Source of the DNA: Pseudovirgaria hyperparasitica
Lineage: Eukaryota
Length of the DNA: 64,000 nucleotides
Direction: 5' to 3' (one strand)
Assembly: GCA_010093815.1 (NCBI GenBank)
Contig: ML996571.1
How positions within the stretch are numbered: the first letter of the stretch is position 1; each line of letters begins with the position of its first letter. Below, piece by piece: positions 1 to 64,000 of this stretch. The translations under genes and the position numbers were made by a program. The notes below the pieces were generated by a model. It was given only the letters and a program-made list of their open reading frames with translations, was not told the DNA's origin and made no database searches.

Positions 1-127
1 AGAGTATATATATAAAGGGACGCCGATCTATCTAGCACGTGACTATTTACCGCCCTTCACGTTACCTCCTAACCCTGTTAGCTAAGGTACGTGTAGGTCG
101 GGTTCTACCTAAGGCTAAGTCCTAACA
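1..127 (-). repeat. Partial LTR (5' half) of Ty3/Gypsy family B, cut by the window start
   Basis: Reverse complement begins TGTTAGGACTTAGCCTTAGG and matches the LTRs at 7730, 14886 and 63661. Flank 128-132 is ACTTT (AAAGT on the minus strand). Confidence 0.95.
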
Positions 128-3100
128 ACTTTACTTATAACCTAATAGAATATAAACTAATTTACTACCGTTTCTAGCTTAACTACTAGTAATAGAGTAA
201 GTAGTAGAAATAATAGTAGACTCCTAGATAAGCGGACGTTTAGTAGTAGATTATAAATAGATAGATAGACTAGCTATACTACTCTATTACTACTATAGTT
301 AGTAAGGTTTATCTTATCTAAAGATAAAATAATAGGGACGATGATAGTACTATCTAGGATAGTAGCGTGTATATCCTACTAACCATCTACTATATAGGCT
401 TTACTATATACCCGGTTACCTAAACTAGTAAATTATTATACTAGCTTAAATATAAGCTTACTAGTAAACGGTCGGTATCTAAGAAGGAATTCTACTAACG
501 TAAGCGGATCCCTATACTAGTATTTAACTATAGTAGTACTAAATATATCGTAGCTACGCTACTAACTTTTATATAGTATCCCTTTAGAGTAGTATAATAA
601 TAATAATATTAGTAAACTAGGTAGAGTACCACTCTATAGGCGCATGCCTCCTCTAGTCTAAGCTACTATATAAGAAGAAACCTACGAATAGGAAAAACTC
701 CCTTATATCCATGACTACGCTCTATCTATCCTCTTATTCTTTATATATATATAGCCCTAGGGGCTACCTATAGGCCTATAGCCTATATTATAATAGTTTA
801 CCCTTAGGTAGTACGTATAGGTACGGAGATTATTAGTTAAGGGCTACTCTTAACTAATAATCGCGGTTCTCCTAGAGTTCTTCCGACGTATACCGGGGTT
901 CTTCTAGTATATATTAGGCTTCTTCTAGTATATATACGCGGGTCTACTAGAACTAGGGGAGAGGAAGGTGTACGAGTATCTATCGGGCGACGTCCTTAGA
1001 GTACTTATTAAGCTATCGCGTGATGTCGGAGGTCCTCGTTATACGGACGAGGGCTTATCTTAGGGTATAGAGGCTAGAGCACGTCGCGAGGTAGTGGCGT
1101 ATTATACCTCTCCGGCCGTAGTCCTCGCACTAGGGAGATATATCTAGGACTCCTCTCTAGTAGAGGTAATATAGGAGATCTATGGCGCCTATTCGGGCTT
1201 AGAGGAGTATGGATGCTTAGGCCTTCGTTAGCCCTTTATACATCTATTTACTCGGTTCCTTCTAAGGCCCTCGGATCTATTCTAGATATCTATCCTATTA
1301 GGAGGCCCACTAGGCTTTAAGTACCTCCCTCTATTTATTCTAGATCCACGACCGTATAACGCGGCTAAGCTCCTTAGGGCTCTATTAGCTTAGAACGGTA
1401 TCCGGGTTATTTCGAACCTCCTATATAGTCTAGCTCGAGTCCACCTCTATATAGTATTTATATTATACTCGAGTTTATTCTATAGTAGGGAGGGCCTAGT
1501 AATACGCGCGGATATATATACGTAGTACGGCGAAGGTATATACCCTATCTCCTCTACGTTCTTATACTTATTATTTAGTAAAGTATATAAGTCTCTATAT
1601 CTAGTAGAAGTCCTATATACTCGTTATGTTTATCTCGCGTTAGAGGAGCGTCGTGTTAGTAGCTTTATATACACTAGAGATAAGGCGGAGTATACGGTTT
1701 TATATAGACTTAAGCTTTACCTACCGAGCTTATATAAGGGCCGTATACTAGTACTCGTGTCTATATATAAAGGCTAGGCGTACTAGAGAGACGTATAGCT
1801 ATCTCGCCTTATCCCAGGCTATTCCCTACGTAGATACCGTAATCCGGTATATGGTAGTTTCTATCTAGAGGGCTCTAGAGACGGCGTGTGCCACCTATGG
1901 TCCCTATTTTAGCTTATTATTAATCATGACGCCGAGTACTTATATACTCTATACTAGTAGTTCTATAAAGGCGTCGATTTAGAGACGACGTACTCTCTCC
2001 CTAGTAGCCTATCCTCCATAGCGGTTAATAAAGTATATAAGCTAGTATTTTTTAGGTGCGAATTTTACTCTATGGCGCTTTACCTACTAGACGCATTTCT
2101 CGTGGTCTTATTCGAGTCGTGTATATATTCTACTAGTACTACTATCAACCGCGAGGAGGTATATATTATCCGCGTATCCGACTACCTCTATATATTCTAT
2201 TCTCTAAAGGAGGTCTACTATAAAGAAGAGGAAGATGATTAGAGAGATGGTACTCCCTTACGGGATGCCGTATACCGTCTCCTTATATTCGCTTCGGTAT
2301 CCGGGGATATATATTTAAGTAGTTCTTTACGCGAGGAAGGACTATATAAATCATATAATCTACTTAGGTATTCGCCTTATCCGGAGGTTATAGATAAGTC
2401 TTATATAGTTTACCCTATTAAACGCCCCTACTATGTCTAGGGAGAGTAGCGTAACGACTCGTCCTTATTTCTATATAGTCTAGATAACCTTAAGGATGTG
2501 TTAAATGGCTATGATTAGGGAGCTTTCTACCTTCGCCTTCTGGTTTACTAGGAGAAGGCCGTGTACCTATACTACTTCTTAGTAATCGTGGCTTCTAGTA
2601 CCTTACTAAGGTAGGAGAGGAGGGCGATCGGCCTCCATCCCTTCGGCGTATTTAGGCTCTTCCCTAGTTTTAGGAGTATAACCGTATATATAGTTCGGAA
2701 GCTCTATGGGTGGTATTCTATACGGGCGCACGCTCGGAATATATGGCCTATAATTAGTAAGGTTGCCTATATAGTCCTCTTAAGGCATTAATTCGGAATT
2801 CTATCTAGCCTAAGCGCTTTGTCGTTCGGGAGTGTCTTAATAGCGCTAAGTATATTATCGTCCGTGATTTCCCTAGAGATACTTATAGCTTCCGGGTATT
2901 CCGTACCGTTAATATCTAATAGGTCTACAGGTTCTAGAAGAGGGAATATAATCTCTTATAGAATCTCTATTTTCTCGAGACTCGTAGAGTACGTCTTTTC
3001 TTAATATATAAGGGGGGGTATAAGTGGTATAGGTGTCGGGGAGGCGGTACTTTTGGCCCATTTTACCATATACCATAGTCTAGTAGTATTACGTGTATAT

Positions 3101-5450
3101 CTATCCGTGACTATATACTACTATTTACGTCGCTCGTTACGGAGAACCTTATCTCGTTATCTTCTCGCCTCTCTCTATTTATTCTATACTTTAGGTGTGC
3201 GGTTATAGTATACGCGTGTGTATAATCTCCGGACTTCTCGCCTATGCTCTTGCACTTAAGGTATGCTTTTCGGGTCTAGGGGTCTATACATTCGGTACGG
3301 CACGTGTTTATCTCTTGCTCCCTAGTACGCCTATAGGAGTGTATTCACGGCCTGGTCGATGGCCGGGCCTCTAGTTCGGAGTTAGATAACTCCTATAGGT
3401 TCGACGTGCCCTATACTATTAGGCCCTGCTCCTGTTTTCGCCTTATCTTATCCCCTCTAGGCTTATACCTCCGGCTCTACTAGGAGAGGTGACCGAAGCC
3501 TCTCCTAGCTAGGTAACTACGAGGTTTACTCCTTAAACTTATAATACTAGCGTACGTGCCTTATGGGCGACACGTTCTATCTCTTTATAAATCGATACAC
3601 GCATCCGTTCTCTCGGGCTATATAGTAGTCTCTCCGGCCAGGACGTAATCCTATCTACTTCTAGATATACTAAGAGTTAGAGCCTATTAAAGGGGTAAGG
3701 TCCTTAGAGCCAGTAGTTACTACTATATACCACGCCCCGCCTTTAAGTATTACTACTTTTCGGTTTCGCGTTACCTATAAGAATCTCTCTATAATAGGCC
3801 GACCGTATCTTATAGGAGAGTATCCTCTAAATCCCTTACGTATATACGCCTAGGCGACTTAGGCATTCTCTTTCTACTAACCCGACTTATTTCTACTACT
3901 CTTAAAGGGTCCCTATAGCTGCCTCCTACCTATGTCTATATACTATTATCTATGTACTCTAGTATCCCACCTCCTACGGTAGACTATAACATCTCTCGTG
4001 CGTGGGAGCCACTCTATCTATTAGTAGTAAAGTAGTATCTTATATCGAGCGAAAGGTCTTAATAGAGTCGTGCTACTAGTAGTTGTACTAGGCGGCTTAA
4101 TAAACGTAGTTTAATACTATAGGAGAGTTAGCTTTAATAAGTTCTTCTAGTAGTAGTTTCTTAGTTGCCCTCGACGTGTTCCTTACGTTCCTAGAGCCGT
4201 TTAAGCCTTAAGGTGTCCTATCGCGCTACTAGGACCTCCGCTTCCTCTACCTAGTTAGTAAGATAGATTTAGGCCTGCTTTCGACATAGTAGTAGCGCGT
4301 TAGATGGTTTTCTTATCCCTTTATCCTCGTGAACTTCTCTTAACGCGTTAATTAGGGATAGAATAGAAGTATATACTTCCCTAGCTAGATTATATTAGCG
4401 TGGTTTAGTAAGGTAGACGCTCCGCAAAAACTCTTTAACTATCTATCTAGCGACGACTAGGTCGCCATTAACGCCGCTCCGAACCTCTTGCTACCTCTAT
4501 AGAGGCATTGTCTAGCTACGACGACGTGGACGCGGTTCGTAAGACTTCGTAGCCCTTTAGAGTAGTATAATAACTACTTATATATAATATTAGATTTTAG
4601 TATAAAAAGGTTAGAGGGTATAGTAGAAGTCTATTTAAGGATAGTAGTTAATTTATTATATACTATATTCGAAATACTAAACTAATTCGTCTATATTATA
4701 AGGCGCTCTATAAACTTACTATCGAATTAACTAAATCGGGCCTACTAAATTAGTTACTACTATAAATCTAGACTACATATACTTACGTTAGACGGATTAT
4801 CACGTCTACTCTAGTCTACTATAATATATATACCGCTCTCTTCTTTGAACGTTTTCGTTAAATATATAGTATTAGACGCCCTTATCGCCATAGACATAGC
4901 ATTTCTACTATATATATTAGACTAATTTACTAAATCGGTACTATAGCTACTAGTAACGCCGTCTATAGATTCTAGGTCTAAAATAGGATTAGAGAATATA
5001 GTAGTATCTTTATATAGGGCCGTATTAGTAGTAGAAGTACCTAATTCTATAGACTAGAACTTCTAATTAACGCTTAATAGCTAAATACTAATAGAGTAAA
5101 CTAAAGAGTTCTATTAACTAATATAACTACGAGTACTAAAGCCGCGCTATAACCCGGTCGATAGTAGTAGCCACGGGCCTAATAGTTATAATAATAATAG
5201 TAATACGGTAAGCCGTGCTTATCTATATAGTTCCGAGTTATAGTACCTACGGATTATATAGTATATACTACTAATCTTTCTACTATAGTATTAGTAGGAG
5301 ACTACGGCCTATAGTATCTCGAGGTATAGTTACTATAAAGGAAAAATACTATAGTATAATTATTAGTAGATAGTAATAATATAGTATACGGTAGATATTC
5401 TAGGCGTATACTAGAAGAAGTTAGGTGTAAGCCTATTAAAAGCCTAATAT
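128..5450 (-). pseudogene. Plavaka-family (CMC/EnSpm-related) transposase, N-terminal half, RIP-inactivated and interrupted by a LINE at 601-4552
   Basis: De-RIPed minus-strand reading gives YWYRDPLTLVEFLL, GNRVYSE..TADGWW and IIVPIILSSDKTNLTNYGGDRVAWPVYLSI.NL (about 540-240), typical Plavaka (PF18759-like) motifs. A possible C2H2 finger lies near 5300-5230. The start position is approximate. Confidence 0.85.
601..4552 (-). mobile_element. Tad-like LINE, RIP-mutated, apparently internally deleted
   Basis: RT motif VGYADD at about 2185-2165; C-terminal C..C..H..C knuckle near 1130-1080; (TTA)n tail. Direct repeat CCCTTTAGAGTAGTATAATAA at 580-600 and 4553-4573 is the TSD, with some overlap with the tail. 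Confidence 0.9.
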
Positions 5451-5649
5451 ATACCTACTAACCCCCGACTTCTACCCGGCTCTTAGCCCCTTAATTTCTA
5501 TATACGCTTGCTTAAAATTATTAATAATAATACGTAAGTATTACGCGTCTATAAAAACACTATATTAGTCTATATCTAAACCTTTATCGTGTCTACTAGC
5601 TAGTTATTATCCCGCTACCTAATATTATCGCCTAGTAGGTTACTAACCT

Positions 5650-7729
5650 ATAGCTAATAAAAATATCTACTAATCTCTTATATATCTTCTCTATAGGACC
5701 TCTAACACGGAAGACGATTAAGGAACTATCTAGCTACCGTAGCGGTAATACTAATAGAAGATAATCTAGTAACTATAGTAAACTAAACGAGATAGATAAA
5801 TAAAGATATAATATAACGTAGACACGTATTAGTATTAATAATAGGGACTTATATAATAGCCATTAATATAAAAAACGTATATATATACACCTAGCTCATC
5901 TCGACGCGTTTGTTTATCTACTAATAACCTAGTAGTCTAGGTATACCGGTAGCAAATATAGTAGTAACGCCCTATATAGCTTAGACGTTACGGTAATATC
6001 CTACTATAATAGTAACTAGGGATATAACGGCCTTACGTCCTCTTCTCTATTATATTAGCTATCTAGCTTAATAGAAAAAGATAGAGAAATAGTAGTAGAG
6101 AGGGAACTAACTATCCGTAAAAAGAGGCGGTTCTATAGAGATAGTCTCTAGTCTTATAAACGAGACCGGTACCTTATAATAACTAAGATTTTAATTACTA
6201 TAACGTTTTTAGGCCGGTTACTACCGGTATTTAATTATCTTAATATATGGCTAGATAGTAGTCTAGATAGTTTTAGGATACTAGTATAATTAGCCTAGAT
6301 AGCCGCTAGAGATATTAATCTTAGTAGCTACTACCTTAATTATAATTTATAAAATATATCTCCTATCTATGTTATTACGCTAGTAAAGGAAGATATAATA
6401 GACTTCCGTTACTAACTCCTCTCTAGAGTTAGATAGATAGTATCTAAATACTAGGACTAGAAGATAGTCAAGAAGAGAAAAGCTAGTATAAGTAACCTAA
6501 TATATAATAACGCGTATATAGAAGTAAAGGTATATTACTTATATTATATTAGATATATTACTAATTATTAGTATAATACTAGCGTAACTTAGAAAATGTT
6601 CGTAGGGCTAGTAGTAATTAAGGCTCTAAAGTTAGTTCTACTATAGTCCCTAAGATTCCTTAGATTAAAGGAGTACTATAGTAGTATATTCCGACTAATT
6701 CTACTATCTATAATTACCATTATATATATTATAATAAGGCATGCCCTTAATAAATATAGTAGCGGGTAGGCGCTAAACTCGTCCTTTAGTCGCTATAGAT
6801 TTACACGCTCTCTACTAATACTAGGTATATATATATATCTTTATCTAATTGCCTACTAAATTATATAGAGGAATAGCAAGTACTAAGCCTAATATAGTCG
6901 AACTAGGCGCCCTACTATATTAACTATATTTAAAAATCGCTAATAGTATTAGTATTCGTAGTACTAATACTAATTAACCTAGATACTATATATATAAACC
7001 TATATAAAGATAACCTAGATAACTTCTCTAAAGTAGATATAGATAACTTAGATAAGAGTAAGGAGTCTAAGCTATCGGGTAATATAAGTATATACTAAAG
7101 TTATAGAAGCTATATAGATACTAACTACTATAAAAAGGATAAGTCGGATACTCTAAACTAGTTAGATAAGTACCTCAAATCATCTTATACGCCATTAGAT
7201 ATAGGTAAGAGTTCTACACTACTAGTAGTAGCTATAGATAAGATTATACTATCTTAGGTATTAAGTATAGACCCGCTCTAAGTAACTACAAGAACGGTAA
7301 ATAATAGTATATATACGTATAGTATAAATAAGTCTATTACTAACTTATTATCCCTAGTTATAGCTACCTTAACTAGTAGTCTATCTACCCTAACTAATAC
7401 TTAAATTAAAATAAAGTTAGATAGTAGCGGACGTTTAAGTTAGGTCTTTAACCTATATATAAAGAGTATATACTTTTAAGAGAAGTCGGATATTAGTATA
7501 TAACTAGGGAACTATATAGACTACCATAAGACTAAATAGATAATATAAGAGAGAATAAAAATAGTAACTAGAAATATAGAGGGAAGTGTCTAGTAGGAGA
7601 AAAGGTTATTAAAGGTAGTTCTAGATAAGAACACCTTTTAATAGATAAAGGACACCGCCTAAAGATAGAAGAAAGGAAGGTCTACTATATTTTATTATAG
7701 CTATATAGTCGGAGAGAGCTTAGAATAGT
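5650..7729 (+). pseudogene. Unknown RIP-destroyed gene, divergent from the Plavaka transposase and truncated by the LTR at 7730
   Basis: Long frame broken only by TAG/TAA RIP-type stops (e.g. SSLIEKDREIVVERELTIRKKRRF near 6062), with an intron-like stretch near 6530-6575. No family recognised; limits approximate. Confidence 0.4.
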
Positions 7730-8029
7730 TATTAGGACTTAGCCTTAGGTAGAACCCGACCTACACGTACCTTAGCTAACAGGGTTAGGAGGTAACGTAA
7801 AGGGCGGTAAACAGTTACGTACTAGATAGATCGGCGTCCCTTTATATATATACTCTTAGATTTCTACTAAAAGGGTTCGGTAGTAATTCGTTCTATAATA
7901 GAATACACCCTATTATTCTATCTAACTATACTACTATCTAATAACCCTATTCTTATATTCGAATTACTCCCTATATAGTACTATAGTTAAGATAGTCTAA
8001 CTAGAACCAAGAAGGTCAACACGATCTAC

Positions 8030-9305
8030 TATAGAAATAAGTAATACTACATTAAATAATAGGGATCCTCTATAATTAGTATTAATCCTAGCCGTTTCTA
8101 ACCAAGAAGTAGAAATATTAGACTAAATCACGGAGCTTTTAGATAAAGAAATAGTAGATATACTAAGTAACTTCTAATAATATAAAGCCGGATAACGAGT
8201 TATGGCGGAGCCACATGAGGTATTATAATAAACTATTACCGAACTTTAGAAATACGTCGCGAATTAGGCTTAAGAGATTTAAACTATTAAAGAATAGATA
8301 GAACGCGCGAAACTCCTCGTAAAGAGACGAGAACTTAAGAAGTCTCTTAAAGAACTACGCCGAACGATAGTAGATAGATAACTCCCTATACTAATTTAGG
8401 CGGAATTAGTTCACCTACCATTAGAGTTATAATAATCTACCGTATACCCGGCCGCTTCGTTACCGATTTACCCTACTCCTTCCTTAGATATACTAAAATC
8501 TAAAGACCCGACTATATTTATAGAGAAGAACTAAAAGGAGTAGAAAGACTAGAAGAGAGACTACGAAAAGTACTTCCTTAATAACCCTCTACTCTTTTTT
8601 ACTAAAGTATAATATATTTCGTTCGGAGAACGATACCTAGGCTTATAATCCTATGATTAATAGAATAGATAGAAGGAAGTATAGCTACTATCTACGATAA
8701 CCTAGGAATATTTAGCTATATTTATACTAAACACCCTCGGAACGGATAGAGAACGTGAAAGAAAGGCACTATCTAAGTTAAGAAGCGTGGTATAACGATC
8801 GAACTAGACACCTACTTAACTACTATAATACCTCTAAAACCTATAGGATAATATCCCTACGCTATAGAAAAATATTTATATATTCTAGTTTCGCGAAGTA
8901 CTACTTCCGTTAATCCACGAAAGACTAGGAATAGTATTATTAAGTTTTAACTATCTATATAAATTAGAGGAGAAAGCTAATGAATACTACCGCATCCTTA
9001 AGGAACGCGGCTCTCTAGGTAAAACCGACGAACCCTATACGGGTTAGAAATAAGGTCGATCGAATACGTTCGATCAAGAGTAACCTTACCGCGATTAGCG
9101 CTAGAAGAGCGTAAATTAGGGTAGAAACGCGTTAAGAGGACACCGAAATAATTAAGGCGGTACTTCTTAACGCGGAAAAGTATAAGGCATAGGCTTAAAT
9201 ATAACGCCTATCGTAAAATAGTAGGATTATAGCGCACTTCGTTACTATAAGTATAGAGAAATAGAATATATTTCGCCTAACTATAAGAATCCGAAAAAAG
9301 AATAG
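8030..9305 (+). pseudogene. gag: gag of element B
   Basis: De-RIPed CCHC knuckle RCYKCGEIEHISPNC at about 9240-9285, then an A-rich slippery run (CCG AAA AAA GAA TAG) with pol in the -1 frame. Start approximate. Confidence 0.8.
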
Positions 9306-12300
9306 GCTAGTACACAAGACCTAACCGCGTTCTTAGCTAAATTATATATACTTAGAAGGAGCCATAGCGCCTTCCGGCGAGTAAAGACCTAATATTACTA
9401 AAAGTATCGTTATCTATAGTAAATGGTAATAAAACTATATAGGCCCTCGTGGACACTAGTATAGAAGATAACTATATTTTATTAATTCTCGTAAAGGAGT
9501 ATAGATTATCGTATAATCTCGGTAAAGTTAGCCGAACCATTATAGTTAATAGACATAAAGTTAGAACTTTAGGCAAAGCTATAACGAATTACGAAGTTCA
9601 TGACTCGAAGATAATAAAATAGTAGATGTCTAATAAATTCATTATGGCTAATATTAGCTAATAGAATATGATTCTAGGGATGCCTTAGCTTAGACGCCTA
9701 AACTCTATCCTTGATTTTTAGAAGGAGACATTAACGTTCTAATAATACTATAGTAAATTATACTAGTAAGTTATAACTATTAGTAAGGAGGCATAGAACC
9801 TCGCCGTGCGGACCCGATTATCGCTAATCTATCTTGCGTTCTTATCGATTATCGATAAAGACAAGGACGATAGTAATAATTAGGGCGAAGACACGCTACC
9901 TAACGTATATTCGTAGTATACAGATATATTTTCGGTAGAAGATACGTTACTTCTCCCTAATTACAGGCCGTATAAGCTAAAGATTAAGCTCGAAGAGGGA
10001 GTAGATATCCCTTATAGTCTACTTTACCTACTTTCGAGACTAGAACTCGAAGTTCTTTATAAATATATTAAAGAATACCTCGAAAGAGGCTAGATATATT
10101 ATAGTACGTTATTAGCCGGCGTACCTATTCTCTTCGTGAAGAAGAAAGACGGAAGTTTACGCCTATACATTAACTATCAGGTACTAAATACGGTAACTAA
10201 GAAGAATCGTTATCTATTACCGCTAGTTAGTAAATCTTTATACTAATTAACGAAGGCAAAGTACTTTACGAAGCTAGATTTACGAGATATATATTACCGG
10301 CTTTAAATTTGTTACGGAGATAAGTAGAAAACCGCATTTCGGACTAGATATAGTTATTTTAAGTATACTATTATACCATTTAGGCTAATAAATGCGCTAG
10401 AAGCGTTTTAAGGATATATTAATACTATACTCGTAGGATTACTTAACGTGATTTACGTAGTTTATCTTAATAATATACTAATTTACTCCGATAGCATGTA
10501 GAATCATAAAGAACACGTGAAATCGGTACTAAATCGTCTAAGGTAGTATAAACTCTACGTAAAATTATCTAAATGCGAGTTTCACTAATAAGAAGTTAGG
10601 TTTCTCGGCTTTATTATGATATATAGCGGCCTAAAAATGGAGCCGGAGCGTGTAAAGACTATCATGGAATGGCTAGAACCTACTACTATATATTAAATTA
10701 GAACATTTATAGGTTTCGTGAACTATTATTATAAATTTATTATAGGCTTCTTATGAATTACGGCGCCGCTTAATAAACTCATAGAGAATAGCGGTAAAAT
10801 CTCTATAGGTAGGCGAGCATAGCGTAAAGCTAAGTCGGTCGAGATATAGTTAACGCCGGAAGCGCGAGATACGTTCCGATCGTTAAAGAATTACTTTATA
10901 ACTACGCCGATTCTTAGGTATTTTAATTCTAAGAAGTATATTTAGGTTAAAACTAATACGTTAGAATTTATAATTACTAGAATTATTAGTTAACTATATA
11001 AAGATATAAAAGATAAGGTATAATAGCACCTGGTCGCTTTCTTTTCCCGTAAAATAGCGGATATAGAGACGCGTTATAATACGCATGACTAGGAACTACT
11101 CGTAATCGTTAAGAGTTTTAAGTAATAGTAATATTATTTAGAAGGCTCCGTATATTAGATCGAATTATTATTAGATTATATAAATCTACGTTACTTTATA
11201 TTAACTAAGGTTCTTAATTACTAATAAGTACGTTAGGCTAAGTAGATGTTAATATTTAACTTTAAAATCTTATATAAAGCTAGAAGAGAGAATAAAGCTA
11301 ATCCTCTATCGCGGCGTGAAGATTATAAGAAATCGTTATAGAATAACATAGATAGTTAGTATAAGTTAGACTATACTATACTTTAGATACTATAAGACTA
11401 GTTATCTAATAGAATACTAGAAGCTAGGACACTTTCGGCGATTCTCTACGGGAATTAGAGCGGGTATTAAGTAATCTAAATAAACGTCTAAGAAACTAAG
11501 AAAACCCTCGAAGACTTAATTAAATCTACCTAGAATTCCGATATATTAGTAAAGAAAGTCATAAGCATGAAAGGAAGCGCTATAGATCCGCCGTAGTTAT
11601 TAAGGTAGGAACGATAATCGGACGCGATCTACTTCCAAGGCCGACTCTATATACCGGAAGGCGGCTTACGAATTAATGTTTTAAGGGAATAGCACGATTA
11701 CGTGTTAGTAGGGCACTTTAGCGTTATAAGGACGGTCGATTTAATCCGAAGGACGTATGACTAGCTAGGTCTTTATAAATATATAAAAGACTACGTAAAA
11801 ACGTATAACGTTTACCAGTATACGAAAGTATATAGACACTTACTATATAGCGAATTAAGGCCATTACCTATGCTAAAGGAGGCATGGAAGGAATTATCGA
11901 TGGATTTTATTATAGATCTACCCCTAAGTAAGTATTCTAGGTACATTTATAATAGTTTACTCGTAGTTCTAGATAGATTTATAAAGATGTTATACTATAT
12001 CCCTATGAGGAAGACGATCTAAGTACTAGATCTTATAGATATACTACTCCGTAACGTAGTTCGGCTCTATAGTATACTAAACGGTATAGTTTCGGATAGA
12101 GGTCCGTAGATAACATCTAAATTTTAGAAGGATTTCTACTATACGCTAGAAATTAAGCGGAAACTTAGTACTATATTCTATCTATAAATAGATAGGTAGA
12201 CGGAGTAGTAGAATTAGATAGTCGAGGTGTATTTACGCGTATATTATAACTATAAGTAGGATAACTAGGTAAGGTTAGTCTATGTTGCGGAATTCGCGTA

Positions 12301-13060
12301 TAATAATAGCCGATATACGTTAACCTACGTGAGTCCGTTCGAAGTAAACTTCGGTTAGAACTATAATACGTAGTTCTTAGGGACTTAGTTCAAAGTAGAA
12401 CGACCTAACGTTAAAGTAATAGAAATTACTATAGAACTATTCTAAACGTAAAGAAGCGTTATAAAGTTACTATAAGATGCTATAAATTATAGTAAATCGC
12501 ACTATAATAAGGGTAGAAAACCTATAATCTATAATATTAGGGATAAAGTTTTACTAAATAGTAAGAATATTCATAGTATTAGGCTAAAGAAGAAGCTTAA
12601 CTATATAATAATAGGTCTATATAAGATTACTCGTATAATCAATGACTAGGTATACGAGTTATAACTCCCTCCTACGTTAAAGATATATAATATATTCTAT
12701 ATTACGCTTCTTAAGCTATTTCATGCCTTATTATTACCGGATCGTTCCGAATAGATACTATATAAAGTAGTTACGTAAGAAGGTATAGATATCTACGAAG
12801 TTAAGTAGATACTTAGCTAGTAACGCGCCGAAGATGGCACGTGGCTATATAAGATTCGTTAGAAAGAATATAATCCTAATAAAGATACTTAGGAACCTGT
12901 AATAAACATTAGTAAAGTAGCGATATTAGTATATAAGTAGCGATTAGCAAAGGAAGCCGCGGAATCGTAGAGAATTATACTAAAGCACGGTGATTTAACA
13001 GTTTTTAGTATAGTTTAGCGCTAAGGACGGCCGCCTAAAAGGAAGAAGGTGAAAGAGATA
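9299..13060 (+). pseudogene. pol: pol of element B (protease-RT-RNase H-integrase-chromodomain)
   Basis: De-RIPed ALVDTG (~9443), VVYLDDILIYS (~10457), VETDASEF (~10946), integrase HH..CC (~11690-11820) and chromodomain YEVEQIL..YKIRWK.Y...DTWEP (~12790-12900). Confidence 0.92.
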
Positions 13061-13429
13061 TAGATCTTTAAAACATTCTAAGGAATTAAGGAACTTCCTT
13101 AGAAAGTTCGAACTTAGAACTTTAAAAAATTTAACTAAAAAAAAGACTTAGAAAAATAATTTACTAAGAGAAATAGACATCAAAAATCAGTGCCAATCAG
13201 TATAGATCAGTATAGATTACTAAAGAGATTAAAGAAGTTATTATTAAAGAAAGATGAAATTAAGAAAGCTAAAAGAAAATATAAAGATCTATATAGATCT
13301 ATATAAACTCGTACTAATCTATCTAGAAGAAGTAAGATCGCTTTAAAATTAAAACCAAAAAACTAAAAACGCTAGATAAAAGAGATATATTATTACCGAT
13401 CGGTATAGATCCAAACCGATTAAGTCGGA

Positions 13430-14470
13430 GTAGGAGTAGAAGTACTAATTACCGTGATGGTTATATCCAATTCCTTTCGCTGGTTCTTATTTAGCATAGT
13501 ATAGAGCTTTATAATATAAGTCTCTAGCCTTTCGTTCCGACGCTATAAATTCTATATAGCGCGCCTTATAGCTATAAACTTCTCTATAGAAACCTACGGA
13601 GCGGTAGAACCCGGGACGGAGAGGGATAGACCGGCGCGGGCACGCTAAGAATTATATAAATTAGCGAAAAGATTTAACGATCGGTATAGAACCACATACC
13701 TTTAGTATAGAAACTTCTAGATTAGAGCTATCTTCTCTAAATTTACGGCTCTTTAGCACGCGCGAGAAAGGAACCTTAGCCTTTTTACTAGAACCTTTTC
13801 TAGGAATTCTAATATCGCCGGTATATAGAAAGAAGTCCGAAGTGGTAGAGATTTTAGCACTATTATAGAGATTAATATATATTAGTAAGAATCTATAACG
13901 ATTTAAGAAAAACGATATTACCTAGTAATCGCGGTAATAATAGCTATAGTAGATTCCGATAAATCCTTACGGATCTTATTAGAATCGTACTCCTAGGCGT
14001 AACCCTTGCCTTAGGTATATAGCTCGTAGAAAGCCTTCTCTAAGGTGTTACGATCGGTAGTACCACGCTCCTTATTAGTAAGGGTTACTAGAGGCCTAGT
14101 AGTAATCTATATTAATATAAGTAAATCTACGTAAAGTTCTTCGAACTTACTTAAATACCTATAAGTAATGACGCTTCTTAGTCATGTAAGTGCCGTATAT
14201 TATAGATTTAGTACTACCGTGAGTAATATACGACGGAAAGCGACAACTATAATAATATATAGCTAGATTATTAGAGCCCGGCCTAGGTCGGGGTAGATTA
14301 ATAGCTTTCGATATGTCGGTAACGTATACGAGATAGGGATTATTCGAAGGCGCCTATTTCCGCGCTAATTACTTTAGAGTATCGAGATTTCGGGAAACTA
14401 TATTAAGATTATTATTAATTTATGCAGATTATTACGAATTATGTTATTACTAGCTAAGGACGGCACGAAA
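13430..14470 (-). pseudogene. Spliced antisense accessory gene inside element B, with a six-cysteine (Zn-cluster-like) motif
   Basis: Several short GT..AG introns on the minus strand, e.g. 14158-14107. De-RIPed exon reads PCLVC...GCRF...TCGTCMTKKRHCLQ. Five of the six Cys are inferred from TAT/TAC codons; limits approximate. Confidence 0.6.
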
Positions 14471-15394
14471 ATTAGTAAATTACGTAAATCGCACTAAATT
14501 ATAGTAAATCTACATAAATCTATATCTATAAGGATCGGGTAATATACCTAATGATCTAAAAAACTCTATAAAGAGTTAAGAAGTTTTTTAAAGAAAGGAA
14601 TATTTCTAAGAAAAGATTTTAATATAGGTAGCACCCGGGCTTACCTAATTACATTACGTGATACGCTAGGCCTAATTAGATAATCTCACCTATATAAGAA
14701 GTTAAGATAGATAAAATCTAGTTTATTAGGAAAACGCTTATGTAAATCTTAGATCAGCGAATATTAGTAAGTATCTAAGACGAAGCGTAGAGAACGACTA
14801 AGGTCTTGCGAGACTTAGGATGGGGATATAGAGATAGATAATGATCTAGGTTACTAAGGGCAGCTTCCTAGAGGGAAGGGATAATTATTAGGACTTAGCC
14901 TTAGGTAGGACCCGACCTATATATACCTTAGCTAATAGGGTTAGGAGGTGACGTGAAGGGCGGTAAATAGTTACGTGCTAGATAGATCGGCGTCCCTTTA
15001 TATATATACTCTCGGATTCCTACTAAAAGGGTTCGGTAGTAATTCGTTCTATAATAGAATACACCCCATTGTTCTATCTAACTACACTACTATCCAATAA
15101 CCCTATTCTTACAAAAGTTCTAGCCTATATATCTATCTATAATAGAGTCGTTAACTATACTAATTATTATATAGTATTATAGGCTATATAGAGTACTAGA
15201 GTATTAGTATTATATACTAATAGTAGCTTACGTAAGTACTATCCGCGTTTAGCTTTATATATTATAGATTTTCTAGAGTAGGTACTTATTATAGGTATAT
15301 TCTATTAGTATATATATCTAATATATATAGTCTCTAGTAATAGACGATAGTATCTACGAGAAGCTATTACTAGTATATAGAAGTTCTATATATA

Positions 15395-16603
15395 TGTTAG
15401 GCACGTGCCTACTAGTTAATTATACATGTATATAGTAGTTATATATAAGTAGTATACTCCACCCTTAAAGTAGTAGCTTTAAGATTCGATCCTTTTAGTA
15501 TAGTTAGTTAGTACGTAGAGCCCGCCTTCTTATATAATCTTAAAGCTACTATGGGGTTACGGGTTTAACTCTCGGTCTAGTTAACTATTATTTAATTTTT
15601 ATACGATTCCGTTTAGCTTACTACGTTATATATACTTTATATATATAACGGATAACATAGTAGTAATGTTACTACGGTAAGTTAGCGTGTCTAGTACTAG
15701 AGGCGGTATTACGAATATTAATTATATGTATATGTATAAGGAGGCGGGCTCCACGCACCAACCAACTATACTAAAAGGACCGAATCTTAAAGCTACTGCT
15801 TTAAGGGTGGAGCACACTACTTATATATAACTACTACATATATATAGAATTAACTAGTAGGCCACGTACTCCTCACGTGCCTAATATTATCCCCCTTTTC
15901 AAAGGCACGTGTCCTTACACGTCATGGGTATACTACCTTACGAAAGATAAACTAAACTAGCCGCAACGGGCCTAGTATAAACCATATATATACATAACTA
16001 ATACTCGTAATGCCGCCTCTAGCACTAGACACGCTAACTTACCATAGTAACGTTACTACCATGTTATCCGTTATATATATAAAGTATATATAACGTGGCA
16101 AGCTAAACGGAATCGTGCGAAATTTAATAACGGTTAACTAGACCGAGAGTTAAACCCGTGACCCCGTAGTAGCTTTAAGATTATATAAGGAGGCGGGCTC
16201 CACGCACTAACTAACTATACTAAAAGGACCGAATCTTAAAGCTACTACTTTAAGGGTGGAGCACACTGCTTATATACGACTACTATACACATATAGAATT
16301 AACTGGCAGGCCACGTGCTCCTCACGTGCCTAACAATATGGTTTATACTAGGCCTAGTGTAGCTAGCGCGTATACTAGGCCTATTATAGCTAGTTTAGTT
16401 TATCTTTCGTAAGGTAGATGTCTATAACGCGTAAACGCACGCGCCTTCGAAAAGAGGAGATATTATTAGGCACGTGCCTACTAGTTAATTATACATGTAT
16501 ATAGTAGTCGTATATAAGTAGTATGCTCTACCCTTAAAGCAGTAGCTTTAAGATTCGGTTCTTTTGGTATAGTTAGTTAGTACGTGGAGCCCGCCTCCTT
16601 ATA
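15395..16603 (+). mobile_element. TRIM (non-autonomous miniature LTR retrotransposon), host of a nested copy
   Basis: 140-bp LTRs at 15395-15534 and 16464-16603; TSD ATATA (15390-15394 and 16604-16608); PPT GAAAAGAGGAGA before the 3' LTR; non-coding interior of about 330 bp. Confidence 0.92.
15735..16335 (-). mobile_element. TRIM of the same family, nested in the opposite orientation
   Basis: 152-bp LTRs at 15735-15886 and 16184-16335, both carrying the same small CACGTG-containing duplication; TSD ATATG (15730-15734 and 16336-16340). Confidence 0.93.
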
Positions 16604-19019
16604 ATATACTCATTATTATAGAAATAGGTTTACTATATATATTGCAAGTTAATAACTAATAGCTACGGTAGTAAGTATACTAGTAGTAAGATAGATAATA
16701 GAACGAGTATACCCGGTATCTTATCGTTTTTATCGACGTCTTTCGCGCTAGTAGTATAGGGCTATTATATTTACTAATTAGTTAAGAGTTGGTATTCTAG
16801 TAGATGGATAGAGCTATTAGATAATTTTACCTAGTTACTTACTAGAGTTAATATATACCGCGCGGTCGCTCCGGATATTCTATATTAACTATATAAGGGT
16901 ATATTAGAATATACTTTTAATTAGATAGTCTTATATATTATTAATTAAGAGCGTATAGGATATAGATTAAAGGGTATATTTACTAGTATACCCTCTATAG
17001 AAGGAGTAAAGAAGGTAATCGATAAGTAATTTACGTCTATTAGAGTATTCGGTTGTTATAACCTACTTACGTATATAACTTTAGTAATATAATAGATAGG
17101 GGTAATATTTAAGCGTATACTAGTAGTATTTATAGTTACGTTTAAACCACTCCTATATTATAATTAATACTTTCTAAGCGTAGTGCGGGCAGTTATTAAT
17201 ATATATATATTAGCGGCGTACTATACGTATAATACATAGATACTAGTATACTTAGAAGAGGCTATATTACGCTTAGATAACCTAAAATACTAGTTTATAC
17301 TATATCGTAGAGATAAATTAGAGGATAATTATTTTAACTTTCTAAAGTTCTATATATTGTCGTACCTAGTTAATACCATTAAATACTATAGTTCGTTATA
17401 TCTAATATTAGTAGAGCTACTAGAGTAATCTTATATTATAGTAAAGGAATTATATTAAGGTTTAAATAAGAGGGAGACGTTTCTATAGTAGATGCTAGTA
17501 GTAGATATATACACGATAAATACTAAAATCTCTAGTAGTATAGAGGTGGCGGCTAGTACTAGTATATTAGTGGCCCCTAGCCTAGAGTAGCTCGATAATA
17601 CACGTAAGCTAGTTGGCTAGCGGCGTATTCTAAAGGAGCCACGCTAGAGTAAATATATACTCTATGTCTTATAGAGTTATAGACTATCTACGTCCTACTA
17701 GACTACTATTAGTAACCTCTATAATATATATAGTAGTAGTTTTATATTACTTAATGCGGTTACACCCTTTATATATAACTATTATAATCGGCTTATTAGG
17801 GATAATATATTAAAAGAAGTAAATATTAAATATATTAAAAAGGACCCTTCGTAGGCACGGGTCCTTCCTATCTATATATATAAGACTATATATATACTAA
17901 TATAACTAGATAGAGATATATCTATAGAGGCCTTCGACCTAATTCGGGTAAGGTATACCCGTAACTAGTAAAAGAGTAGTAAGGCTAGGGAGGATTATAT
18001 AATAGTATAGGAGTTTAATAAGGGTAGTAACCACCTTAACGGAAAGCGGGTTAGTAAAGTCTATATATTTCTAGAGGTATATAATATAGAGAGCATTAAT
18101 ATAACTAGTAGTATAGTAGCGCGATTTCTAGATACGTTAGTTAAACTACTTAATAACTTAGATAGAGGTAATATTAATACTATTAGTGGCCTTATACTAT
18201 TACGTATAGCGGGTTAAAGGTCTAGTAATAAGACTTATATAATAGATAGGTTCCGTGTCTACGAGCTAGAGTATATCCTACGCCCTATATAGATTATATT
18301 ATATTAGTTAGTTACGGATAGTTTATTCTAGTTAAACACGTATAGTAATTAGGGGATCTATAATAAGAGATATAACCTAGACTTCTAGGCTATAAATAGA
18401 TGAAACGTGACCGTAGCGTTAAAACACGGGTGCGTGTTATAAGTCTATCGCTATCTACTACTACCTACCGTAGTATACCGGTATATACTAGTATATAGCG
18501 GAAGTTATAGTTTATATATAGTAGTACTCGATAGTCGTATCCTATACTAGGATATCTCTAAGAAATAATCGTGGTTTATTACGATCGGTTCTATAAAAGG
18601 CTTATATTTAATAGCTATCTATAATTTTAGCCAAGGAGTATCTAGGGATGCACCTCCTTATTACCTAATAATTACTAGCTAGTATAAAAACTCTACGCCT
18701 CTAAAAGGGGTATATAGAACTTAAAGAATCCTTATTCATAGATAGAACTAGATATAGATAGTATTAACCTAATATAGATAGATTATATATATTAATACCC
18801 TAAAATCCAAACTATGTCTCTAGGCCTACTAGACCTAGCTTGCACCTAATTCTAATATTTTTATTATTTACGTTTACGCCTTATTAGATACCGGGTATAT
18901 AACGAGTCTATAGTTAAGTAAGTGTTAGGTACGTAACGAGTCTATTAATAAATAAGTGCCGGGTATATAACGAGTCTATGTAAATAAGTATAAATAAGTA
19001 TATACCGGGTATGTAACGC

Positions 19020-20400
19020 TCTTACTAGGGAAACGTCTTCCTTAAGTATCTTCCCCTTCTAATATTTCTCCTTCTCTTTCTTTATTCTTTCTCTAGTCTT
19101 ATAAGTATAGTTAGACTTATATTACTATATTATTAATATATATATTCTTATATAGACTATTAGAAACTACGGTAACTAGATATACGTTCTTATAATAGAT
19201 AAATATACTATACTAATATATTACATTATTCGTGTTTAATATAAGGGTTTACTACTATAATTATTTATTATTACGCTTGTCTATCTCTTCTTAACGATAG
19301 TACTAATTAATAGCGACCTATTATAGAGATAATAGTTAGTATTATATACTTCTCTTAAATATTCGTATATTAATATTATATAAGTATATACTTTGTAGAG
19401 GTCCTCTATTCTTCCCTTAAGCTACCTAGACTATTCTCTAATTGCTAAAAACTCTTATATCTAACTATTTCTACTATTTATTTCTTAGTTCTACTTATTA
19501 GGCTTTAAATAATAGTAAACTATAATAGATTAGTAGTTATCTATATTTTACGTACGCTAAGTTAGTATACCTAAATATAATAGATAATAGTATATTTATA
19601 ATAGTATATACTAGATCTTATAGTATTCCTCTTTAGTAGTAGATCTATATAGTTATAAAGACGGCCTACTATCCTATTATATCTATATACTATACTACTC
19701 TTTTATTATATATAGACGTTATTACTAGAGTAGGGCTATTGTCTATTATTGTAAGGAGGCGGGCTCCACGCACCAACCAACTATACTAAAAGGACCGAAT
19801 CTTGAAGCTACTGCTTCAAGGGTGGAGCACACTACTTATATACGACTACTACACACATGTAGAATTAACTAGCAGGCCACGTGCCTAATAATATCTCCCC
19901 TTTTTGAAGGCGCGTGTCCTCACGCGTCGTAGGCATGCTACCTTACAAAAGATAAACTAAACTAGCCGTAACGGGCCTAGTATAAACGATGTGCATACAT
20001 AACTAATACTCGCAATGCCGCCTCTAGTACTAGATACGCTAACTTACCATAGTAATATTACTACCATGTTATCCGTCACGTGTATAAAGTATATATAACG
20101 TGGTAAGCTAAACGGAATCGTGCGAAATTCAATAATGGTTAACTAGACCGAGAGTTAAACCCGTGACCCCATAGTAGCTTTAAGATTATATAAGGAGGCG
20201 GGCTCTATATACCAACCAACTATACTAAAAGGACCGAATCTTAAAGCTACTACTTTAAGGGTGGAGTACACTACTTATATACGACTACTATATACATGTA
20301 GAATCAACTAGTAGGCCACGTGCCTGACAATTATACTTAACGTTATATATAGAGTATTATATATTTAACGTCGTTATTTCACGTGCTCTATGTTAGTACG
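19020..20400 (-). pseudogene. Possible unknown RIP-destroyed gene, interrupted by the TRIM at 19750-20329
   Basis: Minus strand looks coding, with a basic (K/R-rich) end near 19030-19100. No motif recognised. Confidence 0.25.
19750..20329 (-). mobile_element. TRIM, third copy (580 bp)
   Basis: 141-bp LTRs at 19750-19890 and 20189-20329 with TG...CA outer ends; TSD ATTAT (19745-19749 and 20330-20334); minus-strand PPT AAAAAGGGGAGA next to 19891. Confidence 0.95.
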
Positions 20401-20579
20401 GGATTGGATACTAGTTATATATTTCCCCGCCTCTATTAAATTAACGAGTTATTACTAATAACTATACGGACTACTTACGTTAATATAGCCGTAACGTACG
20501 TATTATACCTACGTCTATTATATAGAGTATATATATTATCTCTCTATTACTCTAGTAATATACTCTATTCTCTATTCTA

Positions 20580-21048
20580 TCTATCTATAGCCACGTCTAG
20601 CTAGCCGTAAATAAATAGCTAAGTAGAAGCAAGTCTCGATATACTTTATATATTTAGGGCGTCCGATAGGTAGAAACTTTAGGTATATATAGAAGAGTTA
20701 ATTTAAGAGGAATTTACTAGCCTATTACTAAACCTACGTAGTAAGAAAGTAAAGGACTACTATATAAAACAAGAGTATTACCTCTAGACGGTTGCGGATA
20801 AATATATATTTATTAATAGTAGTTATACTATTTCATGGGTAGATGCCATGTATTAACTTAATACTATATTCTTAGTATTTACGCGTAACTGGCGGCGGTT
20901 AGCTAAATACTATTATATATATTAAAACGATGCCCCGGGCTAGACAAGCCGTTATAATATTATATATACCCTATAAAACCGCCTAATATATCTAGCTAAC
21001 CTAGTTATTCAACCGTCGGACTACTAGTATCTATATCTTCTAAAGTAG
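20580..21048 (+). pseudogene. Unknown small RIP-destroyed ORF
   Basis: Continuous frame with only RIP-type stops (..ISWVDAM..FTRNWRRLAK..), ending just before the ATG at 21052. Confidence 0.35.
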
Positions 21049-21051
21049 CTA

Positions 21052-21890
21052 TGCCGCCGTATTATATACGTATGCCTATAGTCCTTATCTACGATTATAC
21101 TTAGGTTACCCTAGTACTAATAATGGCTATATAGAATAGTATAACGCCGTTAAATATTAAGGGTATAAAAATATACGATATAGTAGGTCTTAGTATAAAT
21201 AAACTATTAGAATTTATTAGCTTATCTATAGATATACTAGGAGACGTAGACGGTTATAGATATGGTCGCGTCTACCTAGAATACCCGATTCTACTAAGTA
21301 AGTCGAGTGATATAATCCTTTATAAGGATAGTTTAGACTAGGTATTATAGTAGACTATTAAATAGGTACTAGGCTTAGGACTAGATCGGGTGGTTTTCCA
21401 CGTAGGCAATATAAACGGTATATTTAGAAGCCTACTATAATATATTAACTATAATCTAACTATATAGGAACGTTACGCTATAAGTATAGTAGCGGAATTC
21501 CTCTATCTAGCGCGCGTAGATAAGCTCGAGATATATATACGCCGATAGATATTAGTATATATTAATATATTATAACTACTAAGCGGCGTATACTAATATA
21601 TACCGGTATATCTAGTATATACTAGTATAATACCGTCGCTCTTCCGTAGACCTAATACTATTTATATATCTTAGGTTTTTAGTTATTAGTTACGTATAGA
21701 GTTATATATACGGCGGATACCTTACTAGATTTAGGTCTTTTATTAATAGTATATAGGTACGCCCTAGTCCACTTAATATAGGCGTAGTTAACGCTTTATC
21801 TACTTAAACGATAGACGTTAATAACAACGTAACTAGTATATTTATCTATTATATTATTAGCTAGCTAACGTTATATTAGAAGAGTTAAGC
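21052..21890 (+). pseudogene. Putative SGNH/GDSL hydrolase-like protein, RIP-destroyed
   Basis: De-RIPed blocks PIVLI.D, GPDRVVFHVGN.DG and FIHLND occur in the order and spacing of SGNH blocks I, III and V. The match is weak. Confidence 0.3.
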
Positions 21891-22725
21891 GCTACTATCC
21901 CGCCTACTCTACCCGTTAATATTAATATACTAGTAATTATAACCTAATCGCCTTATAAATTAATATATAATGCCGGTACGCTCGAGAGTTTAAGCGAACG
22001 TATAAAAGTATAAAGAGTAAAGACGTAGGATAGTAGTCTAACAGTTCATAGAGAGACATAGGAATGTATTTATAGAGTAATCTTACTCTTATACAAGGTT
22101 AATTCCTAACGAGTAGGAATCGGTTTATACGGTCTACTTATATAGTAACCTCGCTTAACTTAGCTAACTTAACCCAGCTCTAGCCACTACGTGGCTATAT
22201 AGATTAGAATAGTCTATATAGGTCTATTATAGTTCCCGTCCTAATAATATCCTTCTTCTTTTTATACTTCGCCCCGAAGTACTTAAGTATATATAATTCT
22301 AAGTCTCTATAATCTATCGTGTATCTATATATCCGTAACTAAGTTCCTATAACGTTATAACTATCCTTAATATAGGTAAACTCGAGATTCTAGTTTACTT
22401 TTACTAGTTTATGCACGCGCTTATCCCTTACTTCGTGGCTACTACCTAGGATATATAATTACTACTTTAGTCGAGTATATATTTAGCTTTACTCACCTTT
22501 AATTTTATTCTCTAGTATATCCACCTCGCTCTTAAGGTAAGTCGTTAATTCATATACTATCTTCTCTAGTCTAGGTTTAGAAGGGTCTATAGTAGTCTAT
22601 TCTTATTAGAACCGGTCTAATATAACCTATCCGCGTTATTATAGTCACTAATTTAGCTTCGTTAATCGCCGTTAAGGGTAGACGAATATTCCTTTCTTAG
22701 ATCTCTAGCTAACGTGTATATATAG

Positions 22726-24100
22726 ATATCTAATACTAGTTCTATCTCTAAGCCTACCTCCTCCTCTCGTAAGACTCGCTCTAAAGATATCGCCTCCTCC
22801 CCGGCTACGCCGGCTAAGAAGCCTACCTATCGCGGTAGTATAAAGGCGCGCTCTAAGTCGGAGAAGAGAGTAGCTAGAGCTACTACTACTACTACCTCTA
22901 CTACTAATATAGCTACTAGTCGCTCTAATCTAGGTGATTCTAGTACTAAACTTATAGATAAAGTGGTTATAGGTTCTCCTCTTACTCTAAAGCACACGCC
23001 GTCTACTCTACCTCCTCTAGAGGATAAAGAAGATCTTATTATAGACGATAATTGCGAGCCCTCGCGCTTACCTATACCACCGTCTCGCCGCTCTTCCTTC
23101 CGGTCTAATATAGACTAATTTAGTCGCTCTAGGTTCTTTTAGGACCTTAATATTCGCTCTAAACCCTAGTCTACTAATAATAAGGCCTAGGTCGCCGAGG
23201 ATACTAAACGTAGTCGCGGTTTACGCCATAGGAAAACGGCGAACTACGGTTCGATATACTATAAGTATATTAAGGGCTATACGGCCGGCTCTAAATATCT
23301 CTTTCGCTCTAACTCTAGTATTAGCTACTACTCTACTAACCGCGACGGGCCTATATACTCTACCTTTACTCTACCTACCTACTACCGCTACTATACTATA
23401 ACTAGTAAGACTTATCTATAGGTAAGTATAATAGGCTATCTTAATCTAGTATAATCTAAAGTAGTCCGCGCTAATATATTCTTAGGTTCCTATGCGTATA
23501 TAAGATATATATAACGATCTTCGCGTCCGCGAGACCCTCGGGGGTTCTTATAGCCGCCTATCTACTATATAGAGGGAGTTTAGAGAGTACTATAAGCTCT
23601 TCCTAGAGGTTATTAAAGTATAAGTTACGAGCACGTTAATTATTTTTAACACCTATTAATTTTTCTAGCCGCCGCGAGATCCCTAGCGCCTAGACTACCT
23701 ATTCTAGGGAGTCTATTCTAGCTATAGAGGCCGTAGAGAGGATTCGCTCTATCCCCCCCCGTCCGTCTCGCGCTACTAATAGATCTTATAAGAGGTCTAC
23801 TATTTCTCCCTCTAAGTCGCCTTATAAGAGGGTATATATTCCCTTCTAGATTATTCTAGATTATATTAGCTAACTTTAGACCTAGTCGCTACGCTCCGGC
23901 GCTTAAGGCTCTTCCCTCTAGGCTCTAATAGATCGGGTTATTACTCTAGAGGCTAAGGTCGTCGTTCTCCGCCGCTATATCGTGTAGTTAGAGAGGACTA
24001 TACTAGAGATTAGGACGGATAATAAGATAGAGAAGTAGCTCTATGGTTCTGGCTCTATGTATTAGCTCTATGCCTAGCTCTATATATTCTAGATCTACTA
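22726..24100 (+). pseudogene. Spliced antisense accessory gene inside element C, with a six-cysteine (Zn-cluster-like) motif
   Basis: Ser/Pro/Ala-rich N-terminus, then de-RIPed C.KC...GC...ACYRC.....KTCLQ (23257-23421). It is followed by intron GTAAGT..GCTAAT..TAG (23422-23485) and further introns. All Cys are inferred from TAT/TAC. Confidence 0.6.
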
Positions 24101-24569
24101 TAGGTGGTGCGCGCCGGCTCTATTTACCTGGCTTTTATCTATTTTAGTTCTTTTTAGACCGTTTAGATACCCGTTAGCTAGTTTCTAGTAATTTAATTCT
24201 TAACTTAATAATATTATATGTGCGCTCGCTTAGCTTATAACTATCGGTTTCTATATTCTAATTTTCCTTAAGTTATCTAAGTGTGGGCACCGTATATAAA
24301 TTAGTTTATCTCTATAAATTCTATTAGAGTACCTAAACTAGTGGCCTAGTAGTTATTAGTTCGGGTACTCTAACCTTTTATATTTCGTGTTAAGAGTTTA
24401 ATTCTATAGTGGGGTACCTTTTTTTAGGTTCTTAGTCCTATATTTTTCTCGTATATAATGGTCTATATTAGTCCATTCTAGACTCTTCTATATTATTCTA
24501 TTATAGTATATCGCGTCGCGTTCCTAAAATGGTTATTTATACTTTCTTCGCGTCTAGTAACTATACGAC

Positions 24570-27500
24570 GCTTAAATTATAGAGCTACTATATAGAGTTT
24601 TCCTAGTGCGCGTCTAGATTTCCTAGTTTAGCACTTTATTCTCTACGGTATTCTTCTTCTTTTTACGACGACCGCGACGTCGCTATACTTACATTAATAA
24701 TATGCTATTCTATATCTTTTACTTATACGCAGCTATTATAGAACTTAAGATATATACCGCTAGTTCCTAGGTGTCCTCGTCCTTAGTATAGTCCTTCTAA
24801 CGGATTCTATATTTCTAAATACCGTCTTTATTAATTCTATGTTTAATAATATAGTCTACTTCGAACACGTCTAGTCTATCTTAGGGTATAATAGAGTATA
24901 ACTATACGTTCGTGCGGCCATACACGTTAGGTCGAAATCTTTCGAGTAGTAAGACGTGGAACACGTTATAGATTCTTATATCACTTCCTAAGTCGAGCTC
25001 GTAGGCTCTTATACTAATACAACGTTTGATTCGGAAGGGACTAGCCATTTTATAATCGAGCTTCTTATTTACTTATAATATTCGTATATTATAGATGTTA
25101 AGAAGGACCTCGTCGCCCTCCTCGTACGTCTAATCCTTAGCTAACCTATTATAGTACTTCGTATACGAGTTATTTACTTATTAGATTATAGCGCGATAGT
25201 TATGTACGGTTTCGAAGATTTTAATCGCTAATTCCTAAGCGTGGACGTTTACGTCTATTATTTGATTAAATTAGACCGTCTAAGGCTTAAAACCTATCCT
25301 TAGACTACGTCCGAGGTTCGCCTAGAAAGGTATAATACCTATTATACTATAACGACTATTATTATATACGAACTCTACTATACTTAGTAGGGAGGCCTAG
25401 TCGTCCTACTTAAAATTATAGAATACGCGTAGGTAGGCCTCGAGCGTCTAGTTCTATCGCTCTATCTAGCTATCCGTCTAAGGATGAAATGCTATAGATA
25501 TATTTCTATTTATACTTACCATTTCATAGAATAACGTCTAGAATTTAGATGTGAAGGTACTTCCTCGGTCCGTAACGATCCTTTTTAGTATACCATAGAC
25601 CTTAATAATCTCGTTCTAGAACACCTACGCTAGTTCTTTAGATATAATCGTCTTCTACACTAGGATATACCTAGATATCTTTATAAGTCTATCCACGATA
25701 ATAAGAATAGAATTATAACTTATTCTAAGTATCTTACTTAGAGATAAGTTAACTATAAAGTCTATAGTAACGTCTTTCTACATAAAGAGGGGGGCTAAAA
25801 GAGGCTATAAATTCCTATATAGCTTGTGCCTAGGGGCCTTCGTTCTTTAATAAATTAGATAAGTAGCTATCTATTCTTCGACGTACTTAGGTATATCTTT
25901 CTAAAAATAGTACTAACGAATTAAGCTTAGGGTATATATATACCTAAAGTGTCCTACTAGGTTAGCGTTATAGTATTAGCTAACTATATTAAATCACGTG
26001 TTATCTATCGGTATATAGTACTTTCTATTATAGTAAAGTAAGCCGTCCACGAAGGTCTACTTATAGTCTACTTTAGTCCGTAATAACCTATCTTACTATA
26101 TTTTACGTAACTTTAAAACTATCGGGTCTATCTTCTATAGATCCACAATTAACTAGGCAAGGTTAATTAGATATTTACGCCGGGTATTATCGCCCTTCCC
26201 GATAGCGCTAATAAACGGCCTACTAGGGACTTCGGTACCGCGTCTTTAGTTACCGGCTTCAGTCTTAGAGATTCAATTACTAGCATCAACGTTAGCATCT
26301 CGCTAATCGCCTAATAACTTAAAATCCAACCTCGTCCTTAAGAGTTAGGCCTATAGCTACTCTAGAACCCTATAGCTACTATAATCCTAGACGCCTTCTT
26401 TATAGTTAGGTCTTCTTAATATTCTATTAGCTAGGTTTATACTTCTAGGTTAATAGTAGATTATAAAGTAAAAGTTCGTAAGCTACTTAGTCTATTAGAC
26501 CTATCGACGGTTTAAAACCGTTATACTTATAAACCCCTTTAAGTTATAGTAATTAGTTAGTAACTCGACGTTATATATAGTACCTTTAAGATAATATCGC
26601 CACTATTTAAACGACTCTACTATTACTAGTAGCTCTTAGTTATAGATAGTATATCTAGTCTTAACATCGACTATTTTACGTGAGAAGAACGTAACTAGAT
26701 ACTATTAGATCTTTTTAGACTTAGTTAGTCTAGGCTAGGAGAGAATATCTAAGATTATAAATTCTAACGCGTCGGTTTCGACGCGGATAGGTTTAGTTAG
26801 ATTAAAGTGTACTAGTAATAGAGTAGTTATAAATGCCTCTTTGATTTTCTCGAAGGAGGCCCTTTTACCTTCTAATAATTCTATAGGCTACGATTTAATA
26901 TTACGCTATTTCTATCTACCGCGGACCGTAATAGACGAATCTATGGTAGTAGTACACGCGTTAAGCGGTGCTACTAGCCGGGAGAAATGCTTAACGAATT
27001 TTCGGTAGTAATTAGCGAATCTAATAAAGACACGTATATCTCGAACCGATTTTAGTTTAGGCTAGTCTATGATAGTAGCGACTCTATCCCTTTCTATAGT
27101 TATACCTTAATTAGTAATAACGAAGCTAAGGAAGTTAACGTGGTCCTAGTGGAACTCGTATTTAGATAGCTTAATATATAGCTTATGTTTTTCTAGCCTA
27201 TCTAGGACTACGTATACGTGCTAGATATGTTCTTCTTTATTATTAGAGAAGATAAGAATATCATCAAGGTATATAATGCACGTCGTGTCGAGTAGGCCTA
27301 CTAGCGCGTTATTAATATACGCTTAGAAGGTTTCTAGCGCGTTAGCTAGTCTAAAAGGGACTACTATATACTTAAAGTATCTATAACAGGTCCTAAACGC
27401 CGTTTTCCACTCATCGCCCTTCTTAATATATAGGCGGTAGTAGACGTCGTATAGATCGAGCTTAGTAAAGATCTTCGCGCGCCCTAGTCTATTAATAGAC

Positions 27501-28400
27501 TTAGAGATAAGAGGTAGTAGGTAATAATTCTTTCGCGTAATATTATTTAGGCTATAGTAGTCGACACATAGACGGAGACTTCTATCCTTCTTCTTTATAA
27601 AGAGGATTAGAGCTCCGGCTAGAGATATACTAGGCCTAATCCATCCTCGCGTAAGGTTCTTTTCGATATATTCTCGGAGGACCTATAGCTCAGGTTCTAA
27701 TAGAGGGTATATAGGTCCGTATAGGGGTTATTAACCGTCTTCGAGGTTAATAGTAAGGTCGGTAGGTTAGTATTAAGGTAATTCGGACGAGTCGATCGCT
27801 AACACGATATATTAGTATATTTTATACTAATATAGTAGGTTTTCGTCCACTTTAATACTAAGCTCTCTATTTTAAGTAAGTAAGAGGACGTAGATAGCGG
27901 AGATTACCTTTTCGTAGTCCTTCTAGAATTATTCGTCGTCGACTAGCTATACTAGGTTCTATTATAGTAGGTATATACGCTAGCCAGCTATTTTCTAGAT
28001 AAAGTCTAGTTTCGGGTTATATTTTTCGAGCTATAGTATACCGAGGATTATATTAAAGGGACTATCTACTACGATAAAGATTAAGTAGTAGGGTTTCCAC
28101 TTCCCCCCGCTATCCTAGATACCGTATTTAATAGTATAGATACCCTACGATTTAATAGAACTATCGATACTATAGAAGGTAGTACCTATTAGTACTTAAA
28201 TGTTAACGTTAAGTTCTCGTACTCGTTAAGTTAATATAACGTTAGTAGCTAAACTACTATTAAGTATTACGGTCTAATATTATCCACGAGGGACCTTAAT
28301 GGGCCTAGCCTATAGTTTAATATACTAGTTAGCTAGTTATCCCTCTATTTTAGTTACGTCTACGAGTCGCGAGGGTTCCTTATAGGTAGTTAGTTTTTTA
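24570..28400 (-). pseudogene. pol: pol of element C (protease-RT-RNase H-integrase-chromodomain)
   Basis: CIIYLDDILIFS intact at about 27281-27246; RVETDAL near 26785; chromodomain VFEVD.II.H..Y.IRWKDY..EDTWE at about 24870-24760. Confidence 0.92.
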
Positions 28401-29750
28401 TATCGTGTACTAGGTAGTTAGGCGCGATATATCCTAGCTACTAGCACTTATAGTATATAACTAACTTAGTATCTATATTAGTATTCGGTGGTTTCCCTAA
28501 GCGGTACTCGGGTACTATATAGCCTATTCTACTATAGGTGTAGTAGGTGACTTTAGGTCGTTTATATAAGTCGTTTCTCGCGTCTTAATATATCGACTAG
28601 TAGAAAGATCCGCGGTACGGGCCTCGTCTTCTCGAGTTCATAGAGTAGTAGCGCCTATAAGGTGTTCCGCGCGATCTATTACTAAACCGGTCCTCTTTAG
28701 ACGATTTTATATTAGATTAGATTAATAGGGATAGTCATGCGCCTATACGACGTTAGTTATTCATTATATGCTAATATCGTTCTATGAGATTCGCGAGTGC
28801 CTAAAGGTTGGTAGAGATAGATATTATAAGGTCGATACGTTCCTTTACGCTTAGGTTAAGGGACCTTTTAAAGTCGTCGTATTATCGAACCATACGATCT
28901 TCCTTAGCTTCTCTCTAAAGAGGTTAGAGGTATTCGAGGAGTTATAACGGGGATTATCTCTCTCGCTATTAAGTCTTAAAGATATGGCTCTAAGCCTATT
29001 CGCGTCGCTCGGCTCTATCGCCGAAGTATTAAAGAAGGAATTCGGTAAACATGTCCTAGTTATACGCATCCTTAGGGTGTTTAATTTAATATACTATCTA
29101 ACGTTTAGATGGCGTTAGGTCTAGGTAGTTCTATACGAACCTAATCTTATTACTATCGTTCGTGAATAGATGGAAGAATTAGCTATACTAGTAAGCCTAT
29201 TTATAAAAGCTCCTTCTGGTTTTACCGTCGAAGTAAGGTAGTTTCTTAGGCTAAGGTAACTAGGATAGTAATAGACTTAGTTAGACTATTTCGGCTTAAG
29301 TTAGTCTATATTAGTATAGGTTAGTTACTACTAGTACTAAAGCGCGTAGTGCGGCTTTAAGTCTAGCGGTTTATCCTTACGCTTCGTTAAGTTTATAAAG
29401 TTACTACTCGAGCTAAGCCTAACGCTACCTCTCCGTGTATAGCTTAGTATATACGTTATTATAAGGCATGGTTAACGTTAGTCGGTTCTAACGAATTAAT
29501 TCGTTAACGTTAATAGGGTCTAGTCTTATAGTAAGGATAGGTCTAGTATAGTATAAACTAGACCGCGATAGAGTATAATAGACTCCTTCCTTATTATCTA
29601 GGTAATCTTCTATAGTTATACGGAATGCTATACTAGTTATTAGTGCGATAGCCTATAGGGTATACTTATTAGTAGAGGTGGTCGTAGAGAGACTATTCTC
29701 TTCGTTTAGATTTAGAGAGAGTCTCTCGTATAAGGTAGTACCACGGGTAT
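28390..29750 (-). pseudogene. gag: gag of element C
   Basis: De-RIPed knuckle CYKCQQPGHIAPNC (~28455-28413), followed by the canonical -1 slippery site A AAA AAC TAA. Start approximate. Confidence 0.8.
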
Positions 29751-30908
29751 TATAGCGTGTAGTAGAAGCTATCTCTATAAGCTACCGTCGTACTATATAG
29801 AGAGAAATTAAAATATAAAGAGTAAAGACGTGGGATAGTAGTCTAATAGTTTATAGAGAGACATAGGAATGTATTTATAGAGTAATCTTACTCTTATATA
29901 AGGTTGATTCCTAACGAGTAGGAATCGGTTTATGCGGTCCACTTATATAGTAACCTCGCTTAACTTAGCTAACTCAACCCAGCTCTGGCCACTACGTGGC
30001 TGCATGGATTAGAATGGTCTATATAGGTCTATTATAGTTCCCGTCCTAACAAAAAGTCTAATATTATATACTATTTAGGGCCGGGAAGGAAGCGCCTACT
30101 AGCGTAGTAGTTATTAAGGCGATAGTAGAAGTCTATATATAACTAGATATACTAAGTCCGCCTTCTTCTTATATAGTTCTATTACTAGATAATATTACTA
30201 GTTTCGATATTGCGGGAGAGGAGTTTATAGATATAAACCTATGAATATTAGTATAATATCGGCTCGATAGTACGTATTATAGTATAAGGCAAGTTATATT
30301 TAAGTGGTAGTTAGATATATACGCTAGTATACTAACGAATATATAGTATCTCTACTATAAATAGAATAGGTAAGGTATAGCTAGTAATATCTTACTACCT
30401 AGAAGAGATAGTTACCGTAGAATTTAGGAGATAGGCTCGGCGTCTATGGCGTTAGTATATTAGACGGTTGAATTTTTATATAATACTATTTACTTATATC
30501 TATATTTACCTAAGCCCTAATTTAATAGCCTTCTATAACGTACTATATACTTAGTTAGTAAGCTACTAGACTCATATAATAGTAGTATACTACCCTACTT
30601 TATATACTACTTAAGCTACTATTACTTTAGCCTACGTTAATCTTAGCTTCCTTTAGTTATCCTTATATTATAAAAGAAAACTTCTATAAACCTTTCCTCT
30701 ACTTATCTTAGTTTTTAAACCTAAATCTTACCTTCTATACTTTATTCCGTGTTAATTATAACTATATATAAACGCTATATCGAACTCGACTCTATTAACC
30801 CTTAAGGTCTATTCTATATAATAGTTAACGAGGTTATATTTATAGTTTATAATATGGATTAAGAACTCGTTATATTCGGTAATATTTAGGACTAGTCTAC
30901 GCTTAATA

Positions 30909-31190
30909 TAATTAAGCCTTATATTTAAGCCGAGTCTTATATTTAAGTCGAGCCTTACGTTTAAGTCGAGCCTTATACTTAAGTTAAGCCTTACGTTTAA
31001 GTTAAGCCTTACGTTTAAGTCGAGTCTTACGCTTAAGCCGATTCTTACGTTTAAGCCAAGCCTTACGCTTAAGCCAAGCCTTACGTTTAAGTCGAGCCTT
31101 ACGCTTAAGCTAATTCTTATGTTTAAGCCGAGCCTTATGTTTAAGCCAATCCTTACGTTTAAGCCGAGCCTTACGCTTAAGTTAAAGCTT
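30909..31190 (+). repeat. 18-bp in-frame tandem repeat, about 15 copies (AAGCCGAGCCTTACGTTT), in the helicase N-terminus
   Basis: Directly visible units encoding (K/E)PSLT(F/L) hexapeptides. Confidence 0.92.
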
Positions 31191-34100
31191 ATAATATAAC
31201 TACTATCTTAACTAATAATAAACCACTCGTCTTTAGTATACTTACCGGTAACTACCGTTCTAATAATAAGTATAAACTTAAGAAGGTCTAAAGTAGTAAG
31301 ACTCCCGTTTCTACTAACGCTATCTATTAGATCTCTCTTATATAGGGTAATCTATAGTTAATCTTTAGAAATGTCTATAGTATTAGTAGAGAAATAGATA
31401 GACTTAAGTAGGAATAAGCGAAAACTTAAGCCGAGCTTAAGCTAGTAGTATTTAAGGCTTATAGTAAAGGTTACGGCTTCGAAGAGTTAATTAGTTATAT
31501 ATATAGATTTCTTAAATTCCCTAAGTACCGCTCTTAGATTAAGTTACGTACTCGCTTCTAATAGATTAATAAAGGGAAATTAGTATCCTTAATAAGCTTA
31601 CTCTACTTTAATTATACTAATATCCTTCTATTATCCGACTACTCTATAGTATAGATCTTTAAGGTTAAGTAAGTAGATAACTTTATTAAGTATTTTTCTA
31701 AACTTTCTAATCTTATTATAAGCGAAGTAGATAAAGCTAATATACTATATACTAATACTAGTCTCTACGAAGACCCTCGCGACTTTTAGATTATTAAACT
31801 TATAGCTAGCGAGCTTCTTAGTATAGGTTTTACTATCTCGTTATATATTAGACCTAATATAATATATAAATAAGTAAAGTAATTCTTTAAAGATCTAGGT
31901 ACTTATACTATAGTTTATATCTTACTACCGCTACGTAACTCTATAGATCTTACCGGCTTTAATAATAAGCTTAAACTAGAGAGTAATCTAATTAATTCAT
32001 AGTATATAGAAGTTATTACTCCCTATATATAATATAGTATAATAAGTAGGCCGGACACTTAGCCCTAGATCTCTATTCCCTACCGCGAGTCATTTAATAA
32101 GAAATTTAACTACCTAATATATATTACTATAAGTACCTTATAAGATAAATAGATAGATCTTCTATTATCCTAATTCCAAGATATTACTATTAGATATATC
32201 TAGCTCTTAGATATTACTCGGGCGCTCTTAGCTATTATCTATTCTATTAATACGAAAGGATTCTATTATATAGAACCAGGTAGTCGTGGGTACCTTAAAG
32301 TAGATTTAAAGAATTATAATAATAACGTATACCGCTTTAAAGTCCTTCAATTTTATTTAGGCGTCCTTCTATTTAAATACCTTACTCTAAAAGTCTTTAA
32401 TAAGGTTAGACGTCCTTCTAAAGCATCTAAGGTACCGATTATATTAATAGATATAGTTACTAATATAACTTAAGCTTATTCTAAACATTTTATTCGGACT
32501 AGCGATACTAGTTTAAGTATAATTAGGTTATCTCTTACTACGCTTATAGGGTTCACGGACGTTCCGGCTTTAGTTAGCGTATAAACCTATAATAAGCTTA
32601 CTAAGTAACGCATTAATACATGCTAGAAACTAACCTACTACGCCGTGTAAGCTCCTAGAGACGGTGGCATAGATAACCATGCCGCTTAGGATACGTTTAA
32701 TACGATAGTCCTTAATATTATTATAGACTTGGTATCTATATCTCTAATATATAGGTCCCCTAACCCTAATAATAAGATTCTAGATTATAGTATAGAGCCT
32801 TAGAATACCCTTATTACTCTTTCTAAATTATCTATATCCCTAGATAATAATAAGGACATAAATATAGAATATAGTCACGATGTTATTAGCGATAAAGGTT
32901 CTATTACTAGCCCTATTACCGATATATATATACTCCTAATATTATCTAAAGTCCGCTCTAGTATTCTATCCTCTTTACTACCCTCTATATAGAATCTAAT
33001 ACTTAGTAATAACTATCTAAATCTTTAACCCGTTAACTATAACCACTACGTTAAAGATTATAAAAGATTCTACGATCTCTAGAATATTATATGTTTAGAA
33101 CTATCTCTCTAATAATAGTATATCTATATATAGGTAACGGACGTACTTAGGGCTTAGTTTCTACTTCACGGCTATGGAGGAGCTAGGAAGAGCTATTTAT
33201 GGCTTTATCTACTACTAGCTATACTTCTAATTAACGAAATGAACGGTACTCCTATTATCGCTTATACTACTAAGGTAGTTATCCTATCTAGTAATATAAT
33301 AGCGCACCTCTCTATACTAGGTTCCACCTAAATATATAGAATATATATATATATTATTATCGGCCTAACTAACGAAACCTATAACGATGCTATAAGAAAA
33401 GTATATAAATATATAAGTAATATATTTACTTACTATAAGTCTCTAAAGATACCGGTTATTCTTTAAAGATGCCCCGAAGCCGTTAATTAAGAGGTTTTCT
33501 TTACTATAGCTAGACTATCTTATTATGGTAACCCTCTTATTAGGCTAACCTAGAATAATATAATAGGCGGTACCATCCTTATATAAGCCTAGGCTAACTA
33601 TAGTAAATAACTATTAGAATATAGCACGGATCCCCGTGCTTATCTATAGGAACTATATACTAGTTACGTTACGCTTAAGGTTATTAGACTTATTAAATCT
33701 TAATACTAATATAAATAGATCTCTAAGAATTTCGAGAAAGAAACGGCTTAGCTATTATATACTATCTATGAACGTTACGCTTATAATAAGGATATACCTA
33801 AGGAGAAGTATAATAGAATGAACGAGCTATACCTTGCTACCTAGGACCTAGTTACTATCTACGCCTAGATTTATATAGGGACCCTATATATTATAAATAT
33901 TACTAAGGTAGCCCGTAATATATATCCGATTTTAGTTATAATAGAAGAGGCTATATATATCCTTAAAAGTAATATACTCGGGATTATTATTAATTCTACT
34001 ACTATGGAATAGTAACTAATATTTATTTACGTTAGCGACCTATGCTAGCTTAACATCTACTAGCGTAATAGTACTAATATATAGGCCGTAAACTAGAGGA

Positions 34101-35181
34101 TCTCCTTTATAAAGCGCTAGATATAATATAGTTTCCTAACTACTTACCTTACCGAGTTAGAACGCTTAGTTCCTAGAATAATAAATGTTATATTACTAAT
34201 TACTTACTTGGGTAAGCTAACGACCTTGCCCTATATAACGAATAATGTTAATATACTACTTATAGAGACCGTTTAATAAACATTTAGAATCCGCGGCTAT
34301 TAATACGTTATATATACTAACGTTAACGGGGATCACGCGTATATAGTAAATAACTTAATATATAATATAGACTTATTACGTTTCACTTAGTAGATTATTA
34401 CTAAGCTCTTCCGTTATAGCGTTATACTCGATTACGTGCTCTATATTTCTAAATACGCTACCTAACGTAATCTATTTAAAGGAATAGTTAGGAACTCGCT
34501 TCTAACTATACTTACCGTAGCGGATAAAGCTTAATTTAATACCCTACCTAAGCCGGTATAGAAGCTTATCTAATGGCGTTTATAGGACGGTTCTTAGGGT
34601 TATAATAATAATATAGTCCTTATTAACCTAGTCTAAACCAATTACTTTAGCTTTCTCTTAGAAGTAAACCGTAACGTCGTTACTATTACGCGCGCTAAAT
34701 AGATAATAGTTATTATCCCTAACTTTATATCTCTTAAGAGATAGAAAGTCCTAGACGGCGTACTTAGTAAGATATAGAATAAGTCCTCTAAGATTCATGT
34801 AATATACACGTGCACGACCTCCGATCTAGATAGTCTCCCTCTACTCTCTAATATACCTAATCCCTAATATAGTTACTCTATACTTAGTATTAGAGAGAGG
34901 GGAGAACGAAGCGATTAATAAACTACCGATGGTACTAAGCCCTATAAGCCGCTAGTCTACTATAAATATAATGTTAAAGGATATAAGTCTATTAAGTGTC
35001 TAAGAGGGTTAACGGTTATATATAATAACTATTAGAATATCGGCTATAAAGCTAATGTTTACCCTAAACCCAAGACGCTTATAGGTATGTTTTATTATAA
35101 TTATAAGACTACTAGTTATACTTGGCGTTATTATCCTAGCCGTACTAAATTACTAGCACGTATAAATAGTAATAATCTAGT

Positions 35182-35270
35182 TAATACTACTAGAGCTAAT
35201 ACTACTAGAGCTAATACTACTAGAACTAATACTACTAGAACTAATACTACTAGAGCTAATACTACTAATA
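35182..35270 (+). repeat. 15-bp tandem repeat, 5-6 copies (AATACTACTAGAGCT), in the helicase tail
   Basis: Directly visible; read as ANTTR repeats in the ORF track. Confidence 0.9.
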
Positions 35271-37663
35271 AAGTAACTACTAGCGGCTAGGACGATAGAG
35301 ACTACGAGGATACCGACCGAGACGGCGGTGTTACGATATATAAAGATATAGAAGTTAATTAGTAATAGTATATAATTAGACTTATATATTAGAGCTACTT
35401 AGTTATGGCTTCTTAGTAAGTATACCTCTATATCTATTTTAGATATAGTTATAATATTCTACTAGGTAGATAGTTTAGCTCTATTAAAGACCTATTAAGG
35501 GTATTTCTATTATATCTACTCTAGTATAGACGCGCTATTAGATAATACGGCGCCACTAGGCACGTTAACTAGTACCTACTAATTAAGAAATAAACACGAT
35601 TCTATATCTACTATAAGCCCCGGCCTAATAACGTAGGCTTCCTTTAGTTATCCCCTTTATACTTTTAAAACTACTTCTAGCCTTTATATTAGAAGATATT
35701 ACTACCTAAAGAGAAAATATAAAAAACATACGCCCTAATTAAAGCCTCTACCTTTAGACTTTAACTATAGAATATACGAGATATAGTAAACCCAAATATC
35801 ACGTACTTTAAAAGCATGGAAGAATATAATACTTAAATATAATAAAATATAGGCGTACGATACTTGGAGAGTACCTAGAGATAAGTACATGAATATAAAA
35901 TAGGATAAGACTAACGCAGCACCTAGTACATGCGTAGCCATGTACCGTCCTAGACGTAGTTACCTACGATATAATATTATAAGATAAGAGCTATAGCTAT
36001 CTAATTCTATTAAGGGTATTAGATAATATAAAGTAAATAACCACACGCCTAACCACGCCATACTAAGTCACGTGCATATTATGAGCGCGTGTTTAAGGAA
36101 TAATAAGAACATAAATAAGTTTCACCTAGTAGGTATCTCATTATTCCGGCTTCTACCTCTATCGTCCAATCTATACCTCCGTCTTCCTTATACCTATAAT
36201 ATACTATATATATACTATATAATTAGTCCGTAAATTATAAATACTATATTAACTATACACGTTAACTATATACAATTAATATATTAAATCCGATTCTATA
36301 ATAAAGTAACCGTCCAAATATAGTAATTACTATAGTACTACTTTATATCTTAAGTCTAGATATATAAGTAAAGCGTGAAGCTATAGAGGCGCGTATAAGG
36401 TAGCTATATATAGAAGTATATACGGCTACTCTACTTATAGACTATAGGTATTAAACTAAGAACGAGCTTAGCGTAAAAAGAGCATATAAGATTATTAATA
36501 AGATAGTAGGTAAATTTCTAGTAGTATAGAAAAGAGTAGTAGAGTACGTAGAGATAAAGGCGCTATACTATATCTATAACTAGGTACGCACTATAGTATA
36601 GAAAACCATATATTATAGAAAAACTATCTCCGAGTATAAGAAGAGGCGTATAATTATAGCCCTATATTCTATAACCTTATAATCCCCGCCTATTACGACC
36701 TTATAACCTTCGCCTATTACGACCTTATAACCCCTATCTATCACGACCTTATAGCTCTCGTATACCACGACCTTATAGTCTATACTTATAGTAGTTCTAC
36801 AGTCTACTAACGTATATACTACGAGAAAAATCAAATTTATAATTAGGTTTAACGATAACACATTCCTTAAAATACTAGTACCTACGTCTAACTAGTAGAA
36901 AGATTATAGTAACGCTTCGTGTATTAATTTAGTAGTATTTATATAGTAAATTAGGGTCTAATACATAATAAAGACTAGGAGGGTACTTAACTAGAGCCGT
37001 ACTACCATACATTCTATTATACTACTAGTTAAGTATATAATAAGTAAAACGGAACTAGAGGTAGATATTAGATAGCTTCTATAGTGTGGTGAGCCATCGC
37101 TACGTGTGTCCCTTTTGTAAATGGCTGTGTTTCTAGTATAGTAGTCGACGACGAACTCATAAGTATCTCTCCTAGGTATTATAAGTTCTCTTTAAACGCA
37201 CGACTTCTTATTAGTTCTCTTTTACGATAGGACGGGTCTATATAATACTCTTAATCAATTCTTTAATAGCTAAGCCTAATAATTAATACCCATAGAGGCC
37301 TATAAATGTAAGGAAAGATCGAATAGTCGAATATTAGTAATGGGGGAAGCGCGCCAAGCAGAATGACCAAGGAAAACGCCCTCCTTAAATATATAATAAA
37401 GCCATATAATCGAGCTAGGGATACATATATATGGGGCTATAGGAGCGGCCTTCCATATATACCTCCCCGGCCTATAGAACTACTACCCTTAGTAGTATAG
37501 TAACCGTATAAGAAACCATGTAAAGAACGCCTAAAAGAAAGACCTTAATACGAATAAAATGCGCCCCTAGTAAACCTCTCGGCGCGGGTAAACCTTAGCC
37601 CGGATTATTAGTTAAGGGCAGCCCTTAACTAATAATCAGGCAGGTTTTCAGGCGCCTAATCTT

Positions 37664-40589
37664 AGTACTTAAGGTCGCGAGCCAGCTCCTAAAGAATCGT
37701 GTCGCTTATCTTAGAGAGGTTAGATTCCTCCTTATCGGATAGTTCGTTAGGCCTCTCCTATCTATAGAAGTTCTCTTAAATATTATCTAGGCCCGCGTCG
37801 GACTCGAATTTCTTAAAATTAATTAGCCACTTAGCGGCGCGCGCCTTATTAAATTCCTTCTAGAACGACCTATCCCTATAGACTAGCCTTTTCTACCTTA
37901 CTATTTTCTTAAAGGTCTCTACGAATACCCTTAAGCCCTCCTTAAACCAGGCGTCTATCTTAGCTTTAAGTTATTAAGGACTTGCGTTAAGCCACGTAGC
38001 TACCTCTTCTTTTACCTTCTAGCTATTCTATCTTTTATAGCCGACTAATATATTACTAACGGCGTTAAAACTCGGGAGTTAAACTACGGCTAGAAAGGTA
38101 AAAGGAATCGCGCTATATTTATTAGAAAATCCCGACGGAGACGTGGGTCCTAGAGTTAAATTCCTATGAGCTACTGCGAGTTGTTCCTATATACCCATTT
38201 TAGGCACTTCCATTATCATGTAATTAGGGCTAATCGCGATATACCATAGAAGCATTATACGTCTTCCACCCTTTACGGGACCCTAGGCGCCGTGTATTAT
38301 TAGTAGGCTAGAGATACGTACTTTAAGGGACTAGTAGGGGACCGGGACGAAGGGACTAAATCGTTTCTTATCGTCCGTATTATAGATCTTATCATTAATA
38401 GCCGTGATTATACCGTTTCGATTAACCCCCTCGCGGAGCTTAGCCTTCGACTACTATTCGTTTAAGAACTTATAGAAGCGGGGAACGATTATAGTATAGT
38501 CGTCACTTCATTCGTCGTCAAGACTAATACTCCCCTAGATTATATTAAACCCGTGTCTATCGCTAGGATCGAGGATTCGATTAATGGCGTTGTCGAGATG
38601 CTTAAAACCCGTCTTATCGCCCCTATCCTAGGACTTCGCATAGTACGGGTACGAGATTAGATAGTAGTTAAGATCAGGCCAAAGAGCGACATAGATAAGC
38701 TAGTAAAGTAGATATTACCTAATAAACTATTAGATATAGGAGTGGTATATAGTTCGTAGCCAGCCGTAGTTCGATTTCTTATTAAACATGCGCTAGTAGT
38801 ACTTATATATATTAAATTCATCCCTCGCGAGTTCTAGAATACTCTTATTAAGTATAGAGGTCGTCTTTTTAAGTAGCTCGAAGAGCCCTTTAATGTTAAT
38901 ACTTCCGGTACGTTCCCACTCGTCGAAGAGTTACCTACCTATCCTACTATCCTCCTTCTAAATTACAAATGCGATACTAGTAAGGATAGTTTTAATATTA
39001 ATAACTTACTTCGGGGTCTCTAGAGCCTAGTAACGATAGATACCTAATGCCTCTATCGGATAAGGTGGCCGCGCGTACTTCGCGAACTAGGTATAGCGGT
39101 CCTTATAAACTTTAAGGGCCCCCACGTTATCTCTAAACTTATATACTATTTTAAGTCTCGCTACTAGGTTTAAGTAGGACACGCTAATAAGTATATTATT
39201 CTTTCTAGCCACGTCTTAGTAATGCTTATAGTAGACTTTATATGGAATAGCTATATTACCTATCTACGCTTTCTAGCGTACTAGTAGGGCTATTCCCTTA
39301 ATACTCGTGAAATTCTTCTTTAATAATATAGCTGCCTTAAAAGTCTTCGTCACTAAAGGCGCGTATTAACACTTCTTAGGCTCGTCCTCTTTCTTGACCG
39401 ATACTATTATCTTAGGGTATAAACTAAGAATAACCGGGGATTATCGTATAGGCGCCCCTAGTAATTACTAAGGGCCGGTAGATAAGGCACGTCCGCGAGT
39501 AGGTTTTGTCGGTATGGCCGTAACGGGCACTAAAGAGATTCTTGCATAGCCCGGTAAGGAATATATACTAGTAGTAGTAGAAGAAATGCTTACTTCGAAC
39601 GGACGACTAGCTTTAAAGAGATAATATACTACTAAACTAGGAGGCGTGCTTCGTGGAGGGGACTTTACCATAGGCGTTATCTACGCTAGTTTTAGCGACG
39701 GTAAGGTCTAAGGCGGAGGCGATGCACTTATCTCTTTGATTTATAGGTAGTATTTAACGGGCCTATGAACCATTCTACTTATCCGTAACTATTAACTAGC
39801 GGGGATAATAAGTCCCGTCTTATTATAGAACGTTAGTTTATTTTATCGGCTAGGGTAGTTTAAGAGTTACTAGAGAGATGGACCGTCCTTGTTACTATCG
39901 CTAGCTAGGGCGGTATTAATATTAGAGCTCTAAAGATATACCTTAATTCCTCTTCCCTTCTATCTCTAGCCGATTCGGGACTATAGGGATGCGTTTAACT
40001 AGTTCCTCGCTCTTGCCCATGTCCGCATTTATAAGAGCGCTACTAGCTTTTCTATGAAGTTCTATGTTTACTAGAGCTGTCCGAGGGCGGATTAGAGTAA
40101 CTAGCCGTTATTATTAGGGAGGTCTTTTTACTAGTTTTATAGGATTATATTTTTGGCTTTTAGGATGCGGGAGTTAGTATCTCTTCTACGACGAATTATC
40201 TCGTAGACTTCTTTCGAAATAGAGGAGTTAATCTTTACCTTACTATACTCTATTATAGCTTCTACTTCCTAGAAGAGGTTAACTATACTACTTAAGAGCT
40301 ATTCTACGAGGCTAGTAATATAAAGGAGATTATTAAACGTGTCTAGAATATAGTCCTATCGCTCTTACGGGTCCTAGATAGCGATAATTTAGTTAATAGT
40401 AGACTTATTTACTTCCGTAGCTTCTATAGCCTATCCGTACGGAGTAGTAGATGGCCTTAATACCACGATAGCCGTCGATAGCCCTACTTTAGCACTTACG
40501 ACTCTTAACTAGGACCGCGTCTATCTTATTAGTGCTTAACGATCTTATAACTCTTTATAGGTAGGCGTTTTCTTTTTCGGCGGGGCTAT
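37664..40589 (-). pseudogene. ORF3 of element D: ~975-codon protein with a C-terminal 2OG-Fe(II) dioxygenase (PhyH-like) domain
   Basis: Starts at a RIP-altered ATG (MAPPKKKTP). TGFKHLD has intact His 38600-38598 and Asp 38594-38592; de-RIPed QGSISLDDE..DCTIIVPRFHK follows; distal IHGAQGP has intact His 38294-38292, followed by GGRR. Confidence 0.75.
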
Positions 40590-41269
40590 TATTATTATTA
40601 ATTCTATCAGCGAGTTATATTCTAAGGAGAGGTAGTTAAGCGAGGCGGAAGTAGAGGAGGAGGTTTTATTAATTAAGGAGGTATGGAGAGGTGTAAGAGG
40701 GAAGAGTTATATACTATCTTAAGTTCTCTTTTTATGCCTCCTTGAATGCCGGGTATATAGTAATTTTTATAAATGATCCTTACTAACGGCCGTAGGCCCG
40801 TATACGTGTCGAATCTATGAATAAATATATACTAGGTATATAGGAAATCTATGAATAAATGTGTCTACCGGGTATATAGCGGAATCTATAAATAAATAGA
40901 TACCGGGTATATTCTTATCCTTATGAGACTTTCTATAAGTATCTTTTTCTCCTATATCTCCTCCTTCTTTTCTTCCTTATTAGTTTCTAACGGGGCCCGT
41001 TCTATAGTAACGAAATAGGCCTTCGATAGGTAGGCTTCGATTACACGACCGGCTTTAATATGTAGTGGGTAGAATTCGCGTAAACGCCATTATGTCTTCT
41101 TTCGAGCATTACTTACTTTAATAATAAGTTTTATTATTTTATAGTAATAATAGAGTTTATTATCCTCTTTCGATAATAGAGTTTATCGTCCTTTTTCGAT
41201 GATAGAGTTCATCGTCATAAGACTACTTTTATAAGTATCCCTTCCCTCCTTAAAAAAACTTCTATCCCC

Positions 41270-44200
41270 TAGAAGGAGATGTCGATTCTAGGGAAACGCA
41301 AATATTCTTCTCTATTAAAGTCTTGCGGAGTAGGAATTACCACTTCCACCCGGGTTTATATGGCGTCGTCGAGGTATTCCGTAAGTTATTTATAATAGTT
41401 TTCCTTATCACTACTCTCCTTATTTTCCTTGGTAATTCTTCTAATTAGTGGTCGCAAGGGCTCGTCGTAACTCTCGTTACTTATATTTCTTATAAAATAT
41501 TTCTTTAACCTATGGCTAGGAAACGTCCCTCTAAGTATAGCTCTATTAAGCTCCGCGAGCTTATAAGTATAATTAAACACGGACTAGATTCTATATAGCC
41601 CCCTCTAATGCTACCTTAGCTTCCGCCCTATATCCTTCTATCGCTATAAGTTATATAGAAGGATAATTATATTAACTAGTAACGAATCTTAACGAAGGTA
41701 ATGGTCGTTATTCTATACCTCTCTCGATTCCTCACGCGTTCGTGTCGTGTAGGTATAGGCCTCCTTAAGATCCTTAGATCTTCTCTTAAGTTATCTAGCT
41801 TAAAGAGCGAGTAAGTCGGACGTCGATTGCACCTCGTCCTAAGGGAGTATTTAGAGCGACTCGAATTCGACTTCGATAGGCATGATTAGTTTATAGCCGA
41901 GCACGAGGTATACGGTACTATACCCTATGCTAGCACGTATTATTATTCTATCTACCTAGATAACCGCATGGAGGTGGCCGGGCTAGTTCTTGAATCCGCT
42001 ATTAGTTATCTTCGCGAGAGTATTAGTAAGTAGTATAAAACTTCTCTTAATAATCCTATTTACTCAGGGATTATATATAGACGTAACCTTCTAATAAATT
42101 CTATAGAGTCGGAGGAGCTCCTCTATAGCACCCACATTTTCTCTACTACCGTTATAGGTGATTTTAGGAATAATTCTATATCTATAGATTACGTTCTTAA
42201 AGAGGAACTTTATAACGACTATGGACGTAGCCGCCGTATATACCTCTGCCTTAGTCCATCCGCTTAGCTATTCTTATATAGATACTACTTTACTATACCC
42301 TATAGAAGGTAGTAGCGTCGTTACGTCTAAGTATATTCTTTACTAAAGAATAGGCGTTATAACGTAGTAGAGCCCTTTATTAAGACCTCTAAGGAGTTTA
42401 CTTTATCGTTAATATTTATTATAGGTTTTCACGTGCTATCGCACGTCTCTACGTATACCTATCTACTAATACTTATCCTTAATTCTTCTAAGGGTCCCTT
42501 CGCTACCTCTATGATTTATCTTATTATAAGTAGCGGTAATTATACGCGCCCTAGTATTCGGATCCTTAATTACTCGTGTATATTAGCGATGTCTATCTCC
42601 TCTCCGCTAGAGTATTCGGTTATATATAAGGAACTTTAGGTAGTCGGTTATAAAGGCCTTATACGCTCGGTTAGTTAGGTTAGTTAGCCTCTCGAGTATA
42701 GTAAGGTACTTCGTAATCCTCTACTATTTATTACTATATTTATCTATTAAGGGAGACTTAATAGCGGTATAGTTAAGTATCTCTATTATATAATCTCTCC
42801 CGCTAACGGGCTTAATTAACGACGTCTCTAGTACGTCTATATATAGAGCTATATCCACGAACTCGTCTAGGTTAAAGGTAGAGATATCTAGTAGTTCTTC
42901 TCCTTCGTACATCCGTAAGATACCGTCGGCGACTATATTACGCTTCCTAGGTACGTACCTAACTATAAAGTTCCATAGCTAAATCCACGCGAGCCACCTA
43001 GTAACGAGCGCCCCTAGTAAGTTAGTTACGGTACGGTTAATTTAAGCGACTAGAGTATTCGCGTCTATTTCTATAATAAAGTATATACTATAGAGGTATT
43101 ACCGGAACTTCTATAATGCGTAGAGGAGGGCTCGGTACTCTAGCTTCACGGTATCGTAGTTTCTCTTAGCTTTTAACTATATTCCTCTATTATACCGCGA
43201 TAGCTAACGTTTATAATTCTTATTCTTCTATATTAACGTAGCTCCCCACCTAACGTTACTAGAGTCTACTACTAGAATTATATCTCCCGTATCTATCCCG
43301 TACTATAACGTTATTAGTGCGGGAGTAGTAGTTAGAGCTATCTTTAGCGCGTCCATCGAGGTCTACTCCTTAGCTATCTACTACTAGGCCGATTCATTCT
43401 TTAATAGTATAAATAGCGGCGATGTGATAATAGCGTACCCGGGGATCTATATCCGGAAATATATATAAACGCTAAGAAAGGCTCGCATATTTATCGTGTT
43501 TTTATAGGGTTTCCAGTCCCTAATAGTAGTAACCTTTTTATTACTCGGTCGCCTCCCTTTAATATCGTAGACGTATTCTATAATATTAGCGGCTTTAACA
43601 TACTACTAAGTCTTCTTACTACTTAGGGCGTATCTAGCGCGCTCTATATCCGCGAGAACCTTATCCACGTTAATTAAATGTTCTAGAATATATCTATAAA
43701 TTCTAGGTAGGGCCTCCTTAGAGTTATATTTCGTCGTAGGTCCTTTAATACCTAAGTTATCTAGGAATAGTAGAGCCCTCTCCGGGATGTATTCTTATAT
43801 AATAGTTAACATAATTCTAATGAACTAAGCTACTAAATTAGTGGCCCCTTAAGGTAATGTTATCCCGCGTAGTAATCCTAGGGGCGTTATAAACCCCGTT
43901 AAGTCTCGGTAATACTCTACTAATAGAATCTAATCGTATTCTAAGAAGAAGTCGATAAACGTTAAGACGGCTATCCCCGTGAAGTACTCCGAGAACTCTT
44001 TATATAAGGGCGGCGTGGCCGTATTATAAATAGTAACTCGGTTGATTTCTATCGCTAAATTAATTAACCTATAATCTCGTTCCTTATTAGCTACCTTCTT
44101 CTTTTCCACGAGAAAATAGGCGTTTTAATAAGGACTACTATAGGGCTCGAGCCTTCTACTATTAAGACGCTCTTTTAGAATCATAAGTACCTTCCTATAA

Positions 44201-47200
44201 AGGGCTCTAGAAATATTAAAGTTCTTAGTCTACCATGCCTTATGTTCTACCGTTCGGATCTCCTACGGAGGTACCACCTCTTTATTAAATTTACTAAGGT
44301 ATAAGAATTCCTATACTAGTACTTCCTCGCGATATAATAAGATCATATATAGTAACTTAAGTTCCGCGGGACGTAGCTCTATTCTAATCTTTAGCTAACT
44401 TATACGTAGAGGCGTTAGACGTGTTCCTAGCGGGATAGTTACCCGTTAAGACTCTATTAGCCTATTAAACGCGTTAAGGCCTAGGTAGACGGCTAGAAGA
44501 AGTACCTACCGTGCGATTACTCGTTTACACTAGTCTAGATACCCTAATAGATTCCTAGGAACCTTTCGGTGGGCTTCGGAGTCATCCACGGGGTGTACTT
44601 TAACTCCCTTTCTTTTATATATAGTAGCTATACTAAATCCCTTTAATACCCCGGATAAATACCGTCTTTAGAGGCCGGTAGAGCCTACTATAAGCCATTC
44701 TATTATCATACCTTATTTATATACAAAGGCAGCATACCTTACCGCCATAACTAGAGCGGCTAAGTCATCTTTTCTCAATAACCAAGTAACATTTTCAGGC
44801 CGGATTTTCTCGGAAAGCAACTCTATATAACTCATTTCTATATCCATATAAAAATATAGCCTATCCCCTTCGTTAGTAGGTTTACCGGACTCTATTTAGT
44901 GCGGATTATTAGTTAAGGGTAGCCCTTAACTAATAATCCGGCTTAACTCCGGCTTCCGGCGATATACTCCGCTATATAGTTAGTCTCTAGCTACGGAGTT
45001 ACCCTCCTTCTCTAAGACTAGAATATACTCGTCTAGACTAGTTTCGAAGGTTATACGTTCTTATCTATATACGGAGTAGACTATTAAGAGTACTTACCTA
45101 GAGGCTAACCTCTATACCGTAAGTAAGGCCTATCTAGTATATGGCTCCCCTAGAATAAGGTTATAATTAAGTTCGCTATATACGAATATCAAAGTAGCTA
45201 TAACGATCCGACCTATACGGATAGGGTATTACTATACTATTCCTACGAATAGAGTACTATACTAAGTAGCGCTAACTAAACTCGAGTTCTTTATATATAA
45301 TAGAAGCGAAGATATTACTAGCCCGAGACGCCTCGTAGTATCTAGTCGAATACTATTTACCTATGCGCCACTATCGAATAGTACTATACTAGTCGCCCTT
45401 TTAGGACTAACTTCTACGGGGTACCTCAGACACTCAGCCACTAGCCTTACTATCCCTTCCTTAAGCTAATTAATATCTCGTTACGTGATAGCCGTCCCTA
45501 TAGTATAGAGGGGTACTAATATATTAAGTTTATTTATCTCGGGAGCCATAGTATAGTTATTTCTTCCTTTCTTCTTAGCTCTCTCTTCTTAAGTCTTATA
45601 GACCTCTCTAGCTATAAAGTCGGGGGCGCCCTTCTCGAATACCGCACGATATAAGTTACTATTAAGGCTTAATAGTTCGCTAATAGTAATATTCATGGTT
45701 ATCCCTAGAACGCGCACTAGCTATACTTCGCTAGCTTCTATACTTAGTCACTATCCTTCGCGTAGATAGTCATTAAGCTTAACGTCTCGGATACGTGCCT
45801 TTTAACTAGGATTTAGGCTATCCCCTTTATCTATCTTATCCTCCAGCGCCATTAGCTCTTATTTAGACGTTCCCTAGTCGCTACTCTTCTCGCTATCCTT
45901 CTATTCCTTAATAATCCTTATATACTACCCTTTACGTATTCCGCGGAGACGGGCGATCTTTCTTTTCTTAGTATAATTAGGTGTACTCTTCGTAATCCCC
46001 CTTCTAGATATTACGAGCATAGCGGGCTCTTCTAGAGCTATCTTCTTATAGATATATCTATTACTAGCCACGTTAAAGCGTTCATGGAATTCTATATATC
46101 TATCTTTCTTACTCTCGGGCGACGTGACTTCTTCTTCTAAATCGCTATCCGCCGAGGCCTGGTAGGGACCCTTCATAGGTTTTATACTAATACTATATAC
46201 CGGTACTCTCTATAAAGCGTTAATGTTTACTATAGACGTAGAAACCTTTACTCCTCCTCCGTACTAGCTTAGGCCGTTTTAAACCGTTACTACGTAGTTC
46301 CGGATAGCTTATAGAGTAGCTTATGGCCCTACTAAGGAGGGTAGTAATAGAATTTCTTCTCTATTTACCCCGAAACGCCCTCGGAACACTTATACCCCGT
46401 TAATATTTAGTAATCCGTCTCTAATATATCCTACTATCTCTAGACATCTATATATTAGGTAATCTCCTCTATACGTAATGTATATAATTAGTCTTTAAGG
46501 CCTATCCTAGGCTATAACGCCTCCTTAGGAGTCTCGGGTAGAGACGTATTCTCTATTCTATATATAATTCTATAGATAAACTTACGTTAGTTCTATAGGC
46601 ATGCCTTATACTTAGGGATATACTAAAAGATTTAGCCTTCGCGCCTACTAGTTAATAATAGCCGAAAGTAGCTTAGGTTCGTACTTCTTAAGGGATAGGA
46701 ATAAGAGATTAGAGGTAAAGTAGGACTTTATCTTAATTAACGTAAGGTCTAGTTTACTAAATCTCTCTACTATCTCGTTAAACTTATCCGATTCTAGCGC
46801 GACGTATACTACGACTAGAGAGGGGTGGTTAAATTCATTAGTTCTTCTTTCTTCATGTAACTACTCTTCTAAGCCGGTCTTCTTACTCCCTATCTTTGAT
46901 TTATAGTATATAGCTATGGCTAGCTCTTATGCGGCTAAGTGCTTATTAATACGAGCTAGTTCCTTAAGTGCTCTAGCCTTTCGTAATACGAAGCCATAGA
47001 TAATTACCCAATTATAACTATATGCTTCCATCGTGAGTTAACATTTCTCTATAGCCCGAGCCTTAAGACTATTAGGCAGCCCTTCTAGGAAGAGCTCTAT
47101 TCGCGAATACGAGCTTAGGCTTCCTTTAGCCGTAAGTTTCTCCGTAATAACACGATACTAGGAGTAGTACATAGAGAGAGAGTAGGATGGGTCTACTTTA

Positions 47201-47780
47201 ACCATTTCCACGTATTTTCGGACAAAGTAGATAGTGCCTTCCTCGAGGGTAGAGTTAAATAGAGAGAATTCCTTTAATAATTCTTCACGTAGCGTGGCCT
47301 ACTACTATTTCTAAAACCTACTTATTCCTTTAATAGTAGGACGGAGATAGTCCTTATAGTATAACGGTAGGGAGGTTATCTTCTTATTAGACGGAACTTC
47401 GTAGTTTATATATATGTTCTCGTACTTCCGAAGGAAGGCCGTAATGTTTATTCCTTTAAAGCGCTTAGGGGCTAGGGTAGGTAGAGGTACCATGCTTCCT
47501 TATCGCGCAAATGCTACAAAGAAGTTAAGCATCTCTCTACGAGTTACTAGGTCGTTATTTTAAGCTTCTATCGCACTATTACTAGTAGTAGGTATACTAG
47601 TAGAGACGCTAGGGGTAAGGTTATTAGTTAAGGGATTACCTTAACTAAAGGTTGGCCCAATGCGTCTACCTATAACATCTATCATCCCTTCTCTATATTA
47701 ACTAATCCCTTTATAAGGTGAACTATTACTATCGTCTTCATCGATATAAGGTTTACGGTATTCTACTTATATTATTATCT
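41270..47780 (-). pseudogene. pol: gag-pol of element D
   Basis: gag motif PKRFKGINITAFLRKYE (ORF track 47311-47493); de-RIPed CITCGGDH..C (~46480-46440), VLFDSGAQVN (~45385), FLDDLGIKGP (~43768), ILAVDSSDVGWGA (~43280), integrase core (~42330-42050) and WRGPY (~41607). Ends approximate. Confidence 0.9.
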
Positions 47781-48131
47781 TCGTGTGAGGCGTTCCTAAA
47801 GTAGTATACTTATATGGCCGTATTTATAAATGATAGCTATAGTAGCACTAAATAGGTTATATTTGTCGTTTTTAAACTCTTCTTTGCTGCTTTATCTAGC
47901 CCTATTTTATATCCTATTCCCCTAAGACATTTTCGAGTCGCACTATCACCCGTGTTAGCATGCGTATACTTTTTATAGCTACTTTTAAGAGGCTAGCCCC
48001 TAGCGACTCCGGACTCCCTGTTTTCCGGACTCGTGGCTTCGATCTAGTAAGTCTAGACTACCTTATTAGGCACGCTATATACTTCCCCTAAGCTAGTTTC
48101 GGAGTCCTAATCTCCCTCTATAAGTTTATAG

Positions 48132-48148
48132 TCCGGGTACGACCTCTA
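48132..48148 (-). promoter_or_regulatory. Primer-binding site of element D, complementary to the 3' end of tRNA-Gln
   Basis: The plus strand reads TCCGGGTACGACCT-CTA (CCA before RIP), resembling the fungal tRNA-Gln 3' end (..TCCGGGTA(A/G)GACCT-CCA, U discriminator). It lies 4 nt inside the 5' LTR. Confidence 0.7.
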
Positions 48149-49440
48149 AAATTATAGTAAGCTATTGCTACGTGTATCCCTTTTATAAATAGCTATGTTC
48201 CTAGTATAGTAGTCGACGACGAACTCACAAGTATCTCTCCCAGGTATTATGAGTTCTCTTTGAACGCACGACTTCTTATTAGTTCTCTTTTACGATAGGA
48301 CGGGTCTATATAATACTCTTAATCAATTCTTCAATAGCTAAGCCTAATAATCAATACCCATAGAGGCCCATGAACGTAAGGAAAGGTTAAATAGTCGAAT
48401 ATTAGTGATGGGGGAAGCGCGCCGAGCAGAATGACCAAGGAAAACGCCCTCCTTAAATATACAATGAAGCCATGTAATCGAGCTAGGGACACATACATGT
48501 GGGGCTGTAGGAGCGGCCTTCCATAATAGTTAGTAATTAAACGTGTCCTAGAACATAGTAATAGTATAATACTCCTTAGCCTTAGATAGAATATAGATGG
48601 TATACCCAAAGTAAAACGAAATATAAAACAGCGACTAACATATAATAGTATAGACGGCTATATATAGGTTACGCTTAAATAAATCCGTCTCTCTATCTCT
48701 AATACTATACTTACTATAACTAGTATAATAATAGTAATAGAAAGCTACCGCCTATAACGGTAGAGATACCCACGAAGATAGTATTATAGGTAGTAGATAG
48801 TATTACCTAAACGACTCGACCCTTCCTCTAGTAATACTATATATACTACTATCGGCACTTAGAAAGCCGTAAGACTAATCTATAAACTCTAAAGATAGTA
48901 ACTTTAAAAGTCTTAGAAGCACCTTAGATATAGAGGATATAGATCTCGATTATAAAGAGTAATAGAATAATAAAAAGAGTGCTAGGGGTAGTAAGAGTAG
49001 CGCGTGTATTTAGCTAAGGTAATATAATACTAATATAAGACGGGTTCTATCTATAGTATATTAGTATATGCCCGATTCTACTAGCTATATAACCGTGGCG
49101 CGCATGTTTAATCAAGATATTAACATACCGGCATAAGCCGGCGTCTACCTGTTTTATATTAGTATACGCCCGGTTCTACTAGCTATATTATTACTATGAT
49201 TATATTCGTATAAGATCTATACTAATAATTAAATATTTACTTATATACTTTACTTTCTCTATACTTTATAAAATTATATTATAATTAGTAAACGTGGTAA
49301 CTTAACCTCTACTACCTAAATATAGCTTTTAACTCTTATTACTACTAACTCCGTCTTATTACTCATGACCTAAGTCGTATATAGAAATATATAAGTATAG
49401 CGACAGTCACGACCGTCCTAGCTTAACTACTAGCTATAGA

Positions 49441-52400
49441 ATAGCTAACTATAATATATACGTACGACGTACGGAGGCCTTAAGCGTTAGCGCCTTTCTA
49501 CCATATATCTAGTATCTCTAAGGCCTACACTAACTACCTAAAATAAGTTATAGTATATATAGGGATACTATTATTAAGATAGCACGCGGAAAAGTATTAT
49601 AAGAGCTTAAAAATAGTAGTATAGATACTACTATACTTATTAGAATAGTTAAGGAAACCATTACTAAAGAATTTAATTAGTATATTACGGCTATAGATAG
49701 TAAGTTAGTACCGATAGTTATAGCTATAGATATAACGGAGGCTAAACTAGATATAGATATACTAGCTATAGATACCTAGTTATAGTCGCTATTAGAATAT
49801 AAAGAGAAAGAGAATATAGAAGATACTAAAATAGAAGACGACGTAATAAGTATACTTAGACATATATATATACTTAGTACTAGATACTAATATTAGAGTA
49901 GTATCGAAGATAGGTACGGCCATGCTCGCCGACTTAGATAATCTCTCTATAAGTACTATCGTGCCTAGTAAAGCTTATATACGCGTAAACATACTAGCTA
50001 TAGATATATAGTTATAGTTACTATCGGAACATAAAGAGAAAGTAGTTATAGAAGATACTAAAATGGAAGATAACGTAATAAGTATACTTAAATATATATA
50101 TATACTTAGTACTAGATACTAACATTAGAGTAGTATCGAAGATAGATGCGGCTATACTCGCCGACTTAGATAATCCCTCTACGAGTACCGTTATACCTAG
50201 TAAAGCTTATACACGCGTAAATATACTAGCTATAGATATATAGTTATAGTTACCGTCAGAATATAAAGAGAAAGAGAATAGAGAAGATACTAAAATAGAA
50301 GACGATATAATAAGTATACTTAGACATATATATATACTCGGTACTAGATACTAATATTAGAGTAGTATTAAAGATAGATATAGCTATAATTACTAACTTA
50401 GATAATTATATAACGGATGCCGTTATGCCTCTAGATACTAGCGAAGCTTACCTATAGTTACTAGTAGTAAAGAGGATACTCTTAAATAATATAGTAAACC
50501 CCATAGATTCTTCTAAACGCTTAAAACTAGAATATAGTATACTACTAGATATCGACTGGCGGATACTTAAGTACTAGAATCTAATCGAGTTAATAGACGA
50601 TTTATATAGTAGAAATATATTAGATATATTAGATAATACATTAGTAGACGATATTATCTTTATTATCTATTCTCTAGGTAACGAGCCTAACAAAGACGAA
50701 GTAAAACCAGATATAGATAACGATCTTCTAGTAGATAATAACCTTAGTATAAAACTTTAGGAAGTATAAGTTATACTAAGTAGCGAGTAGGAATATATAC
50801 TACTATACTAATATATCTATAGAGTATTTACCGTTAATAACTCTAATAAAGTAATCTAAGCTATCTCTTATTATACGGAAGAGATATAGTTACTTACTAT
50901 AAGTATATTTAGGCTCGCGCTAGATAATCTAACGAAGGACTTTGGCTATACACCTATTCTATATCTAGCCTTTAGTATAAGTAGGTTATATAGACTATAG
51001 GCCGGCCAATTACTCGCGGTAGTTACTATGTTTAAGTAGCGGGCGGGTCTATAAAACTACTAGATCTTAGTAGATAGTCTAGGGCTAGAGAAGACTATTA
51101 TACTTATAACGTTTATCTACCTCGCATTCTATTAGGACTTTCTACGCGATAATATAGAACTATACCTAGAAAAGTATCTACTATCGACTTAAGACCTAGG
51201 TATAGATAGAAAGTACCTAATATAATCTCTATATCTAATTAAATATCCGTGTAGCTAGACTAATAAATTTAGCAAGGTGCCCCGTCTTCAAGGACCATTT
51301 ATACTATACTATCTAAGGAACCTCCTAGTATTATATTAGCCATAGCACTTTAACTAGATATACTATAATACGGATAGTATGTTCACTAATAAAATTAATA
51401 AACGGAACCTAATAAAGATAGTAGTATGGTTAGTATACTTAAAAACCCTTCTTAACGCCCCTAATATCTAATAACTCTTGTCTATAGACGTATACTATCT
51501 AGCTAAGAGGTGCCCTAACCCCGAATAGGAACACCGTAACGATATTAGTAATCCTATAAAATATAAGACCGGCAAGAAGTATATTACTAAGGAGTAGTTG
51601 ATTTACGTTAATAAGACTACTACTATTAAATTCCCGTTATAATACGTAAAGAATAATATAGTCTATACTACCGTCTAAAGTATAGAGACCTAATATATTA
51701 TAAACTTTACTAGACGCGTGGTTCTAAAAGAGAAGAAGGCAAAAAAATTTAGCGCTAATATTATTTAAACTTATAACATGGTATTCATTAGTATATTTAT
51801 AGTAGATAAGTTCTATACCTTAAAAAAACCTATAATAAAATAGTATAGGTATACGTAACTTAATCCCTTTATATTTAGTATATAGATTAGTATAACGCCC
51901 CTCTTAAATAGTCTATTAGATATTCTATTAGCTATTGAAACGGGTATCCCGGATTGGTTATCTAACTACGTTAATAATAATACTACTAAATTGGTATTTA
52001 AGAGTATATAGAAGGGATCTATAAGAAAGATAGTTATAACATGGTCGAATAAACTCCTCTCTTAAATAAAAAACAAGCCGGCGGAGACGATAGCTAGTAT
52101 AGTTAGTATAGTATTAGAAACTATAGACGGTAAGCGTACACTATATATAGTAGTTAATTAGTATTTACTATTCGTCCTATAAAGGGGATAACTAAGTAAG
52201 TAGTTTAATAGAAAGAACTATCTATCTATAATAGTAACCCTAGTAGTAGATATTATATATATTACCGCTATAGATATAGAGAAGCGGGTCGTATAGTTAT
52301 ATAAGGATAAAGGCCAAAGGCTCCTTAAATAAGCTATTACCTAGGGTAAATTAAATAGGCTCGGGTATAACACGTACTACTATAAGGCTAGGCTAGCTAC

Positions 52401-53290
52401 TACGTATATACTACTTATATACCTTACCGATAAAAGGATAAGTAAGGAATATATTAAAATTAGGCTTATACGTCCGTTAATAGATAATAATAGTATACTA
52501 GATAGAGTAATTATTAATCCCATGCGCGAATTGCTTCCCTAGCTAGATAATAGTATATAAAAGGATATAATCTTACTAGCTTTAAAAGGAGTCGCTTCGA
52601 AGGCAAACTAGCTCCGTAAGCTTATTAATGAAAAGGTTTATAATAAAAATACTAAACGCGCGCGTTAAACGTTTACTAACTAACTAGAGAAAATTATAAT
52701 TGCATCTACTATACTAGTAACCGTAATATTCCTATATATGGTAAGTATTTACATTAGTACTTACTAGTAACATGATTTACTAATATATATATAGGCACTA
52801 CGTTTATACGTAAAATCGAAAATATTAGTATATTTACCGGCTGGCCTAAGTACGTCTAGTATAAATAAGGTATACTAAGATTTTAGGTTAAATAAGTTAG
52901 ATTCTCCGTGTATTTTACTAGCCTTAGCTTCGTAAGTCTATAAGGGATAAGATCTAATAGTTACCGGTTATATTATATTAGTAGACTAATGCCTACGTAA
53001 GGAGACGTGGCCGTAGATAAGTATAAGATATTATTACCATAGATAATATTAGCCTATAGTATATGTATATACTTTAGTTTTAGACTATTTAGAGGTTAAG
53101 AGTAGACTTACCGCGTTAGGCTAGGTAATTAAAAGCATAAGGAAATAAGCCTTAGACCTAGGAAAAGAAGATATAGCTATGGTAGCAACGACTATACCTA
53201 ATATACTAGTATTAGGCGTATACTTTAGTAATCCCATAGAGATATAGAAGTAAGTAAGGTAGTAGGTTAAGTAGCTTCTAAGAGACTAGA
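49441..53290 (+). pseudogene. SNF2-family ATPase/helicase, RIP-destroyed, intron-containing
   Basis: De-RIPed motif I ILAD..GLGKTI (51064-51100), motif II FIVDEFH (51796-51816) and motif III ISATPLLN (51886-51910); helicase-C-like end; intron GTAAGT..CTAAT..TAG at 52741-52793. Confidence 0.72.
49759..50430 (+). repeat. 232-bp tandem repeat, nearly 3 copies, in the SNF2 gene 5' part
   Basis: Units start at 49759, 49991 and 50223; each contains intron-like GTATAC..CTAA(C/T)ATTAG signals. Confidence 0.92.
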
Positions 53291-53379
53291 TAGTATAGTA
53301 GTATAAATATAAACCGCTATTTACTTATAAATATATATCTATATATATCTATATGTAAAGAGAAATAAGATATTTATTC

Positions 53380-53592
53380 TATGCTAGTATATAGTAGAAC
53401 GTTACTATATATGCCAGTATATAACGGGATATTCTAACATACGCCGGTATATTATAGGATATTCCTAGATACTTAAAATATAGTTATAATATAAAGTAGT
53501 ATCACTATTATATACCGGCATATAGTAGAACGTTACTATATATACCGGTATATAACGGGATGTTCTAACATGCGCTAGTATATAACGGGATT
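53380..53592. repeat. Intergenic array of CCGG-centred motifs (TATACCGGTATATAACGGGA-like), forming a ~130-bp duplication
   Basis: AGTAGAACGTTACTATATAT.CC.GTATATAACGGGAT.TTCTAACAT.CGC occurs at about 53393 and 53523. Confidence 0.8.
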
Positions 53593-53629
53593 AAACGTTT
53601 TCTTAACGTTTAATAGAATGATTCTAGAA

Positions 53630-53790
53630 GAATAGGGACGGCTCTAGGAGAACTAGGATAACTCCGGGAGGACTAAGATAACTTAAGAAGTACCGGGACA
53701 ACTCCGGGAGGAATGGGACAACTCTAGAAGTACCGGGACCTATTTAGGATAACTTTAGGAGTACCGGAAGACCTAGAAGTACTAGGAGCG
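53630..53790. repeat. Degenerate 20-bp tandem repeat (GGGACAACTCCGGGAGGACT)
   Basis: About 6-8 visible units, at the 3' end of the minus-strand unknown gene. Confidence 0.8.
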
Positions 53791-56248
53791 CCGTATCTTT
53801 TCTAATGAAGGTAGAATTAGTATTCCTAAAGTATATCTATATAACTAAGGTATATGAGTAGAGGATTAATATACTATATATCCTTAGTTATAGTATAGAG
53901 AATTAAATAGCCCTATTACTCTCTAGAGGTAGGGTATTAATATATAAATACTACTATTATATAGATAGAAACTTAGAAGAAACGGGAAAATACTTATAGA
54001 TAGGTATGAATAGCGATTTTATTAAAGGTTCTCTACTATCTACTAATAAATTCTTTGGTATATTTAAGAAGATACTTATTTCGTATTATAAAGTTTATAT
54101 CCTAATTAGATTATATTCGATTCTATTAGCTTAATAACTCTTCTCTAGATATATTATAATTAAGGGCTTATTTCTTTTATTTCGGCTGGCTAGATATAGT
54201 ATATTTCCTAGAAATATTAATAAAGATAGTAAGGTATCTATAAGCAACGTATACAGAGATAAACTAGTTAAATACTTAGAAAAATTAAGCTTAAGCTATA
54301 ATAGACTATAGACTTATAACTAACTCTTAAGAGTTACTATTAATCTAATATATTAATCTACCTATATAGTATATCCCATTTACTCTAAGATTATATCTCT
54401 ACTTAGTTAGTCTAGATATAATATACTATACTCTACTTACCCTACTTAGTAAGGAGTAGTAGTAGATCTAGAGTTATAGTATAAAAGCTAAGACTCCGCC
54501 TTACCTTTATTAGAAAATATAGTTACTCTTATAGAGGACCTAGTAGCTAAGAGAGAGACTATTTCTAGAGAATTAAAAATTCTATTCTTAAGATATTACC
54601 TTAAACCTTTTAATACCTCTTTTCTTAGTATATTACCTCTAGTCTATACGGCTAGGTATATTAGTTCTACTAATAATTCTTCTAGATCTTAACGGAATAT
54701 CTAGGGAAGATCTATATCTATCCTATAGTATTATATCTAATCTTTAGAATATAGTCCTTAATATAGAGCTTAAGGAATAGCTATAGAATATAGATAAGCT
54801 TATTTAATCTTTAAATTATAATTATATATAAAATCCCAAGTAAAACGGTCTAGATCCCTATTATTCTAATAAATTTAGATATCTCTATAAGGCCGCTAAG
54901 GGTATACTTACCCTAAGTATACTAAAAGAATACTAAGGGTAGTTTAATTAATTTACTAATATATAATTCTACGTCTAACGGTTATCTAGATAATATATAA
55001 AGTTTATTTACTTCGTTAAGAAGAAGTATCTATACTATAGAGACTCTATATAGACGCCTATAATATATATACCTTAGCTTATTTCCTCTTAGATTAACTA
55101 CTAATATAGAAAATCTAAAAAGGATAGTAACTTCTAGCTTTTATAAGAAAGAAAGGATAGTTTCTAGTTATATATAATAAAAATACGTGCTACTATATCT
55201 TACTACTACTTATATATTATCTACTAAGGAGAGGGTTTGTTTATTTAGAAGACTAATAGTACTTTCTTAGGAAATCTAATTTATAGTAACCTTATAGCCT
55301 ATACTATAAAGGTACTATACTAGATAAAGGTACGTGGTAGAGAGGTATAGAAGAGTATATAGTCTATAATATCGTTTTATCTAAAGAGTCTCTATAAGTA
55401 TAATATAAATATTAAGACCTTAGACTATTCTATCTAAAACCTAGATAGTAAGGAAGGAAGAGTTTAGGCTAGTACGTAATAACGTATAATAATATACCTT
55501 TTATATATAATTACCTTTTAATATCTTCTTAGAATTAACGAAGCTTTACGTATTAAAGTTTAATATATCCGAATTTATAATATAAAGTCTAGAAAGGTTA
55601 AGATCTTACTTAACTTTCGGAAGTCGGCCTAGATAGATAGTATATTTCCTATAATATCTAATATCCATACTCTAAAAGAACATATATATAAATATTAAAC
55701 TATTCTTCCTCTACTTTAATCGAATAGAGCTATAGCTTAATATTCTAACTCTACTCCTTAAGTAGCTATACTAATTAAAGATCCGTAATAGATTCCTTTT
55801 TTACGGTTTTACTATATATAATTAACTAAAGCTTAATAAAGCTAAATACCTTATACGTATATCTATAGACGTATATTCGGTGCCTAGTTACTAACCTATT
55901 ATTATTACCTAGTCTACGTCTTTATTTCTTTAGAACTTCCGATAGAACCTTATAGATATCTAGCTTAAAAGTAGTCTCTATAGTAGCTACTTGTTTTAAT
56001 AAGACGGGGTTTAATTTCTTTCTAGTAAAAAGTACTAGAATCTTTAAAAAATATACGACTAGGGAGGATAGAGTATAGATAGTAAGTATTTTATAGTACT
56101 TTGGTATCTCTTTAGCGTAAATAACAACTCTATTTACCTACGGGAGGTATTTATAAATCCCTATATTACTATAGCTATTTGATATGGTTATTATAGTCGA
56201 AGTTATTAATACTTATAGTTATATTAGAATACTTATTATTATTTAAGA

Positions 56249-58357
56249 TCCATACTATCATGCTCCCGAAACTAGGAAAGAGCTCTAACTCCCTAAAGGG
56301 ATAGAGACCAATCGCCCTTCTCTCCTACCTAGATAAGATACTAGAGGCCATGATAGCGAAGAAGATAAGTACCGCGGTATAGGAATACAATCTCCTCCCT
56401 CCGAACCAGAAGGCAAAGGTAGATAGCTCCCTAATAATAGCTATCTAATATATTATCGAAGTCGTCTAGGCCGCATAGAAATAGGGACGGGTAGTATCGC
56501 TCCTCTCCCTCGATATAGCCGGAGCGTTTAATAAGGTAAACCATATAAGACTTATTTATAACCTCTAGATAAGACGAATACTAGAATAGATTATATACTT
56601 TATATAGTCATTCCTTACAGGAAGAATAACTTAGATATATATCCCTAGGTACTAGAGTAAATATAAAGAGACGGTATACGGCATCCTATAAGGGAGTACC
56701 ATCTCTCTAATCCTATTCCTCTTCTTTACGGTAGACCTTCTTTAAGGAATAAAGTATATAGAGATAGTCGGATACGCTAATAATATATACCTTCTAGCTA
56801 TTAATAATAATACTAACCGAACATATAGATAACTAGAATAGAATAATAAGAGGTACCTCTAGTAGGTAAAACGCCACGGAGTAAAGTTCGCCCTAGAGAA
56901 ATACTAGCTCATACACTTCATTAATTATTAAGGGAAATAGGTAACTAGGGAAGGCGAACGACGCCCCCGAATCGACGTATTTAATAAACTACTAGTATAA
57001 AGTATACGCGCGCTCGGAGTCATACTAGATAGTAAGCTTAAATAGGGACTATAAGTAGTATACGCCGTCTCTAGGGCCCTCTAGGTAGAAGCTACTATAT
57101 AATGGATTATAGTCTCCACGTAGGGAACCGCCCGGGATAAGGCACGCTAGCTATATATATCTATAGTACGACCCGCCTTTACGTACGGACACGAGTGCTA
57201 GTACACGGCCCTTATATAGACTAGGCGAATAAAGCTCGAATCCATATAGAACCGCATACTCCGTCTTATATTAGGCGTATATAAAGCTACTAATACGGTG
57301 CTACTACGACGCGAGATAGACGTTATAAGTATATATAACTTCTACTAGACATAGAGGGTAGTATACTTCACTAAATAATAAGTATAGGAACGTATAGGAA
57401 ACGTAGAATATACTTTCGCCGCACTACGTGCACGAATTAGTATATATTACCGCGCACTCCTATATATAGGCTAGAATTAAATATGGTATAGATACTTAAT
57501 AGAAGCCGACTCTAGCTAAGTAGTATAAGAAGTCCAAGATAACCCGGACGCTCTTCTAGACTAGTAGAGCCTTTAAGAACTCGTGAAAAATATACGGTCG
57601 TAGACTTAAGATAAGTAGAAAGAGATACTCTATGCCCACTAGACCTTCTAGTAGAATAGGTACCTAGAGTAGATTCAAGGGCCATAGAAGAAACTAAGTA
57701 AATAGATATATAAAGGGCTAACGAAAGCCTAAGTATCTATACTTATCTAAGCCCGAACGGGCGCCATAGAACTTCTATACTATATCTATAAGAGAGACGT
57801 TCCCGATACCTCTCTATAGTATAAGGCGTGCGGCCGGAGAGGTATAATACGCTACTATCTAGCTATATACCCTAACCTCTATATATAATGGTAATGGCTT
57901 ATCTACGTTACGAAGACTTTAGATATTATATAATAGCTTAATAAGTACCCTAAGGACGTCTCCCGATAGATACTTATATATCTACTACTTCTCTAGTACT
58001 AGTGGACCTAGAAATATATGCCGGAAGAGACCCGGTATACGCTAGTAGTAACCCGATATATACCGGAAGAACCCTAGGAGAACCCCGATTATTAGTCGAG
58101 GGCAGCCCTTAACTAATAACCTCCGCACCTATACGTGCTACCTAAGGGTAAAATAACGGTAATATAGGCTATAGGCTAATAGGCGTACCCTATAGCTATA
58201 TACTTAAGATAAAATAGAGGTTTAACGAGATATAGTTATAGATATAAGGAAGTTTTTTCCCTATAGGGTTTCTTCTTATATAGTGGCTTAGACTAGAGGA
58301 GGCATAGGCCTATAGAGTACTACTCTACCTAGTTATATAATATTATTATTATTATTA
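56249..58357 (+). mobile_element. Tad-like LINE, 5'-truncated within RT
   Basis: De-RIPed RPIALL, LDIAGAFDKV, GIPQGSTISPILF and VGYADD (~56767); (ATT)n tail; TSD TTATTATTATTTAAGA at 56233-56248 and 58358-58373. Confidence 0.93.
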
Positions 58358-58529
58358 TTATTATTATTTAAGACTTTACTTAAGCTTTCCGTTTTATATA
58401 TACTCTAGTATATATTTCTCTAATAATAAAACGAGTGTACTTTTTTAGTATTTATAGGAAACCATTAATATTATACTAGGATATAGAAAATACCTCTTTA
58501 TATATAGCTATATTTAGATAGATGTTTCT

Positions 58530-58980
58530 AAATATATAACTTAAATAAATTAATATAGAATAAGAATATATTAAAATATAGTTATAAATAATAGAATATT
58601 CTAAGTATAAATTAATATATAGAAAGAAAAAGCTAATATATAGCTATATATAATAGAATATATTAAAGTAGACATTATTATATTAGAAAGAATATATTAC
58701 TAGATAGATATATGTAATAGTATATATCTAAGTAGAAGTTACTATATAATAAGAATAGATTAATATATAGCTATATATAGTAGTATATATCTAAGTATAA
58801 GTTAATATATAATAAGATTAGATTAATATATAGAAAGAATATATTAATATATAGCTATATATAATAGTATATATCTAAGTATAAGTTACTATATAAATAA
58901 GAATAAGTTAATATATAACTATATATACTAGTATTATACTAAGTATAAGTTACTATATAGCTATATATACTAGTATAAAT
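58530..58980. repeat. Degenerate AT-rich tandem repeat (~40-bp units such as ATATAGCTATATATAATAGTATATATCTAAGTATAAGTTAAT)
   Basis: Recurrent units are visible but heavily RIP-eroded. Confidence 0.7.
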
Positions 58981-59176
58981 TAGGGTTAAGGTTTACTATA
59001 GCTTATTATGTTTTTATCGGAATATTAGAGATCCAAATATATTTAGCTTAGAAAAAACGATAAACTATACTAAGTTTAGTAGCTACTATATACTACTAGG
59101 TATCTTAGGAATCTAGATAAATAGTTCTTAGAAACTTACTAATATTAAGAAAAAACCGCCCCGAATCTAACTAGGT

Positions 59177-62100
59177 ATAATAATAATAATATTATATAAC
59201 TAGGTAGAGTAGTTTACTCTATAGGTATATACCTCCTCTAGTCTAAGCTATTATATAAGAAGAAACCTTTATAAAAGGAAAAACTTCCTTCTCTCTATAA
59301 CTATATCTCGTTAAGCCTTCGCGTTATTTTAAGTATATAGCTATTAGGGATACCTATAGGCCTATAGCCTATAGTACTATTATTTTACCCTTAGGTAGTA
59401 CGTGTAGAGTACGTGGGTTATTAGTTAAGGGCTACCCTTAACTAATAATTAGGGTTCTCCTAGGGTTCTTCCGGTATATACTAGGGCTTATCTAGTATAT
59501 ACCTAGCTTCTTCCGGTATATATATCTAGGTCTACTAGTACTAAGGAAGTAGGAAGTATATAAGTATCTACTAGGCGGTCTTCTTAGGGTACTCGTTAAG
59601 CTAGCGTGTAATATTAGAGGTCTTTATTACGTAGATAAGTATTTATCTTAGTGTATAGAGGTCCGTATATATCGTAAGGTAGTATTATATTATACCTCTT
59701 TGGCCGTATACTTTATACTATAGAGACGTGTTAGGGACGCCCCTCTAGTATAGATAGTATAGAAGTTCTATAGCTCCCGTTTAGGCCTAGAGGAGGATAG
59801 ATATCTAGGCTTTCGTAAGCCCCTTATATATCTATTTACTTAGTTCCTTCTATGGTCCTTAAATCTACTCTAGGTATCTATTCTATTAAGATATCTAGTA
59901 GGTCCGGAGAGCCTCTCTCTATTTATCCTAGGTCTATATCTTTATAGCCCGTATAAGCTCTTAAGGGTCCTACTAGTCTAGTATAATAAACCTTCTCTAA
60001 TAAGGATGCGGCTTATCCCTAGAGTAGTCCGTTCCATAGAGTGTCCCGGCTTTCCTAAAGGTAAAGGTACTTAGAAGGCTTAGAGGAGTATAAGTAGGTT
60101 TATAGTAAGTATTAATAGGGTATAAATGGTAACTAGCTAGTAGGCGAGTGAAGTAGTAATTATATCGGTATAAGTTTAAATTAATTACTATAGAACTATC
60201 TCTAGAGATCGGGTCTAAAGGGTCTATATAGTTCTACTAAGGTCCTCTAATTAGAATGCTTATTCTAAGCGTTTAGTACGTTACTTAGAATACCGATATT
60301 CTATTCCTAATTACCTAGTAGACTACTTAGAATACCTATTCTAAGTATCTATGATTGGCTCTCCCCATAGGTGTCTATCTTGGCCTTGGGTTACTACCTA
60401 AGGCTACCTATTATATCATAGGCACCTCTTCTACATGCTATGCTATTTCTTACGCTACTTATGCTAGAGTCTACGTATCCCTCTATGGCTCTAGCTAGTA
60501 ATTTATTACATCTAGAAAGGCGTCTAGATTATCCTCTATCTCCTACATAACCTAATTTAAGTCTATCTCTATTGGGCACCTATATTGTATCTAGGTTTAG
60601 TCTATATATAGTAGCGCTTAATAGTAGGTACTAACTCATGCGCGTAGTACGGTAAAGGTATATTCTACATGTCCCCCGCGTTCCTATACTTATTATTTAG
60701 TAAAGTATATTACCCTCTATATCTAGTAGAAGTCTTATATACTTATTACGTTAGTCTCGCGTTATAGTAGCCCTATATTAGTAGCTTTATATATACTAGA
60801 TATAAGGCGGAGTATACGGTTCTATATAGACTTAACCTTTATTTATCTAGTCTATATAAGGGCCGTATACTAGTACTTGTATCCGTACGTAAAGGCGGGT
60901 CGTACTATAGAGATATATAGCTAGCGCGCCTTATCCTAGGCGGTTCTCTACGTAGAGGCCGTAATCTAGTATATAGTAGCTTCTACCTTAAGGGCCCTAG
61001 ATATAGTATATATAATCTATAGGCCCTATTTAAGTTTCTTATCGATTATAACGCTAAGTATATATATACTCTATATTAGCGGTTCGGCGAAAGCGTCTAT
61101 TCTAGAATATCGCTCTCCTTCCTTAGTAGCCTATCTTCTATAGCGGTTAATAAAGTATATAAGTTAGTATTTCTTAGAGGTAAACTTTACTCCGTAGCGC
61201 TTTACCCACTAGATATATCTCTTATAGTCTTATTTAAGGCGTTTATATATTAAACTAGTATTATTATTAATGGCTAGAAGGTATATATTATCGGCGTATC
61301 CTACTACCTCTATATATTATATTCTCTATAGAAGGTCTACGGTAAAGAAGAGGAAGAGAATTAGAGAGATAGTACTTTCTTATAGGATACTATATATTAT
61401 TCTCTTATATTTACTTTAGTATCTAGGGATATATATCTAGGTAATTCTTTTAATAAGAAAGAACTATATAAACTTCGTAATCTATTTAGGTATACGTCTC
61501 CTCTATAAGTTATAGATAAGTCTTATATAGTTTACCTTATTAAATACGCCGGCTATATTAAGAGAGAGTAATATTACTACGCGTCCCTACTTCTATATAG
61601 TCTAGATAACTTTAAGAATATATTAGATAGTAGTAATTAGGGAGCTCCCGGTCTTCGTCTTCTAGTTTACTAGAAGGAGATTATATTCTCGTGCTACGGT
61701 ACTTATTTTCTTTGCGACCGTGGCCTTAAGTATCTTACTAAGATAGAAGAGAAGGGCGATTAGTCTCTATCCTTTTAGTAAGTTAGAGCTCTTCCCTAGC
61801 TTCGGGAGTATAATATTATAGGCTATCTAGAAGCTTTAGGGGTGGTATCTATTCTTAGTATATATCTAGAAGATAAGACTAATAAGTAGTAAGGTTACCT
61901 ATATAGTATGTTTAAGGCATCTATTTAGTATTCTATCTAGTCTAGGCGCTTTATCGTTTAGGAGTACTTTAATAGCGTTAAGTATATTCTCTTCCGTAAT
62001 CTCTATAGAGATATTAACCACGTCTAGATATATAGTACCGTTAATATTAGATAGGTCTACTAGCTCTAGGGGGGGAAATATAACTTCTTAGAGGATCTCT

Positions 62101-63660
62101 ATCTTTTCGGGGCTCATAGTATATATTCTCCCCTAGTATATTAGGGGAGGCATTAGTAGTAGTAGCGTTGGCGCGTCCACGCTCTTAGCCTACTTTACTA
62201 TATACTATAGCTCTACGGCTTATCGTGTGTATTTATTGGTAATTATATACTAGTATTTATATCATTTATTATGGAGGGCCCTATTATAAGATCGGATTAT
62301 CTCTTTCTATTTCTTCTATACCTTAGCTATCCGGATATAGTATATACGTATATATAGTCTCTAGACTTCCCGTCTACTTTTATATATTTAAGATATACCC
62401 CTTACGTCTAGGGGCTTATACGTTTAGTATAGTATATATTTATCTCTTAAGTCTTAGAAGGCTTAAAGAAGGACTTATACGGCTCTATCTATGGCCGGGC
62501 CGTTAGATACGTCGACTATAGAGAGGTCTAGGATTACCGATCCTAGGTTCTCCCTATACTTCTCCTAGTTAGTATCTTTCTAGAGCTATCTCCCCTATTA
62601 TTTATTAGACGTAGATACGTCTATCGCGGTCTCTATATACTTATAGTTAGAGTCTATCTATGTCTTACTAGGGTAGTAGTATTATACTCTATAGCTTATA
62701 TATTCCGTGGCAAGGATAAGGTTAAGTATAGATCTCTCCTCGTTCTATTTATATTTCCTCTACGTAATCTATCCGACTAGTATAAGGAGGTATAGAAGGT
62801 CTTAGTATCTTATATATAGTTCTCTTACCCTAAGCTCTTCTCTAATAACTATCGGACCTCTCTACTATCTATAGTAGAGGTTAAAGTCGCCTAGAAGGAT
62901 ATATTATTCTAGTACCGTAATGCCCTCTAGCATAGCGTCCGGTATAAGTAATTCTCTTTAGTTATAGATATTATAGATATAGAGGGGCCCTATATTTATC
63001 TAGAGATATAGTATTATCTAGAGGTTATCTTAGTCTATATAGGACTATTCTAAGAGCGGGATTAATTTATATATATAGAATAGGACTCTCCTACCTAGGC
63101 CTAGGGAGTAGATAGTATAGTATTCTAGGTGTATCGTGGGTTTATTGGTTTAGTAGTATTTATATAGCTCCTAGATAGCTATTATTACGGTATCTATCTC
63201 TTCTAGAAGCGTGGCCTAGTTTTCTTATTTATATTATACGTTTGCCTATATAATAATAAGTATATCTTAGCTCCTTATTAGGTACTAGGGAATGCTCGAG
63301 CCTATATACTAGTGGCGTTAAGGCGTAACTATCCCTACGCGGTAGCTGCCTTAAGAATACCCTAGGGTCGCTCTATCTTTCTCTATATGGTATACTATTA
63401 CGTGTTAGTCCCGCCTCCTTATAGATTAGTTAGTATAGTTACGGGTAAGGTTAGAGTAGGTAGTAGAGGCCTCGTAGCTTAGTATATCTACCTCGCCTCT
63501 CTTACCTTTATAGTATTAATATACTTAGTAACTTATCTATATTTTATACACGTCGCTAACTATAATAGATAGTTTCTATTATAGTTAGAGTACTTAGTAG
63601 TGTCTTTATTACGTGTATAGTCTTCCTATCCTTTATATAGGTATTTCTAGATACGGTAGT
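59177..63660 (-). mobile_element. Tad-like LINE with APE endonuclease and RT, interrupted by a solo LTR and by element B at 63661
   Basis: De-RIPed QANV..AIQEP (~63250-63165), ILLGDFNLHH (~62900), VGYADD (~61300) and ORF1 knuckle CSNCNGNH..C (~63590); (TTA)n tail at about 59177-59190. Confidence 0.93.
59982..60510. mobile_element. Solo LTR (529 bp) of another family, inserted in the LINE
   Basis: Termini T(A/G)TAATAAA...TTTATTACA; TSD TCTAG (59977-59981 and 60511-60515). This segment is absent from the other two LINE copies. Confidence 0.88.
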
Positions 63661-64000
63661 TGTTAGGACTTAGCCTTAGGTAGAACCTAACCTATACGTA
63701 CCTTAGCTAACAGGGTTAGAAGGTGACGTGAAGGGCGGTAAATAGTTACGTGCTAGATAGATTAGCGTCTCTTTATATATATACTCTCGGATTTCTACCG
63801 AAAGGGTTTAGTAGTAATTCGTTCTATAATAGAATATACTCTATTATTCTATCTAACTATACTACTATCTAATAACCCTATTCTTATATTCGAATTACTC
63901 TCTATATAGTACTATAGTTAAGATAGTCTAACTAGAACCGAGAAGGTCGATACGATCTACTATAGGGATAAGTAATACTATATTAAATAATAGGGATTCT
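63661..64000 (+). mobile_element. 5' end of another family B Ty3/Gypsy copy (LTR 63661-63888 plus leader)
   Basis: Near-identical to 7730-8070 apart from transitions. Confidence 0.96.

Follow-up and report, generated by a model that had tools for sequence, protein, structure and literature searches.

The 64,000-nt stretch of contig ML996571.1 of Pseudovirgaria hyperparasitica analysed here (the window) raises the question of whether a nest of degraded insertions conceals the remains of a single large DNA transposon carrying several genes besides its transposase. Feature coordinates are collected in Table 1.

A RIP-saturated backbone lies between nested insertions

RIP saturation extends over the whole window: TpA/ApT ratios of 1.5-2.0 and (CpA+TpG)/(ApC+GpT) ratios of 0.08-0.34 were observed in 32/32 two-kb bins, and no ORF of at least 150 aa was found anywhere in it. 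We observed three LTR pairs, with RT, RNase H and integrase domains in their interiors; the combination of an LTR pair with RT, RNase H and integrase in order identifies the nested insertions as Ty3/Gypsy elements. Element A showed RVT_1 (E = 1e-20), RNase H, Integrase_H2C2, rve and SH3_Tf2-1 matches, and its two LTRs differ from each other by 17 transitions and 0 transversions. Element B carries RVT_1 (E = 5.5e-21), RNase H, SH3_Tf2-1 and Chromo domains, and in element C the matches (RT_RNaseH, E = 6.1e-11; Integrase_H2C2) were limited to RNase H and the zinc domain of the integrase. Moreover, an RT-bearing LINE-like repeat is present in three copies, the first of which matches 59214-62506 directly and 56247-58355 in inverted orientation. 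Foldback copies were recognized where stretches of 125-430 bp in 15374-16606 and 19747-20351 match one another in direct or inverted orientation.

The backbone was defined as the window minus the three Ty3/Gypsy elements, the LINE-like copies and the foldback repeats. The first-pass annotation had predicted about 24 kb of such sequence, and we measured 25,477 bp, all of it non-retroelement. Indeed, retroelement domains were detected in none of the backbone pieces scanned, compared to 5/5 of the retroelement copies scanned. The backbone had also been described as equally RIP-hit as the retroelements; it is even more mutated, with a RIP substrate index of 0.16 versus 0.25 and a GC content of 30.3% versus 37.1%. 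The index stays level with distance from the insertions, with no weakening in the middle of the 7-kb pieces, and the five long backbone pieces agree in index (0.14-0.17) and in GC content (29-34%). The tightly packed ORFs of the first-pass annotation could not be recovered, ORFs being absent and replaced in places by just a frame-persistent coding-like signal. No Pfam match was obtained for piece P1 (plus strand, E<=0.01; minus strand, E<=10) or, on both strands, for P5.

Table 1. Features of the window, in order of position (P1 to P8, backbone pieces)
Feature	Coordinates	Strand	Details
LTR end of a second Gypsy-A family element, inverted	1..127	-	left partner of LTR-LTR inversion
P2, with Plavaka piece 1 at 537 to 166	128..593	-	PF18759 profile 41-169 of 325
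LINE-like copy 1, within N-terminal part of Plavaka gene	594..3374	-	RVT_1 2488-2003, E 7.5e-10
P1, upstream of transposase in reconstructed order	3375..7729	-	RIP substrate index 0.15
Ty3/Gypsy element A	7730..15113	+	LTRs 7730-7957 and 14886-15113
P3, with AAAGT target-site duplicate 15114-15118 and Plavaka piece 2 at 15186-15302	15114..15373	+	PF18759 profile 198-236
Foldback/MITE-like cluster, about 3 copies, inside Plavaka gene	15374..16606	.	repeat matches
P4, with Plavaka piece 3 at 16784-16909	16607..19746	+	PF18759 profile 277-318
Fourth foldback/MITE-like copy	19747..20351	.	repeat matches
P5	20352..22001	.	RIP substrate index 0.14
Ty3/Gypsy element B, relative of A	22002..30052	-	LTR pair; purine/pyrimidine match to A, inverted
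P6, holding helicase gene relic	30053..37084	+	multicopy in reads; RIP substrate index 0.17
SF1 (Upf1-like, AAA_12-type) helicase core, then three CCHC zinc-knuckle relics	33170..35134	+
Ty3/Gypsy element C	37085..48525	-	pair of 373 bp LTRs
P7, long coding-like frame and tandem repeats	48526..56246	+	frame score
Possible SNF2-family ATPase relic	51067..53121	+	motif I 51067, II 51796, III 51880
LINE-like copy 2	56247..58355	+	RVT_1 56284-56937, E 8e-12
P8, AT-rich tandem repeats (18.5% GC) flanked by LINE copies 2 and 3	58356..59213	.

A Plavaka transposase lies in three colinear pieces

The Plavaka transposase named in the first-pass annotation was confirmed by PF18759 matches in three colinear pieces, which place the relic in the Plavaka family of DDE transposases. 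Piece 1 matched with E = 4.9e-10 and 39.6 bits versus a Pfam cut-off of 26.3. The backbone piece that contains it terminates in AAAGT (132-128), adjoining the inverted LTR at the left edge of the window. This LTR end is 96.2% identical to 7856-7727 in inverted orientation, with its boundary at TGTTAGG on the minus strand. Piece 2 was found on the strand and in the reading phase predicted by re-inverting 128-7729, about 7 residues off the predicted profile position, and removing Gypsy A together with one copy of AAAGT puts it exactly in phase. The proposal that 128-7729 should be re-inverted is thus supported by the AAAGT target duplication and by the strand, phase and near-predicted profile position of piece 2. 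Pieces 2 (E = 0.13) and 3 (E = 0.042) are below the Pfam cut-off and were sought only after the inversion model had predicted them, and one clearly spurious match reached E = 0.014 in profile scans covering 82 translated pieces. The coding-like frame of piece 3 runs on to about 18856 and is the best-scoring frame over 16607-18856.

Support for a helicase relic with CCHC knuckles

The annotated Upf1-like helicase with CCHC knuckles found support in a subthreshold Pfam match and in motif relics under a RIP-aware reading. AAA_12 matched at 34148-34720 with E = 0.0023, improving to 1.3e-4 for a short query, covering profile positions 20-192 of 195 at 22.1 bits versus a Pfam cut-off of 27. No AAA_11 match was obtained in the helicase region. 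A Walker A motif at 33170-33193 appears solely under the RIP-aware reading, which gave 2 such matches in the six-frame window, one of them in the helicase frame, where 20 shuffles averaged 0.4. Motif II reads VIIEEA and differs from DEAxQ. The same RIP-aware reading of the helicase frame gives NVVTITRAK at 34673-34699, which matches helicase motif VI. Three CCHC knuckles (34958-34999, 35021-35062 and 35093-35134) lie in the helicase frame, all of them G-H under the RIP-aware reading, and no such trio occurred among 20 shuffles.

The helicase piece is multicopy

Copy number was estimated over 30053-48100 from the contigs of two publicly available runs (X1 and X2) for the source organism. Exact-match contig depth was about 309 in X1 and 212 in X2. 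Summed contig depth over 30053-36674 was 17.4-26.8 thousand in X1, flat and with no step at either end; this corresponds to 56-87 times (X1) and 38-61 times (X2) the exact-match depth. The helicase segment is thus repeated evenly along its length, in roughly 40-90 single-copy equivalents, and for this piece the earlier claim that the array was itself multicopy holds. Since flat depth without end steps means that the repeat unit passes both Gypsy insertion points, this unit is longer than 7 kb. Gypsy C reached a summed depth of 104-172 thousand (X1, bins 37277-48100). At each of the 18 variable sites listed in the helicase piece, the other letter was present in 5-20 distinct contigs, and 17/18 of these differences were transitions. 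Over the whole 18-kb stretch, the contig variant letters comprised 1025 transitions versus 12 transversions (X1).

Candidate SNF2-like and SGNH genes

In P7, one plus frame was best in 14/16 windows (48976-55725), most strongly over 50326-53025. This piece gave no credible Pfam match on either strand, the one match obtained being weak and spurious. A chain of SNF2 motifs starting at 51067, with weaker motifs V at 52954 and VI at 53059, is the best chain of the window and lies in the frame of the strongest coding score. It scored 27 of 30, where the best of 25 shuffles reached 25, with patterns that were loosened after the chain had been seen; with a priori patterns it scored 23 of 30 and was equalled by 2/30 shuffles, which is not significant. 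SNF2-rel_dom and Helicase_C gave no match in 48526-56249 (plus strand, E<=10; either strand, E<=1), and a PDB search of the region returned 0 matches. Thus, of the SNF2 ATPase claimed earlier, the motif chain remains suggestive of a SNF2-family relic at 51067, whereas Pfam and PDB support is absent. The annotated SGNH gene was not confirmed: it comes down to a lone block-I-like LILGDSFS string on the minus strand (36643-36620), with no Pfam match at E<=10.

One large transposon or a mosaic of repeats?

To the observed transposase relic with its reconstruction, the helicase relic, the multicopy status of its piece and the RIP saturation, we would add the proposal that the window preserves one defunct copy of a large class II transposon of Plavaka/EnSpm-like type, formerly multicopy, with its genes together. 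We put this reading just short of an even chance. In the reconstructed order, a Plavaka DDE transposase gene would come first, followed about 7.6 kb beyond by an SF1 helicase gene with three C-terminal CCHC zinc knuckles and probably, farther on, by a SNF2-like ATPase gene, all on one strand. We infer a single mobile unit for these genes, with a minimum length of about 13 kb (counted from the transposase through the helicase piece) and possibly exceeding 25 kb. The element would have multiplied by cut-and-paste until tens of copies existed, all of which RIP would then have mutated. The copy in the window would have taken up three Ty3/Gypsy elements as well as LINE-like copies and foldback repeats, before recombination of two inverted LTRs flipped 128-7729. 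If this is true, the helicase and the ATPase may have served the element as accessory genes with RNA or chromatin as target, for instance by aiding transposition or blunting silencing.

In the reconstructed order, transposase, helicase and the 50.3-53 kb gene all have their coding-like frames on one strand. Together with the uniform RIP level and the 25 kb free of retroelements, this common strand is circumstantial evidence for one unit. That large Plavaka elements carrying accessory genes are found elsewhere (bioRxiv 10.1101/2025.02.11.637652; PMC12730594) is a further circumstantial point. As the first-pass annotation had stated, termini are absent from the window; we found no termini, TIRs or subterminal repeats joining the backbone pieces within it.

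An only slightly lower probability goes to a mosaic in which at least two old repeat families were juxtaposed by nested insertion in a repeat-rich, RIP-degraded region. Its parts would be a Plavaka relic of ordinary size, a separate helicase repeat (Helitron-like or an unknown element) and further repeats. RIP-degraded regions often contain nests of unrelated repeats, and five other repeat families are heavily nested in the window. No repeat or terminal structure connects the backbone pieces, and the 7.6 kb between the Plavaka domain and the helicase are without a recognizable domain. Moreover, joint contigs put Gypsy-C-like sequence beside other backbone positions in other copies. However, depth is flat, without a boundary, over the 6.6 kb measured (30053-36674), helicase included, the RIP level is equal across backbone pieces, and three gene relics share a strand. 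The 25 kb also lack any retroelement relic although retroelements dominate the window. A Helitron source for the helicase would fit how common Helitrons with a helicase are among fungi (PMC12730594), and a faint PIF1 match at the Walker A region (E = 0.15), which spans 25 residues at the P-loop only. In contrast, the C-terminal half of the helicase matches full-length AAA_12 and not PIF1, and neither Helitron_like_N nor Rep (HUH) was matched upstream (30053-33204, all plus frames, E<=10).

A reading in which the helicase and SNF2-like genes belong to the host, occur once and owe their mutations to RIP spilling over from neighboring repeats is very improbable. Both genes are flanked by repeated retroelements, and RIP can extend some way into unique flanks. 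However, contigs of the organism itself show many copies of the helicase piece (30053-36674), and this, with its nearly transition-only variation, excludes such a leak there; RIP is also undiminished towards the middle of the 7-kb pieces, and the backbone is more RIP-mutated than the retroelements. Hardly probable at all is a Starship-type giant element with its tyrosine recombinase outside the window and the Plavaka and helicase genes as cargo or passengers: ends outside the window, large size and mixed genes are compatible with it, but tyrosine-recombinase or DUF3435-type matches numbered 0 in the 82 translated pieces, in line with the first-pass annotation, and tens of near-identical copies are present here, whereas Starship copy number is usually far below that.

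Comparison with known systems

RIP-degraded repeat nests form AT-rich blocks in Pezizomycotina. The window resembles them in its saturating CpA-to-TpA mutation, nested Gypsy and LINE elements and lack of intact ORFs, and differs in its 25 kb where no retroelement domain occurs and three relics of class II or helicase type share a strand. Starships, the giant elements of fungi, move by means of a DUF3435 tyrosine recombinase. Large size, cargo genes and a Pezizomycotina-type genome would be shared with them; unlike in Starships, no recombinase was seen here, a DDE transposase is present and copies number in the tens. Helitrons combine a Rep HUH nuclease with a Pif1-like helicase and, as here, can be multicopy fungal elements encoding an SF1 helicase. 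In contrast, the helicase piece is without an upstream Rep or Helitron_like_N match and its C-terminal half matches AAA_12 (Upf1-like); C-terminal CCHC knuckles are not known to be a Helitron trait.

Fungal Plavaka transposons belong to the EnSpm/CMC-Transib clade and include PlavakaA and PlavakaB; a TET/JBP dioxygenase gene is present in some of them, and the families described were reconstructed in Agaricomycotina, with TGT..ACA or CATCA..TGATG termini and 2-3 bp duplications (PMC12730594). The relic here shares the PF18759 transposase and class II status, and possibly the presence of an extra gene acting on nucleic acid or chromatin state. It differs in that the host has classical CpA RIP, the window shows no element termini, which are short motifs of a kind that RIP rewrites, and a helicase-CCHC gene and perhaps a SNF2-like ATPase would be its extra genes instead of TET/JBP. 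Among the papers listed in literature searches on Plavaka, none describes an element with a helicase.

Red-algal giant Plavaka elements measure 17.4-19.1 kb and carry three accessory genes, PAG1-3, encoding among others a DNA methylase and SET protein and a ParB-like and 2OG-oxygenase protein; the text consulted mentions no helicase (bioRxiv 10.1101/2025.02.11.637652). Provided that the present pieces form one unit, both systems share large size, several DNA- or chromatin-related accessory genes, and massive copy number followed by decay, in a different host kingdom and under a different silencing system. Giant Plavaka elements with accessory genes are thus already known from red algae, and, judged against these accounts, a helicase-bearing form would be new.

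RIP mutation and nested insertions

Repeats were detected by self-comparison and by a comparison collapsed to purines and pyrimidines, in which transitions are ignored. This yielded three elements with paired long terminal repeats (LTRs), a repeat in three copies and a foldback repeat in four (see table). A single reading frame of each LTR element was then scanned against profiles, with stops read as X. Gypsy A contains RVT_1 (1e-20), RNase H, integrase and SH3_Tf2-1; Gypsy B, on the minus strand, RVT_1 (5.5e-21), RNase H, SH3_Tf2-1 and Chromo; and Gypsy C, also on the minus strand, RT_RNaseH (6.1e-11) and an integrase zinc domain. All three are thus Ty3/Gypsy elements. The target duplications of Gypsy B (4/5 match, AACGT versus AAAGT) and Gypsy C (4-bp ATAG) are ambiguous. 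The three-copy repeat is LINE-like, with RVT_1 in both scanned copies (7.5e-10 and 8e-12). Once the insertions are subtracted, the backbone, i.e., the non-retroelement DNA between them, amounts to 25,477 bp from 128 to 59213, which is close to the 24 kb or so given in the first-pass annotation.

Coordinates of repeats, domain relics and motifs in the window
Feature	Coordinates	Evidence
Gypsy A LTR pair	7730-7957 / 14886-15113	self-comparison
Gypsy B LTR pair	22005-22247 / 29810-30052	self-comparison
Gypsy C LTR pair	37085-37457 / 48153-48525	self-comparison
Further Gypsy A-family LTR sequence	63655-64000; 1-127 (inverted)	
LINE-like repeat, copies 1 to 3	594-3374; 56247-58355 (inverted); 59214-62506	
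Foldback repeat, 450-600 bp, four copies	within 15374-16606 and 19747-20351	
Plavaka piece 1	537 to 166, minus	PF18759, profile 41-169/325, E 4.9e-10, 39.6 bits against a cut-off of 26.3 (stops as X)
Plavaka piece 2	15186-15302	PF18759, profile 198-236, E 0.13
Plavaka piece 3	16784-16909	PF18759, profile 277-318, E 0.042
Walker A pattern	33170-33193	RIP-aware reading only
Helicase domain AAA_12	34148-34720, frame of 30002	PF13087, profile 20-192/195, E 0.0023
Three CCHC knuckle relics	34958, 35021, 35093	RIP-aware reading
Backbone tandem repeats	30910-31232; 35163-35327; 36660-36807; 49738-50430; 53354-53749	

LINE-like copies 2 and 3 form a head-to-head inverted pair (56247-62506) around an 858-bp spacer (58356-59213) of tandem repeats with 18.5% GC. 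Copies 1 and 3 both terminate at one position of the repeat (3374 and 62506); this may mark the true 5' end of the family or reflect a segmental duplication. The 1.1 kb between copy 3 and the last LTR (62507-63654) has a clear coding-like minus-strand frame (margin 19.5). The foldback copies, about four in number and MITE-like, are each partly self-complementary and carry fewer RIP mutations than the DNA around them (substrate index 0.40-0.57). Three of them are clustered within the Plavaka gene. An interpretation of 15374-20351 as one "TIR element" was dropped, because the third Plavaka piece makes 16607-19746 backbone.

In all 32 two-kb bins of the window, TpA/ApT was 1.5-2.0 and the RIP substrate index, (CpA+TpG)/(ApC+GpT), was 0.08-0.34. 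GC content was 26-42%, and no ORF of at least 150 aa was present in any frame. The paired LTRs of Gypsy A, B and C differ by 17, 15 and 31 transitions, respectively, without a single transversion, and 49 of these 63 differences lie in a CpA/TpG context. The mutation pattern is classical RIP as in Pezizomycotina, and the host is presumably an ascomycete. Since the LTR pairs differ by transitions only, all of their divergence is RIP, and the three insertions are therefore young by the measure of ordinary mutation. The backbone had been described in the first-pass annotation as RIP-saturated like the retroelements; this was correct, and it is even more mutated than they are (substrate index of 0.16 versus 0.25; GC of 30.3% versus 37.1%), as would be expected of a backbone that predates its insertions. 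Across 500-bp bins, there was no relaxation of the index toward the centre of the 7.0-kb and 7.7-kb backbone pieces.

Per-frame stop density was of no use for picking genes in the window, and a tRNA scan found none. An exact motif search of plain translations gave nothing useful, because RIP converts Cys and His to Tyr and Gln and Trp to stops. The Pfam searches covered both strands of 128-7731 at E<=0.01, with the limit eased to E<=10 on the minus strand of 3301-7730; the plus strand of 15001-22103 at E<=0.01, some parts of it also at E<=10; both strands of 16600-19751 at E<=10, and of 20301-22102; the two strands of 30001-37103 and of 48501-59203 at E<=1, with a limit of E<=10 for plus-strand pieces; and one frame of each Gypsy interior. 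Profile sensitivity is poor on RIP-saturated sequence, so a missing match is weak evidence. We also used a coding score, a 3-periodic Markov model with the pol frames of the Gypsy and LINE elements as its training set. The right frame came first for the helicase and Plavaka piece 3 and second for piece 1, and a wrong frame was chosen for piece 2; the score is only weakly discriminating for short pieces.

A Plavaka transposase gene split by insertions and an inversion

The first part of the Plavaka transposase domain, PF18759, heads toward the inverted LTR at 1-127. According to the first-pass annotation, 128-7729 had been flipped by recombination between two inverted LTRs. In that case the domain would have to resume on the plus strand right after the 3' LTR of Gypsy A. 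Fittingly, a lenient profile scan of 15102-15401 returned PF18759 as the sole family, on the predicted strand and in the predicted phase. With the LTR read as TGTTAGG...TTCTTACA, a boundary that is not certain because the four bases 5' of TGTTAGG are alike in four LTR copies, the flank is AAAGT on both sides (132-128 on the minus strand and 15114-15118). When Gypsy A and one AAAGT are removed, the codon phase continues exactly, from starts at 132 and 129 (minus) to 15120 (plus), and the frame of the Pfam match, that of 15102, agrees in phase with this predicted start. Profile positions 169 and 198 are separated by 35 codons versus 28 expected. These results support the inversion.

The third piece lies beyond the foldback cluster, with about 43 codons more than expected between pieces 2 and 3. 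Profile scans also gave rise to a spurious Borrelia-family match (E 0.014), and weak Plavaka matches alone would mean little. Taken together, we consider these sequence matches convincing, as they concern one family named beforehand among 24,736, are colinear and lie on the strand that was predicted. The gene is thus interrupted by a LINE-like copy (593/594), by Gypsy A together with the inversion, and by the cluster of foldback repeats. By coding score, the frame of piece 3 remained the best up to about 18856. Comparison of the Plavaka piece with longer proteins returned no homologues.

A probable helicase relic with zinc knuckles

The gene relic at 33170-35134 very probably encodes a superfamily 1 (SF1) helicase. 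With a 350-aa query, the AAA_12 match reached E 1.3e-4 and 22.1 bits, below the cut-off of 27. We then applied a RIP-aware reading, in which every TpA is taken as a possible former CpA or TpG. This revealed a Walker A pattern, completed by the codons GCT AGG AAG AGC; the pattern has two matches in the six-frame window, this one included, versus a mean of 0.4 in 20 shuffles. VIIEEA (33935) and NVVTITRAK (34673) stand where we take motifs II and VI to lie. Directly downstream in the helicase frame are three CCHC knuckle relics, all with Gly-His under the RIP-aware reading and one with an intact Cys codon; such a trio occurred in none of 20 shuffles. The relic is read as a putative Upf1-like SF1 helicase with C-terminal zinc knuckles.

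Other searches of the helicase region gave little. AAA_11 had no profile match there, and the P-loop region matched PIF1 over 25 residues only (E 0.15). No match was obtained against PDB sequences at E<=10, against 1.84 billion representatives at E<=1e-3 (1200-aa query) or in a word-indexed sequence collection, and a strict RIP-aware SF1 motif scan did no better than shuffles.

Over 30053-33202, the coding score favours a minus frame in register with the helicase frame (margins of 10-31), and the 3 kb upstream of Walker A may be the helicase N terminus or a separate opposite-strand gene. Among the backbone tandem repeats, an 18-bp unit, translated in the helicase frame, gives a repeated hexapeptide, and a 15-bp unit, just past the third zinc knuckle, gives the pentapeptide repeat NTTRA. 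The other units are of 24 bp, of 232 bp in about three copies, and short ones near 53.5 kb. An SGNH-like gene, also claimed in the first-pass annotation, was not confirmed: only LILGDSFS was found (36643-36620, minus strand), with no profile match.

A candidate SNF2-like gene

In the 7.7-kb backbone piece 48526-56246, one plus frame had the best coding score in 14 of 16 windows over 48976-55725, with a peak at 50326-53025 (margins of 20-31). This frame contains LVDSLGLEKT (51067), FIVDKFYTLKK (51796) and I*ISITPLLN (51880), which resemble motifs I, II and III of SNF2 ATPases. When any transition was permitted and the patterns were loosened post hoc, the motif chain scored 27/30 versus a maximum of 25 in 25 shuffles; with the stricter earlier patterns it scored 23/30, the best of the window, a value reached by 2 of 30 shuffles. 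No SNF2 or Helicase_C Pfam match was found in 82 translated pieces of the window, 50776-53475 had no match to PDB sequences at E<=10, and a strict RIP-aware SNF2 motif scan did no better than shuffles. The SNF2 ATPase proposed earlier is thus retained as a candidate: the motif chain at 51067 is suggestive of an SNF2-family relic, while profile and structure databases lend it no match and shuffles tie with it.

Copy number of the helicase piece

We examined two public runs of one sample of the source organism, X1 and X2, as contigs only. Sampled words of 30053-37088 were present at 61% in X1 and 51% in X2, and 36,087 and 13,272 contigs, respectively, aligned to 30053-48100 at >=80% likeness. 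Summed word depth in the 11 backbone bins of 30053-36674 was 17,425-26,843 (X1) and 8,149-12,992 (X2), and contigs identical to the window had a word depth of 308.7 and 212.3. The helicase piece is thus present at roughly 40-90 single-copy equivalents, a rough figure, as summed depth is not a copy number. No step in depth marks the ends of this piece, indicating that the repeated unit is longer than 7 kb and continues beyond the insertion points of both Gypsy elements.

Variant letters over 30053-48100 in X1 comprised 1025 transitions versus 12 transversions. Among 40 listed variant sites, 18 fall in the backbone part; 17 of these are transitions, and each of the 18 is carried by 5-20 contigs. 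Two joint contigs link Gypsy-C-like sequence to other backbone positions (46573 to 32114; 34173 to 37082), which suggests that other backbone copies carry their own, independent Gypsy C insertions. Gypsy C itself, 11.4 kb long, had a summed depth of 104,491-171,645 (X1) and 33,555-62,253 (X2) in bins of 37277-48100, about 6x that of the backbone; calculated in the same rough way, this corresponds to about 340-560 single-copy equivalents, making it a major repeat of this genome.

One mobile element or several repeat families

We give nearly an even chance to the reading in which the Plavaka transposase, the helicase and the gene at 50-53 kb belonged to a single mobile element. The five long backbone pieces have an equal RIP level (0.14-0.17), and the three genes lie on one strand in the reconstructed order. 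The 25 kb of backbone gave no retroelement domain, though the remainder of the window is made up of retroelements and their domains were detected in five of the five copies scanned. No boundary appears inside 30053-36674, where the depth bins of the helicase piece are clean. These points weigh against a mosaic of separate repeat families lying side by side, to which we give a slightly lower chance than to the single element: unrelated families are commonly joined in repeat nests, and 7.6 kb of unrecognisable sequence separates the Plavaka domain from the helicase. The mosaic also accords with the lack of termini and of any repeat tying the backbone pieces together; apart from tandem repeats and the LTR, LINE and foldback families described above, the collapsed comparison returned nothing, neither hidden TIRs nor duplicated backbone pieces.

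Building on the single-element reading, we tentatively propose, as possible rather than probable, a giant Plavaka-type transposon of a RIP-competent ascomycete, no shorter than 13 kb and perhaps exceeding 25 kb. Its accessory genes would have encoded an SF1 helicase with zinc knuckles and an SNF2-like remodeller, which may have been used against RNA- or chromatin-based silencing, and the element would have multiplied to tens of copies before RIP hit and destroyed every one.

Should the pieces belong to separate families, the window would be an ordinary nest of repeats degraded by RIP, and the lasting value of the analysis would be methodological. Treating stops as X, RIP-aware motif reading and predicting where a split domain continues can, in combination, recover genes from saturated RIP.

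If the genes do travel together, helicase and remodeller-like genes would be two new kinds of Plavaka cargo, and less mutated relatives would allow a test of whether transposon-borne helicases and remodellers aid escape from silencing. None of the papers listed in literature searches was seen to describe a Plavaka element with a helicase, and in those examined for the word, "helicase" refers to other things. According to PMC12730594, fungal Plavaka families are members of the EnSpm-like clade, with ends TGT..ACA or CATCA..TGATG and 2-3 bp duplications, and some of them carry TET/JBP. A preprint (bioRxiv 10.1101/2025.02.11.637652) describes giant Plavaka elements of 17.4-19.1 kb that occupy a third of a red alga's genome; their three accessory genes modify DNA and chromatin. 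A single element in our window would bring RIP-active fungi into this recent pattern of Plavaka capture of DNA-, RNA- and chromatin-acting genes, of which mushroom TET/JBP and the methylase/SET and 2OG-oxygenase genes of red algae are examples.

Follow-up and report, generated by a model that had tools for sequence, protein, structure and literature searches.

A probable RIP-killed accessory gene on the antisense strand, between pol and the 3' LTR, in a fungal Ty3 chromovirus lineage

Positions 14401-13420 of element B very probably represent a RIP-killed copy of a real accessory gene, carried antisense between pol and the 3' LTR in a lineage of fungal Ty3 chromoviruses, and a dead, lineage-borne accessory gene encoding a protein of ~270 residues is, with good probability, the best explanation of the data as a whole. 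Fungal Ty3 elements are usually described as consisting of gag and pol. The window, meaning the whole 64-kb stretch of DNA analysed (G000:C7:1581552-1645551, in the 35.4 Mb genome G000), is AT-rich, contains nested repeats and has a strong RIP signature across its whole length. The relevant features of element B are as follows.

~7726-15111, plus strand: element B, a RIP-inactivated Ty3/gypsy chromovirus-type LTR retrotransposon of ~7.4 kb (LTR pair and RIP indices)
9827-12979, plus strand: pol of B, with RT, RNase H, integrase and SH3 (Pfam RVT_1, RT_RNaseH, Integrase_H2C2, SH3_Tf2-1)
14882-15111, plus strand: 3' LTR of B, defined by the LTR pair; putative antisense promoter site
14566-14644, minus strand: predicted 5'-UTR intron, 79 nt (donor GTAAGC in 45/53 copies; acceptor TAG in 52 and CAG in 1)
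14454-14547, minus strand: second predicted 5'-UTR intron, 94 nt (donor GT in 41/53; branch-like site; AG at 14454)
14401-13420, minus strand: antisense gene of B, ~270 codons, intron phases 0-2-0, with the two predicted 5'-UTR introns upstream
14159-14401, minus strand: coding exon 1, with start and Cys cluster (ATG and Cys states; 4.0 stops per 100 codons vs 6.4-12.9 in the other frames)
14107-14158, minus strand: phase-0 intron, 52 nt, two codons past the last Cys (donor GTATTT; acceptor AG ending at 14107)
13922-14106, minus strand: coding exon 2, 185 nt (stop density of 3.2 per 100 codons, with all five other frames higher; one fixed stop)
13860-13921, minus strand: predicted phase-2 intron, 62 nt
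13700-13859, minus strand: coding exon 3, Lys/Arg/Ser-rich (0.0 stops per 100 codons in 52 copies)
13645-13699, minus strand: phase-0 intron, 55 nt (donor GTATGT in 17/53; acceptor CAG in 2)
13420-13644, minus strand: last exon, with a heptad (coiled-coil-like) pattern; terminal stop at 13422-13420

Element B has an LTR pair at 7725-7955 and 14881-15111 (92.6% identity by self-BLAST) and the pol order RT, RNase H, integrase that defines Ty3/gypsy elements. Pfam Chromo gives no match in B; the presumed chromodomain region of B aligns by tblastn to the pol of element C, a second family in the window, and PF00385 is present in most of the close pol homologues of B. The pol of C contains RT, RNase H, integrase and SH3 domains (Pfam) and a Chromo match that is below the cut-off (E 2.8e-4; 21.2 bits vs a gathering threshold of 25.1). 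The two pols share 48% and 35% identity in tblastn. The initial annotation held that the B LTR is unrelated to that of C and that B has a minus-strand multi-intron gene in the same place as C; both statements are borne out, since self-BLAST finds no DNA similarity between the LTRs, only pol matching at ~65-70%, and the B gene at 14401-13420 lies behind pol and before the 3' LTR. The 3' regions of B and C likewise give no DNA match in self-BLAST.

22002-30052, minus strand: element C, the other RIPped chromovirus family, with 246-bp LTRs and at least 49 copies
22726-24050, plus strand: antisense gene of C, with an exon at 22726-23421 and a coiled-coil-like last exon; 3' end approximate
23422-23485 (phase 0), 23620-23668 (phase 2) and 23832-23879 (phase 0), plus strand: predicted introns of the C gene

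The families were sampled as at least 53 natural copies of B, from G000, and 49 of C, and Cys states were scored codon by codon across these natural copies (53 B, 49 C; G000). The 53 B and 49 C copies, which were fetched by this region, align across the antisense gene between pol and the 3' LTR, and no un-RIPped B or C copy is present among the G000 copies examined. Matches to C at 73-78% were considered as a separate family and rejected; they are more heavily RIPped C copies. A B-family pol segment adjoining the window (L063:6327-8822) is 98% identical to window positions 8865-11360, with the adjoining part at 92%, a contrast that suggests a recent local duplication or conversion. C copies also have recurrent length variants of 14-65 nt at 24048-24090, just past the last exon of the antisense gene, which are common to several copies.

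The copy of the B gene in the window is dead, having lost its start codon, acquired in-frame stops and kept a single Cys. As the initial annotation stated, exactly one intact Cys codon remains in the minus-strand exon ending at 14159, the TGT at 14245. Its reading of six Cys residues stands in part. Natural copies have Cys codons at six columns, namely 14335 (8/53), 14326 (4/53), 14251 (1/53), 14245 (10/53), 14188 (4/53) and 14167 (2/53), so that the pattern is documented by the copies themselves and the possibility, raised in that annotation, that no Cys pattern would emerge does not apply; however, 14197 is Cys in 0/53 copies (TAC or TAT in 53/53), and the Cys-compatible columns number seven in the B family, as they do in the C family. 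Exon 1 of B thus has the spacing C-x2-C-x24-C-x1-C-x15-(C not seen)-x2-C-x6-C. In C, Cys occurs at 23257 (1/49), 23266 (7/49), 23326 (1/49), 23329 (1/49), 23383 (1/49) and 23413 (4/49), and at 23392 in 0/49 copies. Five of the six positions of the skeleton C-x2-C...C...C-x2-C-x6-8-C are therefore seen as Cys in each family, the sixth being compatible but unseen, and because the unseen position is 14197 in B and 23392 in C, every skeleton position is seen as Cys in at least one family.

This skeleton, with at least five seen Cys, has one match in the six frames of B 13300-14880 and one in the six frames of C 22260-24200; both are antisense and both have a GT two codons past the last Cys. In 500 column shuffles the skeleton arises in 1.2% (B) and 0.6% (C), and skeleton plus GT in 0/500, and two pol controls contain no match to the skeleton. 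The six-Cys pattern was defined post hoc, after inspection of the data, and the independent support for it is thus the un-RIPped relatives described below.

The first intron has the same site in B and C, two codons past the last Cys and in phase 0, in agreement with the initial annotation. The intron at 14158-14107 was placed there directly after a CLQ sequence; frame tests favour the intron, although the inferred Gln codon (14161) is TAG in 53/53 copies and no copy supports Gln. The corresponding codon region of C includes a stop at 23419 in 49/49 copies. The donor GTATTT at 14158 is a weak match to the usual donor, and the initial annotation had named the GTAAGT at 14150 as a possible true donor. 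This site reads GCAAGT in 2/53 B copies, and its T is thus probably a RIP product; a GC donor is possible there, and the resulting 44-nt intron is long enough (relative L109 has an intron of ~43 nt). With 14150 as the donor, the reading frame runs into four stops, each fixed in 53/53 copies, two of them 5-6 codons past the junction, one of which, six codons in, is a TAA/TGA column, and the four fixed stops favour the phase-0 intron at 14158-14107.

The in-frame ATG at 14401 is present in 24/50 B copies and is ATA in the window copy, and the terminal stop at 13422-13420 is TAA in 47/49 and TGA in 2/49. We did not retain a further upstream intron, with its end at 14398, as the site is TGG in 26/53 copies and overlaps the ATG. 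The heptad score of the last exon is matched by 2/300 shuffles (29 and 72 in other frames), and stops are more frequent here than in the best frame of this interval (6.9 vs 1.9 per 100 codons); applied to pol, stop density singles out the correct frame for B and misses it for C (7.0 vs 5.1). For the C gene the ATG is present in 13/48 copies and the last-exon heptad score is matched by 2/300 shuffles. Its second donor is favoured at 23620 over 23618; 23620 is GTAAGT in 8/49 copies, and the phases are 0-2-0 once 23620 is used.

Intact relatives were sought by aligning 20 un-RIPped homologues of B pol, which led to 78 metagenome loci (from the best 80 of 595 confirmed matches). Three of these, L108, L109 and L131, have an antisense exon with six to eight Cys, including all six skeleton positions, that ends two codons past the last Cys at a GT donor. 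The phases 0-2-0 are common to B, C, L108 and L109, and L108 and L109 also have a 5'-UTR intron and heptad last exons (matched by 4/300 and 10/300 shuffles); the gene of L131 is one intron short, with two in all, and gives no heptad signal. Donors and phases of L108 and L109 agree between an automatic intron picker and reading by eye; the picker ranked a model retaining intron 1 first for L109 and chose later acceptors than those chosen by eye for both loci. L186, from a viral collection, has a phase-2 and a phase-0 intron and a last exon that is similarly helical by eye, and its contig ends before the Cys exon.

A quick RT tree of 88 rows places B, C, L108, L109 and L131 together in a clade of 17 rows (SH-aLRT 98) that also holds four named ascomycete pols, from Curvularia, Parastagonospora and two Aspergillus. 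The B and C rows are flagged for odd composition, and their pairing may be an artefact of RIP composition. RTs within this clade are only ~50-65% identical, though antisense position, first-intron site and phases recur among B, C, L108 and L109. That intact elements of the same RT clade carry an equal gene layout favours inheritance within the lineage over chance capture, as the initial annotation proposed. BLAST between the predicted proteins of B, C and their relatives yields no alignment (best E 0.39), with the exception of L109 and L131 (E 0.002), and the case for homology in the B clade is therefore made by where the gene lies and how it is oriented, by its Cys skeleton, and by the site of the first intron and the intron phases.

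The partial motif C-x2-C-x5-7-C was mapped in the tails of 39 of the 78 loci, those in which pol is complete and the tail runs to 1200 nt or more (L154, whose RT is identical to that of L152, was left out). Antisense matches are present in 3/4 loci of B's group, 12/14 of a second clade and 4/21 others, with shuffle expectations of 0.6, 1.1 and 3.2 and sense-strand counts of 0, 2 and 5 respectively. The tail of L112, in B's group, looks interrupted by a RIPped insert.

The second chromovirus clade (L116, L120, L122, L127, L128, L133, L141, L152, L162, L167, L176 and L181) has an antisense gene with canonical or near-canonical Zn2Cys6 spacing and, in some loci, a linker intron, the Cys cluster being followed by basic, coiled-coil-like and acidic stretches. 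This gene appears to be under purifying selection, with dN/dS of 0.15-0.31 in 5/7 pairs; the remaining two pairs, both poorly aligned, give 0.48 and 0.75. Every pair compared belongs to the second clade, and local alignment biases the values downward. Zn_clus matches are sub-threshold in three of the six loci scanned (L120, L162 and L122; 18.8-20.0 vs 21), and L128 has no match. A structure model with pLDDT 72 gives weak fold matches (E 2-10), 4/5 of which are Zn2Cys6 proteins (Leu3, Put3, Pho7), and a PDB sequence search is weak only (Ppr1, E 0.066). The two clades differ in Cys spacing and in where their introns lie, and hhalign finds no match between their profiles (probability 3%); common to both is the order Cys cluster, basic linker, coiled coil.

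Zn(II)2Cys6 domains have six residues between Cys2 and Cys3 and 5-12 between Cys3 and Cys4. The corresponding counts are 24-26 and 15-17 in B, 19-20 and 17-18 in C and 14 and 22 in L109, so that this spacing is found only in the second clade. Pfam Zn_clus has no match in B, C, L108, L109, L131 or the database proteins P0124, P0126 and P0131, and given this and the Cys2-Cys3 loop of 19-26 residues we do not regard the B/C domain as a Zn2Cys6 member. It resembles the Gal4-type family PF00172 (Leu3, Put3, Ppr1, Pho7) in having two C-x2-C pairs, ending in C-x2-C-x5-7-C, followed by a coiled coil, and in having second-clade relatives with canonical spacing and weak sequence and fold matches. It differs in the Cys2-Cys3 loop (19-26 residues in B and C and 14-16 in L109 and L108, vs 6) and in that the B/C proteins have extra Cys, are short and element-encoded, and lack a Pfam match.

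Database searches with the genes of B's clade recover few proteins. The L109 domain model has a pLDDT of 51, too poor to judge its fold, and gives no meaningful fold match, and a PDB sequence search for B's clade returns nothing meaningful. A three-sequence profile searched with HMMER against 1.84 billion proteins has 8 matches, of which six resemble the same Cys exon and the other two (P0127 and P0130) are long and repetitive; the database proteins matching the Cys exon are unspliced gene calls. Used as a protein query, an alignment of 12 B exons from natural copies finds no match among 575 candidates, the L109 exon finds only L109's own unspliced gene call, the same exon has no match in G000, and Atlas searches give only leads below 0.9. 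No host-gene homologue of the antisense gene was found with the queries used.

An extra gene in this position has a precedent in the Boty element of Botrytis, in which brtn lies antisense between pol and the 3' LTR (bioRxiv 10.1101/2021.04.13.439636, PMC4227169, PMC7264820); Boty is likewise described as a fungal Ty3 element with a chromodomain, and the parts of these descriptions available give no domain or function for brtn. The likeness to brtn considered here is one of layout; the six-Cys cluster, the coiled coil and the 0-2-0 phases are features that we read from the sequences of the present elements. Additional antisense 3' ORFs are also reported for the plant Ty3 elements Grande (gene23), RIRE2, Retand and PvRetro13, which are similar in position, orientation and presence in most copies, with an own antisense promoter and nuclear localisation for some (PMC7264820). 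Compared by description, these belong to non-chromovirus lineages, and the available text mentions no Cys cluster (PMC7264820). The same text notes antisense promoters near or within the 3' LTRs of other elements (PMC7264820), and the descriptions available assign no function to the antisense extra genes of Boty and the plant elements. We found no literature description of a Cys-cluster antisense gene in fungal Ty3 elements, and the original description of brtn may already cover the domain; the layout is known from brtn, and the Cys-cluster, coiled-coil, 0-2-0 form may be new.

The predicted protein would comprise a divergent, probably zinc-binding Cys cluster, a helical central part, a stretch that is basic and rich in Ser and Pro and, at the C-terminus, a coiled coil; the Lys/Arg/Ser-rich stretch of exon 3 is a possible nuclear-localisation signal. 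Expression of the gene would require a separate antisense transcript that starts in or close to the 3' LTR, and the B 3' LTR (14882-15111) is the likely location of the promoter. Introns in antisense escape splicing from the sense genomic RNA and so survive reverse transcription; being invisible to the spliceosome on the genomic RNA, they persist through replication. A Cys cluster followed by a basic linker and a coiled coil is suggestive of a nuclear DNA-binding dimer, for which the element's own LTR is the simplest target, and we tentatively propose that the protein is a minimal Gal4-type-like regulator acting in trans on that LTR. Somewhat more speculatively, large fungal chromovirus clades may have an ancient fourth gene, which encodes a Gal4-derived transcription regulator of their own and keeps its introns through its antisense position, with a canonical Zn2Cys6 form in one clade and a long-loop 0-2-0 variant in the ascomycete clade; if true, this would be a retrotransposon counterpart of the accessory trans-regulators of retroviruses and a new zinc-cluster subtype.

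Among the readings that accept the gene as real, the protein could instead be an anti-silencing factor or a cofactor of integration or chromatin, with the Cys cluster serving as a zinc-binding module for protein interaction. The six-residue Cys2-Cys3 loop of Gal4-type domains has a role in DNA contact, and the long variable loop found in its place here, the very fast divergence of the predicted proteins and the L109 domain without a fold match all lend something to such a role; yet the canonical spacing, basic residues and weak Leu3, Put3 and Pho7 fold matches of the second clade, and the domain order common to both clades, speak against it, and on balance we consider a cofactor rather unlikely. 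Less likely again is a mobile 3' module, captured repeatedly from host zinc-cluster genes or swapped between elements and not strictly co-inherited with RT. The gene does occur in two RT clades, with no signal above chance in the clades between, and the two differ in spacing, intron sites and profiles; against this, B's clade keeps position, orientation, first-intron site and phases at ~50-65% RT identity, and the searches made found no host-gene homologue.

It is also conceivable that the antisense RNA is what matters, through self-limiting copy control by double-stranded RNA, the protein being incidental, a possibility raised for antisense extra ORFs in the available text of PMC7264820. Conservation of the Cys skeleton, coiled coil and intron phases, together with second-clade dN/dS well below 1, indicates selection on the protein and makes this very improbable. 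RIP itself creates many Tyr codons as well as pairs of GT and AG, 89/3158 columns over the six frames contain a Cys codon, and the pattern was set post hoc, so the 3' spacer of B might be non-coding and simply over-read. The single antisense match per family with its GT (0/500 shuffles), the run of three exons that each lie in the frame with fewest stops and are joined through predicted introns, the ATG and terminal TGA present in copies and the equal layout in un-RIPped relatives leave this reading the least probable of those considered.

The preferred reading, an accessory gene inherited with its element, has several implications. If a spliced zinc-cluster-like gene is regular in whole clades, the elements may exert control in trans over their own transcription or silencing. 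In that case the function of brtn-like genes could be tested against a specific hypothesis about their domain, and multi-copy zinc-cluster-like genes listed as 'hypothetical' in annotations of fungi may be cargo of such elements.

The window contains further repeats. A third Ty3-type element at 37089-48525 is 11.4 kb long, with 369-bp LTRs, pol on the minus strand and a 3' region of ~3.5 kb; it has no chromodomain match in Pfam, and a scan of its antisense strand for the Cys/Tyr motif plus donor gives no match. A self-complementary motif of ~35 nt recurs at 827, 37602, 44903, 58078 and 59415 within repeats that otherwise have nothing in common (families D17 and D19). A 2-3 kb repeat is present as three diverged copies (73-79%), at 592-3369, 56252-58355 and 59175-62501, two of them mutually inverted, with a 98% copy just beyond the window in L064. 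Short related repeats at 15374-16618 and 19747-20351, in both orientations and 82-93% identical, are MITE-like or solo-LTR-like, and tandem arrays are present at 30878-31235 (18 nt), 35161-35282 (15 nt), 36650-36793 (24 nt) and 49754-50449 (232 nt).

Follow-up and report, generated by a model that had tools for sequence, protein, structure and literature searches.

As described in passages of PMC9289625, giant Ty3/gypsy elements of Phalaenopsis orchids carry an ORF for an AlkB-type 2-oxoglutarate (2OG) dioxygenase, for which m6A RNA demethylase activity was shown and for which the authors propose a role in countering host surveillance; the acquisition is presented there as recent and confined to one genus. 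In fungi, dioxygenases of the TET/JBP type are found on DNA transposons, including Kyakuja/Dileera/Zisupton, Helitron and other elements, where according to passages of PMC12730594 they are thought to help the element escape silencing, and section 4.2 of that survey reports none in retrotransposons.

The family described here resembles the orchid elements in having an extra Fe(II)/2OG dioxygenase ORF within a Ty3/gypsy element but, compared with what the same passages describe (PMC9289625), it is fungal rather than from a plant, PhyH-like by fold rather than AlkB-type, and present in at least 4 or 5 deep pol lineages. It shares with TET/JBP, as portrayed in the passages of PMC12730594, a fungal mobile-element setting, an HxD/E...H triad and an association with several transposon classes, whereas TET/JBP is a different branch of the superfamily carried by DNA transposons only, and the gene in question is PhyH-like and lies in an LTR element. 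Transposon-borne 2OG oxygenases are thus already known. A PhyH-like one as a regular gene of fungal Ty3/gypsy elements, or indeed any dioxygenase ORF in a fungal LTR retrotransposon, was not found in the literature searched, the scope of which lay outside Repbase-type descriptions, where the family may already be catalogued. In PMC5987419 PhyH is mentioned solely as a metabolic gene, and the terms 'ORF3' and 'oxygenase' are absent from the main-text passages of PMC3248453 that were searched.

The window, a stretch of 64,000 nucleotides from Pseudovirgaria hyperparasitica [GenBank assembly GCA_010093815.1, contig ML996571.1], includes at 37076-48525 a RIP-inactivated copy of a Ty3/gypsy element whose lineage is likely to carry a PhyH-like 2OG oxygenase gene, ORF3, regularly between pol and the 3′ LTR, and to keep it because it aids the element. 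For ORF3 the analysis demonstrates homology, location within the element, fold, retention of the catalytic residues and, among young copies, purifying selection.

Structure of the degraded element

The element lies on the minus strand and is about 11.4 kb long. Its 5′ LTR is at 48143-48525 (core 48157-48525) and its 3′ LTR at 37076-37457 (core 37089-37457), both on the minus strand, with the outer ends of the former uncertain by about 15 bp. The paired cores are 92.1% identical over 369 bp (blastn), and the direct repeat was recovered with 93% identity over 300 nt in a separate repeat search. Local alignment under looser settings gave 88.4% identity over 423 positions, and 35 of the 49 mismatches were transitions. 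A GGGGAGG run a few bases upstream of the 3′ LTR (37462-37468, minus strand) resembles a polypurine tract and, judged by its position, may serve as one. Neither a target-site duplication nor a primer-binding site could be fixed at this element because RIP blurs the LTR ends; a 4-bp CTAT considered as the duplication depended on the LTR start chosen, and was dropped when the looser alignment shifted the ends.

The pol region was recovered on the minus strand as a single tblastn HSP (41407-44640) that covers RT, RNase H and integrase in one frame with many stops. It aligns with residues 42-1099 of ORF2 from the related metagenome locus L010 at 35% identity, and 43 stops interrupt the 853 codons of 44208-41650. 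Pfam RT_RNaseH is detected above cut-off (E 1.6e-11, about 43284-42985), while Integrase_H2C2 falls below its 25.5-bit cut-off (20.7 bits, E 4.4e-4, about 42561-42418). The aspartic protease part of the gag-PR frame, also degraded, is at 44989-45456 (minus strand), where it was identified by tblastn with residues 818-971 of L010 ORF1, the Pfam aspartyl-protease region of that protein (E 1.6e-13). The remainder of gag gave no match in the window in the tblastn search with L010 ORF1. The succession of domains, all on one strand, is thus that of Ty3/gypsy elements (PR, RT, RNase H, integrase). Pfam detected no chromodomain either in the window pol or in L010 ORF2, an absence that does not by itself place the element in or out of the Ylt1-like clade named in the preliminary description. 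The whole window contains one ORF3 copy and one pol of the ORF3-bearing family.

ORF3 (37664-40589, minus strand) lies between pol and the 3′ LTR on the sense strand of pol, as the preliminary description had placed it, and the LTR pair, the RT_RNaseH match and the pol HSP at 44640-41407 bear out that location. The same description's ORF of about 975 codons is not open, however. Frame reading and homology define a pseudogene of 975 codons that is broken by 68 in-frame stops but by no frameshift and stays open for 70 aa at most, and no ATG-started ORF of at least 100 aa is present anywhere in 28000-44000. The five other frames of this stretch contain 56-123 stops, so that openness does not mark the ORF3 frame, and it is recognisable only by homology. 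Searched against the protein database with phmmer, the frame gave a best E of 2.5e-79, with 608 matches at E≤1e-3 and 117 at E≤1e-30, and a profile of 69 full-length relatives matched it in two collinear stretches (hmmsearch, E 7.1e-131), all 975 codons being collinear with the full length of the relatives. The absence of an intron, also claimed earlier, holds for the conserved part, over which each of 19 relatives gave one tblastn HSP, within 39377-37857, free of frameshift or intron.

The stops in ORF3 are of the RIP type (42 TAG, 25 TAA and 1 TGA), and of 17 columns at which Q or W predominates among the relatives, 9 hold a stop in the window. In every 2-kb bin of the window TpA/ApT is 1.51-1.97 and (CpA+TpG)/(ApC+GpT) is 0.08-0.34, values that indicate RIP by the customary thresholds on which such a reading relies. 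The element is a RIP-mutated repeat, and its ORF3 copy cannot make protein.

Domains and fold of the ORF3 product

Intact relatives predict an ORF3 protein of about 950-990 aa, composed of an N-terminal helical domain, a disordered linker, a CxC...CxxH motif and a C-terminal oxygenase domain. The N-terminal helical domain (residues about 60-238) corresponds in the window to 39876-40412 on the minus strand, and was detected with an N-terminal-only profile at 27.9 bits (E 8.7e-11), 200 shuffles and the five other frames reaching at most 2.2 bits. In the model of L010 ORF3 a helical domain occupies residues 50-245 at a pLDDT of about 80-97; an Atlas feature search returned no usable match for the domain, and its structure matches were all at TM≤0.31. 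The C-terminal conserved region (residues 401-919; 37833-39389, minus strand; profile i-E 2e-122) includes the C2CH motif, a helical part and the PhyH-like double-stranded beta-helix (DSBH).

The motifs pointed out in the preliminary description, KHLD (38603-38592) and IHGA (38297-38286), are present in one minus-strand frame, where GGRR follows the latter. H-L-D within KHLD (38592-38600, minus strand) aligns with FRHxD of the relatives as the HxD of the predicted metal triad, and the distal His (38294-38292), together with an Arg ten residues on (38264-38262), forms a minus-strand segment at 38262-38294 that aligns with PHG...RRT. This Arg would be expected to bind 2-oxoglutarate. The corresponding residues are at least 90% conserved both in an alignment of 113 sequences (H191, D193, H292 and R302) and in one of 69 sequences (H638, D640, H739 and R749), and the window reading retains all four. 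C397, C399, C443 and H446 are also at least 90% conserved, and the CxC...CxxH motif that they form is probably a zinc site.

The fold was assessed on an AlphaFold model of a relative, P0005 (pLDDT 91.2), and not on the broken window copy. The model is a double-stranded beta-helix. With Foldseek, 217 PDB matches reached E≤1e-3, the top ones listed being without exception PhyH-like 2OG oxygenases. The best 50 VIA-align matches range from Z 20.5 to 14.4 and most are named as 2OG or PhyH-like oxygenases, with YbiU/DUF1479 first (Z 20.5, rmsd 3.1 Å, 275 aligned) and GriE, EctD, KanJ and FtmOx1 at Z about 15. The PhyH/DSBH identity proposed from the motifs alone is upheld by this model, which supports assignment of the C-terminal domain of ORF3 as a predicted PhyH-like Fe(II)/2OG oxygenase. 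Structures of AlkB or TET/JBP type are absent among the matches listed by Foldseek and VIA-align, and no Pfam match to either was returned; there is likewise no JmjC entry among the best 50 VIA-align matches.

The DUF1479/YbiU/Gig2 group [PDB 4rgk, 7twe, 2csg, 6akz and 2dbi] is the closest by structure (Z 18.6-20.5, rmsd 3.1-3.6 Å, 268-278 aligned). The match extends over the DSBH core and flanking helices, but sequence identity is 11-14%, and these are stand-alone enzymes of about 400 aa that have neither the N-terminal domain nor the C2CH motif and are not on mobile elements. YbiU is listed in the literature as uncharacterised, and the ORF3 family offers a handle on this structural group. 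By sequence, PhyH (PF05721) is the only Pfam family matched among 55 short relatives, 26 of them at E≤0.01 and 16 at or above the 22-bit cut-off; the ORF of locus L032 scores 28.1 bits. Three of 16 long relatives match PhyH, all below threshold. The spacing of HxD, His and Arg in the relatives is identical to that in PhyH, yet most members fall below the cut-off, and the family stands as a divergent subfamily that has a large extension of its own at the N-terminus.

Other sequence searches added little. Pfam gave no family for the window ORF3 reading at E≤1, with stops read as X, nor for L010 ORF3 at E≤0.01, and PF07350 (Gig2-like) had no match among 194 homologue and locus proteins at Pfam thresholds of 0.01, 0.01, 1e-5 and 0.01. 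In a sequence search of the PDB with the 113-sequence profile nothing was significant, the best hit being designed helical repeats (E 0.04) and the sole oxygenase being at E 2.7. No pol-like part was found in the 150 best protein matches of ORF3 (local phmmer). Look-alikes in the Atlas are PhyH/Gig2-like clusters (score 0.88), recorded as a lead only.

ORF3 inside and outside LTR elements

The informative set consisted of 36 metagenome loci in which the sequence upstream of ORF3 extends for 5 kb or more. pol is upstream on the same strand in 20 of these, pol fragments are present in 4 and no pol in 12, though many of the TE-linked loci are from one metagenome series, and a single species, or a small number of them, may account for these copies. 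The order gag-PR / RT-RH-IN / ORF3 is found in the same 20 loci, and both the position and the strand of ORF3 are identical in all linked loci. Paired LTRs bracket gag-pol-ORF3 in L009, L010, L021, L033, L041, L045, L046, L048, L049, L056, L058, L059, L066 and L074. Other copies do therefore carry the ORF, and the homologues are not simply ordinary host genes. The expectation that they lie downstream of pol held for the 20 linked loci, many of them also bracketed by LTRs, but the family is not confined to LTR elements, as shown by the 12 without pol.

L010 is an intact element with LTRs that are 99.6% identical. Its ORF1 includes an aspartyl protease (Pfam), ORF2 shows, in this order, RVT_1, RT_RNaseH and Integrase_H2C2, each exceeding its Pfam cut-off, and rve, which falls short of its own (26.0 against 32.6 bits), and ORF3 predicts 986 aa. 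Between L009 and L010, dN/dS is 0.173 for gag-PR, 0.074 for pol and 0.071 for ORF3, and the two halves of ORF3 are both constrained (0.067 and 0.072); more distant pairs are saturated, with dS undefined. Purifying selection on ORF3 in young copies is as strong as that on pol. Since naturally intact copies exist, the enzyme is directly testable without reconstruction. Seven sequencing runs were listed for the L010 sequence, none of them RNA, and one, possibly the source sample, contained more than half of its words.

The pol and ORF3 trees share several groups, namely L009 and L010 with their clade, L039 with L050 and L054, L035, and L021. The window pol is sister to that of L021, a locus with the same gene order and likewise RIP-like. 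The deep pol lineages in which ORF3 occurs are 40-50% identical in pol.

The 12 loci without pol raise the possibility, on balance an unlikely one, that members of the family are chiefly host genes or the cargo of mobile elements other than LTR retrotransposons, and that Ty3/gypsy elements gained it repeatedly or copies escaped from them repeatedly, in which case ORF3 would be a mobile passenger rather than a single ancient component. Even with a more sensitive pol profile, none of the 12 showed pol upstream. Nine of them carry intact ORFs (620-1169 aa), and the DNA there is normal in composition. Their neighbours include a Helitron Rep/helicase (L032 and L038), DDE transposases, an rva_4 integrase-like ORF (L003 and L077) and a common 1280-aa ORF of no known family (L008 and L014), and dN/dS for the unlinked pair L001/L003 is 0.19. 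On the ORF3 tree, where unlinked sequences are interspersed with linked ones, a minimum of 5-7 changes is required to explain the TE label, so the acquisition need not have been single and ancient, and ORF3 may have a function that does not depend on LTR elements. However, the pol and ORF3 groupings are concordant in all TE-linked lineages, the place and strand of ORF3 never vary across linked loci, and decay of an element easily yields an unlinked copy, as in L019, where an intact ORF3 has only integrase fragments upstream. The Helitron neighbours also fail to behave as one co-evolving unit with ORF3, the ORF3 segments of L032 and L038 being 84% identical and the Helitron segments 96%. Carriage of ORF3 as Helitron cargo was rejected on these unequal identities and on the differing junctions; the two are adjacent, but joint movement is unsupported.

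Possible roles of the ORF3 protein

LTR retrotransposons, to our knowledge, seldom fix additional enzymatic genes, and the known cases of extra genes (env, orchid AlkB) each exposed a layer of conflict between host and element. At about 3 kb, ORF3 takes up a quarter of the element, and a gene of that size under selection of pol strength in several deep lineages very probably has an important role in the element's life. Under the favoured reading, that of a regular element gene, the protein would be catalytically active as an oxygenase and translated from a transcript of the element itself, perhaps via a spliced or internally initiated mRNA because a gap of 357-449 nt separates it from pol, and would be retained because it increases the success of the element. 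The most plausible route would be oxidation of some macromolecule that restricts expression or integration, be it a nucleic acid or a protein of the host or of the element.

Most characterised PhyH-like enzymes are small-molecule hydroxylases, and that ORF3 is another, with an indirect effect on the element or none, as selfish baggage or as cargo of benefit to the host, seems unlikely. The nearest solved structures (DUF1479/YbiU/Gig2, GriE, EctD and KanJ) are enzymes for small molecules or of unknown substrate, those below the DUF1479 group being oxygenases of amino acids, ectoine, aminoglycosides and meroterpenoids, and the Atlas look-alikes, as a lead, would fit too. Against this, the oxygenase domain is always fused to the C2CH motif and to the N-terminal domain, which is conserved and about 200 aa long, and both halves of ORF3 are constrained like pol in young copies, a combination that fits docking to a macromolecule better than a free metabolic enzyme. 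ORF3 also lies inside an element, with no metabolic gene cluster around it.

A narrower form of the macromolecular reading, and rather improbable as it stands, makes ORF3 a dedicated counter-silencing factor of a fungal Ty3/gypsy lineage, which would have its own docking domain, act on a marked histone, DNA, RNA or a component of RNAi or RIP, and move between classes of mobile element, the last being suggested by copies that neighbour Helitrons, integrase-like genes and DDE transposases. Repeat silencing in fungi works through RIP, DNA methylation, H3K9 methylation and RNAi, and an element-borne oxygenase is an obvious candidate to interfere with one of these. If so, ORF3 would be to retroelements what TET/JBP is to the DNA transposons of fungi, and would parallel AlkB in the gypsy elements of orchids. 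The substrates of TET/JBP are 5mC or T in DNA; we know of no PhyH-like enzyme that acts on either.

That the oxygenase domain is a non-catalytic scaffold, structural in the particle or used in targeting, is very unlikely. A fold match to the PhyH-like chain of the trypanosome RNA-editing RESC complex [PDB 8fni] (Z 14.6), which we take to be non-catalytic, is consistent with such a pseudo-enzyme, but conservation of HxD, the distal His and Arg at 90% or more in both alignments is expected only if binding of metal and 2OG matters.

Taken alone, the window copy is ordinary, another dead RIP-mutated repeat in a repeat graveyard. The long distance from the end of pol to its 3′ LTR (about 3.9 kb) and the presence of at least two small palindromic inserts might suggest that the ORF3 stretch is a chance or unrelated insertion, such as a nested element or a captured host fragment, but this is almost certainly wrong, as the same gene is in the same place in 20 of the 36 loci, from several metagenome series and including intact young elements, and the 975-codon frame is collinear with the full length of its relatives. 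One palindromic insert, found by repeat search, lies within pol between PR and RT (44896-44946) and a second copy, found by blastn and repeat search, between ORF3 and the 3′ LTR (37595-37641), neither with an assigned strand. The 33-nt palindrome occurs in 5 copies in the window and in none of 20 shuffles.

A decayed Ty3/gypsy element carrying ORF3

The 975-codon stretch, ORF3, is enclosed in an ~11.4-kb Ty3/gypsy element, which lies on the minus strand between 369 bp direct repeats (LTRs; 37089-37457 and 48157-48525) that share 92.1% identity and differ in the majority by transitions. An aspartic-protease remnant (45456-44989) is followed by an RT-RNase H-integrase region (44640-41407) that matches an intact relative in a single HSP of ~1099 residues, then by ORF3 (40589-37664), a GGGGAGG run read from the sequence, and the 3′ LTR. 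RT_RNaseH scored above its Pfam cut-off in this pol, and Integrase_H2C2 reached 20.7 bits, below the 25.5-bit cut-off. The LTR pair and the protease and RT-RNase H-integrase matches bear out the position assigned to ORF3 in the preliminary description, between pol and the 3′ LTR on the same strand. In the window element, the precise LTR boundaries could not be pinned down, nor could a target-site duplication or a primer-binding site.

The coordinates of the preliminary description hold, the strand being minus, and its catalytic motifs KHLD (38603-38592) and IHGA (38297-38286), then GGRR, were found in one frame. The claimed intronless ORF of ~975 codons is unshifted, with 19 intact relatives giving one tblastn HSP apiece, all inside 39377-37857, but it is not open. 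The frame contains 68 stops (42 TAG, 25 TAA and 1 TGA), with no open run longer than 70 aa, so the stops were evidently read through. The preliminary observation is therefore confirmed only in part. Openness does not single out this frame, as the other five frames hold 56 to 123 stops, and no ATG-started ORF of at least 100 aa is present within 28000-44000. The stops are consistent with repeat-induced point mutation (RIP): 9 of the 17 alignment columns where Gln or Trp predominates in relatives hold a stop in the window copy, and all 2-kb bins of the 64-kb window carry the RIP dinucleotide signature, with TpA/ApT of 1.51-1.97 and (CpA+TpG)/(ApC+GpT) of 0.08-0.34. The window copy is a dead relic.

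The whole window (1-64000) is a RIP-mutated repeat graveyard with only two stop-free runs of at least 120 aa. It includes other LTR-like direct repeat pairs, such as 22002-22247/29807-30052 (93.5%) and 7726-8069/63657-64000 (91.9%), and a ~2-kb repeat in inverted copies (594-2687 and 58355-56252). A perfect or near-perfect 33-nt palindrome occurs five times (829-861, 37604-37636, 44905-44937, 58088-58120 and 59417-59449; 0-3 substitutions, up to 6 allowed), compared with none in 20 shuffles. Its copies, two of which are in the ORF3 element (one in pol, one between ORF3 and the 3′ LTR), are flanked directly by G+C-rich DNA, unlike the RIP-mutated surroundings, and it looks like a small hairpin-forming, MITE-like mobile insert.

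The ORF3 protein family and its fold

Window ORF3, translated with X at stops, was searched against 1.84 billion cluster representatives and matched 608 proteins at E≤1e-3 and 117 at E≤1e-30 (best match E 2.5e-79, 34% identity). None of the best 150 matches includes a pol-like part. Full-length relatives are mostly 700-1000 aa and align over window residues 400-915, plus the N-terminal domain when a profile is used; that domain profile scored 27.9 bits on the window frame, whereas neither the remaining five frames nor any of 200 shuffles exceeded 2.2 bits.

The AlphaFold2 model of one relative, P0005, built with 113 aligned sequences (pLDDT 91.2, pTM 0.86), gave 217 PDB matches at E≤1e-3 in Foldseek, and the top matches listed are all PhyH-like 2OG oxygenases. 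In VIA-align, Z was 20.5 to YbiU of the DUF1479 group (rmsd 3.1 Å, 275 residues), 18.8 to Candida Gig2, and about 15 to GriE, EctD, KanJ, FtmOx1 and PrhA. Together with the HxD, the distal His and the Arg ten residues further, which are at least 90% conserved and all four intact in the window copy, these matches support the PhyH-like 2OG oxygenase assignment. PhyH (PF05721) is the sole Pfam family matched by ORF3 relatives; 26 of 55 short relatives match at E≤0.01, 16 of the 55 reach the 22-bit cut-off, and 3 of 16 long relatives match below threshold. The ORF at locus L032 scored 28.1 bits. Neither X-read window ORF3 nor ORF3 of L010, an intact element, has a Pfam match, and a profile search of PDB sequences with the family found nothing.

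Modelled at full length (pLDDT 77.5), L010 ORF3 divides into three parts, a confident N-terminal helical domain (residues 50-245), for which no informative look-alike was found, a disordered linker (248-384) and the catalytic region (385-900). C397, C399, C443 and H446, which vary little or not at all in the alignment, probably form a zinc site.

Position in related elements and predicted function

An alignment of close ORF3 relatives, used to scan metagenome contigs, identified 119 confirmed places, from which 80 loci (L numbers) were kept; in 36 of these, sequence upstream of the conserved domain extends for 5 kb or more. An ORF3-type gene lies downstream of same-lineage pol on the same strand in 20 of the 36, at 0.6-3.0 kb in 19 and 4.4 kb in L055. 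Four have only pol fragments upstream on the same strand, and 12 have none, a group left unchanged by a more sensitive pol profile. The order gag-pol-ORF3 is found between LTR pairs in L009, L010, L021, L033, L041, L045, L046, L048, L049, L056, L058, L059, L066 and L074, and contigs L035 and L054 each wrap around one element. In L010 (LTR identity 99.6% over 279 bp), ORF1 (977 aa) includes an aspartyl protease, and ORF2 (1122 aa) has RVT_1, RT_RNaseH and Integrase_H2C2 above Pfam cut-offs and rve at 26.0 bits, below the 32.6-bit cut-off. ORF3 (986 aa) starts 357 nt past pol, ends 48 nt ahead of the 3′ LTR and is collinear with window ORF3 (E 4e-71).

Tree groups of linked loci agree between pol and ORF3. 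Window pol is sister to that of L021, which is also RIP-like with the same gene order, though both are on long branches and the pairing calls for caution. Many linked loci derive from one metagenome series; the linked lineages span several series with pol differing by 50-60%, and a nested insertion or one-off capture is excluded. In the L009-L010 comparison, gag-PR has a dN/dS of 0.173, pol 0.074 and ORF3 0.071 (halves 0.067 and 0.072), and ORF3 is therefore as constrained as pol.

ORF3 is a conserved gene under selection, with a fixed place in the element, that specifies a PhyH-like oxygenase whose catalytic motif is intact. The protein would be made from the element as an active enzyme and docked onto a macromolecule by its added domains. 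Demethylation of nucleic acid or chromatin for evasion of silencing, as suggested earlier, is a candidate role made attractive by analogy with the AlkB reported from gypsy elements of orchids (PMC9289625) and the TET/JBP carried by DNA transposons of fungi (PMC12730594). The nearest solved enzymes use small molecules or have no known substrate, and action on a small molecule is kept as a rival, as is a pseudo-enzyme. In the literature, no report was found of a fungal LTR retrotransposon with a dioxygenase ORF, catalogues such as Repbase being outside the scope, and the family may already be catalogued there without the dioxygenase reading. Transposon-borne 2OG oxygenases are already known; we rate this one as a new superfamily branch in a new host-element class in fungi.

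ORF3 copies outside LTR elements

The ORF3 family also occurs outside LTR elements. Of the 12 unlinked loci, nine carry intact ORFs and have DNA of normal composition around them, and dN/dS for one unlinked pair (L001/L003) is 0.19. Neighbours are frequently genes of other mobile elements, including DDE transposases, and only L030, an ORF3 fragment, lies amid ordinary housekeeping genes. Linked and unlinked copies are intermixed in the ORF3 tree. ORF3 may have been repeatedly captured by, or have escaped from, elements; decay of surrounding elements accounts for some of the intermixing. An example is a locus present in three assemblies (L019, L020 and L027), where an intact 939-aa copy is directly 3′ of integrase fragments only, and the accessory gene possibly outlived its element. 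Three copies of the family lie within ~21 kb at this locus.

A Helitron Rep/helicase is tail-to-tail with an ORF3 relative in L032 (5553-7415 and 7610-10642) and L038 (8762-11251 and 11722-16845). The adjacency does not demonstrate co-mobility, because identity is 84% in the ORF3 segments but 96% in the Helitron ones. The other flank of both has a common ORF without known family, also present in L040.

A ~1280-aa ORF without Pfam family is upstream of unlinked ORF3 on the same strand in L008 (3089-6952) and L014 (242-4078; 24% identity between the two), with a partial relative in L004 (18841-19863), and may be a partner gene or a piece of another, undescribed mobile element. ORFs resembling the rva_4 integrase core (Pfam, E 2.3e-10) near ORF3 relatives in the unrelated loci L003 (5330-6433) and L077 (6628-7674) share 31% identity over 339 aa, hinting at a further associated element class. 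On one RIP-like contig (L057 and L072), an ORF3 relative is located between LTR-like direct repeats, e.g. 515-799/11559-11843 (94%), with no pol or gag detected between them. This may be a non-autonomous derivative, and its rows group with window ORF3 in the tree, on long branches.
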